The position numbers and the translations under genes are program-made. The notes below the pieces were generated by a model. The model searched no databases and was not told where the DNA came from. It saw nothing but the letters and a program-made list of their open reading frames with translations. Positions 1 to 64,000 of a stretch of 64,000 nucleotides of DNA are shown piece by piece. Numbering within the stretch: the stretch's first letter is position 1; each line of letters begins with the position of its first letter. This DNA comes from an uncultured Thermococci archaeon (GTDB lineage Archaea > CAYQAE01 > CAYVLA01), in NCBI GenBank assembly GCA_964549615.1, contig CAZJVP010000072.1, positions 29,312 through 93,311 of the forward strand. Direction: 5' to 3'.

Positions 1-665
1 CGGAAGATGGCCTTGTGGATCACATCCAAGTGCGCGAGGGGATGCATCACCAATTCAGCGCGTCTGTCGTCGGCCTGCAACACCGTGCACTTCGACCCCC
101 TGAGGTTCGCCTCCATAACTGCAGTGTAGAGCGCGAACTGCGGCGGGCCCTCGATGAGAGGCATCCATGCGTCCATCGCGACCTTGAACGCGGCGCCGTC
201 CAGAAAGAACCGCTGAGCGTACTCCTTCCCTCCGATCCTTTTGAGCTCCTTGTAGATCTTAGAAATCATGCGGACCTCTAGCTCCGAGCATATCCAGCAT
301 CTCTGTCCCTCATCCAGCTTGAGTATCTGGCCGTATGGCATGCTGGGAACGGAGTGGAGCGGTATGAAGATCGTCTCCAGGTGGGAGATCCTCCATTGAC
401 CCTTGCTGCGGACGAGCGTGAAGATGAACCTTTCGCGGTCCTCCGTGAGATAGGTCACCGCCTTGGCCCTTCCGTCTTTGAGGACCTTTATCCTGTGGAC
501 CTCCATGGGAAAGGAACGGCCCGAGTATGCCTTCTGCAGCACCTGGTAGAACGCGAGTATGACCGACGAGAAGGGGCCCTTGGATATCAGCTCATTCGCA
601 GCGTTCTGGTCGCCGGTTTCGATCCCGAGCTTGAACTTCTCAAGGACGGATGCTATTTCCTCCAA
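1..665 (-). CDS. hypothetical protein, 5' part only (N-terminus at 665, continues beyond left edge of window)
   Basis: Open frame on the minus strand with no stop from 665 to position 1. Coding-like translation (MEEIASVLEKFKLGIETGDQNAANELISKG...). Only in-frame start after the upstream stop is TTG at 665. Co-oriented downstream of dnaJ. Not in the ORF track because it is truncated. Confidence 0.5.
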   Translation of the reverse strand, partial: MEEIASVLEKFKLGIETGDQNAANELISKGPFSSVILAFYQVLQKAYSGRSFPMEVHRIKVLKDGRAKAVTYLTEDRERFIFTLVRSKGQWRISHLETIFIPLHSVPSMPYGQILKLDEGQRCWICSELEVRMISKIYKELKRIGGKEYAQRFFLDGAAFKVAMDAWMPLIEGPPQFALYTAVMEANLRGSKCTVLQADDRRAELVMHPLAHLDVIHKAIF

Positions 666-835
666 GGTCGACCCCGGCCCATCTATCCCCGGTCACAAAA
701 TCATCGCCGTCCGGGCTCTTAACTTTGCCCTCCGAACCTCCGAACCTGATCCGTCGGTTGGAAGTCCGGCGGCCTTCGTCCGCAGCTCGAGATCGCCCGT
801 GCCAGTCGTGCCTATCTTTTAGGCAAGGAGGGCGC

Positions 836-2014
836 CTATTGCCGGGCGTGGTTCCACCTGTCAAAGAAGCTTCGTTTCTGTCCCTTTCTGGGCGTTCCTT
901 CCGCCTGAAGAGATTTGAGCTCTTCGATAAGCTCCCTCTCCCGTCCGGAGACGTTCTTGGGAATGCTCACCTCGACCTTGACGTGCTGGTCCCCCACTCC
1001 ACCCCTCTCAAGGTCAGGCAGGCCTTTGCCCTTCAGCCTGAAGATGGTTCCGCTCTCAGTCCCGGGAGGAATCTTGATCACAGCGGTTCCCTTCAGAGTC
1101 GGGACCTCAAGTTCCCCGCCCAGAACCAGCAGCGCGTAGCTGACCGGGACCTTCATGTAGATCTCCGGGCCGTCCCTCTGGAAGACCGGATGCGGCCTGA
1201 CGTGCACAACCACGTAGAGGTCGCCCGGCGAGCCTCCCATCCTGCCCTTCTCGCCTTGGCCGGATATCCGCAGCCGCGATCCGTCATCGATGCCGGCCGG
1301 AACGTTCACCGATATCCTCCTGGATCTTCGAACGATGCCCTTCCCGCGACACTGCTGGCACGGCCTCTCAACGGTCCTGCCGCTTCCCCTACACCTTACA
1401 CAAGGCTGGATGCGGACGAACTGGCTGAAGCCGCGGGTCTGAACGTCCCTGATCTGCCCCCGTCCCCCGCAATCCGGGCAGGTCCTGAGAGCCGTACCGC
1501 CCTCAGCCCCGGTGCCCCCGCAGGCCGGGCAGTCCTCCTCATGATCGAACTCGATCTCCTTCTTTGCCCCGAAAGCTGCCTCCTCGAAACTCACCTCGAG
1601 GTCGTACCGCAGATCGGCACCGCGCTCACGGCCGCGGGGTTCACGACGGTCGAAGAAGAAGTCGAAAAGGGATCCCCCGCCTCGACCGAAGAATTCCTCG
1701 AAGATGCCGCCTCCAAAAATGTCATCGATGTCGCCGAAGTGGGTGAAGTCCCTCCACGTGAAGCCGCCGGGGCTGAAGTTGCCCTGCACGCCCGCGAAGC
1801 CGAACTGATCGTACGCCGCCCTCTTCTCCGGATCCGCAAGGACCTCGTAGGCCTCGGAAAGCTCCTTGAACTTCTCCTCGGCACCCTTCGGGTCGTCCTT
1901 ATTGAGGTCGGGGTGGTACTTCTTGGCCAGTCTCCTATACGCAGCCTTGATCTCGTCGAGGGTCGCGTTCCTCGAGACCCCCAACACCTCGTAATAGTCC
2001 CGTTTCTGGGCCAA
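836..2014 (-). CDS. dnaJ: chaperone DnaJ (Hsp40)
   Basis: J-domain with HPD motif (KKYHPDLNK). Gly/Phe-rich linker. Four CxxCxGxG zinc-finger repeats ([32 protein letters not shown]). Confidence 0.95.
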
Positions 2015-2037
2015 TAGGTACCACCGACAGGGTTCCC

Positions 2038-3906
2038 CTACTTCTTGTCCTCCTCATCGACGACCTTGTAGTCTGCATCCACCACCTTCTCCTTCGACCC
2101 CTTCTTCGCGCCCTCGGACCCGCCCTTGTTCTCGGATCCGCCCTTCTCATCGGGCCTGGGCCCCGCCTGCTGGTAGATCTTGGTGGTGGCTTCGTACATA
2201 ACCTTCGTCAGCTTCTCGATCGCCTCGTTGATCCTTGAGGCGTCTTCGCGTCCGACCGCCTCCCGAAGCGACTTCACCTCGGTTTCTATGGCCGATTTCT
2301 GGTCCGCGGTGAGCTTGTCACCCATCTCCTTTAGCGTCTTTTCTGCGGTGTAGATCATCGTGTCTGCTCTGTTCTTCAGCTCGGCCATCTCCCGCCGCTT
2401 CCTGTCCTCCTCGGCGTGCTTCTCCGACTCCTTCATCATACGGTCGATCTCTTCCTTGCTGAGCTTGGTCGAGGCCGTTATGGTCATCTTCTGCTCCTTG
2501 CCCGTGGCGAGATCCTTGGCGCTCACGTTCAGAATCCCGTTCGCGTCTATGTCGAAAGTGACTTCGATCTGGGGAACTCCCCTCGGGGCCGGCGGAATCC
2601 CAACCAGGGTGAACCTCCCGAGGGAGATATTGTCCGCCGCCATTGCCCTCTCACCTTGGAGGACATGGATCTCGACGCTCGTCTGGAAATCGGAGGCGGT
2701 CGTGAATATCTGGCTCTTCCTCGTCGGAATCGTCGTGTTCCTGTCGATGAGCTTCGTGAACACGCCGCCCAACGTCTCTATCCCCAGCGTCAGGGGCGTC
2801 ACGTCGAGCAGAAGTATGTCCTTTATCTCACCGGCGAGAACCGCGCCTTGGATTGCGGCCCCCATCGCCACGCACTCCATCGGATCTATCCCCCTCTCAG
2901 GCTCCCTGCCGAGGATCGATTTGAACTTCTCCCTCACGCAAGGCATCCTTGTCGGACCGCCAACCAGGATTATCTTGGAGATGTCACTTGGCTGAAGCTT
3001 GGCATCGGACAACGCCGTCCTTATCGGCTGTTCGAGCTGTCGCAGGATCGGATCCACGAGCTCCTCCAGCTTCGCCCGCGTAAGCGTCAGCTCCAGGTTC
3101 TTTGGCCCCTTGGAGTCACTCGCTATGAAGGGAAGGCTGATCTGTGTCGTGATGGTGCTGGAGAGCTCAATCTTTGCCCTCTCCGCAGCCTCCCTGACCC
3201 TCTGCATCGCGGTGTGATCCGACCTCAGATCGATCCCCGTCTGGGCCTTGAACTGCTGAACCATCCAATCGATGATCTTCTGGTCCATGTCTGTTCCGCC
3301 AAGTTGCGTATCGCCGCTGGTCGAAAGCACTTCGAACACGCCATCTCCGATCTCCATGATGGTAACATCGAACGTGCCTCCGCCGAAGTCCAGTATGGCA
3401 ACCCTCATGTTGCCTCCTTTATCAAGCCCGTAGGCCAGCGCGGCCGCCGTGGGCTCGTTTATTATCCTCACGACCTCGAGGCCGGCGATCGTTCCTGCGT
3501 CTTTGGTGGCCTGTCTCTGATTGTCGTTGAAGTAGGCGGGGACGGTTATCACCGCCTTCTTGACCTCCTCGCCCAAGAACGCTGAAGCGTCGTCCTTGAT
3601 CTTCCTGAGGATTCTGGCCGAGATCTCCTGAGGGGTGTATGACTTGCCGTCTATCGTGACGGTGTAGTCCGTCCCCATCTTGCGCTTTATCCCGATGATC
3701 GTTCGATCCGGCTTCAGGGCGGCCTGTCTCCTTGCCGGCTCGCCCACCAAGACGGTGCCGTCCTCCATGAAGCAGACTACGGAGGGAAACATCTTGCCGG
3801 CATAGGTGGGCCCCTCGGCGCTTGGAACTATCACGGGCCGGCCGCCTTCGACAACCGCGCATTGAGAGTTGCTCGTCCCAAGATCTATGCCAACGATCTT
3901 AACCAA
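2038..3906 (-). CDS. dnaK: chaperone DnaK (Hsp70)
   Basis: Hsp70 signatures [29 protein letters not shown]. The ORF track extends to 4050, but the conserved N-terminus (M)[10 protein letters not shown] begins at TTG 3906. Upstream residues are intergenic read-through. Confidence 0.95.
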
Positions 3907-3920
3907 GTCGAGACCTCCAT

Positions 3921-4496
3921 TCAGCTGCTTGCCTTTCCTGATGAGACGGCGACCTTCGCGGGCCGTATGGTCTTGGAGTTGAGGAGATAGCCCCTCGAGT
4001 ATTCCTGGACGATGACGTTCTCCGGGTGTTCTTCGCTTGCAACTCGGCACACTGCTTCGTGATACCGCGAGTCGAATGGCTTCCCCACCGACTCCACCGG
4101 CGTGAGCCCCTCTCTTCTGAGTATCCCGTCCAGCTGTTCCAAGGTCATCTTGACTCCCTTCATCAAAGGATCCGAGTCCCCTCTGCCGAGCGCCTCACCC
4201 GCCTGTACCGCTCGCTCAAGGTTCTCAAGGACGTCGACCAGGGACTTGACGATGTTCTCGGACGCAAACTTGACGAACTCCTCCTTCTCCTTCTCCATCC
4301 TCTTCCTGAAGTTATCGAACTCAGCCTGCAGCCTAAGGAGCCTTTCGAGGTACCCCGCGGCCAGCTTCGTCTGCTCGTCCAGTTTCTGCTGGAGCCCCTG
4401 GACCTGCTCCTCAAGCTCCCGGATCCTCTGAGCCCTTGGATGCCGCTTGGGGTCCTTCGGTCTCCCCACAGGCTCCTCCACGCCCTTCGGGTCCAC
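3921..4496 (-). CDS. grpE: nucleotide exchange factor GrpE
   Basis: GrpE-family sequence with coiled N-terminal region. First gene of a grpE-dnaK-dnaJ arrangement. GTG start. Confidence 0.9.
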
Positions 4497-4543
4497 AGAA
4501 GATCCCGCTCACCTGGTTGATAAGAATAGGTTCCCTTGGCGGG

Positions 4544-4555
4544 TTTTTAATTTAT
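4544..4555 (-). promoter_or_regulatory. AT-rich TATA-box-like element upstream of grpE (candidate hsp70-operon promoter)
   Basis: TTTTTAATTTAT is the only AT-rich block in the 88-bp grpE upstream region, ~45-60 nt from the grpE start. Confidence 0.3.
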
Positions 4556-4584
4556 CCTCAAGAGCCCCCCGGGTACTTTCGGAG

Positions 4585-5424
4585 TCATCTCCGAAGGATG
4601 TTTATGAGCGGGTCGGTGTATTCGCCATCTAGGCGGACCTGCACGACCTGCATGATCGCCTGAGATCCCTCGACCCTCGCGCCATTCACGGCCATCGAGA
4701 AGAATATTCGATCGTCCTTGTGCAGGTCTCGGAATCTGACGGTTCCCAGGGCCGGAAGGTCGTCGAGCGGCAAGACGCCAGACTGCCTGAGCGGAGTCGA
4801 TGAATACTTCGTTGCATTGTCGTTGAGCTGGATGACGACGTCCTGTATTGAGTTCTTCCAAGCCAAGAAGAACTCCGCGAACCCCGAATAGAACTGCGTA
4901 ATGTTCCCCGAGCCGTCGAAGAAGAACGCGAAGACCAAGGGCAGATCTGACCCAGCCCCGGGAGGGGCGAGGCCCTCAAGGCAGCTAGAGTAGTCCATCA
5001 GGAGCAGCTTGAACGTTTCGCCCTCCGACCCAACCTCGAGTTCCTTCCGCACGACCTCAAGATCCACCACCTCGGAAAGGGCCCTCACCTTCTCGTCAAG
5101 CTCACGCACCTGTTTCACGCGCAGGGCCTTCTCCACCACCGTGAGGCTTTGCCAATCCGTATAGTTCACGGCGAATGTCCGGTTCCGCAGCACGCAGAAC
5201 CTCAGGACGAGGTCGGTGACCGGCCGCCTCACCATGATGCTCAGGGTATAAGGCGACCTTCCCTCCGCAGGGGGAAGCTGTAATCGGCCGCGGGCTGACG
5301 GGACATCCCAGTCATTCTTCAGGATTTCGATGGTCCTTTCCACCCTCTCGCCAAAGAGGATGTTGAAGAGGGCGCTGGAGACGATCGCCGCAATGATGAG
5401 GGTCCCCAGAAGCCTTCTATCCAT
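4585..5424 (-). CDS. hypothetical protein with N-terminal membrane anchor
   Basis: 279-aa ORF. N-terminal hydrophobic helix (LLGTLIIAAIVSSALFNILF). No recognisable catalytic motif. Confidence 0.6.
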   Translation of the reverse strand: MDRRLLGTLIIAAIVSSALFNILFGERVERTIEILKNDWDVPSARGRLQLPPAEGRSPYTLSIMVRRPVTDLVLRFCVLRNRTFAVNYTDWQSLTVVEKALRVKQVRELDEKVRALSEVVDLEVVRKELEVGSEGETFKLLLMDYSSCLEGLAPPGAGSDLPLVFAFFFDGSGNITQFYSGFAEFFLAWKNSIQDVVIQLNDNATKYSSTPLRQSGVLPLDDLPALGTVRFRDLHKDDRIFFSMAVNGARVEGSQAIMQVVQVRLDGEYTDPLINILRR

Positions 5425-5544
5425 CGGACCACGCTGCCCCTCAAGGGTCTGATCTGGGCGGGGCCCACTTCATAAAAAGCTCATGTAGATCCTTTGTTCC
5501 GGAATCTTCCCCGCGTTTTTGGAATCAGCAGGACGGACCGCGCC

Positions 5545-6288
5545 CTACGCTGGGGCCGCTAGGTAGATGGCAGAAGACTCCCAGGGAATCGTCTTCGTTA
5601 ACTTGAGCCCCGCCTGCTTCAGCAAAGCCTCCACCTCTTCCGGAGCAAGGAGCATTAGGTCAAACCATGGCCCGATGAAGCTCTTGTACCTGACGCGGAG
5701 CTTCACCAGGCCGGGCGGACGATGGGACGCGAGATTCCTCAAGCGATAGTCCTCGTCGACGGCCGTGCCCGGCTCGTTGGGATTGGAGGTGTGGGCTATG
5801 AGATGTCCCTGTGGGAGAAGGACCCTCCTCACGTCCCGCAGCATCTCACCCGTGTTCTTGACATCCCCCGAGATGCCCAACCCGTTGTTCATCAGGAGAA
5901 CGGCATCGAAGATCCGCGCCTTGAACGGAAGCCTGCGCGCGCACCCAAGCACAAGCAGCTTCCCTCCCCTCTCCCTGCACACGCGCAAAACGGTCCTAGA
6001 GTTGTCGAGCCCGACCGCGAAGGCCCTCCGCTGCAAACCGAGCAGGTGGCGCCCGGCCCCGCACCCGATATCCAGTACCGTGGAATCCACGAAGGAGAGA
6101 GCCTGCGTCTCCTCGTACCTCCAGTCCTGCTCCGTTTCAAAATAGAGGTCGATCGGCTCCTCCATCAGTACGCCATCGTCCCTTTCGATCATGCACGGAT
6201 TCCCCCGATTGCCCCTATGGTAATCCATGACCGCAATTCCTAGGGAGTCGACGGCGCTCACGTCGCCTGACCACGAAAGACGAGTCAA
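5545..6288 (-). CDS. class I SAM-dependent methyltransferase
   Basis: Motif I LDIGCGAGRH followed by acidic motif II (VGLDNS) and LLVLGCARRLP. Start may be the internal M (MDYHRGN). Confidence 0.8.
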   Translation of the reverse strand: MTRLSWSGDVSAVDSLGIAVMDYHRGNRGNPCMIERDDGVLMEEPIDLYFETEQDWRYEETQALSFVDSTVLDIGCGAGRHLLGLQRRAFAVGLDNSRTVLRVCRERGGKLLVLGCARRLPFKARIFDAVLLMNNGLGISGDVKNTGEMLRDVRRVLLPQGHLIAHTSNPNEPGTAVDEDYRLRNLASHRPPGLVKLRVRYKSFIGPWFDLMLLAPEEVEALLKQAGLKLTKTIPWESSAIYLAAPA

Positions 6289-6357
6289 TAAGTATTTCCG
6301 CCGATCGATGCCGCAAGTGATTCGTCGCGGGATCGCGGACCGCCCTCATGCACGTGG

Positions 6358-6540
6358 CTAGCCATCGTCCGCCTTGACTACAGCCTTCAGCCCGACCCGC
6401 TCCATTTCACGGGTGATTCGGCCGACTATGGACCTCAGTGCGGAGTGGGGCACCAGTGAATTCTCGTGGTCCCTGATGTCGCTTATGGTTATCTTCCACT
6501 CATCCGTCCCCGTTTTGGGCGCTCCCTTCCGAAAGCCCAC
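6358..6540 (-). CDS. small hypothetical protein (60 aa)
   Basis: GTG-initiated ORF with high GC3 and coding-like composition, 70 nt downstream of the methyltransferase gene. No family recognised. Confidence 0.3.
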   Translation of the reverse strand: MGFRKGAPKTGTDEWKITISDIRDHENSLVPHSALRSIVGRITREMERVGLKAVVKADDG

Positions 6541-6708
6541 GGCAGCCTTGAAGCTTGTTACGGGTTATTAGCTCTCTTGTCGCACCAGGCTGTTTGCCTA
6601 ACGTTCATCTAGTCCCGTCTTCGAAGCTTCCGCGGCGACGCAACCACGATCGCGCACCAAGCTCCTGCGATCGTCCTTGGGGTCAGGGCTGTGCGAGGGA
6701 TGCTCCGG

Positions 6709-7281
6709 TTATCCGGAGGGGCGGATTGCGTCTAGCGCCTGCTCGAAGACGTCCTTGATGGGTCGGCTGGCATCCAGTACTTTCATCTTCGTGGGAAAGC
6801 GGTTGGCACTCCTGAAGATTCTCAAGTACTGGTCCCTCACGAGTCCCAGGAAAGCCTCCCTCTCAAACTTGTCGGTTCTCGAGCACCTTGAGAAGGCAAC
6901 GCTGGGCTGGACGTCGAGGATCAGCACGATGTCGGGAAGGCGGAGGTGCTGCCATCTGTTCGCCCTGAGGATATCCTGCCACTTCACTCCCTGTGCGCCT
7001 TGATAGGCAAGGGAACAGTATATCGACCTGCTCGATACGAGCGTCCTGCCCTGAGACAACCACTCCACGATCTTCGGTTTGAGCAGCCACCTGTCCAGGG
7101 CGAATAGCAGGACGTCCGTCCATGGATCCTCGCTCTTTGCGAGAAGTTTCTTCACGAAATCGTGGTATGGCTCGGCGAATCCAACGACATCCGTCCCCTG
7201 GCGAGCAAGGTGCTCCACAAGCATCCTTTGTAGGGTTGTCTTCCCCGACCCGTCGATGCCGCCGATTGCGATGTACGTCAG
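6709..7281 (-). CDS. tmk: thymidylate kinase; start codon unresolved (P-loop lies upstream of first ATG at 7224)
   Basis: P-loop GIDGSGKTT and DRW (LID-region) motifs. In-frame continuation upstream of the ORF-track start encodes ...LTYIAIGGIDGSGKTTLQR-M. The only possible initiators after the upstream in-frame TAG (7294-7296) are non-canonical (e.g. CTG 7279-7281). Confidence 0.75.
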   Translation of the reverse strand: MTYIAIGGIDGSGKTTLQRMLVEHLARQGTDVVGFAEPYHDFVKKLLAKSEDPWTDVLLFALDRWLLKPKIVEWLSQGRTLVSSRSIYCSLAYQGAQGVKWQDILRANRWQHLRLPDIVLILDVQPSVAFSRCSRTDKFEREAFLGLVRDQYLRIFRSANRFPTKMKVLDASRPIKDVFEQALDAIRPSG

Positions 7282-7293
7282 GCTCCCTTCCCG

Positions 7294-8712
7294 CTAAGCT
7301 ATCTCGCCAAGAACGCAACCGGCGGTCAGGCAGTCACCCAGGCCAACCGTGTTGAGCGTGACCCTGGAAAGGAGACACGGCGTGAGAACGACCCATGCCT
7401 CACTGCCGTCGAACTTCGCAAGCCAGATGCCCTCGCTCGTCTCCTCGCCAAGGGCTCCGAAGCGCTCGTAGAATCCGAGGCCGGCTGGGGACGGCTCGAG
7501 CCGATCGGCCGAGATCAGTCTTTCCAGATCCTCCATGCCCCCGAACTCCCCACTGTAAGCCCTGTTCTGTGCCGATAGAATCCCCAGCATCTGGGAATCC
7601 CGAACGACCTCAGGCGCCACCCCGTAGCTGTCCTTCAGGACAGACACCACGAAGTCCTTGCTGTGGACCAACACCTTTTTCACGCCCTGGGATGAGGCGA
7701 ACCTGAACATCCCATCGACCATCCTCACGGGATCCTCCGGCCTCGCACCGTGGTTTGCGAGAACCGCTTGCAGCTCATCCTCGTTCATGCCGATGCTATC
7801 GGAGACATCGCACGCCCTGCTGATTATGTCCCTGCGGATGACCGCATCCTGCACATCCGCCAGCTCGAAGTGGACCCTGATCGCCGGGTTCTTTCCCCGC
7901 CACCGTCTGACCAAACCGAGGGCCTCTTCCAGCCTGTCAAGGTAGGTTGTGCCGTCCGGATACGACCGCTTGAGCATGTGGAGTCCGGTGAGGATGAGCT
8001 TGTCGATGTCGCTGATTCTCTCGTCCACCCCTTTCACGAAGGCCGGGTCGATGACTATCTTGCCGTTGTAGTCGTCCGCATTCGCGATGAAACGGTTGTT
8101 CCTCGGAGAGACGAACCTATGTCCCCGCCACTCAAAACCAGTCCCCTGCCTGAACTCAACGATCAGATGAACTAGCTCTCGATCCTCCCGCGAGGCCTCG
8201 CTGGGGCGGCGGAAGGTGACCTTCCCTCCCCTCATCACGGGCAGGAGGATGTTCCCCCTATCCAGGAAAAGCCTTGCCTGCCTCTCCGGAAGCTGGACGG
8301 CATGGGGGATGACGAACCTCGCTCCCAGGGCCGAGAGGGCGTTCGCCATTATGCCGGCGTTCCCCCCCATCCGATAGGCGTCGATGGGGAGGTTGGTGAC
8401 GATCCACTCGTAGGCCGCCTGATCGTAGATCATATACTCCCCTCCAGCCCCCCGGCCGATGAAGTGCATCAGCCCGGCCAAGAAATCTGCAGGATTGTCT
8501 ATGCGGCCCGGAGGCGAGTCCCTGCGAAGAAAGGCCTGATCCGCAAGCTCCGGATGGGAGACGAGAAGAGCGCGAAGCCGCTCATCGTTCAGGTTAATTA
8601 TCCCGTCGATGTTCGTGTTGAAAGCGACGGCCACCCCCGCGGAACGGGGCAACCTTCTGCGGAAGTTTTGGATTGCCTCGTAGTAGAGTCCCAGCCAGTT
8701 AACGGCCGGCAT
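7294..8712 (-). CDS. ADP-dependent glucokinase/phosphofructokinase family sugar kinase
   Basis: Family motifs NTNID, GGNAGIMAN, GMNEDE, TVGLGD. 472 aa. Confidence 0.85.
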   Translation of the reverse strand: MPAVNWLGLYYEAIQNFRRRLPRSAGVAVAFNTNIDGIINLNDERLRALLVSHPELADQAFLRRDSPPGRIDNPADFLAGLMHFIGRGAGGEYMIYDQAAYEWIVTNLPIDAYRMGGNAGIMANALSALGARFVIPHAVQLPERQARLFLDRGNILLPVMRGGKVTFRRPSEASREDRELVHLIVEFRQGTGFEWRGHRFVSPRNNRFIANADDYNGKIVIDPAFVKGVDERISDIDKLILTGLHMLKRSYPDGTTYLDRLEEALGLVRRWRGKNPAIRVHFELADVQDAVIRRDIISRACDVSDSIGMNEDELQAVLANHGARPEDPVRMVDGMFRFASSQGVKKVLVHSKDFVVSVLKDSYGVAPEVVRDSQMLGILSAQNRAYSGEFGGMEDLERLISADRLEPSPAGLGFYERFGALGEETSEGIWLAKFDGSEAWVVLTPCLLSRVTLNTVGLGDCLTAGCVLGEIA

Positions 8713-8931
8713 AGTCCTGCCGAGAGGAAACGAGCGCCGGTATTGAAAACTCTAACCCACAAGCCGGCCGGCCCGGATCCCGTCGCAGGGAGCAAAAAAT
8801 ACATTTATGAGTGCAAAGGCCCGACTGCAGGCGAACGCGTTCAGGTTCGGGCCCGAGTCCATCGCGATCCCGGCTGGCAGCGGCGTCTCCGAGGGTGGGC
8901 TTGGCTGGAACCCGAGCGGGAGGGTTGCGAT

Positions 8932-9339
8932 TTGGCAGTCACCGATGAGATCGTGGAGTTTTATTCTTCGATCCTGAACGGGTCGTTGGGCCGGTATGCA
9001 GGAATTGTGGGGGCACCTGCCGTGGACCTCATCGTGAAACCCGCGGTTCAGAGAGCACAGAAGGAGCACAGGTTCCTGGAGGCCGTCGAAGTCAATGGGG
9101 GGAGGATCGTGGCAAAAGAGATCTCGGCAGACATCGAGGTCCTCAAGGGCGGGTTTAACACCCTAACCAAGGCCATCGTCGACAGCCTGGCATACGTGTT
9201 CGGCCCGGAGGAGGTCATCCCGGAAACCCGGAAGATATACGGCGATGTGGCCCGATCCAAGCAGCAGCTCATCCAGGACGCCAAGATCGCCAAGGGACTT
9301 CCTGCCTTCCTGTCGGAGGAGGTATGGGAGGAGGTGTGA
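8932..9339 (+). CDS. hypothetical protein (~135 aa)
   Basis: 3' part of ORF 8302..9339 that lies outside the antisense overlap with the kinase gene. Coding-like sequence (VDLIVKPAVQRAQ...LKGGFNTLTKAIVDSLAYVFG). TTG at 8932 preceded by GGGAGGG. 16-nt overlap with the next gene. Confidence 0.35.
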   Translation: MAVTDEIVEFYSSILNGSLGRYAGIVGAPAVDLIVKPAVQRAQKEHRFLEAVEVNGGRIVAKEISADIEVLKGGFNTLTKAIVDSLAYVFGPEEVIPETRKIYGDVARSKQQLIQDAKIAKGLPAFLSEEVWEEV

Positions 9340-10364
9340 AGATGGGATTTCTCGCCGGCCTTAAGAGCAGGCTCTCAGGGAAGCCCACTTTGGAGCAGTT
9401 CGAGAAGAAGACCATCGGACTTCCTCCCGCGGAGGCTGCCCCGAAATGGGTGGAGTTCGCCAAGGAACATGAGGAGCTCAAACCGGACGACGCCATGTAC
9501 GGATACAGAAGGGCCGCCGCCCTGTATCGTGAGATAGGGGACATGAAGGCGTTCGTGCAACAGTCCTTGAACTATGCCAAGGCAGCGGAGAGGGTTCCGG
9601 AGTACGCCATCGCGGGCGATGGGTTCAGGGTCGCCGCGGAGTACGAGAAGGAGGGATCTGAACAGAACTATGCGAGGGCGGCAGACAACTACCGAAAGGC
9701 TGGGGAGAAGGCCGAGGCAGACAGGCACACCACCCTTGCATCCGACATGTATGCCGCTGCGGCCGACTGTTACGAGAGGGCCAAGGACTACCAGAAGGCG
9801 ATCGAGAATCACCTGAAATCCACAGCGATAAGCGAGAGGAAGAAGCACCTCATCAGGGTCGCAAGGGACTACGGCAAGGTGGCCGAGAACTACCTCAGGC
9901 TCAAGGACTACGAGAAGTCAGCCGAGTTCTTTCTCAAGCACGCTGAGGCCGAGACGAGCAGGGCCAACGTCGCCTACTCGGACGGTTACTACCGAGCCGG
10001 CGCCACATATGTGAAGGCTGGCAAGCTGGACAAGGCAGCGGAAGCTTACCTGAAGCATGCGGAGTTCTCCAATGAGCCGGCGTACGGGTACAGGAACGCG
10101 GCACAATGCTACCAGAAGCTGGGCGACCCGGAGAAGGCGTTGGAGTACTACCTCAAGGCGGTGGACGACGACCTTGCCAAGGGGCGCACCTTTGTGGCCG
10201 CGGAGGTGCTCAAACTAGCCAGGACGATCGCCAAGGATAAGTCGAAGATCGACGCAAAGCTTCAGGAGATAAGGGTTCCTGCAGGATTCGAGAAGGCCTC
10301 CTTAGAATTCCGAAAGACGCTGGGGAGGGAGCTTCAGCGCAAGGGGCTTCCAGCCCTGACCTAG
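9324..10364 (+). CDS. TPR-like helical repeat protein
   Basis: Repeated ~34-aa units rich in A/Y/K (…YxKAG/AxxYLKHAE…). GGAGGAGG RBS before the ATG. Confidence 0.7.
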   Translation: MGGGVKMGFLAGLKSRLSGKPTLEQFEKKTIGLPPAEAAPKWVEFAKEHEELKPDDAMYGYRRAAALYREIGDMKAFVQQSLNYAKAAERVPEYAIAGDGFRVAAEYEKEGSEQNYARAADNYRKAGEKAEADRHTTLASDMYAAAADCYERAKDYQKAIENHLKSTAISERKKHLIRVARDYGKVAENYLRLKDYEKSAEFFLKHAEAETSRANVAYSDGYYRAGATYVKAGKLDKAAEAYLKHAEFSNEPAYGYRNAAQCYQKLGDPEKALEYYLKAVDDDLAKGRTFVAAEVLKLARTIAKDKSKIDAKLQEIRVPAGFEKASLEFRKTLGRELQRKGLPALT

Positions 10365-10380
10365 CCGCAAGCGGCCGCGC

Positions 10381-11493
10381 TTGGTGAAGTTGGTGGATTT
10401 GGGGCTAGCGTGGGCGAGGTATCTTAGGCCAACCAAAGTATTCCTGACGGCGGTGGTGCTGGGAGTTGCGCTCGGGCTCGCGCTCTCGATCCTTGCCCCG
10501 CCGATTCTGACCGCGCTCGAGCACGCCCTTTATTTCAGGATCACGAAGCCCCTTGAGATCATACAGAAGCCCCTGTCAGGGATAGTTGGAACTGAGGAAG
10601 TAACGGCCCTCTACCTGCTTGGGAACAATCTGATCGTGTCGTTCATCGCGGCCTTCGGCGGGGCCATCTTGATCCGATACACGGTGAAGCCGGGCCAGGA
10701 AACCTACACAAGGGAGGGGCGCATCACCAACCTCCTCTGGAGGCTGATAGGGGAGGGGGATGAGAAGTACAAGGAGCCAGCGGTGCTGGCATTCCTCCTT
10801 CCCTTGGCCGTCGTCTTCGTCAACGGTGGCGTCTTCGGGCTCTTCTCGGTGAGCAATGGGCTGTCGTGGAAGGAACTCTACGTGTACTTGGCCTACGTGC
10901 TTCCACACGGTTCGGTTGAGTTGCCGGCCGTGATCCTCGCCGCAACCATTGGCTACGCCACCGCAGTGAAGCTGGACTCCTTTCTTAGGAAGGGCGACCT
11001 CGAAGCCTTCCTCACATACGCAGGCAGGAGCTTGAAATCCAGAAGGTCTTGGGGCCTTTTCTCCCTCGTCTGCGTCATGCTAGTCTTCGCGGCGGCCATC
11101 GAAGCTTACCTTACCCCCGCCATCGGAAGGACGGCTCTGCAGAACTCATACTTTGATCTTCGCGTGCTAAACGAGTCGGTCAGACAGGGAGAGCCAGCCT
11201 TCTTGGTCGTCCTGGCGTCGTTCGGCGCGACCGTGACCTTTCACAACGGCTCGCTCTCAGGGCCCCCTCTTGAGGTCGAGCTTTTCGGCAGCAAGCAATA
11301 TCCCTTTGAGGTCGACGGGCGCAGGATTCAGGCATCGGAGGTCGTCAGCGGCCATCAGCTCCGCATCCCCCCTGACGTCGGTGCCCTCCTCCTCAAGTTC
11401 CGTGTCAGCAACTTGACGCGCACCACCGTGGTGCACATCCTGGCATCCTGTAAGAAGCTGACCCGCGAGTCCAGACTTGAGGTGCTCGCCTAG
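10381..11493 (+). CDS. membrane protein, SpoIIM/DUF95-like, with C-terminal extracytoplasmic domain
   Basis: Multiple TM helices. Motif YVLPHGSVELPAVILAATIG typical of the DUF95 family. Confidence 0.65.
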   Translation: MVKLVDLGLAWARYLRPTKVFLTAVVLGVALGLALSILAPPILTALEHALYFRITKPLEIIQKPLSGIVGTEEVTALYLLGNNLIVSFIAAFGGAILIRYTVKPGQETYTREGRITNLLWRLIGEGDEKYKEPAVLAFLLPLAVVFVNGGVFGLFSVSNGLSWKELYVYLAYVLPHGSVELPAVILAATIGYATAVKLDSFLRKGDLEAFLTYAGRSLKSRRSWGLFSLVCVMLVFAAAIEAYLTPAIGRTALQNSYFDLRVLNESVRQGEPAFLVVLASFGATVTFHNGSLSGPPLEVELFGSKQYPFEVDGRRIQASEVVSGHQLRIPPDVGALLLKFRVSNLTRTTVVHILASCKKLTRESRLEVLA

Positions 11494-11848
11494 CCGGCTC
11501 GACGGCAACGCCCAGCGCGCAAGTAAGACTTAATAGCTTGCACCCAGAGCAAGGCTTCTCGGCCAAGGCCTGTTCAGCAGGATCCGTGGCCGATGCACAG
11601 GAAGGCAGCTTGCGGCCAACCCGGCGGACTAGGCGGGAGGCTAGGCGTCTCCTGTCACCCGAAATCGTCTATACGCGGGGCTGAATGCCGCGGGGCGGTT
11701 CGGCCGCGGGACGTTGGGCCCGGGTCCCGAACGTTGACTCTCCGTCCCTCAGGGTCGGTGGATGTGGGGCCCCCTTCGGAGGAAGGCGGCAACCACATTT
11801 GCTTTCCGAACCCCACCAGGCCGGGAACGGAGCAGTGGTAGGAAAGAC

Positions 11849-13549
11849 ATGCGGCGCTTGAGGGGCAACGGGGACGAGGTAAGGCTCGACAAGCCCACGT
11901 CCCGCGACGGGCCCACCCGCGGATGTTCGGCGGGGTCGAAGCAGGCTGCCCGATGGACGGACGGATGGACATGGGAAGGGACGGAGTTCTACGTCTCTGA
12001 CTACAACGACATCGCCCTCGAAAGGGCAAGGCTGCCCGAGCGAGTAGCGATTTTTGACACGACGCTCAGGGACGGCGAGCAGACGCCGGGCGTCTCCCTG
12101 ACCGTTGACGAGAAGATACGGATCGCTTGCGCGTTAAATGAACTGGGCGTGGACACCATAGAGGCCGGATTCCCAGCAACATCGGAGGGAGAACTGAAAG
12201 CCATATCCGAAATAGCCGGCCTTGGGCTGAAGAGCGAGATCTGCGCCCTGGCACGGTCCAACCAGAAGGACATCGACCTAGCGTTGAGCTCCGGGGTCAG
12301 CTGCATCCACACGTTCATCGCGACCTCGGACATACACCTGAAACACAAGTTGAAGATGACGAGGGATGAAGCCCTGCAGAAGGCTGTCGAGACCATAACA
12401 TACGCCAAGGAACACGGGGTCGTCGTTGAGTTCTCTGCCGAGGATGCGACGAGGACCGAGCTTGGGTACCTGCTCAGGGTCTACTCAGCTGCCCAGGACG
12501 CAGGCGCTGACAGGATAAACGTCCCGGACACGGTGGGCGCCATGATACCGAGGGCTATGGGGTATCTGGTTGGCAGGGTATGCGAGGCCGTGAAAGTTCC
12601 CGTCTCTGTGCACTGCCACAATGATTTCGGGATGGCCGAGGCGAACTCGCTGGCATCCGTGGAGAACGGCGCGACACAGGTTCACGTCACCGTCAACGGT
12701 CTGGGGGAGAGGGCGGGAAACGCCTCCCTGGAGGAGGTGGTGATGTCCCTGCACTCCTTCTATGGCATCAAGACCAGCATCGTGACCCAGAAGATCTGTC
12801 CGACGTCCCAGCTCGTCTCGCGCCTGACGGGCATTCCCGTGCAGCCCAACAAGGCAATCGTGGGCGAGAATGCCTTCGCGCACGAGTCCGGCATACACGT
12901 CCACGGGGTGCTCGAGTCCGCAGCGACCTATGAGCCGCTGATGCCCGAGATGGTCGGGAGCACCCGGCGGATCGTCCTAGGCAAACACACGGGAGCGCAT
13001 GCCATATCGGCCAAGCTCGGCGAGATGGGCATCAAGGCCACGGAGGCGCAGGTATCCGAGATCGCCCAGCGGGTCAAGAAGATAGGCGACATGGGCAAGG
13101 GGATCACCGACGCCGACCTCATGGCCATAGCGGAGGCCGTCATAGGCAAAGTCCCAGAGGGCAAGCGAACGCTGGAGCTGGTGAACCTGACGGTGGTAAC
13201 CGGCGACAGGACCATACCTACTGCATCACTGGCGCTCATCGTGGACGGCAAGCGAGTTGAAGGTGCCAGCATAGGGGACGGCCCTGTGGACGCTGCGATA
13301 AAGACGATAAAAGATGTCATCAGGGATTTTGGCAAGGTCGAATTGAAAGAGTACCGGCTCGAAGCCATCACCGGAGGTAGCGATGCGGTTGCGGAGGTCA
13401 CAGTCAAGGTGATTGACGATCTGGGCAACCTTGCGACGGCCCGGGGCGTTAGCACCGACATAGTCATGGCGAGCGTTGAGGCCATGATTGAAGCGGTCAA
13501 TAGGCTGTTCGCCAAGAGAGGGAAGGAAGGAGGAAAGCCAAGTGGCTGA
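11849..13549 (+). CDS. leuA: 2-isopropylmalate synthase / (R)-citramalate synthase family
   Basis: Motifs FDTTLRDGEQ and HCHNDFGMA. C-terminal LeuA-dimer regulatory domain. The ORF track starts at 11762. First in-frame ATG is at 11849, which still leaves a ~55-aa N-terminal extension, so the true start may be later. Confidence 0.9.
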   Translation: MRRLRGNGDEVRLDKPTSRDGPTRGCSAGSKQAARWTDGWTWEGTEFYVSDYNDIALERARLPERVAIFDTTLRDGEQTPGVSLTVDEKIRIACALNELGVDTIEAGFPATSEGELKAISEIAGLGLKSEICALARSNQKDIDLALSSGVSCIHTFIATSDIHLKHKLKMTRDEALQKAVETITYAKEHGVVVEFSAEDATRTELGYLLRVYSAAQDAGADRINVPDTVGAMIPRAMGYLVGRVCEAVKVPVSVHCHNDFGMAEANSLASVENGATQVHVTVNGLGERAGNASLEEVVMSLHSFYGIKTSIVTQKICPTSQLVSRLTGIPVQPNKAIVGENAFAHESGIHVHGVLESAATYEPLMPEMVGSTRRIVLGKHTGAHAISAKLGEMGIKATEAQVSEIAQRVKKIGDMGKGITDADLMAIAEAVIGKVPEGKRTLELVNLTVVTGDRTIPTASLALIVDGKRVEGASIGDGPVDAAIKTIKDVIRDFGKVELKEYRLEAITGGSDAVAEVTVKVIDDLGNLATARGVSTDIVMASVEAMIEAVNRLFAKRGKEGGKPSG

Positions 13550-15302
13550 GACCATCAGCGGAGCTGAGGCCCTCATCAGGGCCTTGGAGGCAGAGAAAGT
13601 CAAACACATATTCGGCTTGCCGGGCGGCGCCATCCTCGACGTCTACGACAAGCTCTATGACTCCAAGATCAGGCACATACTCGTAAGGCACGAGCAGGTG
13701 GCAGCCCATGCCGCGGACGGCTATGCTAGGGCGAGCGGGGAGGTCGGAGTCTGCTTCACAACATCGGGGCCGGGCGCAACCAACCTCACGACCGGGATCG
13801 CCAACGCCTTCTACGACTCCATCCCGGTCATCGCGGTGACGGGCCAGGTCCCCACTAGGTTGGTCGGCAACGACTCGTTCCAGGAGGCCGACACCATCGG
13901 CATCTTCATGCCCATAACCAAGTACAACGTCATGGTCAAGTCCGGGTCCGAGATACCCCAGGTCGTGAGAAAGGCCTTCATCATTGCCACGAGCGGCCGC
14001 AAGGGGCCCGTTCACATCGACCTACCAAAGGACACGCAGCAGCAGAAGATAGAGTTCGAGTACCCCCCTGCGGTGAGGATGCTCAAGCGACTCTCCAGCC
14101 CGCAGGGACACCCGGGCCAGATCAAGAAGGCGGCCCAGATGCTTGCAAATGCCGAGCGACCGGTCATAATCTCGGGAGGCGGGGTCATAGCCTCTAACGC
14201 GTCAAGAGAGCTGGTCAAGCTCGCCGAATCGCTGATGATTCCGGTTGGAGTCACTCTGATGGGAAAGGGATCTTTCCCTGACTCGCATCCGCTCTCGCTC
14301 GGCATGTTCGGAATGCACGGCAGGAAGATTGCCAACGACATACTAAGCGACGCGGACGTCGTGGTCGCCGTCGGGATGAGGTTTGCCGACCGCGTGACCG
14401 GCGACACGTCGACCTTCTGCGCGAACGCGAAGATCATACACATCGACATCGACGCTGCAGAGATCGGCAAGAACGTGAGGCCGGAGATCCCCATCGTCGG
14501 CGATGCCAAACAGGTGCTATCCAAGCTCAACTTGGAAATAGCCAAGCTAAAGCCCGCCAAAAAGGCTGCGTACGCAGAGAAGGTCAAGGAGTTCATCAAG
14601 GAATGCACCTGCTGCCAAGACTACGCCTACGATGAGAAGCCCATCAAGCCCCAGCGCGTAATGAAGGAGCTGAACAGGCTGATAGACCAGGACACGATCG
14701 TGGTCACCGAGGTTGGCCAGTGCCAGATGTGGAGCGCCCACTACCTGAGAATCGACCGTCCCGGCCAGTGGATATCATCCGGCGGCCTCGGGACCATGGG
14801 TTTCGGCTTTCCCGCATCGATCGGGGCGAAGGTCGCCAGGCCCGAATGCAAGGTCATAGACGTTGCAGGGGATGGCAGCTTCCAGATGGTCCTGCAGGAC
14901 CTGGCCACATGCATCATCGAGGACATACCCGTGGCCGTCTGCATCATGGACAACAGGACGCTAGGCATGGTCTACCAATGGCAGGACCTTTTCTACAACA
15001 AGAGGACGTCCGCGACGCTCCTTGACCACGCAGGCGTGGGGAAGGGGAGGGCCGTGCCGGAGGTGCCGGACTTCGTCAAGCTCGCCGAGGCGTACGGCGC
15101 CAAGGGGGTGAAGGTCGACTCGCCGGGAGAGCTCGGCCCAGCCCTCAAGGAGGCGCTCTCCAGCGACATCGTCACGGTCGTTGACGTGAAGATAGACAAG
15201 GATGAGAAGATGCTTCCCATGGTCAGGGCCGGGGGGTCCATAACGAGCATGATCCTCTCGAGCAGATGCCGGCCCGAGCCCTACCGATTCAGGGGTGATT
15301 GA
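13542..15302 (+). CDS. ilvB: acetolactate synthase large subunit
   Basis: TPP-enzyme motifs (GPG at N-terminus, [12 protein letters not shown]-binding). GTG start at 13542 preceded by GGAAGGAAGGAGG. Overlaps the leuA stop by 8 nt. Confidence 0.9.
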
Positions 15303-15816
15303 ATTGGAACGAACCCGCATCATCGCAGCTTTGGTCGAGAACAAGCCAGGGGTGCTTCACAGGATCGCCGGGCTGTTCAGCAGGAGGGGTTTCAACATCG
15401 AGTCCATAGCCGTTGGGACCACCGAGAACGAGAGCATCTCCCGGATGACGATAGTCGTGCGAGGCGATGACAGGATCTTGGAACAAGTGGAGAAGCAGCT
15501 CAACAAGCAGGTCGACGTGATCAAGGTCTCCGACCTAGACAGGGACAACAGCGTCGTGAGGGAGCTCTGCCTAGTTAAGGTCAACGCCAAGAACGAACAG
15601 AGCAAGCTCCTATTGATGAATTATGCGGAGATCTTCAGAGCCAGGATAGTGGATGTCAATACCAGCACGCTGACCCTTGAGATCACCGGGGACGAGGAGA
15701 AGGTCAACGCGCTCATCAACCTCCTCCGGCCCCATGGAATACGAGAGATGGCCAGAACCGGGACCGTGGCCATGGCACGCGGGCCCAAGTCCACCGAGAT
15801 TCCCGAAGGGGGTTGA
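15295..15816 (+). CDS. ilvH: acetolactate synthase small (regulatory) subunit, ACT domain
   Basis: N-terminus [27 protein letters not shown] is the classic IlvH/IlvN ACT domain. Overlaps the ilvB stop. Confidence 0.9.
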
Positions 15817-15966
15817 ACCGGAAGGGGCGTTGATGCGGACAGCGACGGATGCCGAGCCTGCTAAATGCCCTCCACCCCTTCTCGCAGTCGACCTCGACAC
15901 CCGCCTTCAAGGTCGGATGAGCTGGGGATCTGAATCCGCAGATGGCATGAGACCTATCCCCGGCCA

Positions 15967-17325
15967 TCAAGCGCCCGACATCCGCGTGACGGAAACCTCC
16001 CGATAGAGCCTTCTCCTCACCATTAGCGTCCACAGGGCAACGCCGGCGAGCATGAACGCGCCGCTGACGACGAGCCACTCGACAAGGTATATCCAGAAAA
16101 GGGCACGTTCCTTCAGTCTCACTGCGATTTCGCCCAGCCGGCCGATCCGCTCCAAAGCCTCGCCCATCTTCTCCGACGAGGCTTGGTATTCCAGGGCCAA
16201 ATACAAGCCCCTTGCCTCATCGACGATCTCCGATACCCCTTTCAGATCCTGCATGACTGGCGCTGCGTTTGCCCCGAACCGCTCTATGAACTCGGCTAAG
16301 GATATCACATAGACCTGGGCCGAACCAAAGTCCGCGAACTTCCGCCGGAGCCAGTGCACGAGAACGACATCCTCTGGAAGCTTCCTGCCCGTACTGAAGA
16401 GCAGTTCCGCCACCAACATGTCCGGTGCAAAGGGGTTGTACGCAGTGTCCCAGTAACCCCCGATCATGTCCTGGTGGGTCCACGTCACGCCCTTGCCGTA
16501 CGTCCAATACATAGTATGAGGGATCCATCCAGGGCTCTCGAATCGCGGGTCGGGATATATCCCCGAGTACCCATAGCGGTACGGGCCGACCGAGTAGGAG
16601 GTGACGATGGCGCCTGGTTTCGGGATTGCGAGGTTCGTCCCGTAGCCGACGAAGGAAGCCTCGACGCCGGAAAGCCCTATGTAGGGCTTTAGGATCGGCT
16701 CGACCTGCGGATGGGTGTTTATGACGACCCGCATGGGGCCGGACCAGGAGTAGTCTACCCTAACCACCGCGTCCGCATCATTCGGAAAGGCCTCCGACAG
16801 GATCGACTCGGCCCAGGCTGTTGACAGAGCGAGCGAGACGCTCATGACGCTCCTAGTCTGCATGCCCCCGAGCCCATCAAGATAGATCGAGTCGTGCAGC
16901 ATCTTCTGCTGCTCGGGCGTCAGGACGATGATCTCCATGTTTAGCAGCATCATGTACTCGTACTCCAGAAGCTTGGCGTAAGACCGTGGGAAGTACAGCC
17001 TGACATACCTGTATAGCTCCTCGTACGTCCACCCCGCGTGCGCCCTCGCCGGTATCACGGTTGGATCGGTTAGGGGGTCTGCAACGAGCCAAGCTGAGAC
17101 GATAGGCACAGAGCCAACGTGGCCCGCGACGATGACCTTGGCCGGCTTCGGATGGTCGCCGGATGCGATGCCCATCGCTTCCACGAAGGACAGGATCGAA
17201 AGAAGGACGACAAGCCTGCGCTGCAATCGCACCGGCCACAGCCTGCCGTAGAACTCATAAATCTTCCGGGACCCGATCCAAAACACAGCCAGATATGACG
17301 CAGCAGCTTGGGTTTGCCCCTTCAA
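15967..17325 (-). CDS. paralog 1 of a secreted, C-terminally membrane-anchored protein family (unknown function)
   Basis: Signal-like N-terminus (RLQRRLVVLLSILSFVEA; alternative GTG start at 17232). C-terminal ...ALFWIYLVEWLVVSGAFMLAGVALWTLMVRRRLYREV shared with three other ORFs in this window. Confidence 0.7.
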   Translation of the reverse strand: MKGQTQAAASYLAVFWIGSRKIYEFYGRLWPVRLQRRLVVLLSILSFVEAMGIASGDHPKPAKVIVAGHVGSVPIVSAWLVADPLTDPTVIPARAHAGWTYEELYRYVRLYFPRSYAKLLEYEYMMLLNMEIIVLTPEQQKMLHDSIYLDGLGGMQTRSVMSVSLALSTAWAESILSEAFPNDADAVVRVDYSWSGPMRVVINTHPQVEPILKPYIGLSGVEASFVGYGTNLAIPKPGAIVTSYSVGPYRYGYSGIYPDPRFESPGWIPHTMYWTYGKGVTWTHQDMIGGYWDTAYNPFAPDMLVAELLFSTGRKLPEDVVLVHWLRRKFADFGSAQVYVISLAEFIERFGANAAPVMQDLKGVSEIVDEARGLYLALEYQASSEKMGEALERIGRLGEIAVRLKERALFWIYLVEWLVVSGAFMLAGVALWTLMVRRRLYREVSVTRMSGA

Positions 17326-17392
17326 GTAGCCACGATCCCTGGCCGCATAGCAGACTGCAGCCCATGCCCGGGATGGATCTCCGCTCTGTCCC

Positions 17393-18388
17393 TTACTCCC
17401 TCAGCCAGGGCATCATCGCCCTGATCCGAGCGCCGACCTCCTCGATCGGGTGCTGCGCGCCGGCCCTCTCCAACGCCTTGAACCTGGGTCTTCCCGCCTG
17501 ATTCTCAAGAATCCACTCGGTGGCGAACTCGCCCGACCGGATCTCGTCCAGGATCTTGCGCATCTCGTCCCTGACCCTTCCGTTTATGACCCGCTTACCC
17601 CTGGTGAGATCGCCGTATTCGGCGGTGTCGGAGACCCTTCTGCGCATCCCGGTTATGCCCTCAGCATGGATCATGTCCACGATCAGCTTCAGTTCGTGAC
17701 AGACCTCCAGGTAGGCGCACTCCGGCTGGTAACCGGCCTCCACCAAGACGTCGAACCCCGCCTTGATCAACTCCGAGACGCCTCCGCAGAGCACGGTCTG
17801 CTCACCGAATAGATCGGTCTCTGTTTCCTCAGCGAAGGTGGTCTCCAAGACTCCGGCCCTCGTACAACCCAAGCCCTTGGCATAGGCCAAAGCCAGATCC
17901 AGGGCTTTCCCGCTTGGGTTCTGGTGCACGGCCACCAGGGCAGGCACCCCCTTGCCCTGCTCGAACATCCTTCGCACGAGGCTTCCGGGCCCCTTGGGCG
18001 CGACCATGAACACGTCAACGTCCTCAGGAGGTATGATCTGGTGGTAGTGGATGTTGAAGCCGTGGGCAAAAACCAGGGCTTTGCCCGCCGAAAGATGCTC
18101 GACTATCTGGTCCCTGTAGACCTTCGGTTGGATATCGTCTTGGGTCAGGATCGCGATCACGTCGGACGCCTCGGCCAGCCGGGGCGTGGTCATGACGTTC
18201 CATCCAAGGTTCTCTGCCCTTCTCCAGGCCTCGCTCCCCGGCAGCTCGCTGACGATCACCTTCACGCCGCTATCCCTCAGGTTCATGGAATGGGCGCTGC
18301 CCTGTATGCCGGCCCCGCCAACGATTCCCACGGTCTTCCCTCCGAGGTGGGAGAGATCCGCATCCTTATCGTAGTAGATGACGGCCAT
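17393..18388 (-). CDS. ilvC: ketol-acid reductoisomerase
   Basis: [13 protein letters not shown]-terminus and NAD(P)-binding site [14 protein letters not shown]. The ORF track extends to 18556, but the conserved start is ATG 18388. Confidence 0.9.
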
Positions 18389-18577
18389 CTTGTGCCCCTC
18401 GCCTCTTCCCCCGAAGCAACAAAGCTTAAAACTATAACTTGTATCCTCCCCGGCCAAAGGAGTGCCTCCCCGGAACGCTCCTTGAACCGCAAGCTCACGC
18501 GATGACCATGACTTTCGAGAAGATGGCCGCAGGTCAGCAGTTCGCTGCATGAGCATCCGAAAGAGAAATCAACCACG

Positions 18578-19420
18578 GTGGCAAAGCTGATCGACATGTT
18601 CGGCAAGATCGGCGCATCGACCTGGACGTTCGTCGCCCGGCCCATAGCCGATTGCCTCGAGCCAATCGAGCGAATCGGTTTCAGATCCATAGAGGTGTGG
18701 GCTGATCATGCCGCGCATTTTGACCTGGACGATTCGGACGACGTGAACCGATTGCGAGATCACCTATCCGCGTTCCGCATACGAGCCGAATCTCTGCACA
18801 TGCCCTTCGGTAGGACGCTCGACATCTCCAACCCCGATCCCAAGGTCAGGACGGAAGCCGTGAGGATGACGATTCGTCGCATCAGGGCAGCATCGAAGAT
18901 CCCCGTTGAAGAGGTGGTGATTCATCCCGGACACGCCCGGGAGGTCGGCGAGGAACCCAAGAGATACGAGATGGCGGCCGCAAGCCTTGAACAGATCTGT
19001 TCGGCGGCCGATGACCTAGGGATTCGGGTGTGCGTGGAGAACCTCCACAGCGTCGGCCAACTTGCCTTCTGCGACACGTTGCCCAAGACGTTGCATCTTG
19101 TCAGATCGATCGAGGGTCATGCACCTGGCATCTGCGTCGATACCAGCCACGCCAACCTCATGGGCGGGCTTGCCGAAGAGATGGAGATCTGCGGGACCTC
19201 GGTACTCAGGACGCACATCTCCGACAACCTCGGCGCGAGCGACGATCATCTACCTCCAGGGGATGGCGAGATCAACTGGCAACAGGTTCTCACCAGCCTA
19301 AGGCGGATCTCGTATCGGGGGTCCCTGATGCTGGAGATCGACGGCACCAAGGGACCGGAACGGATCCTCTCGAGGGCCCGCTCCAGGCTCAAGACGATCA
19401 TCTCGAAATGGAGAGGATAG
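18578..19420 (+). CDS. sugar phosphate isomerase/epimerase (xylose-isomerase-like TIM barrel)
   Basis: Family-typical pattern of E/H/D metal ligands (VENLH, HANLMG, LEID). 280 aa. Confidence 0.7.
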   Translation: MAKLIDMFGKIGASTWTFVARPIADCLEPIERIGFRSIEVWADHAAHFDLDDSDDVNRLRDHLSAFRIRAESLHMPFGRTLDISNPDPKVRTEAVRMTIRRIRAASKIPVEEVVIHPGHAREVGEEPKRYEMAAASLEQICSAADDLGIRVCVENLHSVGQLAFCDTLPKTLHLVRSIEGHAPGICVDTSHANLMGGLAEEMEICGTSVLRTHISDNLGASDDHLPPGDGEINWQQVLTSLRRISYRGSLMLEIDGTKGPERILSRARSRLKTIISKWRG

Positions 19421-19469
19421 TACGGTTGCCAGCTGGATCCAACCCTACCTTGGGGGACGGGATGCGAGG

Positions 19470-20246
19470 ATAATCGACGCCCATGTGCACGTCTGGTCCG
19501 ACCGAGACATCCCCATCGTCGTCGCAGAGGCGAGGAGATTGGGCATCGACCGGATATGCGTCTCGTGCCTAGCGGACTGGGACTGGACGTGCTCAGGCAA
19601 CCCCGAGGCTGGCAACGCTATGGTCTTCAGAGCGGCGGACAGCCACCCCGAGATGCTTGGGTATGTCTACGTCGATCCGCGCGAGAAGCAGGAAGCGCTC
19701 AGGCAGATCAACGCGTATCTTGATCACCCCGCCATGATAGGCATTAAGCTGTGGATCTCGTGCCCTGCAAACGACCCCGTTGTGCGTCCGATCGCCCAGG
19801 TGGCCGCTGAGGCCGGCCTAGTGATGCTTGTGCACTCCTGGCGAAGGGGCACCAAGTTATCCAAGGGCTACCAGACCCTGCCGCGGCAGGTCACGGACCT
19901 AGCCTTGCGCTTTCCAGATGTCCCCTTCATAATGGCCCACATGGGCGGGGACTGGGAGACCGGAATCCTTGAGGTGAAGAGGGCCGACAACATCCTCGTG
20001 GACACCAGCGGAAGCATAAACGAGGCAGGCATGATCGAGAAGGCCGTAGCCCTCTTGGGTGCCGACCGGGTGGTCTATGGCTCGGACGCCCCTGGATCCG
20101 CCTATTTGCCCAACCTCGGCAAGATCCTTTCGGCCGAGGTGGCCGAATCCGAGAAACTCAAGATACTCGCCGGAAACATGGAAGCCATTTTAACTCGCAG
20201 AAAGCGCGGGAGCCGGCCCACCATGCCGACAGACCCACTTACCTGA
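19470..20246 (+). CDS. amidohydrolase-2 family metal-dependent TIM-barrel hydrolase; start codon unresolved
   Basis: N-terminal motif IIDAHVHVW (HxH metal site) plus downstream H and D ligands. The ORF track begins at GTG 19485 inside that motif. No canonical start lies upstream in frame; ATA 19470 or ATC 19473 would give MIDAHVH. Confidence 0.7.
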   Translation: MIDAHVHVWSDRDIPIVVAEARRLGIDRICVSCLADWDWTCSGNPEAGNAMVFRAADSHPEMLGYVYVDPREKQEALRQINAYLDHPAMIGIKLWISCPANDPVVRPIAQVAAEAGLVMLVHSWRRGTKLSKGYQTLPRQVTDLALRFPDVPFIMAHMGGDWETGILEVKRADNILVDTSGSINEAGMIEKAVALLGADRVVYGSDAPGSAYLPNLGKILSAEVAESEKLKILAGNMEAILTRRKRGSRPTMPTDPLT

Positions 20247-20262
20247 ACACCGGAGGCATCAG

Positions 20263-21333
20263 ATGGACGTAAGGGAAAGAGTTCACGCTGTGCTCGAGGG
20301 TGAGATGCCCGATAGGCTGCCCCTCCTGATCTACTCAAACCACCTTCCGAGGGGCAGCTTCGAACGCAGGATGAGGAACATGGGGCTGGGAATCGATGTC
20401 CGTTGCACGGTCTACAGATCCCATACGCCCAACGTGAGGACCGAGACCAGGACGGTGGGGGACTACACCGACACGGAGATCATCACGCCCGTGGGGAAAC
20501 TGCACTCGAAAAGGCGGATCAATCTCAAGTTCCAACTCACCGGCGGAAGCTGGATTGTCAGGCACCCCGTCGCCACGATCGATGACCTAGAGATAATGGA
20601 ATTCGTCATCCAGGACACCGTCTTTGAGCCACAGTACGACGACTACCTTCATCTCCAGGCCGAGCTGGAGGGCGACGGCGTGGTCACGGCCGGCGGCCCC
20701 TACACGCCTCTCATGCGGATGATGATAGACTTCATGGGATTCAGGAACTTCGCCTTTTCATACAAGCGCGACCCGAAAGCGATCGAGAGGACCATGGACA
20801 TATTGGACAAGAAGTACTTGGAGCTGTACAGAATAATTGCGGAGTCGCCAGCCGAGATAGTCAGGATAGGAGATAACATAGACGAGGTCATCGTGCCAGC
20901 ACGCCTTTTCGAGCGGTACTGCCTGCCCTACTACAACAAGTACGCGAGGATCCTGAAGAGGGCCGGAAAGAAGACGATTTCGCACATGGACGGGAGGCTC
21001 AGATCGCTCAAGGAGCTGATCGGGGCAACCGAGCTCGACGCCATAGAGGCCTTCACGCCTCCGCCCACCGGAAACCTCCCGATATCAGAGGCGAGGGAGG
21101 CTTGGAAACCCAAGGCTCTCTGGTTGAACTTCCCGGAGACGGTCTTCCTTCTTTCAGCGGATGAGATACGGCGCTACACGCTTGGTCTCCTTCGCGAGAT
21201 GGGCGAGGGGGCTGGGTACATAATCAGCATAACTGAGGACATCGAGCCCAGCCACTACAGGAAGGCGCTGGAAACACTCACGACGACCCTTCACGATCAC
21301 GGCAAGCTCCCCCTGAGCCTCGGGTCCTCCTGA
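20263..21333 (+). CDS. uroporphyrinogen decarboxylase (URO-D/MtaA) family protein
   Basis: 356 aa with URO-D-fold family resemblance across the length. Second family member at 47903..49015. Confidence 0.75.
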   Translation: MDVRERVHAVLEGEMPDRLPLLIYSNHLPRGSFERRMRNMGLGIDVRCTVYRSHTPNVRTETRTVGDYTDTEIITPVGKLHSKRRINLKFQLTGGSWIVRHPVATIDDLEIMEFVIQDTVFEPQYDDYLHLQAELEGDGVVTAGGPYTPLMRMMIDFMGFRNFAFSYKRDPKAIERTMDILDKKYLELYRIIAESPAEIVRIGDNIDEVIVPARLFERYCLPYYNKYARILKRAGKKTISHMDGRLRSLKELIGATELDAIEAFTPPPTGNLPISEAREAWKPKALWLNFPETVFLLSADEIRRYTLGLLREMGEGAGYIISITEDIEPSHYRKALETLTTTLHDHGKLPLSLGSS

Positions 21334-21415
21334 CCGCCCGGTCATCGCAACCTTCCGGCTGATGCCCCGGGAGCCTTGAATGATCCCGTCAGACGAGACC
21401 ACGTTGACGCCGCCC

Positions 21416-21421
21416 AAAAAA
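21416..21421 (-). terminator. oligo-T tract (T6 on minus strand) downstream of paralog 2
   Basis: A6 on plus strand equals T6 on the minus strand, ~115 nt after the stop of the 21537..22751 gene, in a convergent intergenic region. Archaeal terminators are oligo-T tracts. Confidence 0.25.
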
Positions 21422-21536
21422 TGAGGCAAGACGAGGAGATCGGGCTTGCGCGGTCGTCGGGGCAGGCGTCGGCCAAGCGTAGAGCATAGCTCTCATGAGC
21501 GGTCGGGCCCAGGATGGTGCGCCGCGTCAGAGGGGA

Positions 21537-22751
21537 TCAACCGCTCTGTATGAGCTTGGTAAGCCTGACCTCCTTGTACAGCCGGCGCCTGACCATGACC
21601 AACCAAAGGACCGATCCACACAGGATGAATGTTCCGGTAACCGCGCACCATTCAACGACGAACATCCAGAACGTGGCGGCGTTTCTAGCCTTGATTGCCT
21701 GGGCCATTGCGGCCTCACAGAAGTCCAGCACCTCCGCATAGGCCTCCAGAGCCTGCTCCATTTGGCACTCAACGTAGAGATCGGCCGCCCTCTTCTTCTT
21801 CAGCTGGATTTCCCCGGCCAACTTTGTCAGCCCAACGCTGCTTCCCCCCATCCTCTCGACGAAGTCGATCATGTTGTAGAATGTGGTCAGCGCCAGCTCC
21901 GATTCCCTTATCCGTCGCCTGACAATGTAGACGCTGTCGAGGTCGTCGGGCAGACTGCGGCCCGCTAGGAAGAGCATCATGTTTATCGCGTAGTCTCCGT
22001 AGTACTTCCATCGCATGAAGATGCTCCCGCCCTCTGGCGTCCAGTCGGCGGACTGCCCCAACGTTCTCCCCTTGCCGATATCCCACCACATCAGAAACGG
22101 CCCCTCGCCGAATGCGCCCTGCTCAAGCACCGCCAAGAGCTTAGCAGACATCCTAGGCTTGATGTTACAGCTCTTGTAGAAGAAGCCGTAGCTCTCGAGG
22201 GTATCGAAGGGCAGGCTTCTGATGAACTCGTCCTCCCAGTCGAGTATCTTGATCCTGCCGCTCGGTCGCGATGCCGGGTAGGCGATCATGTCGCAGGGCA
22301 GGACATCGGCGACGCTCGTGGGCTCCCAGGAAGGGTAGGACCCTCCGCCGCCAGCGAAGCTCTCCGCGCCCCCGATCATGACCAGGCCTAACCCCTCTTC
22401 CACAACCCCTCTGGACATCCAAAGGAAGTGCTCGTCGCGAAATGCTTCCCTGTTTGCGTCGCTGAGCACGATGACATCGTTCTCAAGAAACTTGGAATAG
22501 GTCCTGGGCATGTAGCTTCTCATGCTCTTCTTTATGATGTCTATGCCCTGGTGAACCGTACATGCGTAGACGGCGGAGCAGTCCAGGAGAGGGTCCGACT
22601 TGAGCATGGGAAATGGATTGGGAACCCCTATGGCATCCCCTGCGTAGAGGACCCTGATCCTTCCGGTCACGGGATCGGCCCTTATGTCGCGGGCCTCGAC
22701 AACCGGGAGGACCAAGAGGACAAGCAGAGACGATAGCAGATCACACCTCAT
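21537..22751 (-). CDS. paralog 2 of the secreted, C-terminally membrane-anchored protein family
   Basis: Signal peptide MRCDLLSSLLVLLVLPVVEA (ATG 22751; ORF track extends to 22931). Conserved C-terminal FWMFVVEW...LVMVRRRLYKEV. Confidence 0.7.
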   Translation of the reverse strand: MRCDLLSSLLVLLVLPVVEARDIRADPVTGRIRVLYAGDAIGVPNPFPMLKSDPLLDCSAVYACTVHQGIDIIKKSMRSYMPRTYSKFLENDVIVLSDANREAFRDEHFLWMSRGVVEEGLGLVMIGGAESFAGGGGSYPSWEPTSVADVLPCDMIAYPASRPSGRIKILDWEDEFIRSLPFDTLESYGFFYKSCNIKPRMSAKLLAVLEQGAFGEGPFLMWWDIGKGRTLGQSADWTPEGGSIFMRWKYYGDYAINMMLFLAGRSLPDDLDSVYIVRRRIRESELALTTFYNMIDFVERMGGSSVGLTKLAGEIQLKKKRAADLYVECQMEQALEAYAEVLDFCEAAMAQAIKARNAATFWMFVVEWCAVTGTFILCGSVLWLVMVRRRLYKEVRLTKLIQSG

Positions 22752-22982
22752 ACCGCGAGAGGGGTGACTTCCTCGCCCTAAAACTATTGCTTCCGTCCAT
22801 CTCATCGTAGGCCCATCTCGCCGAGGAGCCTCCGGCTTTCGTCTTGCACCCCAACAGCAGAGGTGCGAGGAAAAAAAGGCCTGCCTTTCCAAAAACCGGT
22901 CAAGGCACGAAACCCCACACCCACACCCCACACCGTTACATATTCATGCCACACGTTGCATTCCCGAGGGGGCTAACAACCC

Positions 22983-24218
22983 ATGGCTTTTCTGCAGGTG
23001 GCGCTCGATCTTCTGGACCTAGACAAAGCCTTGGAGATGGCTAAGTTGACGGTCAAGGCCGGGGCGGACCTGATAGAGGCGGGCACCCCGCTTATCAAGT
23101 CACACGGGATGCCGGCCCTCAAGCGGCTGGCATCGGAGATCTCCGACAGCGCCAGGATCGTCGCCGACATGAAGATCATGGACGCGGGCTACCTCGAGAC
23201 CAAGATGGCCGCGGAGTCCGGCGCGGACATCGTGACCGTCCTCGGCGCCTCGACCGCGGCTACCGTGACCGAGGTGGTGAGGGCTGCTAGGGAGCAAGGC
23301 GTGGAGGTCATGGCCGATCTCATTGGTGTTGACAACAAACCGCGACGGGCCAGGGAACTGGAGTCGCTCGGGGTCAACTACATCTGCGTCCACACGGGGA
23401 TCGACGAAGTTGGGTCTTCGCCCAACCAGATGCTAGACCTCGAAGACGTAGTGAAAACGGTGAAGATACCAGTTGCGGCGGCTGGCGGCCTCGACAGCGA
23501 CACCGTCGGCAGGGCCGTTGATCGCGGCGCGTCCATAGTCATCGTGGGTCGCGCCATCACAAACAGTAAGGATGTGGAGGGTGATACCCGCCGGATCAAG
23601 CAGGCCATCATGAGGGAGCTCGAAATCATGAACGTGAGGAAGGCCATGAGAATCCTCTCCAAACATATCCAGGATTCCTCGTATCATATTTCGCAGGACG
23701 AGGTGAACAGTTTGCTGGATAGGATCAACTCGGCTTCCAGGATATTCATATGTGGGTCTGGCCGGTCGGGGCTCGTTGGGAGGGCATTTGCCATGCGCTT
23801 AATGCACCTCGGATACCAAGTCTACGTGGTGGGGGAGACGATAACTCCTCCTGTCAGCCCGGAAGACCTCATAATCGCGGTATCAGGATCGGGACAAACC
23901 ACGGTTCCCCTAACCATCGCCAGCATAGCCAAATCGAAGAAGGCCTCCGTCGTGGCAGTGACCAGCTTCCCGGATTCTCCCCTCGGTAGCCTTGCCGACC
24001 AGATCGTCACGATTCCGGGACGGACGAGGAAGGGGGAATCCGAACCATCTGACCATCTGGAGAGGGAAGCCAGGGGCGGGTATGCCCCGCTCACTCCCAT
24101 GGGCACCCTGTTCGAGATCGGTGCCATGGCCTTTCTTGATGGGGCCGTGGCCGAACTAATCTCGCGAAAAGGGCTTGCCGAGAGAGGGCTCGAAGAGCGG
24201 CACACCGACTTGGAGTGA
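22983..24218 (+). CDS. bifunctional 3-hexulose-6-phosphate synthase / 6-phospho-3-hexuloisomerase (HPS-PHI fusion)
   Basis: N-half starts QVALD (HPS, OMP-decarboxylase-like fold). C-half is a SIS domain with ICGSGRSG and VSGSGQT. Confidence 0.85.
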   Translation: MAFLQVALDLLDLDKALEMAKLTVKAGADLIEAGTPLIKSHGMPALKRLASEISDSARIVADMKIMDAGYLETKMAAESGADIVTVLGASTAATVTEVVRAAREQGVEVMADLIGVDNKPRRARELESLGVNYICVHTGIDEVGSSPNQMLDLEDVVKTVKIPVAAAGGLDSDTVGRAVDRGASIVIVGRAITNSKDVEGDTRRIKQAIMRELEIMNVRKAMRILSKHIQDSSYHISQDEVNSLLDRINSASRIFICGSGRSGLVGRAFAMRLMHLGYQVYVVGETITPPVSPEDLIIAVSGSGQTTVPLTIASIAKSKKASVVAVTSFPDSPLGSLADQIVTIPGRTRKGESEPSDHLEREARGGYAPLTPMGTLFEIGAMAFLDGAVAELISRKGLAERGLEERHTDLE

Positions 24219-24422
24219 AGGCGGAGAGCTCCATCTCTCAGGTACCGCCCATACCTGCGATGCCCCACGCCAACGGCTCTTCGCAAGCTTGCCATCTTGC
24301 GACCGCTGCGGGCGCCTAGCCACCATGAGAAAGACCTTCACGGTCGGGAAGCCCTCTGGCAAGAACCGGTTCGCAGGTGGTGGAAGAAGGCACGCAACCC
24401 AACGAACGCCTCTTATCGCCGC

Positions 24423-25304
24423 TCATGTGGGAGCCGAGGGCGAACGGATCCTTGAAAAGAACTCCGGAAGGCCCCTCATGCCGGGCCTCAGGTGGAAAAG
24501 ACCACCGGCCCCAGTTCCCTCAACATCCTTCCTGTCCCCACCGGCGGTCGTGACGTACATATCCTTGTAGTCCTTGCCGCCAAAAATCACGCTTGAGACC
24601 TTGCGCGCAGGGAAATCTATGCGCATGTCCTCCCTGCCGTCCGGGGTGAAGCGCACCAAGCAGCCCCCGTCCCATATCGCGGACCACACGTAGCCCTCGG
24701 AATCCACCGTCATCCCATCGGGAGTGCCGCCCCCCTCGGGCAGCTTGACGAATGAGCGACCGTTCCAGATCAGGCCCGTCCTTGGATCGTAGTCGTAGAT
24801 GCGGATCTCCCGATTGCTCGAGTCGGTGTGGTACATATGACGGCGGTCCAGCGTGAAGCCCATCCCGTTCGAACATCCAACGCCTTCCAAGATCTTGCTC
24901 AGTTTGCCGTCAGGGTCAAGCCTGTACAGGCTCCCAGGATGGTCCTTGCTCGACATGGTGCCGCAGAAGACCCGGCCCGCAGGATCCGCTATCACATCGT
25001 TGAAGCGAGATCCCCTTTCGGCGGGGATTTCCTCGAGAACCGTGGTCAGCTCACCATCTTTCCAGATCATCACGGTCCCCTTGTCCATAAACAGCAATAG
25101 CGACCCGTCCCACTGGATCGTGAAGCCGCCGACGATCCGTCCCTTGTAGAACTGCTCATGGCGGCCGGTGTCCGGTGCGTAGCGAAACATCCGGCCGGTC
25201 GGTATGTCGACCCAGTATAGCCGCTGCTCCATCGGATGCCATAGCGGCCCCTCTCCAGTCAAACATGCGTAGTCCGCCACCAGTTCCGGTTTCATGGCCG
25301 GCAT
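24423..25304 (-). CDS. SMP-30/gluconolactonase/LRE-like beta-propeller hydrolase
   Basis: Regucalcin-like repeats: GEGPLWHP, LYWVDIP, FNDVIADPAGRVF, SNGMGF, DGMTVDSEGYVWSA. Confidence 0.8.
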   Translation of the reverse strand: MPAMKPELVADYACLTGEGPLWHPMEQRLYWVDIPTGRMFRYAPDTGRHEQFYKGRIVGGFTIQWDGSLLLFMDKGTVMIWKDGELTTVLEEIPAERGSRFNDVIADPAGRVFCGTMSSKDHPGSLYRLDPDGKLSKILEGVGCSNGMGFTLDRRHMYHTDSSNREIRIYDYDPRTGLIWNGRSFVKLPEGGGTPDGMTVDSEGYVWSAIWDGGCLVRFTPDGREDMRIDFPARKVSSVIFGGKDYKDMYVTTAGGDRKDVEGTGAGGLFHLRPGMRGLPEFFSRIRSPSAPT

Positions 25305-25574
25305 TCGATCTCACCTGGCAATCCGTCCCGATCAACCGTATAAACGCTTGCGCACACCCTCTTAACCTGTACGGTGTTTGTCCCTGACCGATCGACCGCG
25401 CATATCGTGACGAACCGCTCGTGTACCAACTCCGAAGATGTCCGGCTTGCCAACCACCGCCGTGGACGATCTGTGAAACGTCGGCCGCGAGAACGCGTTA
25501 AGTGGCGCTTGGAAAGTCTTTTCTTTCCTTTCCGCAGCAACCTTACACTCACCTCGAATGGTGGAGTCCTCGAG

Positions 25575-26357
25575 ATGCCGGATCTGCACGCACGGCATAG
25601 GATCATCGATTCGAACTGCTATCTTGGCCACTGGCCAACGCGCAATGTGGGCCTCGGCACAGCGGAAAGCCTGGTCAAGCTTGCGCAGGAAAACGGCGTG
25701 GACCTGTGCCTTGTGTCGGCGTTTGATGCGATCTTCCACAAGGACTACTTGGCCGCAAACCAACGGATGATGAAGGAGTTGGAAGAATTCAGAGGCAAAC
25801 TCCTAGGAGTGCCAATCGAAAACCCCCAATCCCCCGTCTCGGGAAGCCTCCCGCCAGCAGTGGTTAGGCTTGTGCCTTCCTACCATGGATACACCGTTCT
25901 CAGCAAGAGGTGCCAGCGTTTCCTCAGGCAATGCGAGTCCTGTGGGACGACGGTCTTCGTATCCTTGAGGATGAGGGATGAGAGGCTCAGCCATCCCCTG
26001 CTCAGGCTGCGGCCCTCACGCGTCATGGATCTCGCCCATGTCCTTTCGAAGGTGCCCGGCCTTGACGTCGTCGTGAACAACGCTAAGTCAAATGAGATCG
26101 ATGAACTCCTCTCAAGGGGAATGGAGCGGGTCCGGGCTTCATGCGACTGGTCGTTTCCCATCGGGTTCATCGAGAAGATCGTCGACAGGTGTGGTGATGA
26201 CAATCTGGTCTACGGCAGCAATGCGCCCCTCCACTACTACCGCAGCTCCCTGCTCCAAGTGCTCATGGCCGATATACCCGAGAAATCCAAGGCAAAGATC
26301 CTTGGCCACAATATCGGTCGGATTCTCCGAAGTTCGCACGCGTCTGTGTCTAGCTAG
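25575..26357 (+). CDS. TIM-barrel metal-dependent hydrolase (amidohydrolase-2-like)
   Basis: Start taken at MPDLHARHRIIDSNCYLGHWP (ATG 25575); upstream part of the track ORF looks non-coding. Family assignment is tentative. Confidence 0.55.
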   Translation: MPDLHARHRIIDSNCYLGHWPTRNVGLGTAESLVKLAQENGVDLCLVSAFDAIFHKDYLAANQRMMKELEEFRGKLLGVPIENPQSPVSGSLPPAVVRLVPSYHGYTVLSKRCQRFLRQCESCGTTVFVSLRMRDERLSHPLLRLRPSRVMDLAHVLSKVPGLDVVVNNAKSNEIDELLSRGMERVRASCDWSFPIGFIEKIVDRCGDDNLVYGSNAPLHYYRSSLLQVLMADIPEKSKAKILGHNIGRILRSSHASVSS

Positions 26358-26590
26358 ACCGATGGCCATGAACCGACCCGTGGCGTCACGACAGGCTCGC
26401 AGGAGCTAAACGGCGATCGGCACATCCGAGCAATCCGAAACGGGCCGGTTTGCGCACCGGCGACATGCGCCGCAGAACCACATCGTTCATGCATCGAAGG
26501 GAGCCCTGACCTTCTGCCCCGCGGCATGCACAAGGGACCGGCTTGTGGCATAGGATCTTCGTGACGGCGAGCCACGCCGCAGAACGGCCC

Positions 26591-28048
26591 TCAGATGGGC
26601 CCTCTCTTCCTGCTCGGAACGAACCACCTTGAGGTCCGCCTGAGTGGCTCGCTAAGCCTCCTTTCGCGGCGCGGCGGGAGTGCTGCAGCGAAGAGGAGTC
26701 CCAGGAAAACCACCAACGCGGCCCCGATCTCCATTTTTCCGGACAAGATCAGGCAATAAACGAGGAGCAGCGCAGCAAAAGGAAGAGCAATGAACAAGAC
26801 GAGCCTGCCCCTACCCGCCGTCCTTGCTGCCAAGAACAGGCTGGCTATCCCAAGCGCAACTAGGACCCAGAAGAAGTAGGCCGCCCAGCCGTACCCCAAG
26901 ACCGAAGATAGCAGCATGAGCAATAGACAGCCGATCAGATCCAGCGCGGCCACCAGTCGTCGCACGCCTATCTTGAGCACCCCCAAGCTCATGTGCCCGA
27001 GGATGAGGCCCAGTAGCACGCCCGCCACGACCCCCGCGATGAGCCAGAAGACCGCACTGGAGATCAACCTGTCTGCCAGCGGCGTCTGAACCTGTGAAAC
27101 CGAGAGATCGGCGTCCAGGTCCTTCAGCTCGCCCGAGAACTTGATCGCAGAAAGCCATGCATCGCCGGAGAAGAGGCTCGATATCATCGGGTGGATGGAC
27201 TCAAGATCAGTTTTTGGGACCTTGAATCGAACGGGCCCGCCGAGGGCACCCGCAAACCTTGCGAGATTAAGCGCAGGCGGTATCTCCTCTTCGTAGACCG
27301 GCCCGCTGCTTATCGCGAAGATGGCGATCTCCGTGCTGCCTGAGGCGAGCGTCGAGATCCGCAGCGGAAAGTACAACGAGCTGGACTTGAACTTGTAGAG
27401 AATCGGCTCGATGCTTCTTGGCTCAGGCGACAGCTCCACCAAGTCCAGAACGAAATAGGGAAACCTGTCGCGGATGTAGGAGTCCACCAAGCTGGCTAGC
27501 TTCTGCGAGGAAACCCTCTTTCCCATCCCCCGCTCCTCTAGGAAATCGTTTGCCCAATCCTCGAACTGCCGGGAATCGTCAACCCTTATGACGGTGATGT
27601 CGTGTGAGCCGATCTTGTCGTGGAAGACGATCTCCACCCCGGTCTGCTTCCCGCCGCCCCTAAACTCCCCTAACGGGCTGTGATCGCGCATCAGACTGTT
27701 GATAGCCACGAATGGAGCAAGATCGGTCTTTTCGATGACGTCGGGCTCAGAAGGAAGAGGCAAGACCTCCAAGACCGTCGTTGCTGCGTCGGCATACACG
27801 TCCGTGGAGAGTATCAGGATCTCCTCTAGGCCGTTCCAAGCAACGATTGCCTTCTGGCCTGGACCGAAGACGGAAACGTCGGCAAGGGGCAGCATTCCCC
27901 TGTCCGCCAAGCAGACCTGCACTGCCAAGCCCGCCAAGAGCAAACCAGCTACGAACAGGACCAGCATCCGAGTGCTGGACACGAGGGCACCCCTCTCCGC
28001 GTAGTCGTCCGTTCTGATAAATCCTCCCCTGCCTGCGTACTGCAACAA
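26591..28048 (-). CDS. membrane protein: signal/anchor, ~330-aa extracytoplasmic domain, C-terminal polytopic region
   Basis: Hydrophobic N-terminus. Four or more C-terminal TM helices. Arg-rich C-terminal tail. No catalytic motif recognised. Confidence 0.6.
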   Translation of the reverse strand: MLQYAGRGGFIRTDDYAERGALVSSTRMLVLFVAGLLLAGLAVQVCLADRGMLPLADVSVFGPGQKAIVAWNGLEEILILSTDVYADAATTVLEVLPLPSEPDVIEKTDLAPFVAINSLMRDHSPLGEFRGGGKQTGVEIVFHDKIGSHDITVIRVDDSRQFEDWANDFLEERGMGKRVSSQKLASLVDSYIRDRFPYFVLDLVELSPEPRSIEPILYKFKSSSLYFPLRISTLASGSTEIAIFAISSGPVYEEEIPPALNLARFAGALGGPVRFKVPKTDLESIHPMISSLFSGDAWLSAIKFSGELKDLDADLSVSQVQTPLADRLISSAVFWLIAGVVAGVLLGLILGHMSLGVLKIGVRRLVAALDLIGCLLLMLLSSVLGYGWAAYFFWVLVALGIASLFLAARTAGRGRLVLFIALPFAALLLVYCLILSGKMEIGAALVVFLGLLFAAALPPRRERRLSEPLRRTSRWFVPSRKRGPI

Positions 28049-28163
28049 TCAACTCTCTCAGGATCCTGAGCCTCTTCTCAGCCGTCTCCCACTTCTCCAA
28101 CAAAAACACCAGCAAACCCACCCCACACAAAGTGTAACATATGTCGGTTTACCCAACAGTCGG

Positions 28164-28637
28164 TCAGCCCAGCGTCAAGCTTATCTCATCGCCTGGGGAA
28201 AGCCCCCGCCACAACTTCCCACCCGTGATGGTTATGACCAGATCATCCTTTCCGCTCACCGAATGCAACCTGACGAGCTTCCTCGAGCGATCCACCTTCG
28301 TCACCTTGCATTCGATCTTCTCAAGCGATCCTGGTGCCAGTTTCGGTCCGGCCGCCTCGGCCCATCGGTACATCTCAAGAAGCCGTCTGCCCTCATCGCT
28401 GAGCCTTGAGCAGCCCCCCTTCGCGCCTCCGCGGGTTGAGATGACGACCGGCCTTCCCGCGGCTTCCCCGATCTTCGAAACGATCCCCCAAGCATGCCTG
28501 TAGGAAAGGCCAAGGTTGGAAGCAGCGTGTCTGATCGAGCCGGTCCTCTCGATCTCCTCCAACAGCTTCGCCCTTCCCTTCCCGATCAGGGGGCGTCCGT
28601 CCCTCTCGATCCAGATCTTGGACCTCGCCGTTGCCAT
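28164..28637 (-). CDS. ModE-like transcription regulator (wHTH + TOBE/MOP molybdate/tungstate-binding domain)
   Basis: HTH region LGLSYRHAWGIV. Single C-terminal TOBE-like domain. Start at MATARSKIWIERDG (28637). Confidence 0.7.
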   Translation of the reverse strand: MATARSKIWIERDGRPLIGKGRAKLLEEIERTGSIRHAASNLGLSYRHAWGIVSKIGEAAGRPVVISTRGGAKGGCSRLSDEGRRLLEMYRWAEAAGPKLAPGSLEKIECKVTKVDRSRKLVRLHSVSGKDDLVITITGGKLWRGLSPGDEISLTLG

Positions 28638-28639
28638 CC

Positions 28640-29359
28640 CTATCGACCACGGAGCATCTCGTACCTTCGGATGATCTGCCCGATCACGGTTCCATCCTCC
28701 AAACGTGCAGCGAGATCTTTGAGGACGGCCGGGGAATAGGTCCATGCCCCCTTCTCATTGAAGGAGACGCACCGCAGATATTCAATCCTCAAGGTGGGGT
28801 AGCAGGACTCCAACAGATAGCAGTAGACGGCCACCTGAGGCATGGAGTACAGAAACCTGCCCTCAGGCTTGTAGTCTATCACCTCGATGCAGTCGGGGCA
28901 GATCCGCATCAGATCGATGTGGCCCGTTAGCCTCAGAAAACCCGACCACACGGGCACCTCCATGGCCACCATGCCGGGGTCGTTCTTCAGCAGGTAGTCT
29001 TGAACCTGGAAGTGTCTGTCACGAACCTTCCTCATCCGGGCGATCGAGCCGCATATGGACTCGTATTCGCCCTCGGATGCCCTAGTGTCCAGAAGTCCCC
29101 GCTCCTCCAGATGGGACACGAACCACGCATCCGAAGGCCTCGCCGGCAACCTGAGTTGGGACGCGCGTTCGTACTTCTCGTCCTCGAAAACGTTCAGGGG
29201 GATTCGTCCCTGTGCAACCGTCGAGAGGGCATGCCACAGATCCTTGCTGTGCTTCTGGTTGAAAGCCCTGTGATGCCTCAGGTTCCACTGGAAGAGGTAG
29301 CCCACACCAGTATGTCGAAGCCTCCTGCGAACGATGAGCCCGTATTCTTCCTCCGACAA
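28640..29359 (-). CDS. hypothetical protein, possible PD-(D/E)xK nuclease fold
   Basis: Candidate motifs GHIDLM and IEVIDYK (D...E.K), plus CxxC (CPDC) and a further Cys pair. Tightly packed between the two regulator genes. Confidence 0.45.
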   Translation of the reverse strand: MSEEEYGLIVRRRLRHTGVGYLFQWNLRHHRAFNQKHSKDLWHALSTVAQGRIPLNVFEDEKYERASQLRLPARPSDAWFVSHLEERGLLDTRASEGEYESICGSIARMRKVRDRHFQVQDYLLKNDPGMVAMEVPVWSGFLRLTGHIDLMRICPDCIEVIDYKPEGRFLYSMPQVAVYCYLLESCYPTLRIEYLRCVSFNEKGAWTYSPAVLKDLAARLEDGTVIGQIIRRYEMLRGR

Positions 29360-29362
29360 GCA

Positions 29363-29758
29363 CTACTGCTCCGTCATGATGTACCGGGTCTGCTCGATTC
29401 CCCTGATACCCCTGATCCTTGAGGTCATGATCCTGATTTCATCACTCTTGCCCTTTGCCAGGAAAACGGTGATGTTGCGGCCTCCGCCGATCTTGAACGA
29501 TGCCTCTGCCTCGATGAGCCTGGAAAACTGCGACCTCACCCTGTCTATGCGACCCCTCTCGCTTTCACCCTCCCTGTAAAGGAACATGAATGCGTTGAAG
29601 ACGTCCTCCTTCACCTTGCCGTACATCCGCTGCTCCGATATGTGGCTCCTGATTGCGTCCCTAATCGCCTCGCTCCTTGAGGAGTACCCCACGATGCCCA
29701 TCATGAGGTCCAGCTCCTTCATCAAAGCATCGGGAATGTTGAGACTAACGATCGGCAT
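29363..29758 (-). CDS. NikR-family transcription regulator (ribbon-helix-helix + C-terminal regulatory domain)
   Basis: RHH motif MPIVSLNIPDALMKELD...SRSEAIRDAIR. ~130 aa with NikR-like architecture but lacking a His-rich nickel site. Confidence 0.65.
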   Translation of the reverse strand: MPIVSLNIPDALMKELDLMMGIVGYSSRSEAIRDAIRSHISEQRMYGKVKEDVFNAFMFLYREGESERGRIDRVRSQFSRLIEAEASFKIGGGRNITVFLAKGKSDEIRIMTSRIRGIRGIEQTRYIMTEQ

Positions 29759-30161
29759 CTGCCTTCCCCGCTGCCGGTCCTCAGCGGATCACCTTAAATC
29801 TTGTGCATATATGTTGAACGTCTCGTATGGCAAGAGGCGGGGGAACCACAAAAGGGGCCGCCGTGTGGGGCCCCTCCCATCGGACAATCGATGAAAAGCC
29901 CGGATCCGGTGGAAGTGATAAGACCGCCATTTGTGTCCACATCCCTACTCTCGGATCGCGCGCTCGTGCCCAAGCCGTTTCCATACACTTTCGGCGGACG
30001 TCGGAATGAATGCAATGGAAGGACGGCGACTGGGCCGAGGATTCTCAACGGTCACCAGATGACCAGCAAGACTCCGCCAGCGAACCTCCTGCCATGGAGC
30101 CCGAGGCATGCTATGCCCAACAACAGTCTTTATCAACTCGGACGCCAACGTATGTGGGGGA

Positions 30162-30410
30162 ATGAACCTGCAGTGGATCAAGTGCCCAGGCTGCGGCAAC
30201 GACCTCTTCAGGATAAGGCTCGACGGGTTGGCCCAGTGCTCCCGGTGTGGAAGGCCCCTTGAGATTCCGACAAGGGAGAGGCGCCCCCGGATCCCCAGCC
30301 CTTACCCGGAGCAGCCGCCCGAGTACCCCGAGCCCTACCATCCTGACATCAAGGGTCCGACCTGGATCTCCGCCGAGGGCAGGACGCACGGGGACAGGAA
30401 CGCCTCGTGA
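30162..30410 (+). CDS. small zinc-ribbon protein with Pro-rich tail
   Basis: CPGCG...CSRCG pair of CxxC knuckles, then PEQPPEYPEPYHP. Weak support; short. Confidence 0.35.
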   Translation: MNLQWIKCPGCGNDLFRIRLDGLAQCSRCGRPLEIPTRERRPRIPSPYPEQPPEYPEPYHPDIKGPTWISAEGRTHGDRNAS

Positions 30411-30452
30411 TTCCTCTCGACCATCCGGTAGCGCCCCCGAGATGATCGGTCT

Positions 30453-31523
30453 ATGGGCAGGGCCAGGAACGAACCATTTGCACCTTCGGCCAGAAGAGAG
30501 GCGAAGCTCTACTCGCGCCTACGCGGAGGGAGGGTGAGGTGCGACCTCTGTTGCAGAAGGTGCGTCATTGCCGATGGCGAGAAGGGCTACTGCAGGACGA
30601 GGCAGAACCTCGGAGGAACGCTCTACACGCTCGTCTACGGGGATCTGAGCGCCTTGGAAAGCCGGCCAATCGAGATCAAGCCCTTCTTCCACTACTGGCC
30701 GGGATCCACGGCCCTGACCTTCTCCACGTGGTCCTGCAACTTCGACTGTCCGTGGTGCCAGAACCATCACCTGTCCAGGACGCCTCCGGGCGAATCCGAT
30801 CCTTCACGTAGCCCGCAGGAGATATTGGCCATCGCGGAACGCAACGGCGACCAAGGGCTGTGCGCTTCATTCCAAGAGCCTACCCTCGGGACCGAGTTCG
30901 CCCTCGACCTTTTCGCGCTGGCCCGCTGCAGGGGCCTGTATGCATGCTACGTCTCCAACGGTTACATGACCCAGCAGGCCTTGGCCCTCCTTGCGGAGTC
31001 AGGCCTTGACGGACTGAAGATCGACCTCAAGGGGCCGCCCGAGGTGTACAGGAAGTACTGCGGTGGCGTCGATGTCGACCACGTGCTGAGGAACGCCCGT
31101 GCCGCAAGAAGGCTCGGAATCCATGTTGAGATCGTGAATCTTGTGATCCCCGGGGTCAATGACGACCAGTCCTCCGTCGAATGGGTCGTGGACCAACATC
31201 TGCGATGCTTGGGCCAGGATGCGCCGCTCCACTTCACGAGATACTACCCGGCCCACCACTATTCAATGCCCCCTACCCCGGTTAGGCGGCTAGAGGATGC
31301 GGTCAGGACCGCAACGGAGAAGGGCGTCAAGTTTGCCTACGTGGGCAACGTCCCGGGGCACCGGTTCGAAAACACACACTGCCCCGAATGTGGATCCCTC
31401 GCGATCGCAAGGCAGGGATACAGGGTCACCTCATTTCATCTGGATCCGGGTTTTCGCTGCCGAAAGTGCGGAACGGCCCTGCCAATCAAAGGTAGATACG
31501 TTGAGGGCCGATTTGCCCGCTAG
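30453..31523 (+). CDS. AmmeMemoRadiSam-system radical SAM enzyme (PFL-activase-like)
   Basis: N-terminal Cys-rich segment CDLCCRRCVIADGEKGYCRTR. Radical-SAM cluster motif CNFDCPWC. Length and C-terminal CPECG...CRKCG zinc ribbon typical of AmrS. Confidence 0.75.
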   Translation: MGRARNEPFAPSARREAKLYSRLRGGRVRCDLCCRRCVIADGEKGYCRTRQNLGGTLYTLVYGDLSALESRPIEIKPFFHYWPGSTALTFSTWSCNFDCPWCQNHHLSRTPPGESDPSRSPQEILAIAERNGDQGLCASFQEPTLGTEFALDLFALARCRGLYACYVSNGYMTQQALALLAESGLDGLKIDLKGPPEVYRKYCGGVDVDHVLRNARAARRLGIHVEIVNLVIPGVNDDQSSVEWVVDQHLRCLGQDAPLHFTRYYPAHHYSMPPTPVRRLEDAVRTATEKGVKFAYVGNVPGHRFENTHCPECGSLAIARQGYRVTSFHLDPGFRCRKCGTALPIKGRYVEGRFAR

Positions 31524-31542
31524 GCCGTGCCCCAACGTTGGG

Positions 31543-33846
31543 CTAATGTCCCATCTCCCTTCTCGCTGCGGCGACCTGACCCAGGCTTATGCAACCATCG
31601 CCGGGGGGCAGGAAAACGTGCCTGAGGAGCTTTCGGTCCAGGTTCTTCTCCATGACCGAGACGATATGCTCGTTGTACATGACGCCCCCCGAGCATGCCA
31701 CGGCGTCCGGACCGAGGTCCTGGATGCAGAGGTTTGCCATCTCCGCGATGCCCCTCGCTATGGCGGCCTGGGACCCGGCCGCAATATCTTCCTTGGAGCG
31801 CCGTTTCTCCAAGGCCTCCACAACGCCCATCAAGAGCTTCGTTGTGTCCAGGATGTATCTACCCTCCTTCCTATAGACCTCGACCGGTAGATCCACAACA
31901 TCTGGGTCGCCTCGGGAGGCGAAACCCTCCAGCCTCATCGCGCCCTCTCCCTCATACGTGCGTTCGTAGCTTATGCCAAGAAGGATCGAGATGGCGTCGA
32001 GCACCCTCCCCGTGCTCGTCGTCCAAGATACGTTGAAACCCGTATCAAGCTGGCGGATGATGAGGTCAAGCTCTTTTTCACCCTTCCTGAGGCCGTCGTA
32101 GCAGAACCTGCGCACGATCCTCCTGAGCCTTTCCTCCTCGTAAACGGGTGCAAGAATCCCTATCACCATGCGGACGGGGTAGATCGCCGCAAGGTCGCCG
32201 CCTATCAGGGGTTGCGGCTGGAGGGAACCCATTCGGACATTTCTCTCGCCAACGGCCAGGATCTCGCCGCCCCAGGCCTCCTTCTCGTTGCCGTACCCAA
32301 CTCCGTCGCAGATGATGCCGATCACGGTTTGGCCTGGATCGATCCCGTTCTCGGCGATGACGCTGTGAAGATGTGCGTAGTGGTGTTGCACCGCGAAGCT
32401 CGGACAGCCCCATTTCTCGGCAAGGGAATGTGCAAGCCTGGTTGAGAGGAACGACGGATGCAGATCATGCGCCACAGCGTCTAGGCTCAGCGTGTTGGTG
32501 TCCTTCATCAGGCACGCGATGGCTTCTTTCAGGTAATTGAATGTGTCGAAGTTAGAGGTGTTGCCGATATGCTGGGTCAGGAATGCCAACCCGTCCTTTG
32601 CTATGCATGCGGTCGAGGAGAGCTCAGGCCCCACGCCCAGCACGGCCTCCTTGCCCTCCCATTCCAGCTTCAGAGGGTAGGGAGCATACCCGCGGGACCG
32701 CCTGATCATGACCGGACGTTTCCCATGGAACCTGACCACGCTGTCGTCACACCTGTTGACTATCTCCCTGTCGTGCCAAAGGAGGTAGTCTATATGCTTG
32801 AGCCTCTCCTTCAGCTTCTCCGCCTCAAGCGCCATAGGCTCGTCGTGAACGTTGGCCGATGTCATCACCAGCGCCGGCTGCTCCGTCTCGCTCAACAGCA
32901 GGTGGTGCAAAGGACTGTAGGGCAGCATGACCCCGATGTTGCCTAGGTCGGGCGAGAGCAGATCGGAGAGAGGAAAGGGGTCCAACTTTTTCAGGACTAC
33001 GATCGGCCGCTTCCAGTCCGTGAGCGCCTTCTCCTCCTCGGCCCCGACGCATGCAAATCGCCTGACCTGCTCGACGGATCTTGCCATCAGCGCGAAGGGT
33101 TGGTAGGGCCTCTTGAGGATCGCCCTCAGCCTTCGGATCGCCTTGTCGTCGGTCACGCTGCATGCGAGGTGGGTGCCCCCCACCCCCTTGACGGCAACCA
33201 CCATGCCATCGTCCAACAGGTGCGCCGCCCTCGCTATCGGATCTTTGCACCTCACCTTCCTACCGTTGGAGTCGGCCAGCCAGACCTTGGGACCACAGAT
33301 GGGACAGGCGATGGTCTGAGCATGGTATCTCCTGTCCCCGGGGTTGGTGTACTCGCTGCGACACTGGGGGCACATCTTGAAGGGTTTCATCGAAGTGTTC
33401 TCCCTGTCAAAGGGGGGCCCCCGAGATATGGTGAACCTGGGTCCGCAGTCCGTGCAAGTTATGAACGGGTACCGATACCGCCTGTCCCTAGGATCCCACA
33501 TCTCGGCCAGACACCCTTCGCACGTCGCCACGTCCTGGGGTATGAAGGAGTTGGACGATGGCTCGGCGTCGCTCACGCTCTCCTGTATCTTGAAGCCCTC
33601 TTGCGGGGGCAGGCTGACCTCCTCGGTACTCAGCGAGAGAATCTCGGCAAGGGGCGGAAGAGATCCGCGAAGATCGCTGAGGAAGCGCTCCACCGCGCCC
33701 TTGCCTCCGTCCAGGAGGATCTCGACGCTCCCGTTTCCCACATTTCGGACGTACCCGGAGAGCCCAAGCCGCTTTGCAAGGCGGTAGACCGAGGGTCGGA
33801 AGCCCACCCCCTGGACCCTGCCCTGGACCAAGATCCTCAGCTGCAT
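31543..33846 (-). CDS. hypF: [NiFe]-hydrogenase maturation carbamoyltransferase HypF
   Basis: Acylphosphatase N-terminus (VQGRVQGVGFRP). Two CxxC...CxxC zinc fingers. YrdC-like and Kae1-like C-terminal domains. 767 aa. Confidence 0.95.
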   Translation of the reverse strand: MQLRILVQGRVQGVGFRPSVYRLAKRLGLSGYVRNVGNGSVEILLDGGKGAVERFLSDLRGSLPPLAEILSLSTEEVSLPPQEGFKIQESVSDAEPSSNSFIPQDVATCEGCLAEMWDPRDRRYRYPFITCTDCGPRFTISRGPPFDRENTSMKPFKMCPQCRSEYTNPGDRRYHAQTIACPICGPKVWLADSNGRKVRCKDPIARAAHLLDDGMVVAVKGVGGTHLACSVTDDKAIRRLRAILKRPYQPFALMARSVEQVRRFACVGAEEEKALTDWKRPIVVLKKLDPFPLSDLLSPDLGNIGVMLPYSPLHHLLLSETEQPALVMTSANVHDEPMALEAEKLKERLKHIDYLLWHDREIVNRCDDSVVRFHGKRPVMIRRSRGYAPYPLKLEWEGKEAVLGVGPELSSTACIAKDGLAFLTQHIGNTSNFDTFNYLKEAIACLMKDTNTLSLDAVAHDLHPSFLSTRLAHSLAEKWGCPSFAVQHHYAHLHSVIAENGIDPGQTVIGIICDGVGYGNEKEAWGGEILAVGERNVRMGSLQPQPLIGGDLAAIYPVRMVIGILAPVYEEERLRRIVRRFCYDGLRKGEKELDLIIRQLDTGFNVSWTTSTGRVLDAISILLGISYERTYEGEGAMRLEGFASRGDPDVVDLPVEVYRKEGRYILDTTKLLMGVVEALEKRRSKEDIAAGSQAAIARGIAEMANLCIQDLGPDAVACSGGVMYNEHIVSVMEKNLDRKLLRHVFLPPGDGCISLGQVAAARREMGH

Positions 33847-33983
33847 TCGCCGGGATGGGCGTCAGCAAGATCAAAAATCTATCTAGGAGCTATCCGACGC
33901 GACGCTTCCAGACCCTAGGAGAAGTCCGATGGCTAAACAAAGATTTAATTTGTGCGTCTCGGAGGAGGTCCAGGTCCTTGCAG

Positions 33984-34205
33984 TTGTGTCTGGCGATACC
34001 CGGGAGGCTGGAGGAGATTCGCGGCAAGAGCGGCATCGTTGACTTCGGGGGAGTCCGCCGCACGGTCGATCTCTCCCTCCTTGAGAAGTGCAAGGTCGGG
34101 GACTACGTCATCGTGCACGCCGGCTTTGCGATCCAGATCCTGAGCGAGGAGGAAGCCAAATCGACGCTGGACCTCTTGAGGCAGCTTGAGGCGGCTACGG
34201 ACTGA
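33984..34205 (+). CDS. hypC: hydrogenase maturation factor HypC
   Basis: MCLAIPGRL N-terminus (TTG start 33984). ~73 aa. Lies inside track ORF 33774..34205. Confidence 0.85.
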   Translation: MCLAIPGRLEEIRGKSGIVDFGGVRRTVDLSLLEKCKVGDYVIVHAGFAIQILSEEEAKSTLDLLRQLEAATD

Positions 34206-35295
34206 GGAGAGGATTTCCCTGGACCTGTCGCCTTTCCAGAGCAGAGAACTCGTTGAACGAGCAGCGGCGCTGCTGCGCAGGATCGCACCGAAAGAGGAAC
34301 TGAGGTTCATGCACGTGTGCGGAACCCACGAAAACGTCGTGACCCGGTACGGCATCAGATCGCTCCTGCCCCCGCAGATCAGGGTCGTTGCCGGCCCAGG
34401 CTGTCCGGTGTGCGTCACTTGCCCCGCCGAGATCGACTCGGCAATCCAGATAGCCCGAAAGCACGCGACCCTATTCACCTACGGCGACATGTTCGGCGTT
34501 CCCGGAAGCAGCATATCGCTGCGCGACGCGAGAGGGGAAGGGGCCAGGGTGAAGGTGGTCTACAGCATGGCCGACGCCATCGGCATGGCCAACCCGGTGG
34601 CCGGGCCCTCCGTATTCTTCTCCATAGGCTTTGAGACCACGGCCCCCATAACCGCCTCTGTGATACGCTCGGGGGTGCCCAAGGATTTCGCCTTCATCGT
34701 GTCCCATCGACTCATACCCCCCGCCCTCGTCGCGCTGCTGGATTCAGGGAAGGTGGAGATGGACGGCGTGATCTGTCCCGGCCACGTGTCAACCATAATC
34801 GGGACACACCCCTACGACGTTCTGGCCAAGGAGTTCGGCGTGCCCGTTGTGATCTCCGGCTTCGAGCCGCTGGACATAGTCCTCAGCCTGGTTGAGCTTG
34901 TCAAGCAGCACAAGCGAGGCGCGCGGGTTTTCAACGAGTACTCGCGATCGGTGAAACCCGAGGGCAACCCGCGGGCCAGGCGTCTCATCGATGAGGTCTT
35001 CGAGACCTGCGATATGGACTGGCGCGGAATAGGAACTCTTCCATCATCCGGACTCCGCTTGAGGGAGGAGTTCTCCGACCTAGACGCCCTCAAGAAGTAT
35101 CGCATACGGGTGCGCAGGGACGACAGGATGCCCACGGGGTGCAAGTGCTCGGACGTCCTCCTTGGATCGCTGTCGCCGACACAATGCCCCCTTTTCGGCT
35201 CGCGATGCACCCCGGACTCCCCGGTCGGGCCTTGCATGGTGTCCAGCGAGGGGACCTGCCGCACATGGTTCTTGCATGGGGGTCAGGATTCTTGA
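34186..35295 (+). CDS. hypD: hydrogenase maturation factor HypD
   Basis: Motifs HVCGTHE, GPGCPVC, CPGHVS. TTG start overlaps the hypC stop. Confidence 0.9.
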   Translation: MRRLRTEERISLDLSPFQSRELVERAAALLRRIAPKEELRFMHVCGTHENVVTRYGIRSLLPPQIRVVAGPGCPVCVTCPAEIDSAIQIARKHATLFTYGDMFGVPGSSISLRDARGEGARVKVVYSMADAIGMANPVAGPSVFFSIGFETTAPITASVIRSGVPKDFAFIVSHRLIPPALVALLDSGKVEMDGVICPGHVSTIIGTHPYDVLAKEFGVPVVISGFEPLDIVLSLVELVKQHKRGARVFNEYSRSVKPEGNPRARRLIDEVFETCDMDWRGIGTLPSSGLRLREEFSDLDALKKYRIRVRRDDRMPTGCKCSDVLLGSLSPTQCPLFGSRCTPDSPVGPCMVSSEGTCRTWFLHGGQDS

Positions 35296-35321
35296 AGACG
35301 AGACAGCCAAAAAGGGACACG

Positions 35322-36329
35322 GTGACCATAGAACAGGGGTCCGGCGGATCGGCGATGATGAAGCTGATATCCGACGTCGTGCTCAAGAACGTCACCAGAT
35401 GGGGAAGGGGCGGCGTGACGCTCAGGGACCTTGACGACTCCGGATCGATCGTCTCCGGGGACCTCGAGATAGTGCTGACCACAGACGCGCACACCGTGAA
35501 GCCACCCTTCTTTCCTGGAGGCAACATAGGCACGCTCGCTGCCGCGGGCACGATAAACGATATTGCGGTCATGGGGGTCAGGCCTCTTGCAATCAGCTCC
35601 TCCCTGGTGATCGAGGAAGGTTTCAAGCGAGCTGACCTCTCGGCGATCATCTCCTCCATGAACGAGGTCCTAGAAGAGGTGGGAGCCGACCTCATAACCG
35701 GCGACACCAAGGTTGTGGAGAAGGGCGATCTGGACGGAATCATAATCACCACCTCGGGGATCGGCGTGACCCCTAGGGGGAAGATCGTCCGCGACAGCGG
35801 CCTGCGTCCCGGGGACAAGATCATCCTATCGGGATCGGTGGGCGATCATGGCATGGCCGTCCTCTCGGTCAGGGAGGGACTTGACTTCGAGCTGAAGACC
35901 AAGTCGGACGTCGGACCGGTGTGGGAGGTCGTCAGCGCAGCGATGTCGGTTGGCCGCGTCACGGCAATGAAGGACCCCACAAGGGGCGGCCTTGCCAACA
36001 CGCTGAACGAGCTCGCAACGAAGTCTGGGGTGGGGATCGAGATCGTCGAGGAGCAGATACCGGTCAAGCCGGACGTGGCATCCGCCGCGGAGATGCTAGG
36101 CGTCGACCCGTACGCCGTCACCAACGAGGGCAAGGTAGTCATGGGGGTGAGAAGCCGGGATGCGGAGGACGTGCTGTCAAGCGTGAGAGCGACGCGGCGT
36201 GGACGGGAGGCGGTGGTGATCGGGACGGTCGTTAAAGAGCATCCAGGCGAGGTGGTGCTGCACACCCGGGTGGGGGGAAGGAGACTGATGGAGCCCCCCA
36301 TAGGGGATCCGGCACCCAGAATCTGCTAG
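35322..36329 (+). CDS. hypE: hydrogenase maturation factor HypE (carbamoyl dehydratase)
   Basis: PurM-like protein ending in conserved PRIC. GTG start at 35322 (VTIEQGSGG). The track ORF 35139.. includes the upstream overlap. Confidence 0.9.
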   Translation: MTIEQGSGGSAMMKLISDVVLKNVTRWGRGGVTLRDLDDSGSIVSGDLEIVLTTDAHTVKPPFFPGGNIGTLAAAGTINDIAVMGVRPLAISSSLVIEEGFKRADLSAIISSMNEVLEEVGADLITGDTKVVEKGDLDGIIITTSGIGVTPRGKIVRDSGLRPGDKIILSGSVGDHGMAVLSVREGLDFELKTKSDVGPVWEVVSAAMSVGRVTAMKDPTRGGLANTLNELATKSGVGIEIVEEQIPVKPDVASAAEMLGVDPYAVTNEGKVVMGVRSRDAEDVLSSVRATRRGREAVVIGTVVKEHPGEVVLHTRVGGRRLMEPPIGDPAPRIC

Positions 36330-36335
36330 GCCTGC

Positions 36336-38504
36336 TTGGCCGGAGGAGGCAGGAAGGGAAACCTTATGAACTTCGCGGCATCTCGTACCAGTTCCATGGG
36401 CCGAGGGAGAGTGAGGCCTCTCGGTGTGATCGCCATCTGGCTGCTAGCTTGGACCATGCCGGTCGCCTGCAAGGGTAGCCCCCTTCTCGGCCGCGAGGAC
36501 GTCATCACGCTGGTCTCACGGTTGACCCTCGAAACACAGCAACTCTACGACAGCATCCTAGCCGAAACGCCGTATCACCCATCCCTCATGGCCTGGGGGA
36601 TGCACTACCTAGCCCGGGCTTGCCTCGCCATGTATGCGGTCACAAACGAGAGGGCTTGGTTGGACAGAGCGATCAACATCACGGACTACTTCGTCGAGTA
36701 CTCGGATGTGAACGGGGATGACGAGCCCTCATGGGGAGCCTACAACGAGACCTTTGGCGGCTCGCACTACGGGTTCGCAGAATGGACGGTCTGGGACGGG
36801 GTGATCAGCCTTGCCATAATAGAGGTGGCCAAGACGATCAGGTCGGATCCTGTCCTGTCGTCCGACCAGGACCTAGCCTCAAAGGCAGATGCGTATGTCC
36901 AGTTGACGGAGAAGGTCGTCACACGCCACTGGGCATCATGGACCGAGGTGGGACCCGGGCAGGGGTACTACTGGGATGAGCCTACCAAAGACCTCGGCCC
37001 ATACGTCAACGGATTCGCGGCCCTAGGCGAGGTCGAATTGATCCTTGCCCAGCTCACGGGGAACCGGTCGTTCCTCGAGCGCCCAGCCCAGATGGCCAGC
37101 TACCTCATAGGCAGCATGAGGTACGACCCTGTGGATGATCTCTACGTCTGGGACTACAAGATCGGGAGCGCGCCAGCAGAGGACATCAGCCATGGAGCGA
37201 TTGACCTTGAGTTCCTGCTAGTCGCAAACCAAATGGGGCTAGTGGACGACGTCCACATCCGCCGCATCTGCAACACCTACGCAAAGAGGATCTGGCAGGT
37301 GCCGAACATCCTGAACAAGACGCACCCACTGGCAATGAGAGTCGACGGGTCGGGCGAGGAGGACTACACGATCTTCTCTCGCGCCTGGATACGCCTATCG
37401 ACCTATGATCCCTACATATACGAACGGCAAAGGACTGCTCTGGGCATAGAGCACGAAAGGTTTGGCCTCCATCCCGCGGGATACGTAGTGCTTGCCGCCG
37501 CCGAGGTAGCGTTGCTGTCCAAGAGGCTCGGGTCGATGGGTATTGACACTAGCCAGCTGAGGGTCCTCAGCCTGAGCCAGATCGAAGCACTCCTTCGACA
37601 GGCCCAGTCAAGGCTCGAGGAATACGAATCACTCGGCACCCAGATGGAGCGGGCAAGATCGATGTTGAAAGAAGCATCCAGCTATCTGAACGAGGCGTCT
37701 TTGGCGAATTGCTCCGTACCCATCGCAATGATCTGGGAAGTCTATGATATCCTCGTTGGCGCAAAGAAGACGGCTGAGAAGCTCCAAGCACTTGAGGCGC
37801 GCATCGCCGAAGCTGAGGCGGCGGGGATGAACGTCTCTGCGCTCTGGACGCGGTTTGCAAAGCTCAAACCCGAGCTTGCTCTGGCTGACACGATGGCCGG
37901 CCTCAATGCCGTGAACGCGCGGATCGATGTGCTCGGCCGTGGGCTGGATGATCTCAAGAGGTTGCAGGGAATAGAGGCTCTAGCCCGGAGGGCACTGGAG
38001 GCCGGCGGAGAACTGTCCGCGATCTGGCCAAGGCTTTCGACGCTGAGGGAGAGAGTCTTTCTCGCTGAGACGAAGACCGCACTGGACGATCTGCGTAAAG
38101 AGATCGACGCCCTCTCCGCCGATGTCGAGAAGGTATCCGCTGAAGCACTCATCCGACTCGCAGACGAAGTCGTCAGGAGAGCCAAGGATGCGGGCATCGA
38201 CACGAGCAGGCATGAGATCTTCCTGCAAAGGGCGAAGGAGGAGTTCTCCAAGGGACGGTATGGGCCAGCCATCCAGTTCACCAACTACCCGCTGGGCTTG
38301 ATGGAGCAACTCTCCGAAGGACGGGAAGCCATGGCCTTGGCCCTGATCTTCCTGCTCGGCCTCGCACTTCGCAAACGCGAGGAAGAGATATCTGGGGGGC
38401 TCCCCGCGCGAGCGGTTGATATCGCCCGGGCAACGCCGACAAAATGCATCAGTCCGCGGAGGCAGGGACGGGAAGGGAAGATGCCATGGTCAACATCGTG
38501 CTGA
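36336..38504 (+). CDS. secreted surface protein: signal peptide, alpha-helical globular domain, long coiled-coil, C-terminal TM anchor
   Basis: Signal peptide VIAIWLLAWTMPVAC. ~250 aa of heptad-like coiled-coil (…LEARIAEAEAAG…). TM helix AMALALIFLLGLAL followed by a basic tail. Confidence 0.6.
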   Translation: MAGGGRKGNLMNFAASRTSSMGRGRVRPLGVIAIWLLAWTMPVACKGSPLLGREDVITLVSRLTLETQQLYDSILAETPYHPSLMAWGMHYLARACLAMYAVTNERAWLDRAINITDYFVEYSDVNGDDEPSWGAYNETFGGSHYGFAEWTVWDGVISLAIIEVAKTIRSDPVLSSDQDLASKADAYVQLTEKVVTRHWASWTEVGPGQGYYWDEPTKDLGPYVNGFAALGEVELILAQLTGNRSFLERPAQMASYLIGSMRYDPVDDLYVWDYKIGSAPAEDISHGAIDLEFLLVANQMGLVDDVHIRRICNTYAKRIWQVPNILNKTHPLAMRVDGSGEEDYTIFSRAWIRLSTYDPYIYERQRTALGIEHERFGLHPAGYVVLAAAEVALLSKRLGSMGIDTSQLRVLSLSQIEALLRQAQSRLEEYESLGTQMERARSMLKEASSYLNEASLANCSVPIAMIWEVYDILVGAKKTAEKLQALEARIAEAEAAGMNVSALWTRFAKLKPELALADTMAGLNAVNARIDVLGRGLDDLKRLQGIEALARRALEAGGELSAIWPRLSTLRERVFLAETKTALDDLRKEIDALSADVEKVSAEALIRLADEVVRRAKDAGIDTSRHEIFLQRAKEEFSKGRYGPAIQFTNYPLGLMEQLSEGREAMALALIFLLGLALRKREEEISGGLPARAVDIARATPTKCISPRRQGREGKMPWSTSC

Positions 38505-39769
38505 TTGCGGTGGATACCCTAAGGGCAGATGCACTATCATGTTACGGGAACCCGAAACCTACCAGCCCCAACATCGACCGCCTGGCTCGGCGTGGCTTTC
38601 TGTTCGAGAACTTCTACTCGGTCGGCAACTGCACCCACCCGGGGTTCACGTCCCTCCTCTCGGGGATGTATCCGGAATCAACCGGCGTTGTCAGCCACTG
38701 GACCAGGGTGTCCCCGCCCGATGAGCTGCCCATGATGGCACAGCACTTCGCTAGCGCGGGCTTCAACACGGCGGCCGTCGACAATCTCTACGATGGGTGG
38801 AGGCCTAGGCACCCGTTCTATCCATGGTTCAGGAGGGGCTTCTCCACATACGGCTATCCCCCGGGGCAGGGACATTACAGGCCCGGCGCCGACGTATCGA
38901 AGATGGCCTGCCGATGGCTTTCCTCAAGGCCCTCCCAACCTTTCTTCCTCTTCGTTCACTACTGGGACACCCACGCACCGTACAACAAGGCGCCCAGCCG
39001 GTTCTACCGCTTCTACGACGGCGATGACCCGTGCGATCCCCGCCTCGACTATATGCCGCCCGAGGTCAGGGAAAGACAGAGGCGGGTCTTCGGCAAGCCG
39101 ATAACCGATCCGGCATACGTGGTGGCCTCGTACCACGCCGAGACAGCATACGTCGACGAGTGCATAGGCGCTCTCCTCTTAAGACTGGAGAAACTCCGCC
39201 TCATCGACGAGACGATAGTCGTCCTGACTTCGGATCACGGTGACATCATGGCAATGCCGAGGGCCGCCCTGGGCCGGCTGTGGTGCTTTTGCCACATAGG
39301 GCTGAACGAGGACTGCCTGAGAATACCGTTGATCCTAGCAGGCCCAGGGATCGCGGAGGCGGCAAGGTCAAGACAGGCGTTCCAGCTGGTGGACATTCTG
39401 CCAACGCTGCTCGACCTCGCCGGGATAGCGAAACGAATCGATCTCGATGGACGGAGCTTCTCGGCTGGGCTTTGCGGAGGCAGAATGGAGGGCAGGAGCG
39501 AGCTCTACTTCAGCGAGAATACGTACCAGAAGCAAAGGGCTGTGCTAGCGTGGCCGTGGAAGTACATGAGGATGGAGGCACACTACAATTCCATGGCGCC
39601 AATGTGTCTGTACAACCTTGAAAGCGACCCGGTGGAGACGGTGAACCTGTCGGACGCGGAGCCCGAGGTCGTCGAGCGGATGGACGGGCTCCTACGGGAT
39701 CACGTTTCTCGGACGACGCGCGGCTCGCCGGACCCGTTGGTGGTCCAGGACGTGACATCGACCATCTAG
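38486..39769 (+). CDS. sulfatase-like hydrolase (alkaline-phosphatase superfamily) lacking the CxPxR formylglycine motif
   Basis: N-terminal metal-binding motif VDTLRAD and C-terminal SDHGD. At the catalytic-residue position the sequence is NCTHPGFTS rather than C/SxPxR. Confidence 0.75.
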   Translation: MVNIVLIAVDTLRADALSCYGNPKPTSPNIDRLARRGFLFENFYSVGNCTHPGFTSLLSGMYPESTGVVSHWTRVSPPDELPMMAQHFASAGFNTAAVDNLYDGWRPRHPFYPWFRRGFSTYGYPPGQGHYRPGADVSKMACRWLSSRPSQPFFLFVHYWDTHAPYNKAPSRFYRFYDGDDPCDPRLDYMPPEVRERQRRVFGKPITDPAYVVASYHAETAYVDECIGALLLRLEKLRLIDETIVVLTSDHGDIMAMPRAALGRLWCFCHIGLNEDCLRIPLILAGPGIAEAARSRQAFQLVDILPTLLDLAGIAKRIDLDGRSFSAGLCGGRMEGRSELYFSENTYQKQRAVLAWPWKYMRMEAHYNSMAPMCLYNLESDPVETVNLSDAEPEVVERMDGLLRDHVSRTTRGSPDPLVVQDVTSTI

Positions 39770-39841
39770 GTCCTCGGCTCCAAGCCGCTGCTGAGCCCCC
39801 ACTGAGATGGACGTTAGGATGCACTTTTCAGGAATCCCGGG

Positions 39842-40297
39842 ATGCTGCCACCGGTGCGATCCTTCGCGCTGAAGGCCATCCTGTTAACCTCGATACTCGG
39901 TCTCTGCCTCTACTCCGATCGCGAGTATGGCAGGATGCATTCCTCCATTCCCGAGATAAAAGAGGAACCAGAAAGGTTTGAGAACGTGTCCTTCAGGTCA
40001 GAGGGCACGGCTCGCAACGTCAGCGTGTCCGCGGCAACGACCTTCACGCTCGTCGTCATGGGGGACAGGATCCAAGCCTTCTACGACAGGCCGTTCAAGC
40101 TCAGGGAAGGCGACCACGTCATCGTATACGGAGTGCTTCACATGACGGAGGGCTACCTTCGTGTGACCCGGCTTCACGTCTACAAGAACATCCCAAGGCT
40201 GTATGCGCTTTCCGTCGCGGGACTTTTCGTCGTTATTTGGCTCTTCTTCAGGGATTGGCGACTGCAGCGCTTGGAATGGAGGAGGAGACATGCCTGA
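39842..40297 (+). CDS. small membrane protein (N- and C-terminal TM helices)
   Basis: 151 aa; hydrophobic segments at both ends. No family recognised. Confidence 0.45.
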   Translation: MLPPVRSFALKAILLTSILGLCLYSDREYGRMHSSIPEIKEEPERFENVSFRSEGTARNVSVSAATTFTLVVMGDRIQAFYDRPFKLREGDHVIVYGVLHMTEGYLRVTRLHVYKNIPRLYALSVAGLFVVIWLFFRDWRLQRLEWRRRHA

Positions 40298-40793
40298 CTG
40301 GCTAACGTACGTCCTCTCAGCCTGGGTCGCATGCGAGGCCGCAGCCCTGTTGGGGATCCGCGGAGCTAGGCGGTATGTCGGTGTGGCGGCTGTGGGCAGT
40401 GTCCTTCCTGACCTCATCAAGATATCATACGTCCTGAAGACATACGCCGACGTCGACCTGATCCCGCTGGCCTTGCCCCTAGGGACGCCCGCCGGTGCCA
40501 TCTTGGTGGCAGGGCTCTTTTCGTCTTTCTTCGAAAGATCTGAGTCAAGATCGGTGTTTGCCTACACAGCCTTGGGCGTGGCCATACACATCGGCTGGGA
40601 TTACACGCTCCATCCCTACGGCGGCGGGCAGCCCCTCCTGTTCCCCTTGAGTTTCGAACAATATGCGCTCGGTTGGATCTGGTCGGACAGCATCCTTCCG
40701 CTGATCATCGTCGGCGTTTTGGCCTTGATCCTCTTCTTCATCAGGCTAACCAATCCGGCTGCCGATATGCGTCGTACGCGCCGGGGACTCTAG
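40290..40793 (+). CDS. polytopic membrane protein (possible membrane-bound metal-dependent hydrolase, DUF457-like)
   Basis: ATG 40290 preceded by GGAGGAG. 4-5 TM helices. His-containing motif IHIGWDYTLHP. Confidence 0.5.
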   Translation: MPDWLTYVLSAWVACEAAALLGIRGARRYVGVAAVGSVLPDLIKISYVLKTYADVDLIPLALPLGTPAGAILVAGLFSSFFERSESRSVFAYTALGVAIHIGWDYTLHPYGGGQPLLFPLSFEQYALGWIWSDSILPLIIVGVLALILFFIRLTNPAADMRRTRRGL

Positions 40794-40817
40794 ACCGCCC
40801 GCCCAGAGGCAGGACCC

Positions 40818-41216
40818 TCAGTCAGGTTCGGTCGTCGGTTTGGAGATGGCAGGATGGACAACCTCCCAGTCGAAATCGATCGGCAGGGTCTTCTCAATGA
40901 CGACCGTGACGATCCTTTCCTCTCCCGAGTCCAAGTGAAAAGTCTCCTGCTTCGTCGCCAGCGTATTTCCTTCATCATCCAGCATCTTGACGACCAATGT
41001 AACGTTGCCGGGGTCGCCCGAGTTCTTTGCCGAGATGTTCACGGTCATCCTGACGTTGCGGTCCTGGTCCAGCGTCTCGGCATCCAGCTTGAACCGTATC
41101 AGCCCCAGTTCGACCTCCATTGCCTTTGGCTTGCTGGATATGCACCCCAAGATCAAAGCCACGACGAGCAACGGTCCGATGACCAAAGTCTTCCTCATGC
41201 CGGCCCTTAGCTGCAA
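40818..41216 (-). CDS. small secreted/lipoprotein-like protein
   Basis: Signal peptide with lipobox-like LILGC. Beta-rich small domain. Confidence 0.5.
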   Translation of the reverse strand: MQLRAGMRKTLVIGPLLVVALILGCISSKPKAMEVELGLIRFKLDAETLDQDRNVRMTVNISAKNSGDPGNVTLVVKMLDDEGNTLATKQETFHLDSGEERIVTVVIEKTLPIDFDWEVVHPAISKPTTEPD

Positions 41217-41380
41217 AGAGCTTCCTTATGTGTTTCCTTCCCACATGCTGCACGTTTTGAGTTCGGAGGAGCTTTGCCGGACCCGCGTTGACTGGCCAGT
41301 GTATGGCGCACCAAGGTCCGGGACTGGAACATATTTAGAAGGAGCCGGCACGACGAATGCCAAGAGCGGCTTCGGGCGGC

Positions 41381-41650
41381 ATGTCCTTGAGAGTGATACT
41401 CTATGGCATCCTAAGGTCGATCGCGGGAACGAAGGAGCTTCGCCTGGATTCGTCGACCGTTTCCGAGGCGGAAGAGGAGCTGTCCCGTCGCTTCGGACCG
41501 AGAATGCGCGAGTATCTGTACGACCAGGATGCGGTCGAGTCGCTCACGGTCGTCCTCAATGGCAGGGTTCTGTCCAAGGACGAGGCACGAGCCGCCAGGT
41601 TGCAGGGCGAGGACGTACTCGAGCTCCTTTCGCCCATCGGCGGAGGATGA
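41381..41650 (+). CDS. MoaD/ThiS-family ubiquitin-like sulfur-carrier protein
   Basis: ~90 aa ending in ...LSPIGGG (C-terminal Gly-Gly). Immediately upstream (6 nt) of the AOR gene. Confidence 0.7.
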   Translation: MSLRVILYGILRSIAGTKELRLDSSTVSEAEEELSRRFGPRMREYLYDQDAVESLTVVLNGRVLSKDEARAARLQGEDVLELLSPIGGG

Positions 41651-41656
41651 GATGCC

Positions 41657-43459
41657 ATGACCATAAGCGGCGAACTCTTGAGGTATGACCTTCGGAAGGA
41701 GACCTACGAGTTCATCAACTGGATGGAGGAAGACCGGCAGAGAGATAGAGTCAGCCTGAGAAGGATGATCGGGGGAATAGGCTTTGCCTTCGACGAGTTC
41801 CTGTCAGCGAAGCCGTGCAGGGATCCCTCTGCGAAGTTCGTGATCAACACCGGCTTCCTCACCGGCCTTCCGAGACACGGCGTGCCGAACGGATGCACCA
41901 GGACCTACGTGACCTTCCACTCCCCGGTCAAGGAAAAGAACGGGAGTTACGGCATAGCCTACGCGGCAGCAGGGGGCCTCTGCGGGCCGCACATCAAGTC
42001 CTGCGGCGTCGACGCCGTCATCCTCGTGGGCAAGGCCAACAGGCCCGTTGGGGTGATGCTTGACGCATCGTCCGATGAAAGGGAGGTCTGCCTGATAGAC
42101 ATGGACCCGTGGGTCACGACGAAGGAAACCGTGGACATGTGCTTCAAGCTCGGATACAGGGGCAGCGTCGTCGTGGGGCCGGCCGGCTTCAGGGGCGTGA
42201 GATTCGCGAGCGCCCACGTGAGCTACATGCCCCACGACCACGTCAGGGCTGCCGCCCGAGGTGGGCCTGGCCTTGCCCTGGCGGGAATGAACGTGAAAGC
42301 CGTTGGGTTCAACGGAGGAAAGGACAGGACGCCCTCCCCCAGGAACTGGACCCCCGAAGTGGAGAAGTGGATGAGAAGCATCAACCTCGAACTCGCATCG
42401 GGATCCGGCACCGAGAAATACAAGCAGCACGGGACATGGGGAGGGAACTGGTCCTATCTCGTGCCGCTTAAGGCGCTGCCCGCAGAGAACTTCGGCAACC
42501 TTGACCCGAAGGACGCCTACAAGCTGGATCCCGAATACCTGAAGTCCCAGGGCTGGTCCGTTTCGCAGAAAGGGTGCGCCTGCCCGATAATGTGCTGGAA
42601 GATACCCAAGGATCCCTCCGGCAGAAGCCTGTGGAAGATCGATTACGAGAACATAGACCTGCTCGGCCCCAACTGCGGCATATACGACATCTACACGGTG
42701 TCTCAAGCCATAGAGATGTGCGACATGCAGGGGATCGACGCAATGTCCACGGGCGGCGTGATCGCCTGGTTCTTCGAGCATAACAAGCGGCTAGGCAAGG
42801 GGCCCACCTTCGGCGACGGGCAAGCTCTCCTGGATCTGATCCAGAAGATTGCCGAGAAAAGGGATGAGGGAGGAATACTGGCGGAGGGGGTGAAGAAGGC
42901 GAGCGAGATCATGGGCGACGCGGACATCGCGATGCATGTCAAGGGACTCGAGGGCGCTGCATATCCGTTCTGGAGCAACCTCGGCTACGCCTTTGCGTTG
43001 AGAGGCGCCTGCCACACCTCGCTCGGCACCTACACCATAGGCCTGGCCAACCCGAGTGGAGTCTCAAACCCCCGATGGTGGTCGGATGAGATCGTCAAGG
43101 CGATACCTCCGAGCATGATCTGCCAGATGAGCGGTGCATGCTACTTCACCCGCAAGGTCATCATCCCCGAGCTTCCAAGGTTGGTGAAGAACCTGATCGG
43201 GGTCGAGGCGACCCGGGAGGAGATCGAACGGAGCGCCATGCAGACCTACGTGATCGCGAGAATGATTGACTGCAAGAACGGGTTCTCCTCCGCCGACGAT
43301 TCCCTACCGGAAAGGGCGTTCAGAAATACCACCACGAAGGAGCTCTTGGCCGAAACCAAACTGCTCTTCTACGAGAAGATGGGATTTGACCGGAACGGAA
43401 CCGTGACGGAGGAAACCCTGCAAAAGCACGGACTCGAAAATCTATCGGCATACATTTGA
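41657..43459 (+). CDS. aldehyde:ferredoxin oxidoreductase family (tungsten/molybdopterin) enzyme
   Basis: 600 aa. AOR-family N-terminal domain and large C-terminal domains with conserved Cys residues. Confidence 0.85.
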   Translation: MTISGELLRYDLRKETYEFINWMEEDRQRDRVSLRRMIGGIGFAFDEFLSAKPCRDPSAKFVINTGFLTGLPRHGVPNGCTRTYVTFHSPVKEKNGSYGIAYAAAGGLCGPHIKSCGVDAVILVGKANRPVGVMLDASSDEREVCLIDMDPWVTTKETVDMCFKLGYRGSVVVGPAGFRGVRFASAHVSYMPHDHVRAAARGGPGLALAGMNVKAVGFNGGKDRTPSPRNWTPEVEKWMRSINLELASGSGTEKYKQHGTWGGNWSYLVPLKALPAENFGNLDPKDAYKLDPEYLKSQGWSVSQKGCACPIMCWKIPKDPSGRSLWKIDYENIDLLGPNCGIYDIYTVSQAIEMCDMQGIDAMSTGGVIAWFFEHNKRLGKGPTFGDGQALLDLIQKIAEKRDEGGILAEGVKKASEIMGDADIAMHVKGLEGAAYPFWSNLGYAFALRGACHTSLGTYTIGLANPSGVSNPRWWSDEIVKAIPPSMICQMSGACYFTRKVIIPELPRLVKNLIGVEATREEIERSAMQTYVIARMIDCKNGFSSADDSLPERAFRNTTTKELLAETKLLFYEKMGFDRNGTVTEETLQKHGLENLSAYI

Positions 43460-43628
43460 GCTGGAACGCGCAGCAAGCCCAGGGACGATCACGCCTGTGG
43501 TTCGGCGAAAAGCGCGACCGGCATATGGGCGCCATCCTCGCCGAACGATCTGCCTGGGGGCATATTATCCACTTTTTCACCGGAGGCGCGATCATCTTGA
43601 TCGATATTTTCGGGCCCGGAAAGCTCGT

Positions 43629-45017
43629 ATGGGCCGCCCCGGCCTCATCAGGACCAGCATCGCATGTGCCGTTCTAGGCCTCGTCCTGATGTACGCCTTC
43701 TCTTGCATGGTCGAGCCTAAAGGAATCAGCATAAACCTTCTCGACCGATACATGGGCCGGATCGTGCGGGTGACGGGAACGATAGTTGATCTGCGGACGC
43801 ACGAGGCAGGCCATATGTTCGTCAAGATCAAGGATGAGTCAGGCGTGTGTGAGATCCCCCTCTTCAGGGATCTCGCTGCGAAGGTGCCCAGGCTGACGCT
43901 CGGCGATGCGCTGCAGGTCGTAGGGACCGTCGAAGAATACCTGGATTCCCTGCAAGTGGTGCCACGGAGCGAGAAGGACGTCAAGCTCGCGATTACGCCG
44001 CCCGTTCCCGTCGCGGAGGCGGTGAAGATGATCGGCGACACGATCAAGCTGGAGGGCATTGCCTTCGCCGTCAAGGATTCGGACAAGGGACAGGGCTTCT
44101 ACCTCACCGACGGCAATGCACAGGTCTACGTCTCGACGAAGGTGCGGCGACTGGTCTCAAGCGGATGTAAGGTGACGCTCTCAGGGATCATGAAGACGGG
44201 CGCGCAAGGCCCGTATCTTGCGGCATCAGAGATCCTGAGCCTTGTCGAAGACGGCGCCGAGAGAGTCGCGATCCGCGATCTTTCCTCAAAGATCGGGGTG
44301 ATGCTGATTCGAGGCAGCCTCAAAGCGACGGAGTCGGGTTGGGAGATCGACGACGGCACGGACAGGCTGGCCGTGAAGCTTGCCTTCCCGGACGTGATGG
44401 CCGAGGGCGACATAGTCGATGCCATCGTGGTGAAAAACGGTGATGGGATGAACGTGTTGGAGGTAGAACTGAACAAAGCGAACATACTGCCCCTGGAAAG
44501 GCTGGGCAACGATCTCATCGGAAAGAACGTGAGGATCAAGGGGACGGTCGTGAACAAGTTCGTCTCCGGCAACAACGCATTCCTCACGCTCCACAATGCA
44601 ACCGATGTCGAGGTTCCGATCTTCGGCGTTGGACCGGAGCTAAATGTGCAGCTCGGCGACGTACTGACCGTGTCAGGGAGGGTGGGCGTCTACAGAGAGA
44701 AGCTTCAGGTAGTGCCCCGAGACCTTTCGGACGTGAGCGTTGAACCGGGACGGATCTTGGACAAGGAGCTGGACCAGCTTTCCATGGATGATCTTTACTC
44801 GCTCGTCAGGGTGAGGGGAAGGATCTCCTCAATCAAGCGATATTCGAAGTCCTGCTCGGTCTGGATCAAGGGCCAAAGCAAGAAGGTCAGGGTCTATCTC
44901 ACTTTCGACCCGGGCGCCAACGCGACGGTTGGCACGGAGGTCGAGGTCATCGGGCTTGTCAAGTCCTACGAGGATGAAATCGAGATCGTTCCGAGGGGCG
45001 AGGAGGACTTCGGCTAG
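43629..45017 (+). CDS. membrane-anchored protein with four tandem OB-fold-like repeats
   Basis: TM/signal MGRPGLIRTSIACAVLGLVLMYAF, then four ~100-aa repeats, each with V.V.G.V…G..F.L.D..G…V (tRNA_anti-like OB pattern). Confidence 0.55.
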   Translation: MGRPGLIRTSIACAVLGLVLMYAFSCMVEPKGISINLLDRYMGRIVRVTGTIVDLRTHEAGHMFVKIKDESGVCEIPLFRDLAAKVPRLTLGDALQVVGTVEEYLDSLQVVPRSEKDVKLAITPPVPVAEAVKMIGDTIKLEGIAFAVKDSDKGQGFYLTDGNAQVYVSTKVRRLVSSGCKVTLSGIMKTGAQGPYLAASEILSLVEDGAERVAIRDLSSKIGVMLIRGSLKATESGWEIDDGTDRLAVKLAFPDVMAEGDIVDAIVVKNGDGMNVLEVELNKANILPLERLGNDLIGKNVRIKGTVVNKFVSGNNAFLTLHNATDVEVPIFGVGPELNVQLGDVLTVSGRVGVYREKLQVVPRDLSDVSVEPGRILDKELDQLSMDDLYSLVRVRGRISSIKRYSKSCSVWIKGQSKKVRVYLTFDPGANATVGTEVEVIGLVKSYEDEIEIVPRGEEDFG

Positions 45018-45038
45018 ATCGGGCTGCCGAGCTCTTCA

Positions 45039-45977
45039 TCAAAGCAGCGAACACAGATAATCCACGGCCGCCTCGGCTATGCTGCGATCCGTCACCTCTT
45101 GCAGTCCCTGCCAGCCTGGGAAGGCGTTGACTTCCAGCACGTAGTAGTCTCCCTCTACGGAGGGCAGAATGTCCACCCCAACGATCTCGCCGCCAACGGC
45201 CTCGGCGGCCTGCAATGCGATCTCATCCACATCGTCTTGGGAAGGGAGGGGCTGCGCCCCGGCAGATATGTTGGTCCTCCAGCCTTGGGGATTGAACCTC
45301 CTCATCTTCGAAACGACCTCGCCACCTATCACGAGCGCCCTGATGTCGTACTGTGGATGTTCGATGAACCTCTGAACGTAGATGACGTCCTTACCGTACT
45401 TAGCCTGGAACCATGAGACGTAGTCAACGATGTCCCCCTCCCTCATCTCCTCTGGGATCATTATGATTCCCCTGCCTTGCAGCCCCGTTATCGGCTTCAG
45501 AACGCAGGGCCTGTTGGACCTGATGAAATCAACGGCAAGATGAACGCTCTCGGTGATCAGAGTCGTGGGCATCCTCACTCCTCTTGAGACCATCCTCAGC
45601 GTCATGCTCACCTTGTTTCTGCAGGTCTCTATCGTCTCGATCGAGTTCACGATCCTCGTGCCCCGTGAGCGGAGCTGCCTTAGGAACTCGAGTTTGTAGA
45701 GCGCCTCGGGCAACTGGTCGAAGCCCAATGAGATCACGTATATCAGGTCGTAGAAGAGCTCATCCCCAGCCATCCTGAGCGAGTCGTACGAGCATTCAAC
45801 CGTCCCGTCCCGAACCTCTGTTGCAAAAAGCCATGGAAAGATTGCCTGGTGCGGGATGCGCCTGCCGGACAGTATCGGCTCCAGTTGACGGAGCCTCCAG
45901 CTCTCAGGGTTGACTCCCAGTAGACCGATCAAGGTGAAGCCCCTATCCAACCCCGAAGCGAGCGAACGATTTAACAC
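45039..45977 (-). CDS. RimK-family ATP-grasp ligase (alpha-L-glutamate/peptide ligase-like)
   Basis: ATP-grasp fold motifs (VLKPITGLQGRGI, VQRFIE, VLEVNAFPG). 312 aa. Confidence 0.8.
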   Translation of the reverse strand: MLNRSLASGLDRGFTLIGLLGVNPESWRLRQLEPILSGRRIPHQAIFPWLFATEVRDGTVECSYDSLRMAGDELFYDLIYVISLGFDQLPEALYKLEFLRQLRSRGTRIVNSIETIETCRNKVSMTLRMVSRGVRMPTTLITESVHLAVDFIRSNRPCVLKPITGLQGRGIIMIPEEMREGDIVDYVSWFQAKYGKDVIYVQRFIEHPQYDIRALVIGGEVVSKMRRFNPQGWRTNISAGAQPLPSQDDVDEIALQAAEAVGGEIVGVDILPSVEGDYYVLEVNAFPGWQGLQEVTDRSIAEAAVDYLCSLL

Positions 45978-45990
45978 TTAGCCAACGGAC

Positions 45991-47745
45991 CTATTTCGCG
46001 CCCCCCACCATCGTGAGCTCCGATAGATGCTCCAAGAAGAGGTTGTACCGCAGATAGTCATTGAGCTTCACGAAATCCTCATCGTGGACCCTCGTGCCAA
46101 GCATTATGTGGGAGAGCTCGTGGGCGACCGGGTCCACAAGGAAGAGCGGCACAAGCTGCCTCGGTGCATCGAAGACCTTCTCGACGAACTCGTTGTTCGT
46201 GTTGAGGTAAATCTCGGACGAAGATGAGAACGAGGGCTCGGCCTTGTTGCTGTATTCGACGAAGGATATCTTGATCCCCCTAGCCGTTATCGTGTTGCTC
46301 GCAAGCCTAGTCCCCCGCGCCGCCGCCCTGCCGGGTTGCCGCGGAGCCCCGCTGCCGCCAAGCCCCTTCTCGGGTCGCCCTGAGGCCTCGACGACGCTCG
46401 CCGCGACCGAGTCGGCATCGAGCTTTGGCATCTTTATCACGACCCCCGTGGATTCGTAGATACGGGATGGATCGATGAGCTTGAATGCTTGGCGCACAAG
46501 CCTCCCGGCCGAGCTCAGCAGAACCCTGCTCCTCTCCGACGTTACGGACGATTCCGCCCTTCCGCCGACATCCACATCGAGGATGGATTTCGCATCGGGA
46601 TGAACCATCTTGATCAGGTGCGGCAGGTACTCGTCGGCCGCGAGGACGACGGTGTACCCGTTGAGAACGGCCATCTCCGCCCTGTCGTCATGAGCGTTGG
46701 TGAAGATGATGTCACCCTTCAGGTCGCCTATGCGCTTCTCCCCGATTCCTATGATCTCCACCGGTATCTTGGACGCTATCGCCGCGACGCGGTTCGTCCG
46801 GGCGAAGTGCTTGAAGGTCTCAACGTAGGACCTGAGAACCTGATCATCCTCGCTCAGGGCGACCATCTGCTTTCTCAGGCACGACCGCAAGCCCTTGACG
46901 AACGCATCGTAGTCCTCGTTCTCGATTATGTTGTTGCGGTCGCTCGTCTCTTTCAAGAAATTGGCGTTGACGAACCCGCCCACCCCTCCGAAGACGCGGT
47001 CCACGACCTTGACGTAGTTGACGCAGATGCTCAGGCGCTCGACCTTTCCAGTCACCACGCCTACGCCTTTAACCTCCCTGTTGTCCTTGAGGGAGAACGA
47101 AATGTCAAAGCTCTTTCCCTCGGGGAGCTGCTCGCGCAGCGATAGCCCATTTACCCTGACGTCGAAGTCCTCAAAGAATATCGTCAGCAGGCCGCCGGTG
47201 TCGCAAAGGTAGCTGTAAACCTCCCTTGGGCGAATCTTCCTGTGAAGCTCGGTGATCGTCCACTTGGTTCCGTTATGATCCCACAGAGGGGCAACCTGGT
47301 GCACCTTCACCGACCTGGATCCCCGGATCATCTCGATGAAATGGGCATCCTGGTTCGACTGGGTGTAGATCACGGCCTTGTTGCCGAGCTGCGCCCATGA
47401 GAGGCGCCCGATGCCCTTGCCGCCGATCATGGGGCGACCGCCACTCGTCTGCTTCTTCTCCTCCTTCACATCGGAACCGATGACCAAGAACTCCTCTATC
47501 AGCTTCCGATCCATCCCGGTCCCGTCATCCTCTATCGTTATGACGTCGGACCCCATGTTCACCTCCACCTTCTTGGCGTCGGCATCGAACGGGTTCTGGA
47601 TGATGAGCTCGCGGAAGGCCTCAAGATACGATGTGTAGAGCCTTTCGCTAAGCTCCTCGAAAATCCGGTCCTGGTCGACCCTGAGCTCTAAGCTAGTGCC
47701 CTCGACAGGCCGCTTCTTCAATAGGGGAGCCTCCCAAGCGAGCAT
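45991..47745 (-). CDS. GHKL (Hsp90/MutL/His-kinase-like) ATPase-domain protein with C-terminal HExxH motif
   Basis: Bergerat-fold N-box ELIIQNPFDA and G1 box IEDDGTGM. C-terminal VAHELSHIM (HExxH). Confidence 0.7.
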   Translation of the reverse strand: MLAWEAPLLKKRPVEGTSLELRVDQDRIFEELSERLYTSYLEAFRELIIQNPFDADAKKVEVNMGSDVITIEDDGTGMDRKLIEEFLVIGSDVKEEKKQTSGGRPMIGGKGIGRLSWAQLGNKAVIYTQSNQDAHFIEMIRGSRSVKVHQVAPLWDHNGTKWTITELHRKIRPREVYSYLCDTGGLLTIFFEDFDVRVNGLSLREQLPEGKSFDISFSLKDNREVKGVGVVTGKVERLSICVNYVKVVDRVFGGVGGFVNANFLKETSDRNNIIENEDYDAFVKGLRSCLRKQMVALSEDDQVLRSYVETFKHFARTNRVAAIASKIPVEIIGIGEKRIGDLKGDIIFTNAHDDRAEMAVLNGYTVVLAADEYLPHLIKMVHPDAKSILDVDVGGRAESSVTSERSRVLLSSAGRLVRQAFKLIDPSRIYESTGVVIKMPKLDADSVAASVVEASGRPEKGLGGSGAPRQPGRAAARGTRLASNTITARGIKISFVEYSNKAEPSFSSSSEIYLNTNNEFVEKVFDAPRQLVPLFLVDPVAHELSHIMLGTRVHDEDFVKLNDYLRYNLFLEHLSELTMVGGAK

Positions 47746-47902
47746 CTCCTCCCCAGCGCGGTTCTCTTAAATGGTACGTGCCCCCGTTCCGGGCCTCGGG
47801 TCCGTCCCGCAATCACCGCCGGTTCGGATGGTGGGCGCATCCGAGATCGGGCAAACCGAGTATGTGAGGAGCCGGGTAGTTGATGTCGGGCCCCTCCTTC
47901 GA

Positions 47903-49015
47903 TCAGATGTTCGTCCGGATTCCTGCAAGGGATGTCCTGCATCGGTTGTAATGACAGAAGTTTTGCCAGGATACATCAGGCGGGATCCAGTGATCGGCGT
48001 GCGGAATGTACCCCCCACTCTCCACGACCGGCCAGACTCTCTTTACCTCCTTCTCGATCTCGCACTTGCCCTTTGACAGTGCGCGCTTGTCGATGCCTCC
48101 CATCATCACCAGTCTCTTTCCGTACTGCTTTCGAAGCGAGCAAACGTCCATGTTTGCCTGGACCTCGAGCGGCCAGATCCCGTTCAGGCCCGCCCGCAGC
48201 CAGTACGGTATGAGCGCACGGACGTCGCCATCGCTGTCGACGCATATCAGGTCCACGCCCCTGGAGCGCAGGTACTCGCACACGATCTCGTAGCGCGGAA
48301 CCATGAATTCCTTGAACAGCTCGATGCTGATCAGCGGCCCGTTCCTGTATGCCATGTCCTCCCAGAAGCCGAAGGCGTCCAGGTCGATGTCGTCCAAGAC
48401 CTTCTTGAGGATCGCGATGATGACCTCGACTCGCTGATCCATCATCCTCTCCACGAACTCCGGCTTCTCGTAGAAGGCCCTGCAGAGGTTCTTCAGCCCA
48501 AGCAGGTTGCGAAGCGGTCCGAAGAATCCACCCCACCTGCCTTGGAAGTACATCAATGGCGCCTTCCTATGTTTCCAGTCCTTGACCATTGAGTCCCAGT
48601 TTGGTGGAAACCTTTGCTTGAGCTTCGGGGCCAACCTCTTTCTAACGAGACGATCGAAGTCCTCCTCGGTCTCCACCGGAAACTTCACGAACTGGGGCAT
48701 GCTCGACTGCTCCCTGCCGCCCTTGAACTCCCTCCTAACCACCCCGTCGGGGTCGACGTACAGCAGAGTCTCCCCGTCATCCTGGATTACCTCGCGCGCG
48801 AACGGAGGACAGGGACCCGCGGAAACCGGAACTCCGAGGATAGGATCGAGACAAAAGATCTCGCCGATCGGCTTGCCGTCCCATCCTTCACGACGCCATC
48901 TCTCAGCGGTCTCTGGCCACATCCCTTCGTCCGAGATGAAAGGGCGATCGGGCTTCTCGAAGTGCGTGACAGCACGATATCTCTCTCGCGCGTCCATCCG
49001 GGCTAGACATGACAA
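47903..49015 (-). CDS. uroporphyrinogen decarboxylase (URO-D/MtaA) family protein, paralog 2
   Basis: 370 aa URO-D-fold. Same family as 20263..21333. Confidence 0.75.
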   Translation of the reverse strand: MSCLARMDARERYRAVTHFEKPDRPFISDEGMWPETAERWRREGWDGKPIGEIFCLDPILGVPVSAGPCPPFAREVIQDDGETLLYVDPDGVVRREFKGGREQSSMPQFVKFPVETEEDFDRLVRKRLAPKLKQRFPPNWDSMVKDWKHRKAPLMYFQGRWGGFFGPLRNLLGLKNLCRAFYEKPEFVERMMDQRVEVIIAILKKVLDDIDLDAFGFWEDMAYRNGPLISIELFKEFMVPRYEIVCEYLRSRGVDLICVDSDGDVRALIPYWLRAGLNGIWPLEVQANMDVCSLRKQYGKRLVMMGGIDKRALSKGKCEIEKEVKRVWPVVESGGYIPHADHWIPPDVSWQNFCHYNRCRTSLAGIRTNI

Positions 49016-49076
49016 CGCTGCGAGTTAAATGGATCCATACCCGTCCTGATTCCAGCTGGCCCCGGGCATGTAGGTT

Positions 49077-50336
49077 TCAGCTCCTTCGCGTGGTGCCCAC
49101 TGCCCTGTAGAGCCTGCGCCGCACCATTAGAGACCAGATGGCGACGCCGGCGACCATGAGGGCCCCAGAGACGGACATATACTCTATGAGATACACCCAG
49201 AGGAGGGCCCTCGACTTCGCCTCCATCGCCGCTCGCTCGGCCGCGCTGAACTCTTCCTCGAGCTTCTCAATCCACTCGAGAGCGCCGGGATAGTCCTCCT
49301 GCAAATACCTCGAGTCAACCTCCTTCTTGGCGGCCTTCACGGCCTTGAGCTTCTCATCGACCTCCTTCGTGCTTGCCCCGAAGTTCTCGATGAAACTCAG
49401 GAAGTCTCCGATCAAGGCGAGACGAGTTGAATAACTCTGAAAGCTCGCCCTGATGGTGTGCATCATTACCGGGTCATCTGGGCACTCCATGCCAACGACG
49501 AAATAGTCTAGGTTCAGGACGAAATCGATCCAGTAGGTCCAGCGGTCCTGCCAGATCCCGGATCCCTTGTAGAAGCCGTGGAGGTCGCAGGTGAACGAGA
49601 GCGCCCGGCCATTACCCACATCCCAGTAGGCAAGGAGGGGCTCTTTCTGCGGCCGCACCTCCATGACTAGCTTGCACCCTTCTTTCAGGGTCACTTGGTT
49701 TATCTCCATCAGGGGAGGCGCAGACTCGAAGGGCAGAGACCTCGTCAGAGTGTTTTCCTCAAGAACCCTCACCCACATCGGACCCGTGACGAATTTCTGG
49801 GTGAGCGAATTGGTCGGGAGGAGGTTCACGTCCAGGTAGCTGCCCTCCCACGTGGAGTGGGCCTGTGGCCCTCCGCCGAAGCCGCGGTAGCCGTCGGTCA
49901 TGGCCAACCCCATGCCGCCCTCCTTGACCGCCCTCGTGAAGTGTACCTGCCAGGCACCGGAGATCACGTTCTCGTCGCATCCCGAGAGTTGAACCATGTC
50001 GTAGCGGGACACAAGCTCATCATAGGTTCGCGGGAAGTAAACGCGCATGGCGCGATCGATATCCTCCTGCGTGTTTCCGTACATCCCGCCCTCCCCCCAC
50101 CAGACGGTTATCGCGGGTATCAGCGTCGGCTTGATCTTCGGGTCCGAAAGGAAGATCAAACCGGGCTTGGTGCCCCAGAACGGCGAGCCGATGTAGAGAA
50201 GCCTGAGCCTTCCCGTCTCCGGGTCCAACCTCTTCTGCATGCCAGAGACCATCCCACCTGCGAGGAGCAGCACGGCGACGATGATCCCTATGATCCGATG
50301 ACAAATGAGATTGGATTTAGGCTGCAACGCTCCCAC
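49077..50336 (-). CDS. paralog 3 of the secreted, C-terminally membrane-anchored protein family
   Basis: Signal-like N-terminus (IIGIIVAVLLLAGGMVSG). Motifs LDPETGRLRLLYIGSPFWG, MRVYFPRTYDELV, GGMGLAMTDG. C-terminus LLWVYLIEYM...SLMVRRRLYRAV. Confidence 0.7.
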   Translation of the reverse strand: MGALQPKSNLICHRIIGIIVAVLLLAGGMVSGMQKRLDPETGRLRLLYIGSPFWGTKPGLIFLSDPKIKPTLIPAITVWWGEGGMYGNTQEDIDRAMRVYFPRTYDELVSRYDMVQLSGCDENVISGAWQVHFTRAVKEGGMGLAMTDGYRGFGGGPQAHSTWEGSYLDVNLLPTNSLTQKFVTGPMWVRVLEENTLTRSLPFESAPPLMEINQVTLKEGCKLVMEVRPQKEPLLAYWDVGNGRALSFTCDLHGFYKGSGIWQDRWTYWIDFVLNLDYFVVGMECPDDPVMMHTIRASFQSYSTRLALIGDFLSFIENFGASTKEVDEKLKAVKAAKKEVDSRYLQEDYPGALEWIEKLEEEFSAAERAAMEAKSRALLWVYLIEYMSVSGALMVAGVAIWSLMVRRRLYRAVGTTRRS

Positions 50337-50485
50337 TTGTTGATCCTTAAGCTGAAAAAACTTCCGAGATCAACGCGATGCGTCATCGCTGGAAGGGCAG
50401 GTAGCTGCTAGAGCCGCGAGCCTTTTCTCGGCCTGCGCAAGGCCTCGGATGGGCGATGCCGGGAAACGGTTAAGAGCCTTAGGCC

Positions 50486-52162
50486 GTGCGGAGGCGTAAG
50501 GTGAATCGCACGTCACCCATGGCAGGTCAGCAAATGAAATCGAAGGATCTCTCGGCATCCTGGGGAGTGCAGCTCCATAAGCCCCGGGAGGTCGATCGCA
50601 CCTACGTCGCCGTTAGGGACGGCACCAAGTTGTACGTCGAGGTCTATCGGCCCGATTCACCGGGTAGGTTCCCGGCAATACTTCTCATGAACCCGTACCA
50701 TAACGTCAGCGTGCCGCCGCATTCCAGGACGAAGTCCAACCACATCGAGTTCACCTCCAGGGGATACGCCGTGGTAGAGTCGGAGGTGAGAGGAACCGGC
50801 ATCTCCGAGGGGAAGTTCTTCTTCCTTCGCAATGACGGAAAGGACGGATACGACATCATTCGTTGGATCAGGGATCAGCCTTGGTGCGACGGTAACGTTG
50901 GCCTGATGGGCGCCTCCTACCTCGGAATGGACCAGTTCCCGATCGCCGCCCGCAATCCGCCAGGCCTGAAGGCGATGTTTGTGGGCGTCGCCGGCGCCGA
51001 CCTTTATGGCGATATGGTGTACCCCGGAGGCATATTGAACACGATGATACTCAGGTGGGCGGTCAATCACGCAGCGCACCTCCTGCCGCCTTGGGTTCCG
51101 CAGCTCTTCGATATGCCTCAGGAGATAGACCCTAGGATCTACGAGATGCAGGAGAAGATCCATTGCCAAAGGACGCAGCTCATGATCAAACAAGCGCTCG
51201 AAGGGGGCGGGCTCTACGACAACGACTTCCTCAAGGAATGGATTTCGCATCCCACCGACGGCCCGTTCTGGAGGCAGGACTCCCCATACAACTTCTTCAA
51301 GAGCATCCGCACCCCGGTATACTGCCAGGGGGGCTGGTTCGACTTTTTCATAGCAGGAACGATAAGGAGCTTCGTCGAGATCGATGCACCGAAGAAGCTC
51401 CTCATCGGCCCATGGTTCCACGGCGGAAAGGAAGGGTGCGACCTACTGGGGGTTCAGCTTCGATGGTTTGACTACTGGTTGAAGGGAATCCAGAACGGCA
51501 TCATGGAGGAGCCGCCCGTGCGAGTCTTCGTCATGGGCAAGGACGAATGGAGATTCGAGGATGGTTGGCCTCCAAAGTCTCGGACAATGCGCCTATACCT
51601 GAGGCGTGGAGAGCCGAATCCACGTCATAGCTTGAACGACGGCCTTCTGTCCACGAAGCCCGCGGCTGCGGACGAGGAGCCGGACAGAATCTCGCACGAC
51701 CCAGCAAATCTTGTTCCGAGCGTTGCGTTCAGGAATGCGGACATAAGACGAGCGGAGAGGGCCTGCCTCACCTACACCACCGAGCCCCTCAGCAAGGACA
51801 TCGAGCTGAACGGTAACGTCGAGCTCCTGCTGAACGCATCGACAAACGCGTTCGATGTCGATTGGTTCGCGAAGCTGACCCGCGTGATCCCTGAAGGAGA
51901 TTCGATCGTGATTTCATCTGGAGTCCTGAGAGCTTCCCACCGCCGATCGCACGAGCATCCGCAGAAACTGGTTCCCGGACGCGTCTATGCCATGAGGATC
52001 GTGATGTCCCCTCTCTGCATTCTGATTCCGAAGGGACATCGCTTGAGATTGGACTTGGCCAACAGCGACTTTCCCCACTTCGCGCCGAACCTTGTTGCCT
52101 CTGATAACGAAGTGTATCACGACGCAAGGCATCGGTCTTGCCTGATCTTGAGCGTGAGATAG
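50486..52162 (+). CDS. CocE/NonD-family alpha/beta hydrolase (X-Pro dipeptidyl-peptidase-like)
   Basis: Nucleophile elbow GASYLG. PAILLMNPY N-terminal alpha/beta region. C-terminal beta-sandwich domain. Start may be the internal MKSKDL. Confidence 0.8.
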   Translation: MRRRKVNRTSPMAGQQMKSKDLSASWGVQLHKPREVDRTYVAVRDGTKLYVEVYRPDSPGRFPAILLMNPYHNVSVPPHSRTKSNHIEFTSRGYAVVESEVRGTGISEGKFFFLRNDGKDGYDIIRWIRDQPWCDGNVGLMGASYLGMDQFPIAARNPPGLKAMFVGVAGADLYGDMVYPGGILNTMILRWAVNHAAHLLPPWVPQLFDMPQEIDPRIYEMQEKIHCQRTQLMIKQALEGGGLYDNDFLKEWISHPTDGPFWRQDSPYNFFKSIRTPVYCQGGWFDFFIAGTIRSFVEIDAPKKLLIGPWFHGGKEGCDLLGVQLRWFDYWLKGIQNGIMEEPPVRVFVMGKDEWRFEDGWPPKSRTMRLYLRRGEPNPRHSLNDGLLSTKPAAADEEPDRISHDPANLVPSVAFRNADIRRAERACLTYTTEPLSKDIELNGNVELLLNASTNAFDVDWFAKLTRVIPEGDSIVISSGVLRASHRRSHEHPQKLVPGRVYAMRIVMSPLCILIPKGHRLRLDLANSDFPHFAPNLVASDNEVYHDARHRSCLILSVR

Positions 52163-52629
52163 AATCGATTCTGAGCGGCGCGACGGCATAGAAAGGAAAA
52201 CATCACGGTCGAGAAGAAAAGGGAACAATTTTATAGCGAGGCGCGCACAAGTTGGCCCGTAACTCGAATGCAAACAGGGAGAGATGCGTGAGACCTCACA
52301 GCAGAGAATGCGCGAAGGTCGTCATCATTCTCATCCAAGAGGCAGATGATAGCAGGCGAGTATGCATTCCCAATTTGGGCGGTCGATGAACTTCTTACTG
52401 ACGACCACGCCCAATCAGATCACGCAGAGCCAAAGGCTCCTGATGAGCATGTCCTACCACACGCGCTCGGCAGGGCGCGGCAGGCGCCACATCTTCGATT
52501 CTCGGACTGCCTTGCACCGCTCGCCGGACCAGGTCGCTCGTCCGATTCCTGCCGCTAGGCGCGGTTCGCATCTGGAAGGTATCACGCTAACTGGGTGTTT
52601 GATGGGAGACCCAGGGAAGGGTTGGAAAG

Positions 52630-54825
52630 ATGGAAGGAAGTGAAGACGATTCCGATCCGGGCAGTAGTCTTGGTAGCGGGAGCGTTAACAGCAAAAGTAA
52701 TGGGGAAAACAACGGGAACGGTTCGGTGTATGAGAGGCTGAGGCAGCTCGGCGCAAACATGGACGAGATAGATCGGGTGAAAAGGAAATACCCGATGAAG
52801 ATCACGAGGTACTACCTCAGCCTCATAGAGCACAAGGGCGATCCCATATGGAAGCAGGCGGTGCCTGCCGCTGAGGAACTCGAGGACAATTTCAACGTAG
52901 AAGATCCTCTCAGGGAGGAGGTGCATACCCCTGTCCCCTGCCTTGTGCACAAGTACCCTGACAGGGTGCTCTTACTGGCAAGCAGCTTGTGTGCGATGTA
53001 CTGCAGGTTCTGCACCAGGAAGAGGAAGGTAGGCAGGATACAGCAGATTCCGATGGAGGACATCTTCCGCGCGATAGATTACATCAAGGAGCACAAGGAG
53101 GTGAGGGACGTCATCGTGTCGGGCGGCGATCCGCTCATGAGGCCCGACGACGAGATAGAGGAGATACTCAAGAGATTGAGGCAGATCCCGCACGTCGAGA
53201 TCATCAGGATAGGGACGAGGATGCCGTGTGTTGCGCCCCAGAGAATCACCCCCCGGCTGGTGGGCATGCTCAAGAAGTACCATCCACTTTTCGTGAACGT
53301 TCACTTCAACCATCCGAGGGAGATCACCCCGGAATCATCGGCGGCCTTGAACCTGCTTGCGGACGCAGGCATACCACTGGGCAGTCAGACGGTATTGCTG
53401 AGGGGCGTCAACGACGATCCACATGTCATGATGGAACTCATGCACCGGTTGATCAAAAACCGCGTCAAGCCCTATTACATCTACCAGTGTGACCTCGTGA
53501 AGGGCGTCGAACACTTCAGGACGCCTGTCCAGACGGGCATCGAGATAATCAGAAGCCTCCAAGGCTTCACGTCGGGTCTCTGCGTTCCCCACTTCGTGAT
53601 AGACGGGCCGGGAGGCAAGGTGCCGGTTTCGCCCCAGTACGTCAAAGAGATAACGCCCGACCAGATAGTGGTCACCAACTTCATGAACAACCTCTATACC
53701 TACCCGGGGCTGGTACGAAATCAGGAGAAGCAACTGGCGAACAAGAAGGTGAAGAGGATCGGGATCGCGTTCAACCTGAAGAAGGAGTTGGGCAAGACGG
53801 ACAGGTTCGACAAGTACTCGGAATTCGATGACCTCGAAACCATAAACGCGATAAGGTTGGCCATCGAGAAGGCTGGGTACGACGTGGTCCTGCTAGAGGC
53901 CGACCGGGACTTCACGTTCAACCTCAGGGAGGCTAACGTCGACTTCGTTTTCAACATCGCCGAGGGCATTCAGGGGGAGTGCAGGGAATCCCATGTCCCC
54001 GCCATACTCGAGATGTTCAACATCCCGTACACCGGGTCGGGCGTCCTGACGCAGGCGATAACGCTCAACAAGAGCAGGAAGAAGGAGATACTCAGCTACT
54101 ACGGCATACCGACCCCGAGGTGGCAGATATTCAGGAATACCAACCAGAAGCTCGATCCACTGCTTTCATTTCCGCTCATAGTGAAGCCCGATGCGGAGGG
54201 CTCGAGCGTAGGCATAACGAACGACAGCCTAGTCTTCGATGCAATATCGCTGAAGAAGCAGGTCAGCAAGATACTCAGGGAGTACAAGCAACCGGCGCTC
54301 GTTGAGGAGTATGTCGATGGCAGGGAGTTCACGGTGTCGCTCCTTGGCAACCCCCCCAAGGTCCTGCCCATCATCGAGATAAACTTTGACCATCTCCCGG
54401 ATGGCCTGCACAAGTTCGATTCCTGGGAGGCGAAATGGATATACGATAATCCCAGCAGCCCCATCGATCCCTTGATCGTCCCGGCTGACCTGAAGCCCAA
54501 GCTGAAGGCGCAGATCGAAAGGGTCGCCAAGCAGACGTTCGAGAAGCTCGGGTGCGTCGACCTAGCGAGAATAGACATACGGCTGAACCGCGAAGGAGTG
54601 CCTTACGTCCTGGATGTGAACGCCCTCCCGGGACTCATGCCAGATCCGAAGAAGAACTCCAGATTCCCAAGGTCCTGCTATGCTGCGGGGATGACGTACG
54701 ACGACATCATACTTGCCATCCTCCATTCCGCAATGAAGAGGTATAACCTGCTTCTTGAGCCCGTGAGGGAGCCTGCCAGCGCCAGGAACGGGAAGACGGC
54801 GCCCCTAGAGGGTGAGGCCGGCTGA
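52630..54825 (+). CDS. fusion protein: KamA-family radical-SAM 2,3-aminomutase (N) + D-Ala-D-Ala-ligase-type ATP-grasp (C)
   Basis: Low-complexity N-terminus, then KamA-family features (KYPMKITRYYLSLIE, CAMYCRFC = CxxxCxxC, VSGGDPL). C-half has Ddl-like motifs IGIAFNLKKE, IPYTGSG, LIVKPDAEGSSVGI, EEYVDGREFTV, LDVNALPG. Confidence 0.85.
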   Translation: MEGSEDDSDPGSSLGSGSVNSKSNGENNGNGSVYERLRQLGANMDEIDRVKRKYPMKITRYYLSLIEHKGDPIWKQAVPAAEELEDNFNVEDPLREEVHTPVPCLVHKYPDRVLLLASSLCAMYCRFCTRKRKVGRIQQIPMEDIFRAIDYIKEHKEVRDVIVSGGDPLMRPDDEIEEILKRLRQIPHVEIIRIGTRMPCVAPQRITPRLVGMLKKYHPLFVNVHFNHPREITPESSAALNLLADAGIPLGSQTVLLRGVNDDPHVMMELMHRLIKNRVKPYYIYQCDLVKGVEHFRTPVQTGIEIIRSLQGFTSGLCVPHFVIDGPGGKVPVSPQYVKEITPDQIVVTNFMNNLYTYPGLVRNQEKQLANKKVKRIGIAFNLKKELGKTDRFDKYSEFDDLETINAIRLAIEKAGYDVVLLEADRDFTFNLREANVDFVFNIAEGIQGECRESHVPAILEMFNIPYTGSGVLTQAITLNKSRKKEILSYYGIPTPRWQIFRNTNQKLDPLLSFPLIVKPDAEGSSVGITNDSLVFDAISLKKQVSKILREYKQPALVEEYVDGREFTVSLLGNPPKVLPIIEINFDHLPDGLHKFDSWEAKWIYDNPSSPIDPLIVPADLKPKLKAQIERVAKQTFEKLGCVDLARIDIRLNREGVPYVLDVNALPGLMPDPKKNSRFPRSCYAAGMTYDDIILAILHSAMKRYNLLLEPVREPASARNGKTAPLEGEAG

Positions 54826-54889
54826 GCCTGGCCTCAGCCTTCTCGTGAAGATTCTTATATCCCCCGGGCCAAATCAGGGGCGACCAGGG

Positions 54890-56500
54890 ATGAAGGTAGG
54901 TATCCTCTACAACGTGGTTGAGACCGTGGAGAGGGGCCTGGACAGCGACAAACAGTCGGATAATGAGATACTGGAGGTTCAACAGCACGTGCGGGCAGCC
55001 CTCCAGGACGATCATGATGTTATCCCCGTCAAGGTCACTAGGACCATCTTCACGCGGTTGGACAAGGAAAGCTTCGATATCATATTCAACCTATGTGAAG
55101 GGTACATGGGAAACGTCCATGGAGAATCATGGATAGCCGGGTTCCTTGACCTTCTGGGAATACCCTACACTGGCTCGGACGCGTTCACCCTGGGGCTCTG
55201 CCTTGACAAGGCGAGAACGAAGGACGTCCTCCGGGCGAACGGGATTCCGACCCCTAGCTACCAGGTCTTTCAGCAGGCAGAGGATCCCCTCCAACAGGAC
55301 ATGAAGTTCCCCCTGATTGTCAAGCCGCTCCACGAGGACGGGAGCGTCGGCATAGACCAAGACTCCGTCGTGCTGAACGAGGAGAAGCTGAGGGCCCGGG
55401 TCGCCTACGTGATCAAGACCTACCGGCAGCCCGCTCTCGTTGAGGAGTTCGTGGATGGTAGAGAGCTAAACGTCGCGATAATGGGCAATCCGCCCGACTT
55501 GGAGGTTCTCCCGATATCTGAGATAATCTTCAACATGAAGGAAGGGAACCACAAGATAGTGGATTTCAACGCCAAGTGGGTTGCGACATCGGAAACCTAC
55601 AAGTCGACCGTGGGAGTTTGCCCCGCTGAGCTGGACAAGGATCTGGAGCAGAGGGTCAAGGACATTGCAGTGAGGGCCTACATTCTAACGAGGTGCAGGG
55701 ACTACGCAAGGGTAGATTTGAGGGTTAGGGATGGCGTCCCTTACGTATTGGAGGTGAATCCGAACCCTGGGTTGGACCATGACGGCGGGTTCGCAAGGAG
55801 CGCGAGGGCAAGCGGATTGGACTACAACCAGATGATAAAGAAGATACTGCAATTGGCAGTCGTTCGAACGAAGGCACGCTCCAAAGAACGATCCCGCAAG
55901 AAAAGGTTCGAAACGGACACGCTGAGGGCGCGGGAGGTCCGCCTCGAGGACATCCCCGTGCTCCTCCAGTGGTTCAACGACACGGTCATATCGAAGTTCA
56001 TGGACGACCCCGGCTCGATCGAGACGGAGGAAAGCCTCATAGAGAAGTTCTTCGTGAAGATTCCCAACGACATAGACCTGCTGGTAGAGGCGAAGGCGAC
56101 GGGCAAACCACTCGGGTACTGCTCTATCTATGACATAGACAGGGTGAACGACAGCGCGGAGATATCGTTTCTCATAGGTGATGGCGAGCAACGTGGGAGA
56201 GGCTACGGCAACGAGATCGTCAGACTTATAGTCCGCATCTGCTTTGAGAGCCTCGGTCTCAACAGGGTCATAGCGTCGGCCACCACGGAGAACATTATGT
56301 CGATCAAGGCACTTCAGGCAGCAGGGTTCAGGAGGGTGGGCCTCCTCAGGGAATACCAGGTGGTGGACGGGAAGAGGTATGACGAGGTGCTTTTTGAGAT
56401 GCTCAAGGAGGACTATCTGAAGCTCCAACCGACAGCCCAACCCTCGACACAAACCCCGACACAAACCCCGACACAGGTCCCCCAAGCAACAGTCCGGTGA
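54890..56500 (+). CDS. fusion protein: D-Ala-D-Ala-ligase-type ATP-grasp (N) + GNAT acetyltransferase (C)
   Basis: Ddl-like motifs VGILYNV, IPYTGSD, LIVKPLHEDGSVGI, EEFVDGRELNV, LEVNPNPG, paralogous to the C-half of the upstream gene. GNAT motif A (QRGRGYGNEIV). TQTPTQTPTQ low-complexity tail. Confidence 0.8.
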   Translation: MKVGILYNVVETVERGLDSDKQSDNEILEVQQHVRAALQDDHDVIPVKVTRTIFTRLDKESFDIIFNLCEGYMGNVHGESWIAGFLDLLGIPYTGSDAFTLGLCLDKARTKDVLRANGIPTPSYQVFQQAEDPLQQDMKFPLIVKPLHEDGSVGIDQDSVVLNEEKLRARVAYVIKTYRQPALVEEFVDGRELNVAIMGNPPDLEVLPISEIIFNMKEGNHKIVDFNAKWVATSETYKSTVGVCPAELDKDLEQRVKDIAVRAYILTRCRDYARVDLRVRDGVPYVLEVNPNPGLDHDGGFARSARASGLDYNQMIKKILQLAVVRTKARSKERSRKKRFETDTLRAREVRLEDIPVLLQWFNDTVISKFMDDPGSIETEESLIEKFFVKIPNDIDLLVEAKATGKPLGYCSIYDIDRVNDSAEISFLIGDGEQRGRGYGNEIVRLIVRICFESLGLNRVIASATTENIMSIKALQAAGFRRVGLLREYQVVDGKRYDEVLFEMLKEDYLKLQPTAQPSTQTPTQTPTQVPQATVR

Positions 56501-56679
56501 AAAGAGTAGCGGGAATGTCCTTGGATCGGTCTACCGACCCTGGGCAATGGGGGGCCGTTCGTGAGATCGCGTGTCGGGGTTAGCACGCAACCACGGGGGC
56601 GAGGCCCTGCAAAGCAAGGACGCGGGACGCAGCGAGGAAACGTTTTAAGTCGGCGGCCTTTGCGTACCTCGAACGAAGG

Positions 56680-57894
56680 ATGAGAACATTGGGCTGCTTC
56701 TGTTCCGCCAAGCATGTTTGGATCCTGGTAGCCTTACTTCTTGTGATCTGGCTGGCCCCTGCGGTCCCGGGCGCCAAGGAGGATCTGAGGATCAACTGTT
56801 TCCTGCTGGGCTCGGTCTTGCGGGGAATCTGTCCCCTTCCAGAGTATTTCTCTGAGGACCCCCTCTTCACGTACGAATCCGACCCTCAACAGGCCGGTCT
56901 CTCACTAGAGGAGAGGAAGAGGCTCGATCGCCTTTACTTCCCGCGCAACAAGCAGACCCTGATCACCAAGTTTGACATGTACTTCGTCTACGACCCCCGC
57001 CTTGACCATTTCACGCCGAGACAGTTCATGGACCTCTATGAAGCATCTGTCGAGGAGGGGATGCCCTCGCTTTGGGCCTTCGGGCCTTCATATGGCTACA
57101 TCTGCCAGACCATCCTTAACGACGTCCTGCCCATATCAGCCTACGATGGCTACTACCACAAACCTTGGCACGTGGTATTCCGCAGGAATTTGGAGCCCGT
57201 TTTCACGCCTTTCATCGAGCTCGGGATGGAGAGAGTGCCAGGGGAGGCCTACGGTCGGATGCAGCCGCGCCAGGGCACGGTCACCTGGGCGGACATGAAG
57301 CCCTTCGATCTCCCTTGGATGGTTTCCTGGAGGCCCGGGCCAAAGGGAGGGCTGTCGTGGGTCTGCGCCGACGAGTTCAACGTGGTTTGGTGGGCCCTGA
57401 CCTTGGAGACTAGGGGTATGAATCCCTACGCCATAGACCTCATGACCAACTTGGTCCTTTACTCCCTGAACAGGCCGTTGATAAGTGACATCCAGCTCAG
57501 GCGTAACGCTAGGGCGAGGCTTTCGAGCTTCAGGTCCGAGGTGATCGGCATACTCTCGATGTTGGAGTTCGCGGACAAGTTCGGAGCCAACACCATCCCG
57601 CTATCAAAGAGGATCGCGGAGTTGGAATCCGACGTTCAGGATGCGCGGGACAGGTACCTCGAGCAGGACTACGCGAATTCGATAAGCCTCACCGAGGCAG
57701 CATCACAGACCCTCGCGAAGATAGGAACCGATGCTGTGCGCCTGAAGGATCAGGCGCTCTTCTGGGTTTTCGTGTCCGAGTGGCTTACCGTAACCGCGGC
57801 ATCCTTGTTCGGCGGAGCAGTAGTGTGGACGCTGATGATCCGCAGAAAGATGTACAGAGCCGTCAAGGTAACTAGGGTCAAGCCAAGCTACTGA
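56680..57894 (+). CDS. paralog 4 of the secreted, C-terminally membrane-anchored protein family
   Basis: Signal peptide HVWILVALLLVIWLAPAVPGA. Motif LYFPRNKQTL. C-terminus LFWVFVSEW...TLMIRRKMYRAV. Confidence 0.7.
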   Translation: MRTLGCFCSAKHVWILVALLLVIWLAPAVPGAKEDLRINCFLLGSVLRGICPLPEYFSEDPLFTYESDPQQAGLSLEERKRLDRLYFPRNKQTLITKFDMYFVYDPRLDHFTPRQFMDLYEASVEEGMPSLWAFGPSYGYICQTILNDVLPISAYDGYYHKPWHVVFRRNLEPVFTPFIELGMERVPGEAYGRMQPRQGTVTWADMKPFDLPWMVSWRPGPKGGLSWVCADEFNVVWWALTLETRGMNPYAIDLMTNLVLYSLNRPLISDIQLRRNARARLSSFRSEVIGILSMLEFADKFGANTIPLSKRIAELESDVQDARDRYLEQDYANSISLTEAASQTLAKIGTDAVRLKDQALFWVFVSEWLTVTAASLFGGAVVWTLMIRRKMYRAVKVTRVKPSY

Positions 57895-57967
57895 GGCTAG
57901 CGCTGCCAACTGGCAGATAGAGGGCCGGTCCTGCCGCGAGCAGCCCCGGTTGACGAAGCCCCTCGAC

Positions 57968-59200
57968 CTACAATTCCCTGGGATCAACGATCATCAGGGA
58001 CGCCTCGTGGACCCACTTAGGGTCTGTGTCGGACTTCAACAGGCCACCGAAGTAGAGCCTCCCATCCTTCCCCGTGCAGGCAGCAAAGACAGCAAACGCG
58101 TATACGCCCTCGATTCCGGACCACATCTCGCCGCAGTCCCGCTTCTCAGACTTCTTGGGATCGTAGCAGATAAGGTGAGCGGGTTTGCCTTTCACTGGAG
58201 CTATGTAATAGACCTTTCCGTCCTTGCCGTAAGTGATGGCATGGTAGAGTTCTGACTCGGACGTAGAGGTTTCCTCCACCACGCCGCCCCTGCCAAGGTC
58301 CCTGAGCCGTCCCTCACCGCGCGAACCTGCGACGTACTCGAAGAGATAACCTCCGAGACGAACCATCTTCTCGCCCTGATCAAGCAAGGTGGAAAGCCCG
58401 TAGAGCCTTCCCCGAGCCGGGTCGGTGCAGAGGGCAAAGACGCTAATCAGGTCGGCCTCATGGCCACCATTTGGCACCCTCAGCCCAAGCTTTTCGATCC
58501 GCTTCTCTTCTGGGTCGTAGCGAAGGAGATAGCCCTTGTCGTCGAAGGTGTACGCGCGGCCATCCGAGAGATAGGCCACGGTCCGGGTTGGGTACTTTCC
58601 GATGCTCCCCTTCACCTCGGTCACCCGGGTGGCGATGTCGTACTCTATAAGCATTGCCCCCTTGTGGGTCGTTGCACAGAGCTTCGTGCCCTCCGGGTCA
58701 ACGGCCAGGCCCATCAGGGACTCGCCAGGAACCGCTATCCCCAAGTCCTCCATCCTGTCCGCGGATGGGTCGTAACTCACCCAGTGACCCCCCGGGTAGC
58801 CCTCCGAAAACCTGTCCTTGTACTCGGGAGGAACGTAGTCCCTCTCCACGCTATGGGTGCCAAAATAGGCCTTGCCGTCCCGGCAGAAAACGATTGGGGT
58901 GTGTATCTTTGACTGGGCACATACCCTATCCATGCCCCGCTGGCCCGTTACATCCTGCATATCGCCGAGATCATACATCTTGTCCTCATCCGGATCGTAG
59001 CGGACGAGATGAGCGCCTCCCGGTTTGTCGGCGAGCTTGAACGCGAAGGCGTAGTCGCAGACCCCAGTGTAGATGTCCCCATCTGGTGAAGTGCCCATGG
59101 CACTGTAGATGTGCCAGGACCCGGGTCCGAGCCCAAACGAGCGGACCTCCACATGCACCGTCAAGGAAGCCCTCCAGCGCCCCACCTCATCCGGGATCAT
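57968..59200 (-). CDS. beta-propeller repeat protein (hypothetical)
   Basis: Repeated (L/Y)(R/I)YDP…G and YYIAP/YFGG blade-like units. 410 aa. Confidence 0.55.
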   Translation of the reverse strand: MIPDEVGRWRASLTVHVEVRSFGLGPGSWHIYSAMGTSPDGDIYTGVCDYAFAFKLADKPGGAHLVRYDPDEDKMYDLGDMQDVTGQRGMDRVCAQSKIHTPIVFCRDGKAYFGTHSVERDYVPPEYKDRFSEGYPGGHWVSYDPSADRMEDLGIAVPGESLMGLAVDPEGTKLCATTHKGAMLIEYDIATRVTEVKGSIGKYPTRTVAYLSDGRAYTFDDKGYLLRYDPEEKRIEKLGLRVPNGGHEADLISVFALCTDPARGRLYGLSTLLDQGEKMVRLGGYLFEYVAGSRGEGRLRDLGRGGVVEETSTSESELYHAITYGKDGKVYYIAPVKGKPAHLICYDPKKSEKRDCGEMWSGIEGVYAFAVFAACTGKDGRLYFGGLLKSDTDPKWVHEASLMIVDPREL

Positions 59201-59250
59201 TTTTAAATCTGCACTTTTGGTGGAGGCGGCAACCGAAGGAGGAAGGCGCT

Positions 59251-60060
59251 GTGGTTTTCATGATAGCTCACAGGGGGGCAAACAAGTTCGCGCCCGAGAA
59301 TACGATTCCCGCCTACGAGAAGGCAATCGAGATGGGCATGGACTACATAGAGATGGATGTCCATTCCACCAAGGATGGGTACCTAGTCATGTCACACGAC
59401 TGGACCGTTGACAGGATGACGAATGGGCATGGCAGGATCGGCGAGATGACGCTGGAGCAGATCAAGAGCCTCGATGCCGGGGTCAAATTTAGCCCCGAGT
59501 TCAAGGGCACCAGGATTCCCACACTGGACGAAGCTCTCGAGACATGCAAAGGCAGGATCAAGGTCTACCTGGATCTAAAGGGAGCGCCGGTGCCCGCCGT
59601 AATCGAGGCGCTTGACAGGCACGGAATGATACCGGACACCGTTGTCTATTCATCGATCCGGGTCCTGGTGGAGATCAAGAAGCTACGGCCGGATCTGGCG
59701 GTGATGCCGGGGCCGGACGGTTGGCTTCGCCTGCCGGGCCTCGCGGCCCTGGTCGTCAAGACGCTCCCCGCCGAGGTCATGGACTCAAACCTCGTTGAGT
59801 GGACCAAGGAGAGGGTCGATGAGGTGCACGCAGCGGGCGGACTCGTCTTCGTCGACACCTTAGGGATCAAAGACAACAAAGAGGGGATGATGGAGGCCAT
59901 AGAGATGGGCGTCGATGGGATAGACACGGATCACCCCGATGTTTTGCTCCAAGTCGTGGATGAGCTTGGGCTTCGACGGCCGAGAGGCCGCGGGCGGGAG
60001 GGTGGCCTCCGATCGCAAGCCCAAGCCGCGCCCAAGAGCGGGGGGCGATCAAGAACCTAA
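59251..60060 (+). CDS. glycerophosphodiester phosphodiesterase (GDPD family)
   Basis: Catalytic motifs IAHRGA and EMDVHSTKDG. GTG 59251 or ATG 59260 preceded by AAGGAGGAAGG. Confidence 0.8.
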   Translation: MVFMIAHRGANKFAPENTIPAYEKAIEMGMDYIEMDVHSTKDGYLVMSHDWTVDRMTNGHGRIGEMTLEQIKSLDAGVKFSPEFKGTRIPTLDEALETCKGRIKVYLDLKGAPVPAVIEALDRHGMIPDTVVYSSIRVLVEIKKLRPDLAVMPGPDGWLRLPGLAALVVKTLPAEVMDSNLVEWTKERVDEVHAAGGLVFVDTLGIKDNKEGMMEAIEMGVDGIDTDHPDVLLQVVDELGLRRPRGRGREGGLRSQAQAAPKSGGRSRT

Positions 60061-60088
60061 TAAGCGAGCTCGTTGGTTGGGCCCTCCC

Positions 60089-62956
60089 ATGGTGCGGGAA
60101 AAGGCTGCATCGAAAGGCCCCATCATCGTAGCTCCGAGGCAAGCTAGCTGGCGTACGGTCTATGCGGCGAGGCAATTCGCCAAGTACGCCTCAAGGATGC
60201 TGGGGCGCAGCGTCCGGGTCGTGAGATCGAACAGGACGAGAAAGAGGGGGGACAAGGTATTCATCGGACTTATGAGGGACTCCGAGATCTCGCAGGCCCT
60301 CGATTCCGCGGCGATCCGCGTTGATAGAACCCGACTTGGGCGCGAAGGCTTCGTCATCCAGTCGTTCCGGCAGCCCGAGGGGCGCCAACTTGTCATTGCG
60401 GCGGAAGGCGACGTCGGCGTTCTCTACGGCGTATACCACTACCTAGAACATTGTTGCAAGGTAGGTTTCTTCTGGAGCGACGAGCACGTGCCCCGGCTGA
60501 GGCGGCTGCCCATGCAGGACATTCATTTCGTCGAGAACCCGAGATTCACTGAGCGCTACATGACCAGCCCCGGCGGCTACAGCTTCTCGGAATACTGGAC
60601 ATGGTCTGACTGGAAGAAGGACCTCGAATACAGGGTGAAGAAGAAGCATAACCTGATCAGCCTGTTCCTTGGGTACGACCTTGTCTGGAGGGAAGTCCTC
60701 GGCCGCCACGGGGTTACGCCCAAGCCGCTTACGAGGTCAGACATCTTCAGAGACCAGCTGGCGAAGCGGGTCTACAACTACGCTCGAAAGCTGGGACTCA
60801 GAACGATAACGCCCGCGTTCATGGGGGACGTTCCGGCCGAGTTCGCGGCGGCGAACCCCCAAGTGAGATATGTTGAGATGAAGAAATGGGACCTCAGCGC
60901 TCCTAGGAGTAGACACATCTACCCGACCGATCCGATGTTCAAGGCCCTGGGAGAGGAATTCCTCAGGGCATACGCGGCCAGATACGGGACCGACCACTAC
61001 TACTTCGTGTCGCCGTACCCAGAAGCCTATCCCGGCGCGACCGCGGAAGAGAAGCGGAGCATAAAGTTGGACTTCGCCAAAGCGGTCCAAGAGTACATGG
61101 CTTCCGCTGATCCCGAGTGGAGGTGGCTGGCCGACAGCTGGACTTTCTTCACAGCTGAATTCTGGCCGCCGGAGGAAGTCAAGGCATTCTGTCTGGCGAC
61201 GAATCCGGAGAGATTCGCGATCTACGACACCTGGGGTGAGGAGCGGCCGTTATACCGCATCCACAACTACTACTACGGGAGATCCTGGGCTCTGGGGATT
61301 CTCCATTGCTTCGGAGGCAATACCACGCTGAGGGGCAACCTTCAGGGTTTGATCGATTCCGTGCAGTCCGTGGATAGGGACCCCAACGCTGGCCGGTGCA
61401 GGGGCATCTTCCTCGTGCCGGAGGTAATCCACCATAACGATCTCTACTTCGACCTAATCATGAGGCTATGGTGGAACCCGGCATCCGTGACCCTGGAAGA
61501 GTTCATCAAGGACTACGCTGAGAGAAGGTATGGATCACGCTCCGCGCCACTGATGGCCCGCGTCTTGGGAAAGCTCGCAGCCAGCGTATACGGCGACAGC
61601 GACCTGACCCAACCGCTCTTCCTTCGGAGGCTTTTCAGTGGATTCGACACCCCCAACACGGAACACTACGTGCCGCCCGTCCATGCGACCTATGCGCTTC
61701 GCGTTGGCGAGGCCATTTCGCTTGCGCTGAAGTCTAGCGGGGCACAGAGACGCAACACTCTGTACCTGCGGGACCTTGTTGACATGGCCCGTCGATACTA
61801 TGGGGACATATTCAACCAGTGGATACCCAGGCTGTATTACGCCTTCGACGCCGGGGATGGAGAGGCTTTCCGCAAGTATAGGGGCCGGATCGAAACATGT
61901 CTGGATGCCATCGAGGAAATCCTATGGAGCTGGAAGCCGTACAGCCTGAAGTACTTCTTCTCCAAGATTCGAAAGACACCAGCTTATGATCCTTCAAGGG
62001 AGAAGGCGACCAGGGATATGCTTTCGCTGTGGGAGTCGGAGAACCTTCTGGACTACGAAAGGCGGGATGATCTAGCTGAACTATTCACAAACTACTACCG
62101 ACCCAGGGTCCGCGCATATCTGGACCACCTTCAAACGCGTCTCGGGCGGCCGCAGCCCGGCGTCGACTCGACTTTCCTGGAGGCCGCATACGTGGCGGCC
62201 GGAAGGGCATGGATCGACGGACCGTGGGTCAGGCCACGGATCAAGCACCGCGAGGACCCCGTGGGCGCCGTCAAAGCAGCTTTCAGGAAACTGAGGCCCT
62301 CCACAGACGAGCTCCTGCCCACCTGCCGTGACGATCTTCGCAACCCATCCTTCGCGGATGGCTTCGCCGGGTGGCATGTTGCGCGAAGCAGGATCGAAGC
62401 AAGGGTGGAAGGGGAAGCGGGCCCGGGAAGGTCTCCAGCCTTGCTCTTTGAGGGCCGAACCCAAGAGATGATGAAGTATCTGACAGTCTGGCAGGACATC
62501 AGTGCGCGGGACGATCTTTCGTTCGAACTTGACTGGCTGTTGCAAGCATTCGGGCCCAGCGCCCGCGCCGGATTCAGGGTGGAGTCGTTCGACTCCTCCC
62601 TTCGCAAGAAGGCTGAGATTACACACCAGTTCGGGGAGGGACGCGACTACTGGCCTGACAGGACGCGGCCCGACATAGCGGGCCCCGACTGGGCCATAGG
62701 CGTTGACGCGAGGCTTGAATGGTGGACCGGCTTCTACGCCGTCAAGCGCCGGATAGGAAAGCAGCTGAACACGTGGACGCATCTTAGCGTGACACCCAAG
62801 GACGAACTGGACCGTGCCCACGGCAAGGGCACCTGGGAGAAGCTGGCGCCAGCGCGCCTGAGAATATCCCTGATAGCGTCGAGCCGCCTGCCGGAGGATC
62901 CGATAGCCGGCGGGTTTGCGAACCTTCGTGTTTCACGCAGCAATGAAATCGAGTGA
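60089..62956 (+). CDS. alpha-N-acetylglucosaminidase (NAGLU/GH89)-like glycoside hydrolase with ~300-aa C-terminal extension
   Basis: N-domain LYGVYHYLEH. TIM-barrel segment TPAFMGDVPAEF resembling the NAGLU PAFxGHVP motif. Start at MVREKAASKG (60089). Confidence 0.6.
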   Translation: MVREKAASKGPIIVAPRQASWRTVYAARQFAKYASRMLGRSVRVVRSNRTRKRGDKVFIGLMRDSEISQALDSAAIRVDRTRLGREGFVIQSFRQPEGRQLVIAAEGDVGVLYGVYHYLEHCCKVGFFWSDEHVPRLRRLPMQDIHFVENPRFTERYMTSPGGYSFSEYWTWSDWKKDLEYRVKKKHNLISLFLGYDLVWREVLGRHGVTPKPLTRSDIFRDQLAKRVYNYARKLGLRTITPAFMGDVPAEFAAANPQVRYVEMKKWDLSAPRSRHIYPTDPMFKALGEEFLRAYAARYGTDHYYFVSPYPEAYPGATAEEKRSIKLDFAKAVQEYMASADPEWRWLADSWTFFTAEFWPPEEVKAFCLATNPERFAIYDTWGEERPLYRIHNYYYGRSWALGILHCFGGNTTLRGNLQGLIDSVQSVDRDPNAGRCRGIFLVPEVIHHNDLYFDLIMRLWWNPASVTLEEFIKDYAERRYGSRSAPLMARVLGKLAASVYGDSDLTQPLFLRRLFSGFDTPNTEHYVPPVHATYALRVGEAISLALKSSGAQRRNTLYLRDLVDMARRYYGDIFNQWIPRLYYAFDAGDGEAFRKYRGRIETCLDAIEEILWSWKPYSLKYFFSKIRKTPAYDPSREKATRDMLSLWESENLLDYERRDDLAELFTNYYRPRVRAYLDHLQTRLGRPQPGVDSTFLEAAYVAAGRAWIDGPWVRPRIKHREDPVGAVKAAFRKLRPSTDELLPTCRDDLRNPSFADGFAGWHVARSRIEARVEGEAGPGRSPALLFEGRTQEMMKYLTVWQDISARDDLSFELDWLLQAFGPSARAGFRVESFDSSLRKKAEITHQFGEGRDYWPDRTRPDIAGPDWAIGVDARLEWWTGFYAVKRRIGKQLNTWTHLSVTPKDELDRAHGKGTWEKLAPARLRISLIASSRLPEDPIAGGFANLRVSRSNEIE

Positions 62957-63058
62957 TGCGCAGGCGCATGCCCAGCGAGTCGGCCGGTGAGCGTCGATTG
63001 CGAGTCAGAAACAGATAAATCGCCCGATCGCTTCCCGCCGTCGACTGGAGGACCGTGC

Positions 63059-63943
63059 TTGCGCAATTCTCCTTTCAGACTTGGCGTCATAAGCGACGAG
63101 ATATCACAGGACTTGGACGTCGTGATCAAGACCGCGGAGGACTACAACCTCGATTCCGTCGAGATAAGGTCCGTCTGGGATGTCAAGGTCCAAGATCTAC
63201 GAAATGACCATCTTAGAAGGCTTCGCGAAGACCTAGGCGCAGCCGGCCTCACTGTGGCAAGCATCGCTTCGCCGTTCCTGAAGTGTGAGATCGACAGCCC
63301 GAAGGAGTATCGGGACCACATCTCGATCTTCAAGAGGTGCATACAGATTGCCCGGGCTCTCGATACCCAGATAGTCAGAGGTTTCACCTTCTGGCGAAAG
63401 GGCGGATTAGAAGGCTTGGCCAAGTACTGGGACACCATAGTCGAGAAGTTCGCCGAGCCGACCGAGATCGCGGAGAGCGAGGACATCATACTTGCAGTGG
63501 AGAACGAGCAAAGCTGCTTCGTCGGCACCGGGGTTGACCTTGCGCGTTTTCTCTCGGAGATCGACTCCAAGCATGTCAGGGCCATCTGGGACCCGGGCAA
63601 TGCCTACTACGACGATGCCCGTGAACGAGCCTACCCGGATGGCTACCGGGCCGTCAAGGACTGGATCGTGCACGTCCATCTGAAGGACGTCGTGATCAAC
63701 CGTCAGACCGGGAAGCCCGAGTGCGTGCCCGTGGGAACCGGCGAGGTCGACATCGAGGGACAACTGAAAGCCCTCAAACAAGACTGCTACTCTGGGTGCG
63801 TCTCCCTGGAGACCCACTGGCGGCCGAAGGCGCTGGACGAGGAACTCCTCGCGAGGCCGGGTGGCAGGGAATTCTCCTCGTCCGGGGAGTACGCTTCCAG
63901 GGTGTGCCTCGAGAACATCCGAAGGATCCTGGACAGGATATAG
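63059..63943 (+). CDS. sugar phosphate isomerase/epimerase (xylose-isomerase-like TIM barrel)
   Basis: N-terminus RLGVISDEISQD. Motifs VENEQ, HVHLKD, LETH. TTG start at 63059 (no ATG before the conserved N-terminus). Confidence 0.7.
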   Translation: MRNSPFRLGVISDEISQDLDVVIKTAEDYNLDSVEIRSVWDVKVQDLRNDHLRRLREDLGAAGLTVASIASPFLKCEIDSPKEYRDHISIFKRCIQIARALDTQIVRGFTFWRKGGLEGLAKYWDTIVEKFAEPTEIAESEDIILAVENEQSCFVGTGVDLARFLSEIDSKHVRAIWDPGNAYYDDARERAYPDGYRAVKDWIVHVHLKDVVINRQTGKPECVPVGTGEVDIEGQLKALKQDCYSGCVSLETHWRPKALDEELLARPGGREFSSSGEYASRVCLENIRRILDRI

Positions 63944-64000
63944 ACCCAGCATTCTGCAATGATTCCAAAGGATGGGCGGAAACGAATAAGAGCTTCGCCC

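Follow-up and report, generated by a model that had tools for sequence, protein, structure and literature searches.

A little-known family of archaeal surface proteins with an undescribed membrane-spanning tail

The 64-kb window considered in this study (the whole stretch of DNA that was analyzed) contains four related genes, to which I will refer as W1 to W4. They are shown in Table 1, along with the features and neighboring genes discussed below. All four had been named as open reading frames in a preliminary description of this DNA, and all four were found. When the six-frame translation of the window is searched with an HMM of the four proteins, these four and no others are matched. The true start of W1 is probably the GTG at 17232, since the 421-aa product then resembles the orthologues of W1. 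W2 has a longer alternative GTG start at 22931, which would give a protein of 464 aa. The window is marked as archaeal by an SRP RNA.

Table 1. Features of the window and predicted segments of W3. Positions are nucleotides of the window, except where residues of the protein are indicated.
Feature	Position	Strand	Description
W1, family paralog	15967..17325	-	longest ORF 452 aa; family HMM E 4.5e-179
W1 C-terminal block	15982..16104	-	ALFWIYLVEW, TM helix, WTLMVRRRLYREVSVTR
W2, family paralog	21537..22751	-	404-aa ORF; PF07090 match
W2 C-terminal block	21555..21677	-	ATFWMFVVEW, TM helix, WLVMVRRRLYKEVRLTK
W3, family paralog	49077..50336	-	419 aa; protein chosen for AlphaFold2 model
W3 C-terminal block	49086..49208	-	ALLWVYLIEY, TM helix, WSLMVRRRLYRAVGTTR
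W4, family paralog	56680..57894	+	404-aa ORF; family HMM match
W4 C-terminal block	57754..57876	+	ALFWVFVSEW, TM helix, WTLMIRRKMYRAVKVTR
W3 signal-like helix	residues 9-29		AlphaFold2 prediction
W3 alpha/beta domain	residues 44-280		AlphaFold2 prediction
W3 three-helix stalk	residues 289-318, 324-345, 349-409		AlphaFold2 prediction
W3 TM helix	residues about 386-405		prediction
W3 cytoplasmic tail	residues 406-419		prediction
C2_280	4585..5424	-	N-terminal TM helix, then tandem Ig-like beta-sandwiches
URO-D-like gene	20263..21333	+	PF01208, E 4.5e-16; convergent with W2
URO-D-like gene	47903..49015	-	PF01208, E 8e-13; 61 nt downstream of W3, same strand

The four proteins are paralogs, as the preliminary description held, homologous over their full length at 24-31% identity. 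Pairwise BLASTP comparisons give E-values from 1e-21 to 1e-48, and all pairs remain significant (E 8e-4 to 4e-34) if the last 60 residues are cut off, so the paralogy does not depend on the tail. The most divergent ectodomain among the four is that of W4. Relatives of W1 (59% identity) were found in CAZUNO and CAYVLA, two of three metagenome-assembled genomes (MAGs), and on one metagenome contig; those of W2 (62-66%) and W4 (54%) were found in CAYVLA. Because W1, W2 and W4 each have relatives in MAGs at 54-66% identity, the diversification is old.

The proteins share a C-terminal block that the preliminary description had singled out and that is present in all four window copies. Its consensus is RALLWVYxIEW, followed by a TM helix of about 20 residues and then WxLMVRRRLYREVxxTR. 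No other part of the family is as well conserved: mean identity per column is about 0.4 in the ectodomain but 0.61-0.74 over the final 40 residues, and in 294 unique sequences A377, W380, E385, W386, G397, W401, M404, R407, Y410 and T416 are 89-99% invariant. Near-invariant positions are found on both sides of the membrane, and conservation extends beyond the Arg cluster, to L409, Y410, V413 and T416 (4-10 residues past it). Third codon positions of the four window copies are only 34-56% identical, and the block is therefore kept by selection at the level of protein and not by gene conversion.

A profile of the tail only (55 positions) yields matches of 85-100 bits, and just 418 representative clusters reach E<=1e-3 in 1.84 billion proteins. 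For this reason the similarity amongst tails cannot be merely compositional, a case that the preliminary description had raised against itself. None of the best 150 of these 418 clusters exceeds 468 aa. Of 144 among the best representatives listed, 122 have an ectodomain or stalk of the family; 22 are fragments no longer than 229 aa, and about seven of these fragments have unrelated N-termini and look like chimeric or broken gene calls. As nearly all carriers sampled belong to the family by one of these parts, the tail is no modular tag. No model in Pfam or NCBIfam describes the juxtamembrane/TM/tail block. It also lies outside the known CTERM classes, as had been supposed: no NCBIfam model reaches its cut-off. 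The CTERM models (PGF-, PEF-, PIP-, VPXXXP-, CGP-, PVV-CTERM and others) were compared with the window proteins and with a set of 99 family members, and PVV_CTERM alone gave matches, to 19 of the 99 (best E 8e-4, below the 27-bit cut-off). The one such match inspected, in W1, spans the TM helix and RRR only.

The preliminary description also compared the ectodomain to GATase1-like or ThuA-like folds, and both Pfam and structure-profile matches agree. PF07090 (GATase1_like, equivalent to COG5426) matches W2 with E 3.9e-12 and 46.7 bits (cut-off 27) and W3 with 27.8 bits (Pfam gathering score 27). W1 and W4, scanned individually against Pfam, gave no match; both align with the family over their full length. 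A profile of 99 family members matches three solved PF07090 proteins, 2gk3 (STM3548), 3soz (STM1381) and 3rht (from Planctomyces limnophilus), at E 1e-19 to 1e-22. The fold is thus the alpha/beta fold of class I glutamine amidotransferases, closest to the solved members of PF07090, and the ectodomain is a PF07090 domain, with ThuA and the GIFT domains of IFT52 and OST48/Wbp1 as structural relatives. In the literature on PF07090 proteins I found no function or ligand assigned, and STM3548 is uncharacterized.

Of the ectodomain motifs proposed earlier as recurring among the four proteins, (M/V)RxY(F/M)PR is indeed found in all of them, but the others are found only in part. DPxTGRxRxLY occurs only in W2 and W3. 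GGxGLxMxGG is clear in the same two, degenerate in W1 and absent from W4, and FxExFGA occurs in W1, W3 and W4, its equivalent in W2 being FVERMGG. Over the 99 aligned members, the near-invariant residues of the ectodomain are P, R, Y, G, W and D, with no Cys, His, Ser or Glu in any invariant or near-invariant column. The Cys-His-Glu triad of catalytic class I glutamine amidotransferases is absent from the family, and the position of the nucleophile elbow, where Cys would be, seems to be taken by the near-invariant Gly of GxGLxM.

The solved PF07090 proteins differ from the archaeal family in extent. They have about 250 residues, consist of the domain alone and were deposited as cytoplasmic, whereas the archaeal proteins add a signal peptide, a three-helix stalk and the juxtamembrane/TM/tail module. 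Motifs specific to the family (RxYxPR, W163 and FGAN) are absent from 2gk3. The AlphaFold2 model of W3 (pLDDT 91.9) predicts the arrangement given in Table 1, in which the last helix of the stalk crosses the membrane and reaches the Arg cluster without a break (pLDDT 96-98).

The orientation of the proteins was judged from simple counts of charge and hydrophobicity. The signal-like N-terminus noticed earlier is seen in these counts, as an uncharged stretch (median 18 residues) with a net charge of +1 ahead of it, and in W3 as a helix of the AlphaFold2 model. At the other end, the median tail measures 16 residues from the first Arg onward and the net charge is +4.4, as compared to -0.3 for the outer flank of the C-terminal TM helix. 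In the reading favored below, W1 to W4 belong to an archaeal family of type I membrane proteins.

The lineage-specific expansion suggested by four copies in one stretch of DNA proves to have been understated, for three MAGs labeled "Hadarchaeota" contain at least 66, at least 45 and at least 17 distinct copies. These copies are dispersed among glycan-catabolic genes, with up to 7 in 21 kb where they are densest. Their neighbors include URO-D-like genes, sulfatases, GFO/IDH/MocA oxidoreductases, xylose-isomerase-like TIM barrels, GH28, BNR, NAGLU and esterases. The commonest neighbor family of paralogs elsewhere is URO-D-like (20 non-redundant instances, 9 immediately adjacent). The two URO-D-like genes of the window fall in one neighbor cluster, and the one downstream of W3 is probably co-transcribed with it.

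The usual operon partner of paralogs elsewhere belongs to the C2_280 family, which accompanies about a tenth of the copies; the member in the window is adjacent to none of W1 to W4. In a recurring module, a family gene lies side by side with C2_280 and C6_325, the latter a ThuA-like protein with a coiled coil and a C-terminal TM helix that hhalign matches to the family with 89.8% probability. About half of 151 unique family genes have no co-directional neighbor within 120 nt, and the operonic neighbors of the 151 are mostly singletons. The DNA flanking some 150 family genes (about 1.1 Mb) encodes 31 polytopic membrane proteins, of which ABC-2 permeases are the commonest (4 of the 31).

The explanation I favor, at slightly better than even, is that these proteins place a variable ectodomain on a constant and permanent docking anchor. 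A Sec-type signal peptide would export the N-terminal part, leaving the GATase1-like alpha/beta domain, without a catalytic triad, outside the cell on a rigid three-helix stalk. The last helix of the stalk would run on into the juxtamembrane RALLWVYxIEW and the TM helix, and end in a cytoplasmic tail that is short and strongly basic, RRRLYREVxxTR. The ectodomains of the paralogs have moved far apart (24-31% identity), and purifying selection keeps the base of the stalk, the TM helix and the tail nearly constant. I infer that the tail stays uncleaved and that this constant module docks every paralog to one partner in the membrane or cytoplasm, and that the variable ectodomains differ in what they bind at the surface, glycans or partner proteins of the surface being the probable targets. 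Binding of this kind is proposed because of the relatives of the fold and the glycan-catabolic neighborhoods. Against the explanation as a whole count the many family genes that lack a co-directional neighbor, the mostly singleton operonic neighbors, the small share of copies accompanied by C2_280 and the attributes of sorting signals considered next.

The preliminary description read the tail otherwise, as a sorting signal. The family does share with tripartite signals (PGF-CTERM/ArtA, PEP-CTERM, GlyGly-CTERM, MYXO/CGP-CTERM and PVV-CTERM) the order of motif, TM helix and Arg cluster, and both occur in many copies behind an N-terminal signal peptide, or in the family a signal-like one. The block might then be a new signal of this type, cleaved by an enzyme akin to archaeosortase, rhombosortase or CPBP, with the ectodomain re-anchored or released. 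Six of the eight attributes in a published list for C-terminal sorting signals (10.1101/2023.06.07.544157) are formally present. The block is near the C-terminus, it includes a TM helix and an RRR cluster, its motif starts with at least three near-invariant residues (A377, W380, E385, W386), the N-terminus resembles a signal peptide and there are multiple copies per genome (17-66 per MAG, as lower bounds). Short bacterial homologues without the tail exist (2gk3, 3soz and 3rht), and the PVV_CTERM matches, weak as they are and under the cut-off, point the same way. However, the seventh attribute, that carriers of a signal include many pairs dissimilar outside it (10.1101/2023.06.07.544157), fails here, since the tail is limited to one homologous family with few exceptions, all fragments. 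Nor is there a low-complexity or flexible linker: the 30 residues upstream have 0.4% Pro and are 67% helix-forming, and the motif is predicted to lie inside one continuous, high-confidence helix joined to the folded stalk. Conservation of G397 in the TM helix and of the residues past the Arg cluster would be unexpected in a segment to be discarded. No exosortase, archaeosortase, rhomboid or CPBP protein is among the 31 polytopic proteins of the flanking 1.1 Mb, where only Peptidase_M50, PrsW and YhfC appear in their place, and the window contains no archaeosortase, rhomboid or CPBP gene. The sorting-signal reading is weakened by these results, the search for an enzyme having covered the window and the flanking DNA, and I consider it quite unlikely.

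The proteins might also be auxiliary subunits of ABC-2 transporters, like GldG, with the TM helix and tail docked on the permease or ATPase. GldG shares a GIFT-type fold (PMC7226087). Like the family, GldG (PF09822, ABC_transp_aux) has a membrane-anchored extracytoplasmic domain, and at one locus (L042) the gene order is alike, a tight operon of ABC ATPase (7985-8749), ABC-2 permease (8751-9914) and family gene (9923-11203). At another (L040), an ABC ATPase gene overlaps the start of the family gene. Both family genes encode the canonical tail, and the first rank of ABC-2 permeases among nearby polytopic proteins fits as well. These are, however, just one or two of 151 family genes in an ABC operon, and W1 to W4 have no transporter nearby. 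Most family genes by far lie away from transporters, unlike GldG of the GldAFG ABC-2 system, and the largest number of copies per genome is far above the number of ABC-2 systems seen. ABC ATPases make up 13 of 920 neighbor genes, not obviously over the genomic background, and PF09822 is unmatched in the four window proteins, even at E<=1. GldG retains a TM helix at each of its ends, while the N-terminus of the family resembles a cleavable signal peptide. I regard a role as transporter subunit as unlikely. A third possibility, catalysis outside the cell by the ectodomain (as amidotransferase, peptidase or carbohydrate-active enzyme) with the tail as an ordinary anchor, is very improbable. The fold of a class I glutamine amidotransferase is confirmed and the neighborhoods are rich in catabolic enzymes, but Cys, His, Ser and Glu are nowhere invariant in the ectodomain, no activity has been assigned to the closest structures, and an ordinary anchor is not expected to be the most conserved part of its protein.

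A docking anchor of the sort favored here has a counterpart in Wbp1/OST48, a non-catalytic type I subunit with a GIFT domain, whose single TM helix makes contacts within a membrane complex (PMC7226087). OST48 (DDOST)/Wbp1 and the archaeal family have in common the type I topology, a GIFT-like extracytoplasmic domain, a single C-terminal TM helix and a short cytosolic tail. In contrast to the family, OST48 lacks a three-helix stalk and has two domains in the lumen, and it is a single-copy subunit of one complex (the eukaryotic oligosaccharyltransferase), as opposed to dozens of paralogs. The Pfam scan of the window proteins found no match to the OST48 family, and homology was not detected at the level of sequence.

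Orphan extracytoplasmic receptors that work with few shared membrane partners are known, for example the Bug/TctC solute receptors and the immunoreceptors with a common adaptor. The family may be likened to these in its dispersed paralogs, divergent ectodomains and constant coupling element, with many copies beside different catabolic genes. Homology to either is lacking and the likeness serves as a working model. It is possible, and I put it forward only tentatively, that the family constitutes a previously undescribed, receptor-like archaeal superfamily, in which dozens of GATase1/GIFT-like ectodomains per genome, for distinct surface or glycan ligands, are connected through the constant module to one shared membrane or cytoplasmic machine.

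For PF07090/COG5426, represented by three crystal structures, all bacterial, the archaeal branch supplies a cellular setting (extracytoplasmic, stalked, with partner proteins and glycan-catabolic neighborhoods) and a very large natural series of variants. The juxtamembrane/TM/tail block is in itself a compact and highly specific sequence marker. Docking on a shared partner would make it a rare example, among prokaryotes, of one coupling module used by many receptors; cleavage, on the other hand, would mean a new sorting system. Should the receptor-like reading be true, the family may be the main system of substrate capture or sensing in a lineage rich in sulfatases and glycan catabolism. With at least 66 copies in one of the MAGs, the family probably has a central role in the interaction of these uncultured archaea with their substrates.

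The four genes that the preliminary description had picked out (W1 to W4) are indeed present at the positions listed in the table below, although the start of W1 is probably GTG 17232 rather than 17325. Aligned over their full lengths, the encoded proteins are 24-31% identical, bearing out the paralogy claimed for them (pairwise BLASTP E values of 1e-21 to 1e-48). The pairs are still significant when the last 60 residues are removed, and the four are therefore true paralogs, not unrelated proteins with a common tail. An HMM built from W1 to W4 and run against the six-frame translation of the window matched these four only, revealing no further paralogs or pseudogenes. The C-terminal block described earlier (RALLWVYxIEW motif, transmembrane helix and basic tail) is present in all four, but some of the proposed ectodomain motifs appear in only two or three in the alignment. 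The window is archaeal, judging from its archaeal SRP RNA (RF01857, 186 bits, full length), and contains ordinary chromosomal genes (dnaK, ADP-PFK, ilvBN and ilvC, hypF and hypE, AOR).

A search of 185,579 species, each represented by a single genome, for the peptide W[STA][LV]M[VI]RRRLY gave 103 stretches, 99 of which encode relatives. Three MAGs labelled "Candidatus Hadarchaeota archaeon" account for all of the best 80 matches, and a few homologues bear the source label Theionarchaea. Copies were counted as distinct motif-bearing C-termini in the flanks fetched around matches, and the counts are lower bounds. The three MAGs hold at least 66, at least 45 and at least 17 copies (57, 39 and 12 of them 360 amino acids or longer), with up to seven in 21 kb, so that the lineage-specific expansion proposed in the preliminary description is real, and the four copies in 42 kb simply reflect how densely so large a family is spaced here. 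W1, W2 and W4 have relatives in the MAGs at 54-66% identity, as compared to 24-31% to one another, and W3 has metagenome relatives at 63-84%, values that point to an old diversification in which individual paralogs have been maintained. The literature searched offers nothing specific on the ecology of the host lineage.

The suggestion that the ectodomain recalls GATase1/ThuA-like folds is now backed by two sorts of match: W2 and W3 score above the Pfam gathering threshold of PF07090 (GATase1_like), and a profile built from 99 members of the family hits the solved PF07090 proteins 2gk3, 3soz and 3rht with E values of 1e-19 to 1e-22. The AlphaFold2 model of W3 (pLDDT 91.9, pTM 0.87) consists of an N-terminal helix, an alpha/beta domain and three long helices, the last of which starts in the stalk, crosses the hydrophobic segment and reaches the Arg cluster without a break. 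From the model, the conserved FGAN loop, which joins the first two stalk helices, would lie beside the RALLW motif, at the membrane surface. Nowhere in the ectodomain does the 99-member alignment conserve a Cys, His or Ser, and the family is therefore not a catalytic amidotransferase. The literature on PF07090, COG5426 and STM3548 contains no functional data and no PF07090 protein with an assigned function, and STM3548 is still uncharacterised according to a 2026 paper.

The signal-like N-terminus noted earlier holds for the family, with an uncharged stretch (median 18 residues) preceded by net positive charge and followed by small residues at its end. The C-terminal tail (median 16 residues) has a net charge of +4.4, and the flank across the transmembrane helix from it a net charge of -0.3. 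Charge and hydrophobic stretches together thus predict a type I arrangement, with an extracellular alpha/beta domain and stalk and a cytoplasmic tail.

Conservation peaks in the last 40 residues, where the mean column identity across 116 homologues is 0.61-0.74, as compared to about 0.4 in the rest of the protein. Among 294 unique sequences, the frequencies (W3 numbering) are 0.93 for A377, 0.99 for W380, 0.85 for Y382, 0.96 for E385 and 0.92 for W386 in the juxtamembrane motif; 0.89 for G397; 0.94 for W401, 0.98 for M404 and 0.85-0.95 for R406-408; and 0.89 for L409, 0.97 for Y410 and 0.98 for T416 beyond the Arg cluster. Since the hydrophobic core of the block spans about 386-405, conserved residues lie on both sides of the membrane. 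Mere composition does not account for the likeness of the tails, in view of profile scores of 85-100 bits and very few matches (418 at E<=1e-3, when a tail-only profile was searched against 1.84 billion representative proteins). Nor do gene conversion or recombination cassettes: third-position identity in the block is 34-56% among the four window copies, and identical amino acids share a codon in only 3/13 to 11/24 cases. Such divergent synonymous codons indicate purifying selection on the protein, not recent gene conversion.

The predicted cytoplasmic tail of all family members carries a near-invariant L-Y-R-E-V-x-x-T-R (W3 residues 409-417). Its YxxV element has, as a pattern only, the form of YxxPhi, a eukaryotic sorting motif, and on the same kind of grounds Y410 and T416 could be candidate phosphorylation sites.

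The preliminary description likened the C-terminal block to a sorting signal of the exosortase/archaeosortase type. Six published attributes of such signals (10.1101/2023.06.07.544157) are formally common to both: proximity to the C-terminus, multiple copies per genome, a signature motif, a transmembrane helix, an Arg cluster and an N-terminal signal peptide. The attribute that tells a tag from a domain is that the carriers have nothing else in common, and here the family tail differs, for its carriers are nearly all homologous. The family ectodomain or stalk is found in 122 of 144 new tail-bearing representatives, and the other 22 are fragments of at most 229 aa, about seven with unrelated N-termini. 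In all of the best 150 of the 418 tail matches the block is at the very C-terminus, and none of these proteins exceeds 468 aa. Seven short metagenomic gene calls from this search (P0126, P0150, P0160, P0192, P0194, P0206 and P0249) have an unrelated N-terminus joined straight onto the KDRALLW-TM-tail block; they probably arose by chimeric assembly or are broken genes, favoured by the conserved 3' ends that many paralogs have.

Other properties also speak against a sorting signal. The stretch of 30 residues before the motif favours helix (67% A/E/K/R/L/Q/D, 0.4% Pro) rather than forming a Ser/Thr/Pro-rich linker, the W3 model embeds the motif in one continuous helix of high confidence, and conservation reaches 4-10 residues past the Arg cluster. 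As had been supposed, the tail matches no known CTERM class: all NCBIfam CTERM models fall below cut-off, and the only one to appear, PVV_CTERM, does so weakly in 19 of 99 members, covering just the transmembrane helix and RRR in W1, the one match inspected. No archaeosortase, rhomboid or CPBP protease is among the 31 polytopic membrane proteins encoded in about 1.1 Mb of DNA around the family genes. I therefore consider it unlikely that the block is a sorting signal.

Of 151 unique family genes, roughly half stand without a co-directional gene within 120 nt, and the neighbours that do share an operon are mostly singletons. One recurrent neighbour, the 280-aa family C2_280, occurs 16 times, 13 immediately adjacent and often overlapping the stop codon of the family gene; in related genomes it usually lies downstream of a family paralog and is translationally coupled to it. 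The window member, with dnaK on one side and a methyltransferase gene on the other, has no paralog next to it. The 325-aa family C6_325 (seven neighbours, at loci L014, L025, L029, L047, L057, L061 and L075) usually follows C2_280 directly, which suggests a three-protein surface module together with the family protein. C6_325 is a second ThuA/GATase1-like protein anchored in the membrane; it is smaller and has a coiled-coil stalk and, at the C-terminus, a transmembrane helix whose start (LALLWALGL) echoes the ALLW motif. Its matches are to ThuA and weak, with no sequence match in the PDB, and its relation to the family is at profile level only.

URO-D-like genes (PF01208) are the commonest neighbour family, contributing 20 non-redundant members to the 920 neighbour genes, nine immediately adjacent. 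They have co-expanded with the family (loci L002, L007, L012, L049, L075), in contexts that are non-methanogenic and glycan-catabolic. Sulfatases (14) and GFO/IDH/MocA oxidoreductases (8) are also found, as are GH28, BNR sialidase-like, acetyl-xylan-esterase-like and GDSL esterase genes, xylose-isomerase-like TIM barrels, amidohydrolases and, in the window, a NAGLU-type GH89. The NAGLU-type gene and TIM barrel near W4, with the gene group beside W2, give the paralog-holding regions a glycan-catabolic character. General enrichment of ABC transporters is not supported (ATPases are 13 of 920, with one clean operon). That operon, at L042, is tight, with an ABC ATPase, an ABC-2 permease and the family gene third; at L040 an ABC ATPase gene overlaps the family gene, and ABC-2 permeases are the commonest polytopic membrane family near family genes (4/31).

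Elsewhere in the window, two unusual fusion genes overlapping by 14 nt recall the AblA/AblB pathway for N-epsilon-acetyl-beta-lysine, with ligase domains in addition; the (PTQT)n end of the second contains a tandem repeat (56439-56475). The roughly 3 kb at 38500-41650 have only short ORFs, with GC3 of 0.45-0.6 as compared to about 0.75 in adjoining genes, and show no Rfam match, tandem repeat or composition anomaly.

Features of the window and of the W3 model
Feature	Position	Strand	Remarks
ORF, 455 aa	650-2017	+	no Pfam family
C2_280 member	4585-5424	-	N-terminal TM helix, tandem Ig-like beta-sandwiches; no Pfam family
SRP RNA	11622-11932	+	
W1	15967-17325	-	
TIM barrel, amidohydrolase, URO-D genes	18578-21333		
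URO-D-like gene	20263-21333	+	convergent with W2
W2	21537-22751	-	
ORF, 722 aa	36336-38504	+	no Pfam family
RimK-like ATP-grasp gene	45039-45977	-	near fusion pair
URO-D-like gene	47903-49015	-	61 nt downstream of W3
W3	49077-50336	-	
Radical SAM (lysine-2,3-aminomutase-like) + D-Ala-D-Ala-ligase-type ATP-grasp fusion	52630-54825	+	
ATP-grasp + GNAT acetyltransferase fusion	54812-56500	+	(PTQT)n repeat at end
W4	56680-57894	+	
ORF, 410 aa	57968-59200	-	directly downstream of W4, opposite strand; no Pfam family
NAGLU-type (GH89) alpha-N-acetylglucosaminidase, 1005 aa	59939-62956	+	
Xylose-isomerase-like TIM barrel	62987-63943	+	after NAGLU-type gene
N-terminal helix	W3 residues 9-29		AlphaFold2 model
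Alpha/beta domain	W3 residues 44-280		AlphaFold2 model
Three long helices	W3 residues 289-318, 324-345, 349-409		AlphaFold2 model

Old, divergent ectodomains by the dozen, a near-invariant stalk base, transmembrane helix and tail, and the non-modularity of that tail fit a family with a variable head and a constant anchor. In such a family the constant module would act as a permanent anchor and dock onto a shared membrane or cytoplasmic partner, and the ectodomains would bind glycans or surface proteins; all that goes beyond the anatomy (docking, ligand, fate of the tail) I infer. In glycan-related systems, the fold relatives (Wbp1/OST48, GldG, ThuA and glycosidase accessory domains) serve as scaffold or accessory domains and are not catalytic. 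Sugar binding has been proposed for the GIFT domains of GldG, IFT52 and Wbp1, and Wbp1, the closest architectural precedent together with OST48, is a non-catalytic type I subunit whose transmembrane helix touches other OST subunits (PMC7226087). By analogy with these relatives, and given the glycan-catabolic neighbourhoods, binding of glycans or surface proteins is the most plausible role of the ectodomains. A special case of the docking partner, plausible for one or two members, would be an ABC-2 transporter, as with GldG. Pfam, NCBIfam and the searchable literature hold no description of the stalk/TM/tail module, its conservation, the partner genes or the size of the expansion. The ectodomain family itself was already known.

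Follow-up and report, generated by a model that had tools for sequence, protein, structure and literature searches.

AblA/AblB of methanogens and YodO/YodP of Bacillus pair a KamA-clade aminomutase with a GNAT acetyltransferase acting on a lysine-derived cytoplasmic solute. In the EpmB/EpmA system, a KamA-family enzyme feeds beta-lysine to an ATP-dependent amide-forming enzyme, EpmA being a paralogue of aminoacyl-tRNA synthetases. Beta-lysine has the 1,4-diamine spacing found in putrescine. In the bifunctional glutathione synthetase GshF/GshAB, the enzyme making an unusual amino-acid intermediate is fused to the Ddl-like ATP-grasp that consumes it. Ngg, from the NAGGN pathway of Sinorhizobium and Pseudomonas, carries a GNAT and an amide-bond-forming ligase in a single polypeptide and yields an N-acetylated dipeptide osmolyte (PMC8070244). 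AblA/AblB, which a passage of PMC3543383 cites and which we take as precedent, is a two-enzyme pathway to N-epsilon-acetyl-beta-lysine without ligases, whereas the cassette described here has two ligases, fused to both partners.

The window, a 64,000-nucleotide stretch of DNA from an uncultured Thermococci archaeon, has an archaeal SRP RNA and archaeal-type metabolism genes. Gene 1 (52630..54825, + strand, 731 aa) encodes a KamA-family lysine 2,3-aminomutase fused to an ATP-grasp ligase (ligase 1, domain grasp1), as judged from the ORF and from Pfam, NCBIfam and PDB matches. Gene 2 (54890..56500, + strand, 536 aa from its ATG) encodes a second ATP-grasp (ligase 2, domain grasp2) fused to a GNAT acetyltransferase. 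The longest ORF for gene 2 begins at an alternative GTG (54812); the homologues all begin MK[VI]GILYN, corresponding to the ATG at 54890, and this start (MKVGILYN) is matched by independent gene calls on three contigs. This start leaves 64 nt between the two genes, the gap given in the initial annotation, whose four domain assignments likewise held up when Pfam, NCBIfam and PDB searches were put to them. An identical gene 1 protein occurs on four contigs that were assembled independently (ENA, JGI and Logan), which rules out an assembly artefact as the origin of the fusion.

The KamA domain (52762..53778, + strand, residues ~45-383, the extent of the AblA model match) contains the radical-SAM [4Fe-4S] cluster motif CAMYCRFC (52990..53013, + strand, residues 121-128), read in the sequence, within a Pfam Radical_SAM match (residues 120-268, E 8e-17) that is followed by LAM_C (residues 307-362). 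The top NCBIfam match of gene 1 is the AblA lysine 2,3-aminomutase at 448.7 bits, under the equivalog cut-off of 525.4. The KamA subfamily model TIGR00238 scores above its cut-off (293.3 vs 199.2), and the glutamate-, arginine- and EpmB-type aminomutase models score below theirs. In the PDB the gene matches lysine 2,3-aminomutase (LAM) 2a5h (E 7e-118; 55% identity to the KamA domain by Foldseek) and, at E 2e-32 and weaker, Ddl structures. Residues C121, C125, C128, R130, D288, D325 and K330 do not vary among 58 fusion proteins, and in the 2a5h alignment correspond to LAM C125, C129, C132, R134, D293, D330 and K337. The PLP-binding lysine (K337) and the carboxylate-binding Arg134 thus have their equivalents, as do Asp293 and Asp330, which bind the epsilon-ammonium of lysine; in glutamate 2,3-aminomutase these two positions are presumably Lys and Asn. 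Scored in this way for lysine against glutamate, as had been suggested, the domain reads as a lysine-type and not a glutamate-type aminomutase. It differs from AblA in its sub-cut-off score and in missing most of the LAM C-terminal region, home of the zinc-binding cysteines. The LAM_C match covers model positions 1-58 of 127, an Asp is aligned with LAM Cys268 (which we take to be a zinc ligand), and the C-terminal cysteine-rich stretch CNCDVC of 2a5h has no counterpart in the alignment because gene 1 enters its ligase domain at that place. An AF2 model of gene 1 had a mean pLDDT of 88.3, but its pTM of 0.53 and disordered linker mean that the inter-domain geometry is not confident, and substrate channelling is therefore unsupported.

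Grasp1 (53752..54759, + strand, residues ~375-710) has the full Ddl fold, with a Pfam Dala_Dala_lig_C match at residues 489-698 of gene 1 (E 1e-33); grasp2 (54890..55879, + strand) matches the same family at E 6e-36. At 38% identity over 332 aa (E 3e-74) the two are, on sequence comparison, true paralogues, as initially noted, and nearer to each other than to any Ddl. The PRK01372 Ddl model matches residues 403-703 of gene 1 at 193.9 bits and the top Ddl model matches gene 2 at 191.1 bits, both short of the 243-bit cut-off; no Ddl or Van model among the 25 best NCBIfam matches listed reached its cut-off for either window ligase. Target-normalised TM-scores of the ligase 1 fold against Ddl structures were 0.83-0.87 (Foldseek). 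In both families (89 grasp1 and 74 grasp2 sequences) the DdlB residues K97, K144, E180, E187, K215, R255, D257, E270 and N272, which make up the whole ATP, Mg and acyl-phosphate catalytic set, are kept. Fold and catalytic residues are thus common to Ddl/VanA and the cassette ligases, but the D-Ala positions are changed in both families (H63 to E, Y216 to W, L282 to C or G, DdlB numbering). Grasp1 retains the equivalents of Ddl Ser281 and Arg255, which bind the acceptor carboxylate, and has a conserved insertion, Y-[AS]-E-[FWY]-D, in its N-domain. Grasp2 has specific changes of its own (S150 to A, G149 to D, G276 to D), and its substrate positions are unlike those of both Ddl and grasp1. Both ligases look active but not Ddl, and Ddl serves murein-synthesising hosts, whereas these ligases occur here in an archaeal host and are linked to KamA or polyamine genes.

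The GNAT domain of gene 2 (55922..56389, + strand) is of the Acetyltransf_3 type (Pfam E 2e-21). Its closest solved structures are AAC(6'), spermidine N1-acetyltransferase and diamine N-acetyltransferases, and its best NCBIfam matches are AAC(6'), PseH and SpeG, every one under its cut-off. Neither AblB nor Ngg was among the 15 NCBIfam matches, all of which were inspected. Gene 2 resembles Ngg in having GNAT and ligase in one protein, but the order (ligase, then GNAT) is reversed, the ligase is Ddl-type, and the predicted substrate of the cassette is beta-lysine where that of Ngg is glutamine; unlike in the NAGGN pathway, no AsnO-type amidotransferase is among the conserved cassette neighbours. 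In related loci the acetyltransferase slot is filled by Acetyltransf_3 in archaea and by Acetyltransf_7/1 in bacteria, which are unrelated GNAT subfamilies. The GNAT is an accessory recruited twice, and is not AblB-like.

Fused genes of this kind are one lineage's compact packaging of a very widespread four-enzyme cassette, which occurs in numerous phyla of both bacteria and archaea. The set that recurs over 167 related loci consists of KamA, ligase 1 and ligase 2, with or without a GNAT. KamA lies beside the ligases in 115/167 loci, and in 66 of the 77 loci whose flanks reach 3.5 kb or more in both directions. The small GNAT was seen in 64 of the 84 loci examined first; 14 of the 66 well-flanked KamA loci lack a GNAT, and acetylation may accordingly be optional. 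The bacterial form is a tight operon of four separate genes, grasp1-grasp2-GNAT-kamA (with overlapping genes, as in Ignavibacterium album), and in Methanocellales the cassette is three genes; the fusion architecture first noted is thus real without being the conserved unit. Among 243 proteins we counted 113 KamA::grasp1, 6 grasp1::KamA, 85 grasp2::GNAT and 22 grasp::grasp fusions, with no KamA-grasp2 or GNAT-grasp1 fusion, so that KamA fuses with ligase 1 only, in either order, and GNAT with ligase 2 only. Such specific fusions and conserved operons, which the proposed check of architecture and neighbourhood brought out, support functional coupling of the aminomutase, ligases and acetyltransferase. 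Two ligases, as noted for the window, are not a fixed number: cassettes have 1 to 3, and a 79%-identical syntenic relative has a third between the two genes. Transporters, carrier proteins and further partners were not conserved among the cassette neighbours. The upstream CocE/NonD (S15) hydrolase (50486..52162, + strand) was correctly identified (TIGR00976, 365 bits vs a cut-off of 66), although 467 nt, not 466, separate it from gene 1. Its tblastn matches were confined to the window's own contigs in a set of 89 loci, and a syntenic relative (L092) has a truncated homologous ORF; conserved only in close relatives, it is not part of the cassette.

From these data we propose that the two genes form a self-contained four-activity pathway to a small cytoplasmic N-acetylated beta-lysine amide conjugate, a reading that we regard as evenly balanced between right and wrong. 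The product foreseen in the initial annotation, an acetylated di- or oligopeptide containing a beta-amino acid (here beta-lysine), is likewise a prediction. The KamA domain, whose class and active site are read from sequence, would convert L-lysine to beta-lysine. Ligase 1 would then form a first amide bond through an acyl-phosphate; that it acts directly on beta-lysine is suggested by the KamA fusions, exclusive to ligase 1 in both orders. Tentatively, beta-lysine would donate the acyl group, and the acceptor would be an amine that bears a carboxylate. Ligase 2 would form a second, different amide bond, since its catalytic set is intact and its substrate positions are distinct. The GNAT would N-acetylate a free amine on the substrate or product of ligase 2, the only ligase to which it is fused. 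Lineages with one or three ligases would make shorter or longer versions of the product. We infer a small cationic substrate from the Ddl-like ligases, the aminoglycoside/spermidine/diamine-type GNAT and the lack of a conserved transporter or carrier. GshF/GshAB, by comparison, has another upstream enzyme and other substrates, a single ligation and no acetylation. In curated families, functionally characterised solved structures and papers we found no description of the cassette or its product, and no characterised pathway of this composition, in line with the initial annotation's statement that the pathway was not a recognised one.

KamA is replaced as a neighbour in 11 loci, where the genes next to the ligases encode a SpeY-type enzyme and a pyruvoyl arginine decarboxylase, and in some of these loci an agmatinase as well. 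Homospermidine is the product of SpeY modules (PMC13625781). In L090, whose ligase 1 is nearest to that of the window, the ligase is in an overlapping operon with SpeY (577.5 bits, cut-off 500) and PvlArgDC, together with an IPCT/DIPPS-like gene. Conserved positions are essentially identical in KamA-less and KamA-linked ligases, with no specificity-type residue differences, so either KamA is elsewhere in the KamA-less genomes or beta-lysine is not the ligand of the pocket. An alternative built on these loci is that the ligases join beta-lysine, as acyl donor, to a polyamine (for instance homospermidine or agmatine), one ligase per amino group, followed by acetylation; KamA and the SpeY/arginine decarboxylase module would be two precursor suppliers for one product, and operons would differ only in the adjacent supplier. 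The enrichment of invariant acidic residues in the ligase pockets and the similarity of the GNAT to spermidine and diamine acetyltransferases also fit such a conjugate. We nevertheless consider it unlikely, because KamA and the polyamine module could not be shown together in any of the 167 loci, the 9 SpeY-type loci of bacteria fall into one clade and hence count as one evolutionary event, the window has no DS or ArgDC gene, and grasp1 keeps its acceptor-carboxylate binders.

The acid-rich pockets would also suit ligases that start an isopeptide chain of beta-lysine and lengthen it; the resulting oligo- or poly-beta-lysine would serve as a polycationic polyamine substitute or nitrogen store, with the GNAT capping or neutralising it. 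The paralogy and variable number of the ligases are in keeping with this, and streptothricin (beta-lysine) N-acetyltransferases are among the families weakly matched by the GNAT. But the substrate positions of grasp1 and grasp2 consistently differ, which favours two reactions over iteration; no degrading enzyme or exporter is conserved among the neighbours; and KamA-less cassettes exist. We hold a chain of this kind to be quite improbable.

Modification of a translation factor or other protein with beta-lysine, then with another residue and an acetyl, as an ATP-grasp analogue of EpmA/EpmB or of hypusination, is very unlikely in our estimate. EF-P modification is the other conserved cellular use of beta-lysine, deoxyhypusine-synthase homologues adjoin the ligases in 11 loci, and in 8 loci a gene for an EF-G-family GTPase is no more than about 2.5 kb away from the ligase or KamA genes (directly downstream in L069, L074 and L166). 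However, neither the window nor any of 169 loci (2.19 Mb) contained an efp or aIF5A gene; the deoxyhypusine-synthase homologues belong to the SpeY type of polyamine enzyme and are accompanied by agmatinase and arginine decarboxylase (PMC13625781); the KamA domain is AblA-like (448.7 bits) and not EpmB-like (237.8 bits, cut-off 369.3); and the ligases, unlike EpmA, are ATP-grasps of the Ddl-like small-molecule clade and not of the RimK/TTL type. A chance juxtaposition of an AblA/AblB-type N-epsilon-acetyl-beta-lysine pair with genuine cell-wall D-Ala-D-Ala ligases, which the domain names alone would allow, is hardly tenable, being contradicted by the archaeal host, by ligases under every Ddl cut-off among the 25 best matches listed and with altered D-Ala-binding residues, by a GNAT that is not AblB, and by fusions and operons conserved over many phyla, unexpected for unrelated functions.

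The N-acetylated beta-lysine amide conjugate that we prefer most likely belongs near N-epsilon-acetyl-beta-lysine and NAGGN, not with cell-wall or protein chemistry, and its likeliest role is that of a stress solute or polyamine-like cation. The KamA-less cassettes beside a homospermidine-type module point to chemistry of either sort. Cassette carriers, judged from record titles and names, include groundwater and freshwater genomes and reduced DPANN genomes, so a purely salt-induced osmolyte fits poorly. A bolder and tentative proposal, with a minor though appreciable chance of being right, is that the cassette makes a new metabolite class, an acetylated beta-lysine oligo-amide that acts as a polyamine or is joined to one, is interchangeable or cooperative with homospermidine, and extends from Ignavibacteriota and Desulfobacterota to Thermoplasmatota, DPANN and Asgard archaea. 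If this is true, the main role of KamA in many anaerobes would lie outside lysine fermentation, N-epsilon-acetyl-beta-lysine synthesis and EF-P modification.

Gene 1 (52630–54825, forward strand) is an open reading frame of 731 aa with Pfam matches to Radical_SAM, LAM_C and Dala_Dala_lig_C. The curated family that fits it best is AblA lysine 2,3-aminomutase (448.7 bits, residues 45–383), followed by D-Ala-D-Ala ligase (Ddl) models over residues 403–703. Among solved structures it matches the lysine 2,3-aminomutase (LAM) of Clostridium subterminale, 2a5h, with E 7e-118, and Ddl structures with E values from 2e-32 upwards, so the initial annotation of a KamA-family aminomutase fused to an ATP-grasp domain holds. 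Gene 2 (54890–56500, forward strand; 536 aa) likewise proves to be the proposed fusion of an ATP-grasp domain to a GNAT acetyltransferase (Dala_Dala_lig_C and Acetyltransf_3). A longer frame opens at 54812; we place the start at the ATG at 54890 because homologues and three independent gene calls all begin MK[VI]GILYN, and with this start the reported 64-nt intergenic gap is correct. The two ligase domains, ligase 1 in gene 1 and ligase 2 in gene 2, are paralogous as had been stated (38% mutual identity, E 3e-74). The gene 1 protein was found with the same sequence on ENA, JGI and Logan contigs, and the closest named homologues of both genes are in Thermoplasmatota genomes. The window is shown to be archaeal by an SRP RNA of archaeal type at 11622–11932 (forward strand, 186 bits, Rfam); it also encodes an ADP-dependent sugar kinase, an Hps-Phi fusion and an aldehyde:ferredoxin oxidoreductase.

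The alignment of gene 1 to 2a5h shows conservation of all three cluster cysteines, of Arg134, Asp293 and Asp330, and of Lys337, the PLP lysine. In gene 1 numbering these are C121, C125, C128, R130, D288, D325 and K330, all invariant across 58 diverse fusion proteins and present in essentially all of the best 120 homologues. Asp293 and Asp330 bind the epsilon-ammonium of lysine in LAM and are replaced in glutamate 2,3-aminomutase. Since both are kept (D288 and D325), the proposed comparison of lysine and glutamate determinants came out on the lysine side, and the KamA domain reads as lysine-type, or at minimum as specific for a cationic side chain. It appears to be a distinct KamA subfamily: among NCBIfam models it passes the general KamA model only and scores too low for the AblA, Glu-, Arg- and EpmB-type equivalogs. 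Gene 1 retains LAM_C no further than position 58 of 127, Asp stands in place of LAM Cys268, and the C-terminal cysteine-rich stretch of LAM has no counterpart. The stand-alone KamA of related bacterial loci has the same C-terminal truncation.

An alignment to E. coli DdlB (checked to be identical to 1iov/2dln) covered 89 sequences of ligase 1 and 74 of ligase 2. K97, K144, E180, E187, K215, R255, D257, E270 and N272 (DdlB numbering) are kept in both families; with this full catalytic set, both should be active ATP-dependent carboxylate-amine ligases. Substrate positions depart from Ddl, and those of the two families from one another. Both families have Glu for H63, Trp for Y216 and Arg for M259; ligase 1 has Arg for E68, and ligase 2 has Ala for S150, Asp for G149, Asp for G276 and Asp for H280. 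An N-domain insertion in ligase 1 reads Y-[AS]-E-[FWY]-D, with the Glu and Asp invariant. The enrichment of invariant acidic residues in the ligases fits cationic substrates. In the AlphaFold2 model of gene 1 both domains are confident (mean pLDDT 88.3), and Foldseek matches this model to 2a5h and Ddl structures only. With residues 363–368 of the linker disordered and a pTM of 0.53, the model gives no evidence for a fixed inter-domain channel and is uninformative on domain docking or channelling.

The nearest solved relatives of the window GNAT are acetyltransferases of aminoglycosides, spermidine and diamines. In related bacterial loci an apparent gap between the ligase 2 and kamA genes is a 160-aa GNAT gene, and such small GNATs (Acetyltransf_7/1) are found in 64 of the first 84 loci. 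They and the archaeal Acetyltransf_3 domain are of different subfamilies, so the acetyltransferase slot has been filled twice. Among proteins of the cassette type described below, 2r7h is the sole solved one, a GNAT closely matching the bacterial enzyme of locus L043 (11984–12466) at E 1.6e-21. Its deposited name, 'Putative D-alanine N-acetyltransferase', is a putative assignment only, and our guess is that it was borrowed from adjacent 'D-Ala-D-Ala ligase' genes.

The domain-architecture search that had been proposed shows that both fusions recur. Among 243 retrieved proteins, 113 join KamA to ligase 1 and six have the same domains in the reverse order, 85 join ligase 2 to a GNAT, and 22 join two ligases. 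KamA–ligase 2 and GNAT–ligase 1 fusions are both absent from the 243. Fusions that arose independently, with the domains in either order, strongly support a ligase 1 that acts directly on the KamA product and an acetyltransferase paired with ligase 2.

To survey gene neighbourhoods, a ligase 1 profile was searched against one genome per species (at least 594 confirmed matches, 80 kept) and a metagenome search added 80 further loci; home-built HMMs were mapped onto all loci. The linkage is conserved, with KamA adjoining the ligases in 115 of 167 loci and in 66 of the 77 having at least 3.5 kb of flank on each side. Bacteria have a tight operon, grasp1-grasp2-GNAT-kamA, whose genes often overlap; its hosts are Ignavibacteriota, Bacteroidota, Chlorobi relatives, Gemmatimonadota, Desulfuromonadales, Aminicenantes and others, and Ignavibacterium album is a clean case. 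Omnitrophota and Planctomycetota have two ligases and then kamA. Bathyarchaeia have kamA-grasp1, in some cases preceded by a GNAT, with grasp2 on the opposite strand; Methanocellales have three genes (kamA, grasp1 and a grasp2::GNAT fusion), and a Woesearchaeota-like contig has KamA::grasp1 with two more ligases and no GNAT. The real unit is thus the cassette rather than the fusion. Ligase number is plastic: locus L092, 79% identical to the window and fully syntenic with it, has an extra ligase (L092:3314–4342, 343 aa) at the site of window positions 54826–54889, where the window has only the 64-nt gap. This third ligase is of a subtype, 'TYDL...RIGN', common to Omnitrophota cassettes and P0115. 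A more distant locus, L170 on a Mesorhizobium sp. AR10 plasmid (NZ_CP080523.1, 24072–26429), has an annotated lysine 2,3-aminomutase beside an ATP-grasp protein (33% identical to gene 1 across 84% of its length), with aspartate 1-decarboxylase, a biotin-carboxylase-like ATP-grasp and a MATE exporter in the vicinity; it may be a distant cassette variant with a secreted product.

No conserved transporter, peptidase or carrier protein was found beside the cassettes, only lineage-specific synteny such as RecG in Ignavibacteria. The CocE/NonD (S15) hydrolase upstream of gene 1 was rejected as a pathway member, being confined to the window's own lineage. It and the cassette are flanked by membrane-anchored GATase1_like proteins at 49077–50336 (reverse strand) and 56680–57894 (forward strand), distant paralogues (24% identity, E 2e-25) with a C-terminal helix and basic tail in common. 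The opposite strand encodes, some 6.6 kb upstream of gene 1 (45039–45977) and beside a 584-aa HATPase_c_3 protein, a 312-aa RimK/glutathione-synthetase-type ATP-grasp unrelated to the cassette ligases. The gaps of about 470 nt were considered as sites of a regulatory RNA or a small gene, an idea rejected after Rfam and comparison gave no support. At gathering thresholds Rfam found nothing besides the SRP RNA in the window and nothing besides one tRNA in seven bacterial loci. The 467-nt gap 5′ of gene 1 is 68% identical to the syntenic relative, compared with 79% for coding sequence, with no conserved block. A 93-aa frame covering part of it (52362–52643, forward strand) is unsupported, no gene being called there and identity in the relative being 68%.

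The evidence best supports a pathway that would build a small molecule step by step, from lysine to an acetylated amide conjugate, its coupling and order drawn from comparative genomics and its active sites from sequence. KamA would convert lysine to beta-lysine, ligase 1 would form a first amide bond, ligase 2 would form a second and the GNAT would N-acetylate the product, which would remain in the cytoplasm and serve there as a stress solute or a polyamine-like cation. The Ddl-type ligases and the solved relatives of the GNAT suggest that the substrate is small and cationic. AblA/AblB is a precedent for this logic, as is Ngg, which acetylates and also ligates to give NAGGN (PMC8070244). That the cassette occurs in bacteria from groundwater and in DPANN archaea speaks against an osmolyte of halophiles alone.

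In 11 loci a SpeY/ADC module (a deoxyhypusine-synthase homologue and pyruvoyl arginine decarboxylase, with agmatinase in some) lies beside the ligases with KamA not adjoining. Nine bacterial loci and one archaeal locus have it on the ligases' strand, usually in one operon; in Promethearchaeum the module genes are just upstream of the ligases on the opposite strand. In bacteria this trio is the SpeY route to homospermidine (PMC13625781, PMC10981699). The nine bacterial loci form one clade in the ligase 1 tree and so count as one event, with Promethearchaeum syntrophicum and locus L090 as separate events. KamA and the module occur together demonstrably in none of the 167 loci; the L090 contig ends inside ligase 1, so a KamA fusion there is possible. 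Ligases beside KamA and beside the module show no specificity-type differences, which favours a shared recognised moiety or a KamA encoded elsewhere in those genomes. The idea of KamA and the module as alternative suppliers to diverged ligases is unsupported, there being essentially no clade-specific residue changes. The amine spacing of beta-lysine is that of a 1,4-diamine, like putrescine.

In L090 alone, an IPCT/DIPPS-like gene (2618–3955; cytidylyltransferase fused to CDP-alcohol transferase, 4mnd E 2e-56, under the equivalog cut-off) overlaps both grasp2::GNAT and the SpeY gene in one operon. Enzymes of this type make di-myo-inositol phosphate, a thermo- and osmo-protective solute. The SpeY-type bacterial operon L014 has a 301-aa RimK-like ATP-grasp (7254–8159) between arginine decarboxylase and grasp1, and a SAM methyltransferase 3′ of the GNAT. 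In seven loci (L069:12303–14342, L074:12380–14356, L166, L115, L167, L082 and L087) an EF-G-family GTPase gene is found no more than about 2.5 kb from ligase or KamA genes, and in L086 at about 4 kb; in L069, L074 and L166 it follows them directly on the same strand. The count seems over a rough chance expectation, though several of the loci come from related lineages.

Among rival readings, a beta-lysyl-polyamine conjugate as the product is unlikely, and oligo-beta-lysine more so. Protein modification by the cassette is less probable still: an efp or aIF5A gene is absent from 2.19 Mb of related loci and the deoxyhypusine-synthase homologues are SpeY-type, so a link to EF-P or aIF5A was rejected, and further against it the KamA is AblA-like rather than EpmB-like and the ligases are Ddl-type. 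Unrelated ordinary functions sitting together are effectively excluded.

The enzymes of the acetylated-conjugate pathway are of known kinds, and its logic is like that of the AblAB and NAGGN pathways; what is new is their combination and the presumed product. NCBIfam and Pfam have no model specific for the cassette ligases or GNATs, and public labels are generic ('KamA family radical SAM protein', 'GNAT family N-acetyltransferase', 'D-alanine-D-alanine ligase'). A full-text literature search found the cassette described nowhere; a passing prediction may exist elsewhere, notably in Iyer et al. 2009 (Mol Biosyst) on ATP-grasp amidoligases. Annotation of many genes would be corrected, the 'D-alanine-D-alanine ligase' label being actively misleading in archaea. 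Cultured carriers such as Ignavibacterium album offer a compact four-gene operon amenable to heterologous expression, and the Ddl-fold ligases, if specific for beta-amino acids, would be useful biocatalysts. If the pathway is as proposed, it would be a third use for beta-lysine, leading to a metabolite so far unnamed, by four enzymes found in well over 100 sampled loci of at least 10 phyla. Its carriers include cultured Asgard archaea (in the KamA-less form), reduced DPANN genomes and common anaerobic bacteria, and through its homospermidine and IPCT/DIPPS-like neighbours it may be tied to polyamine and stress-solute physiology.
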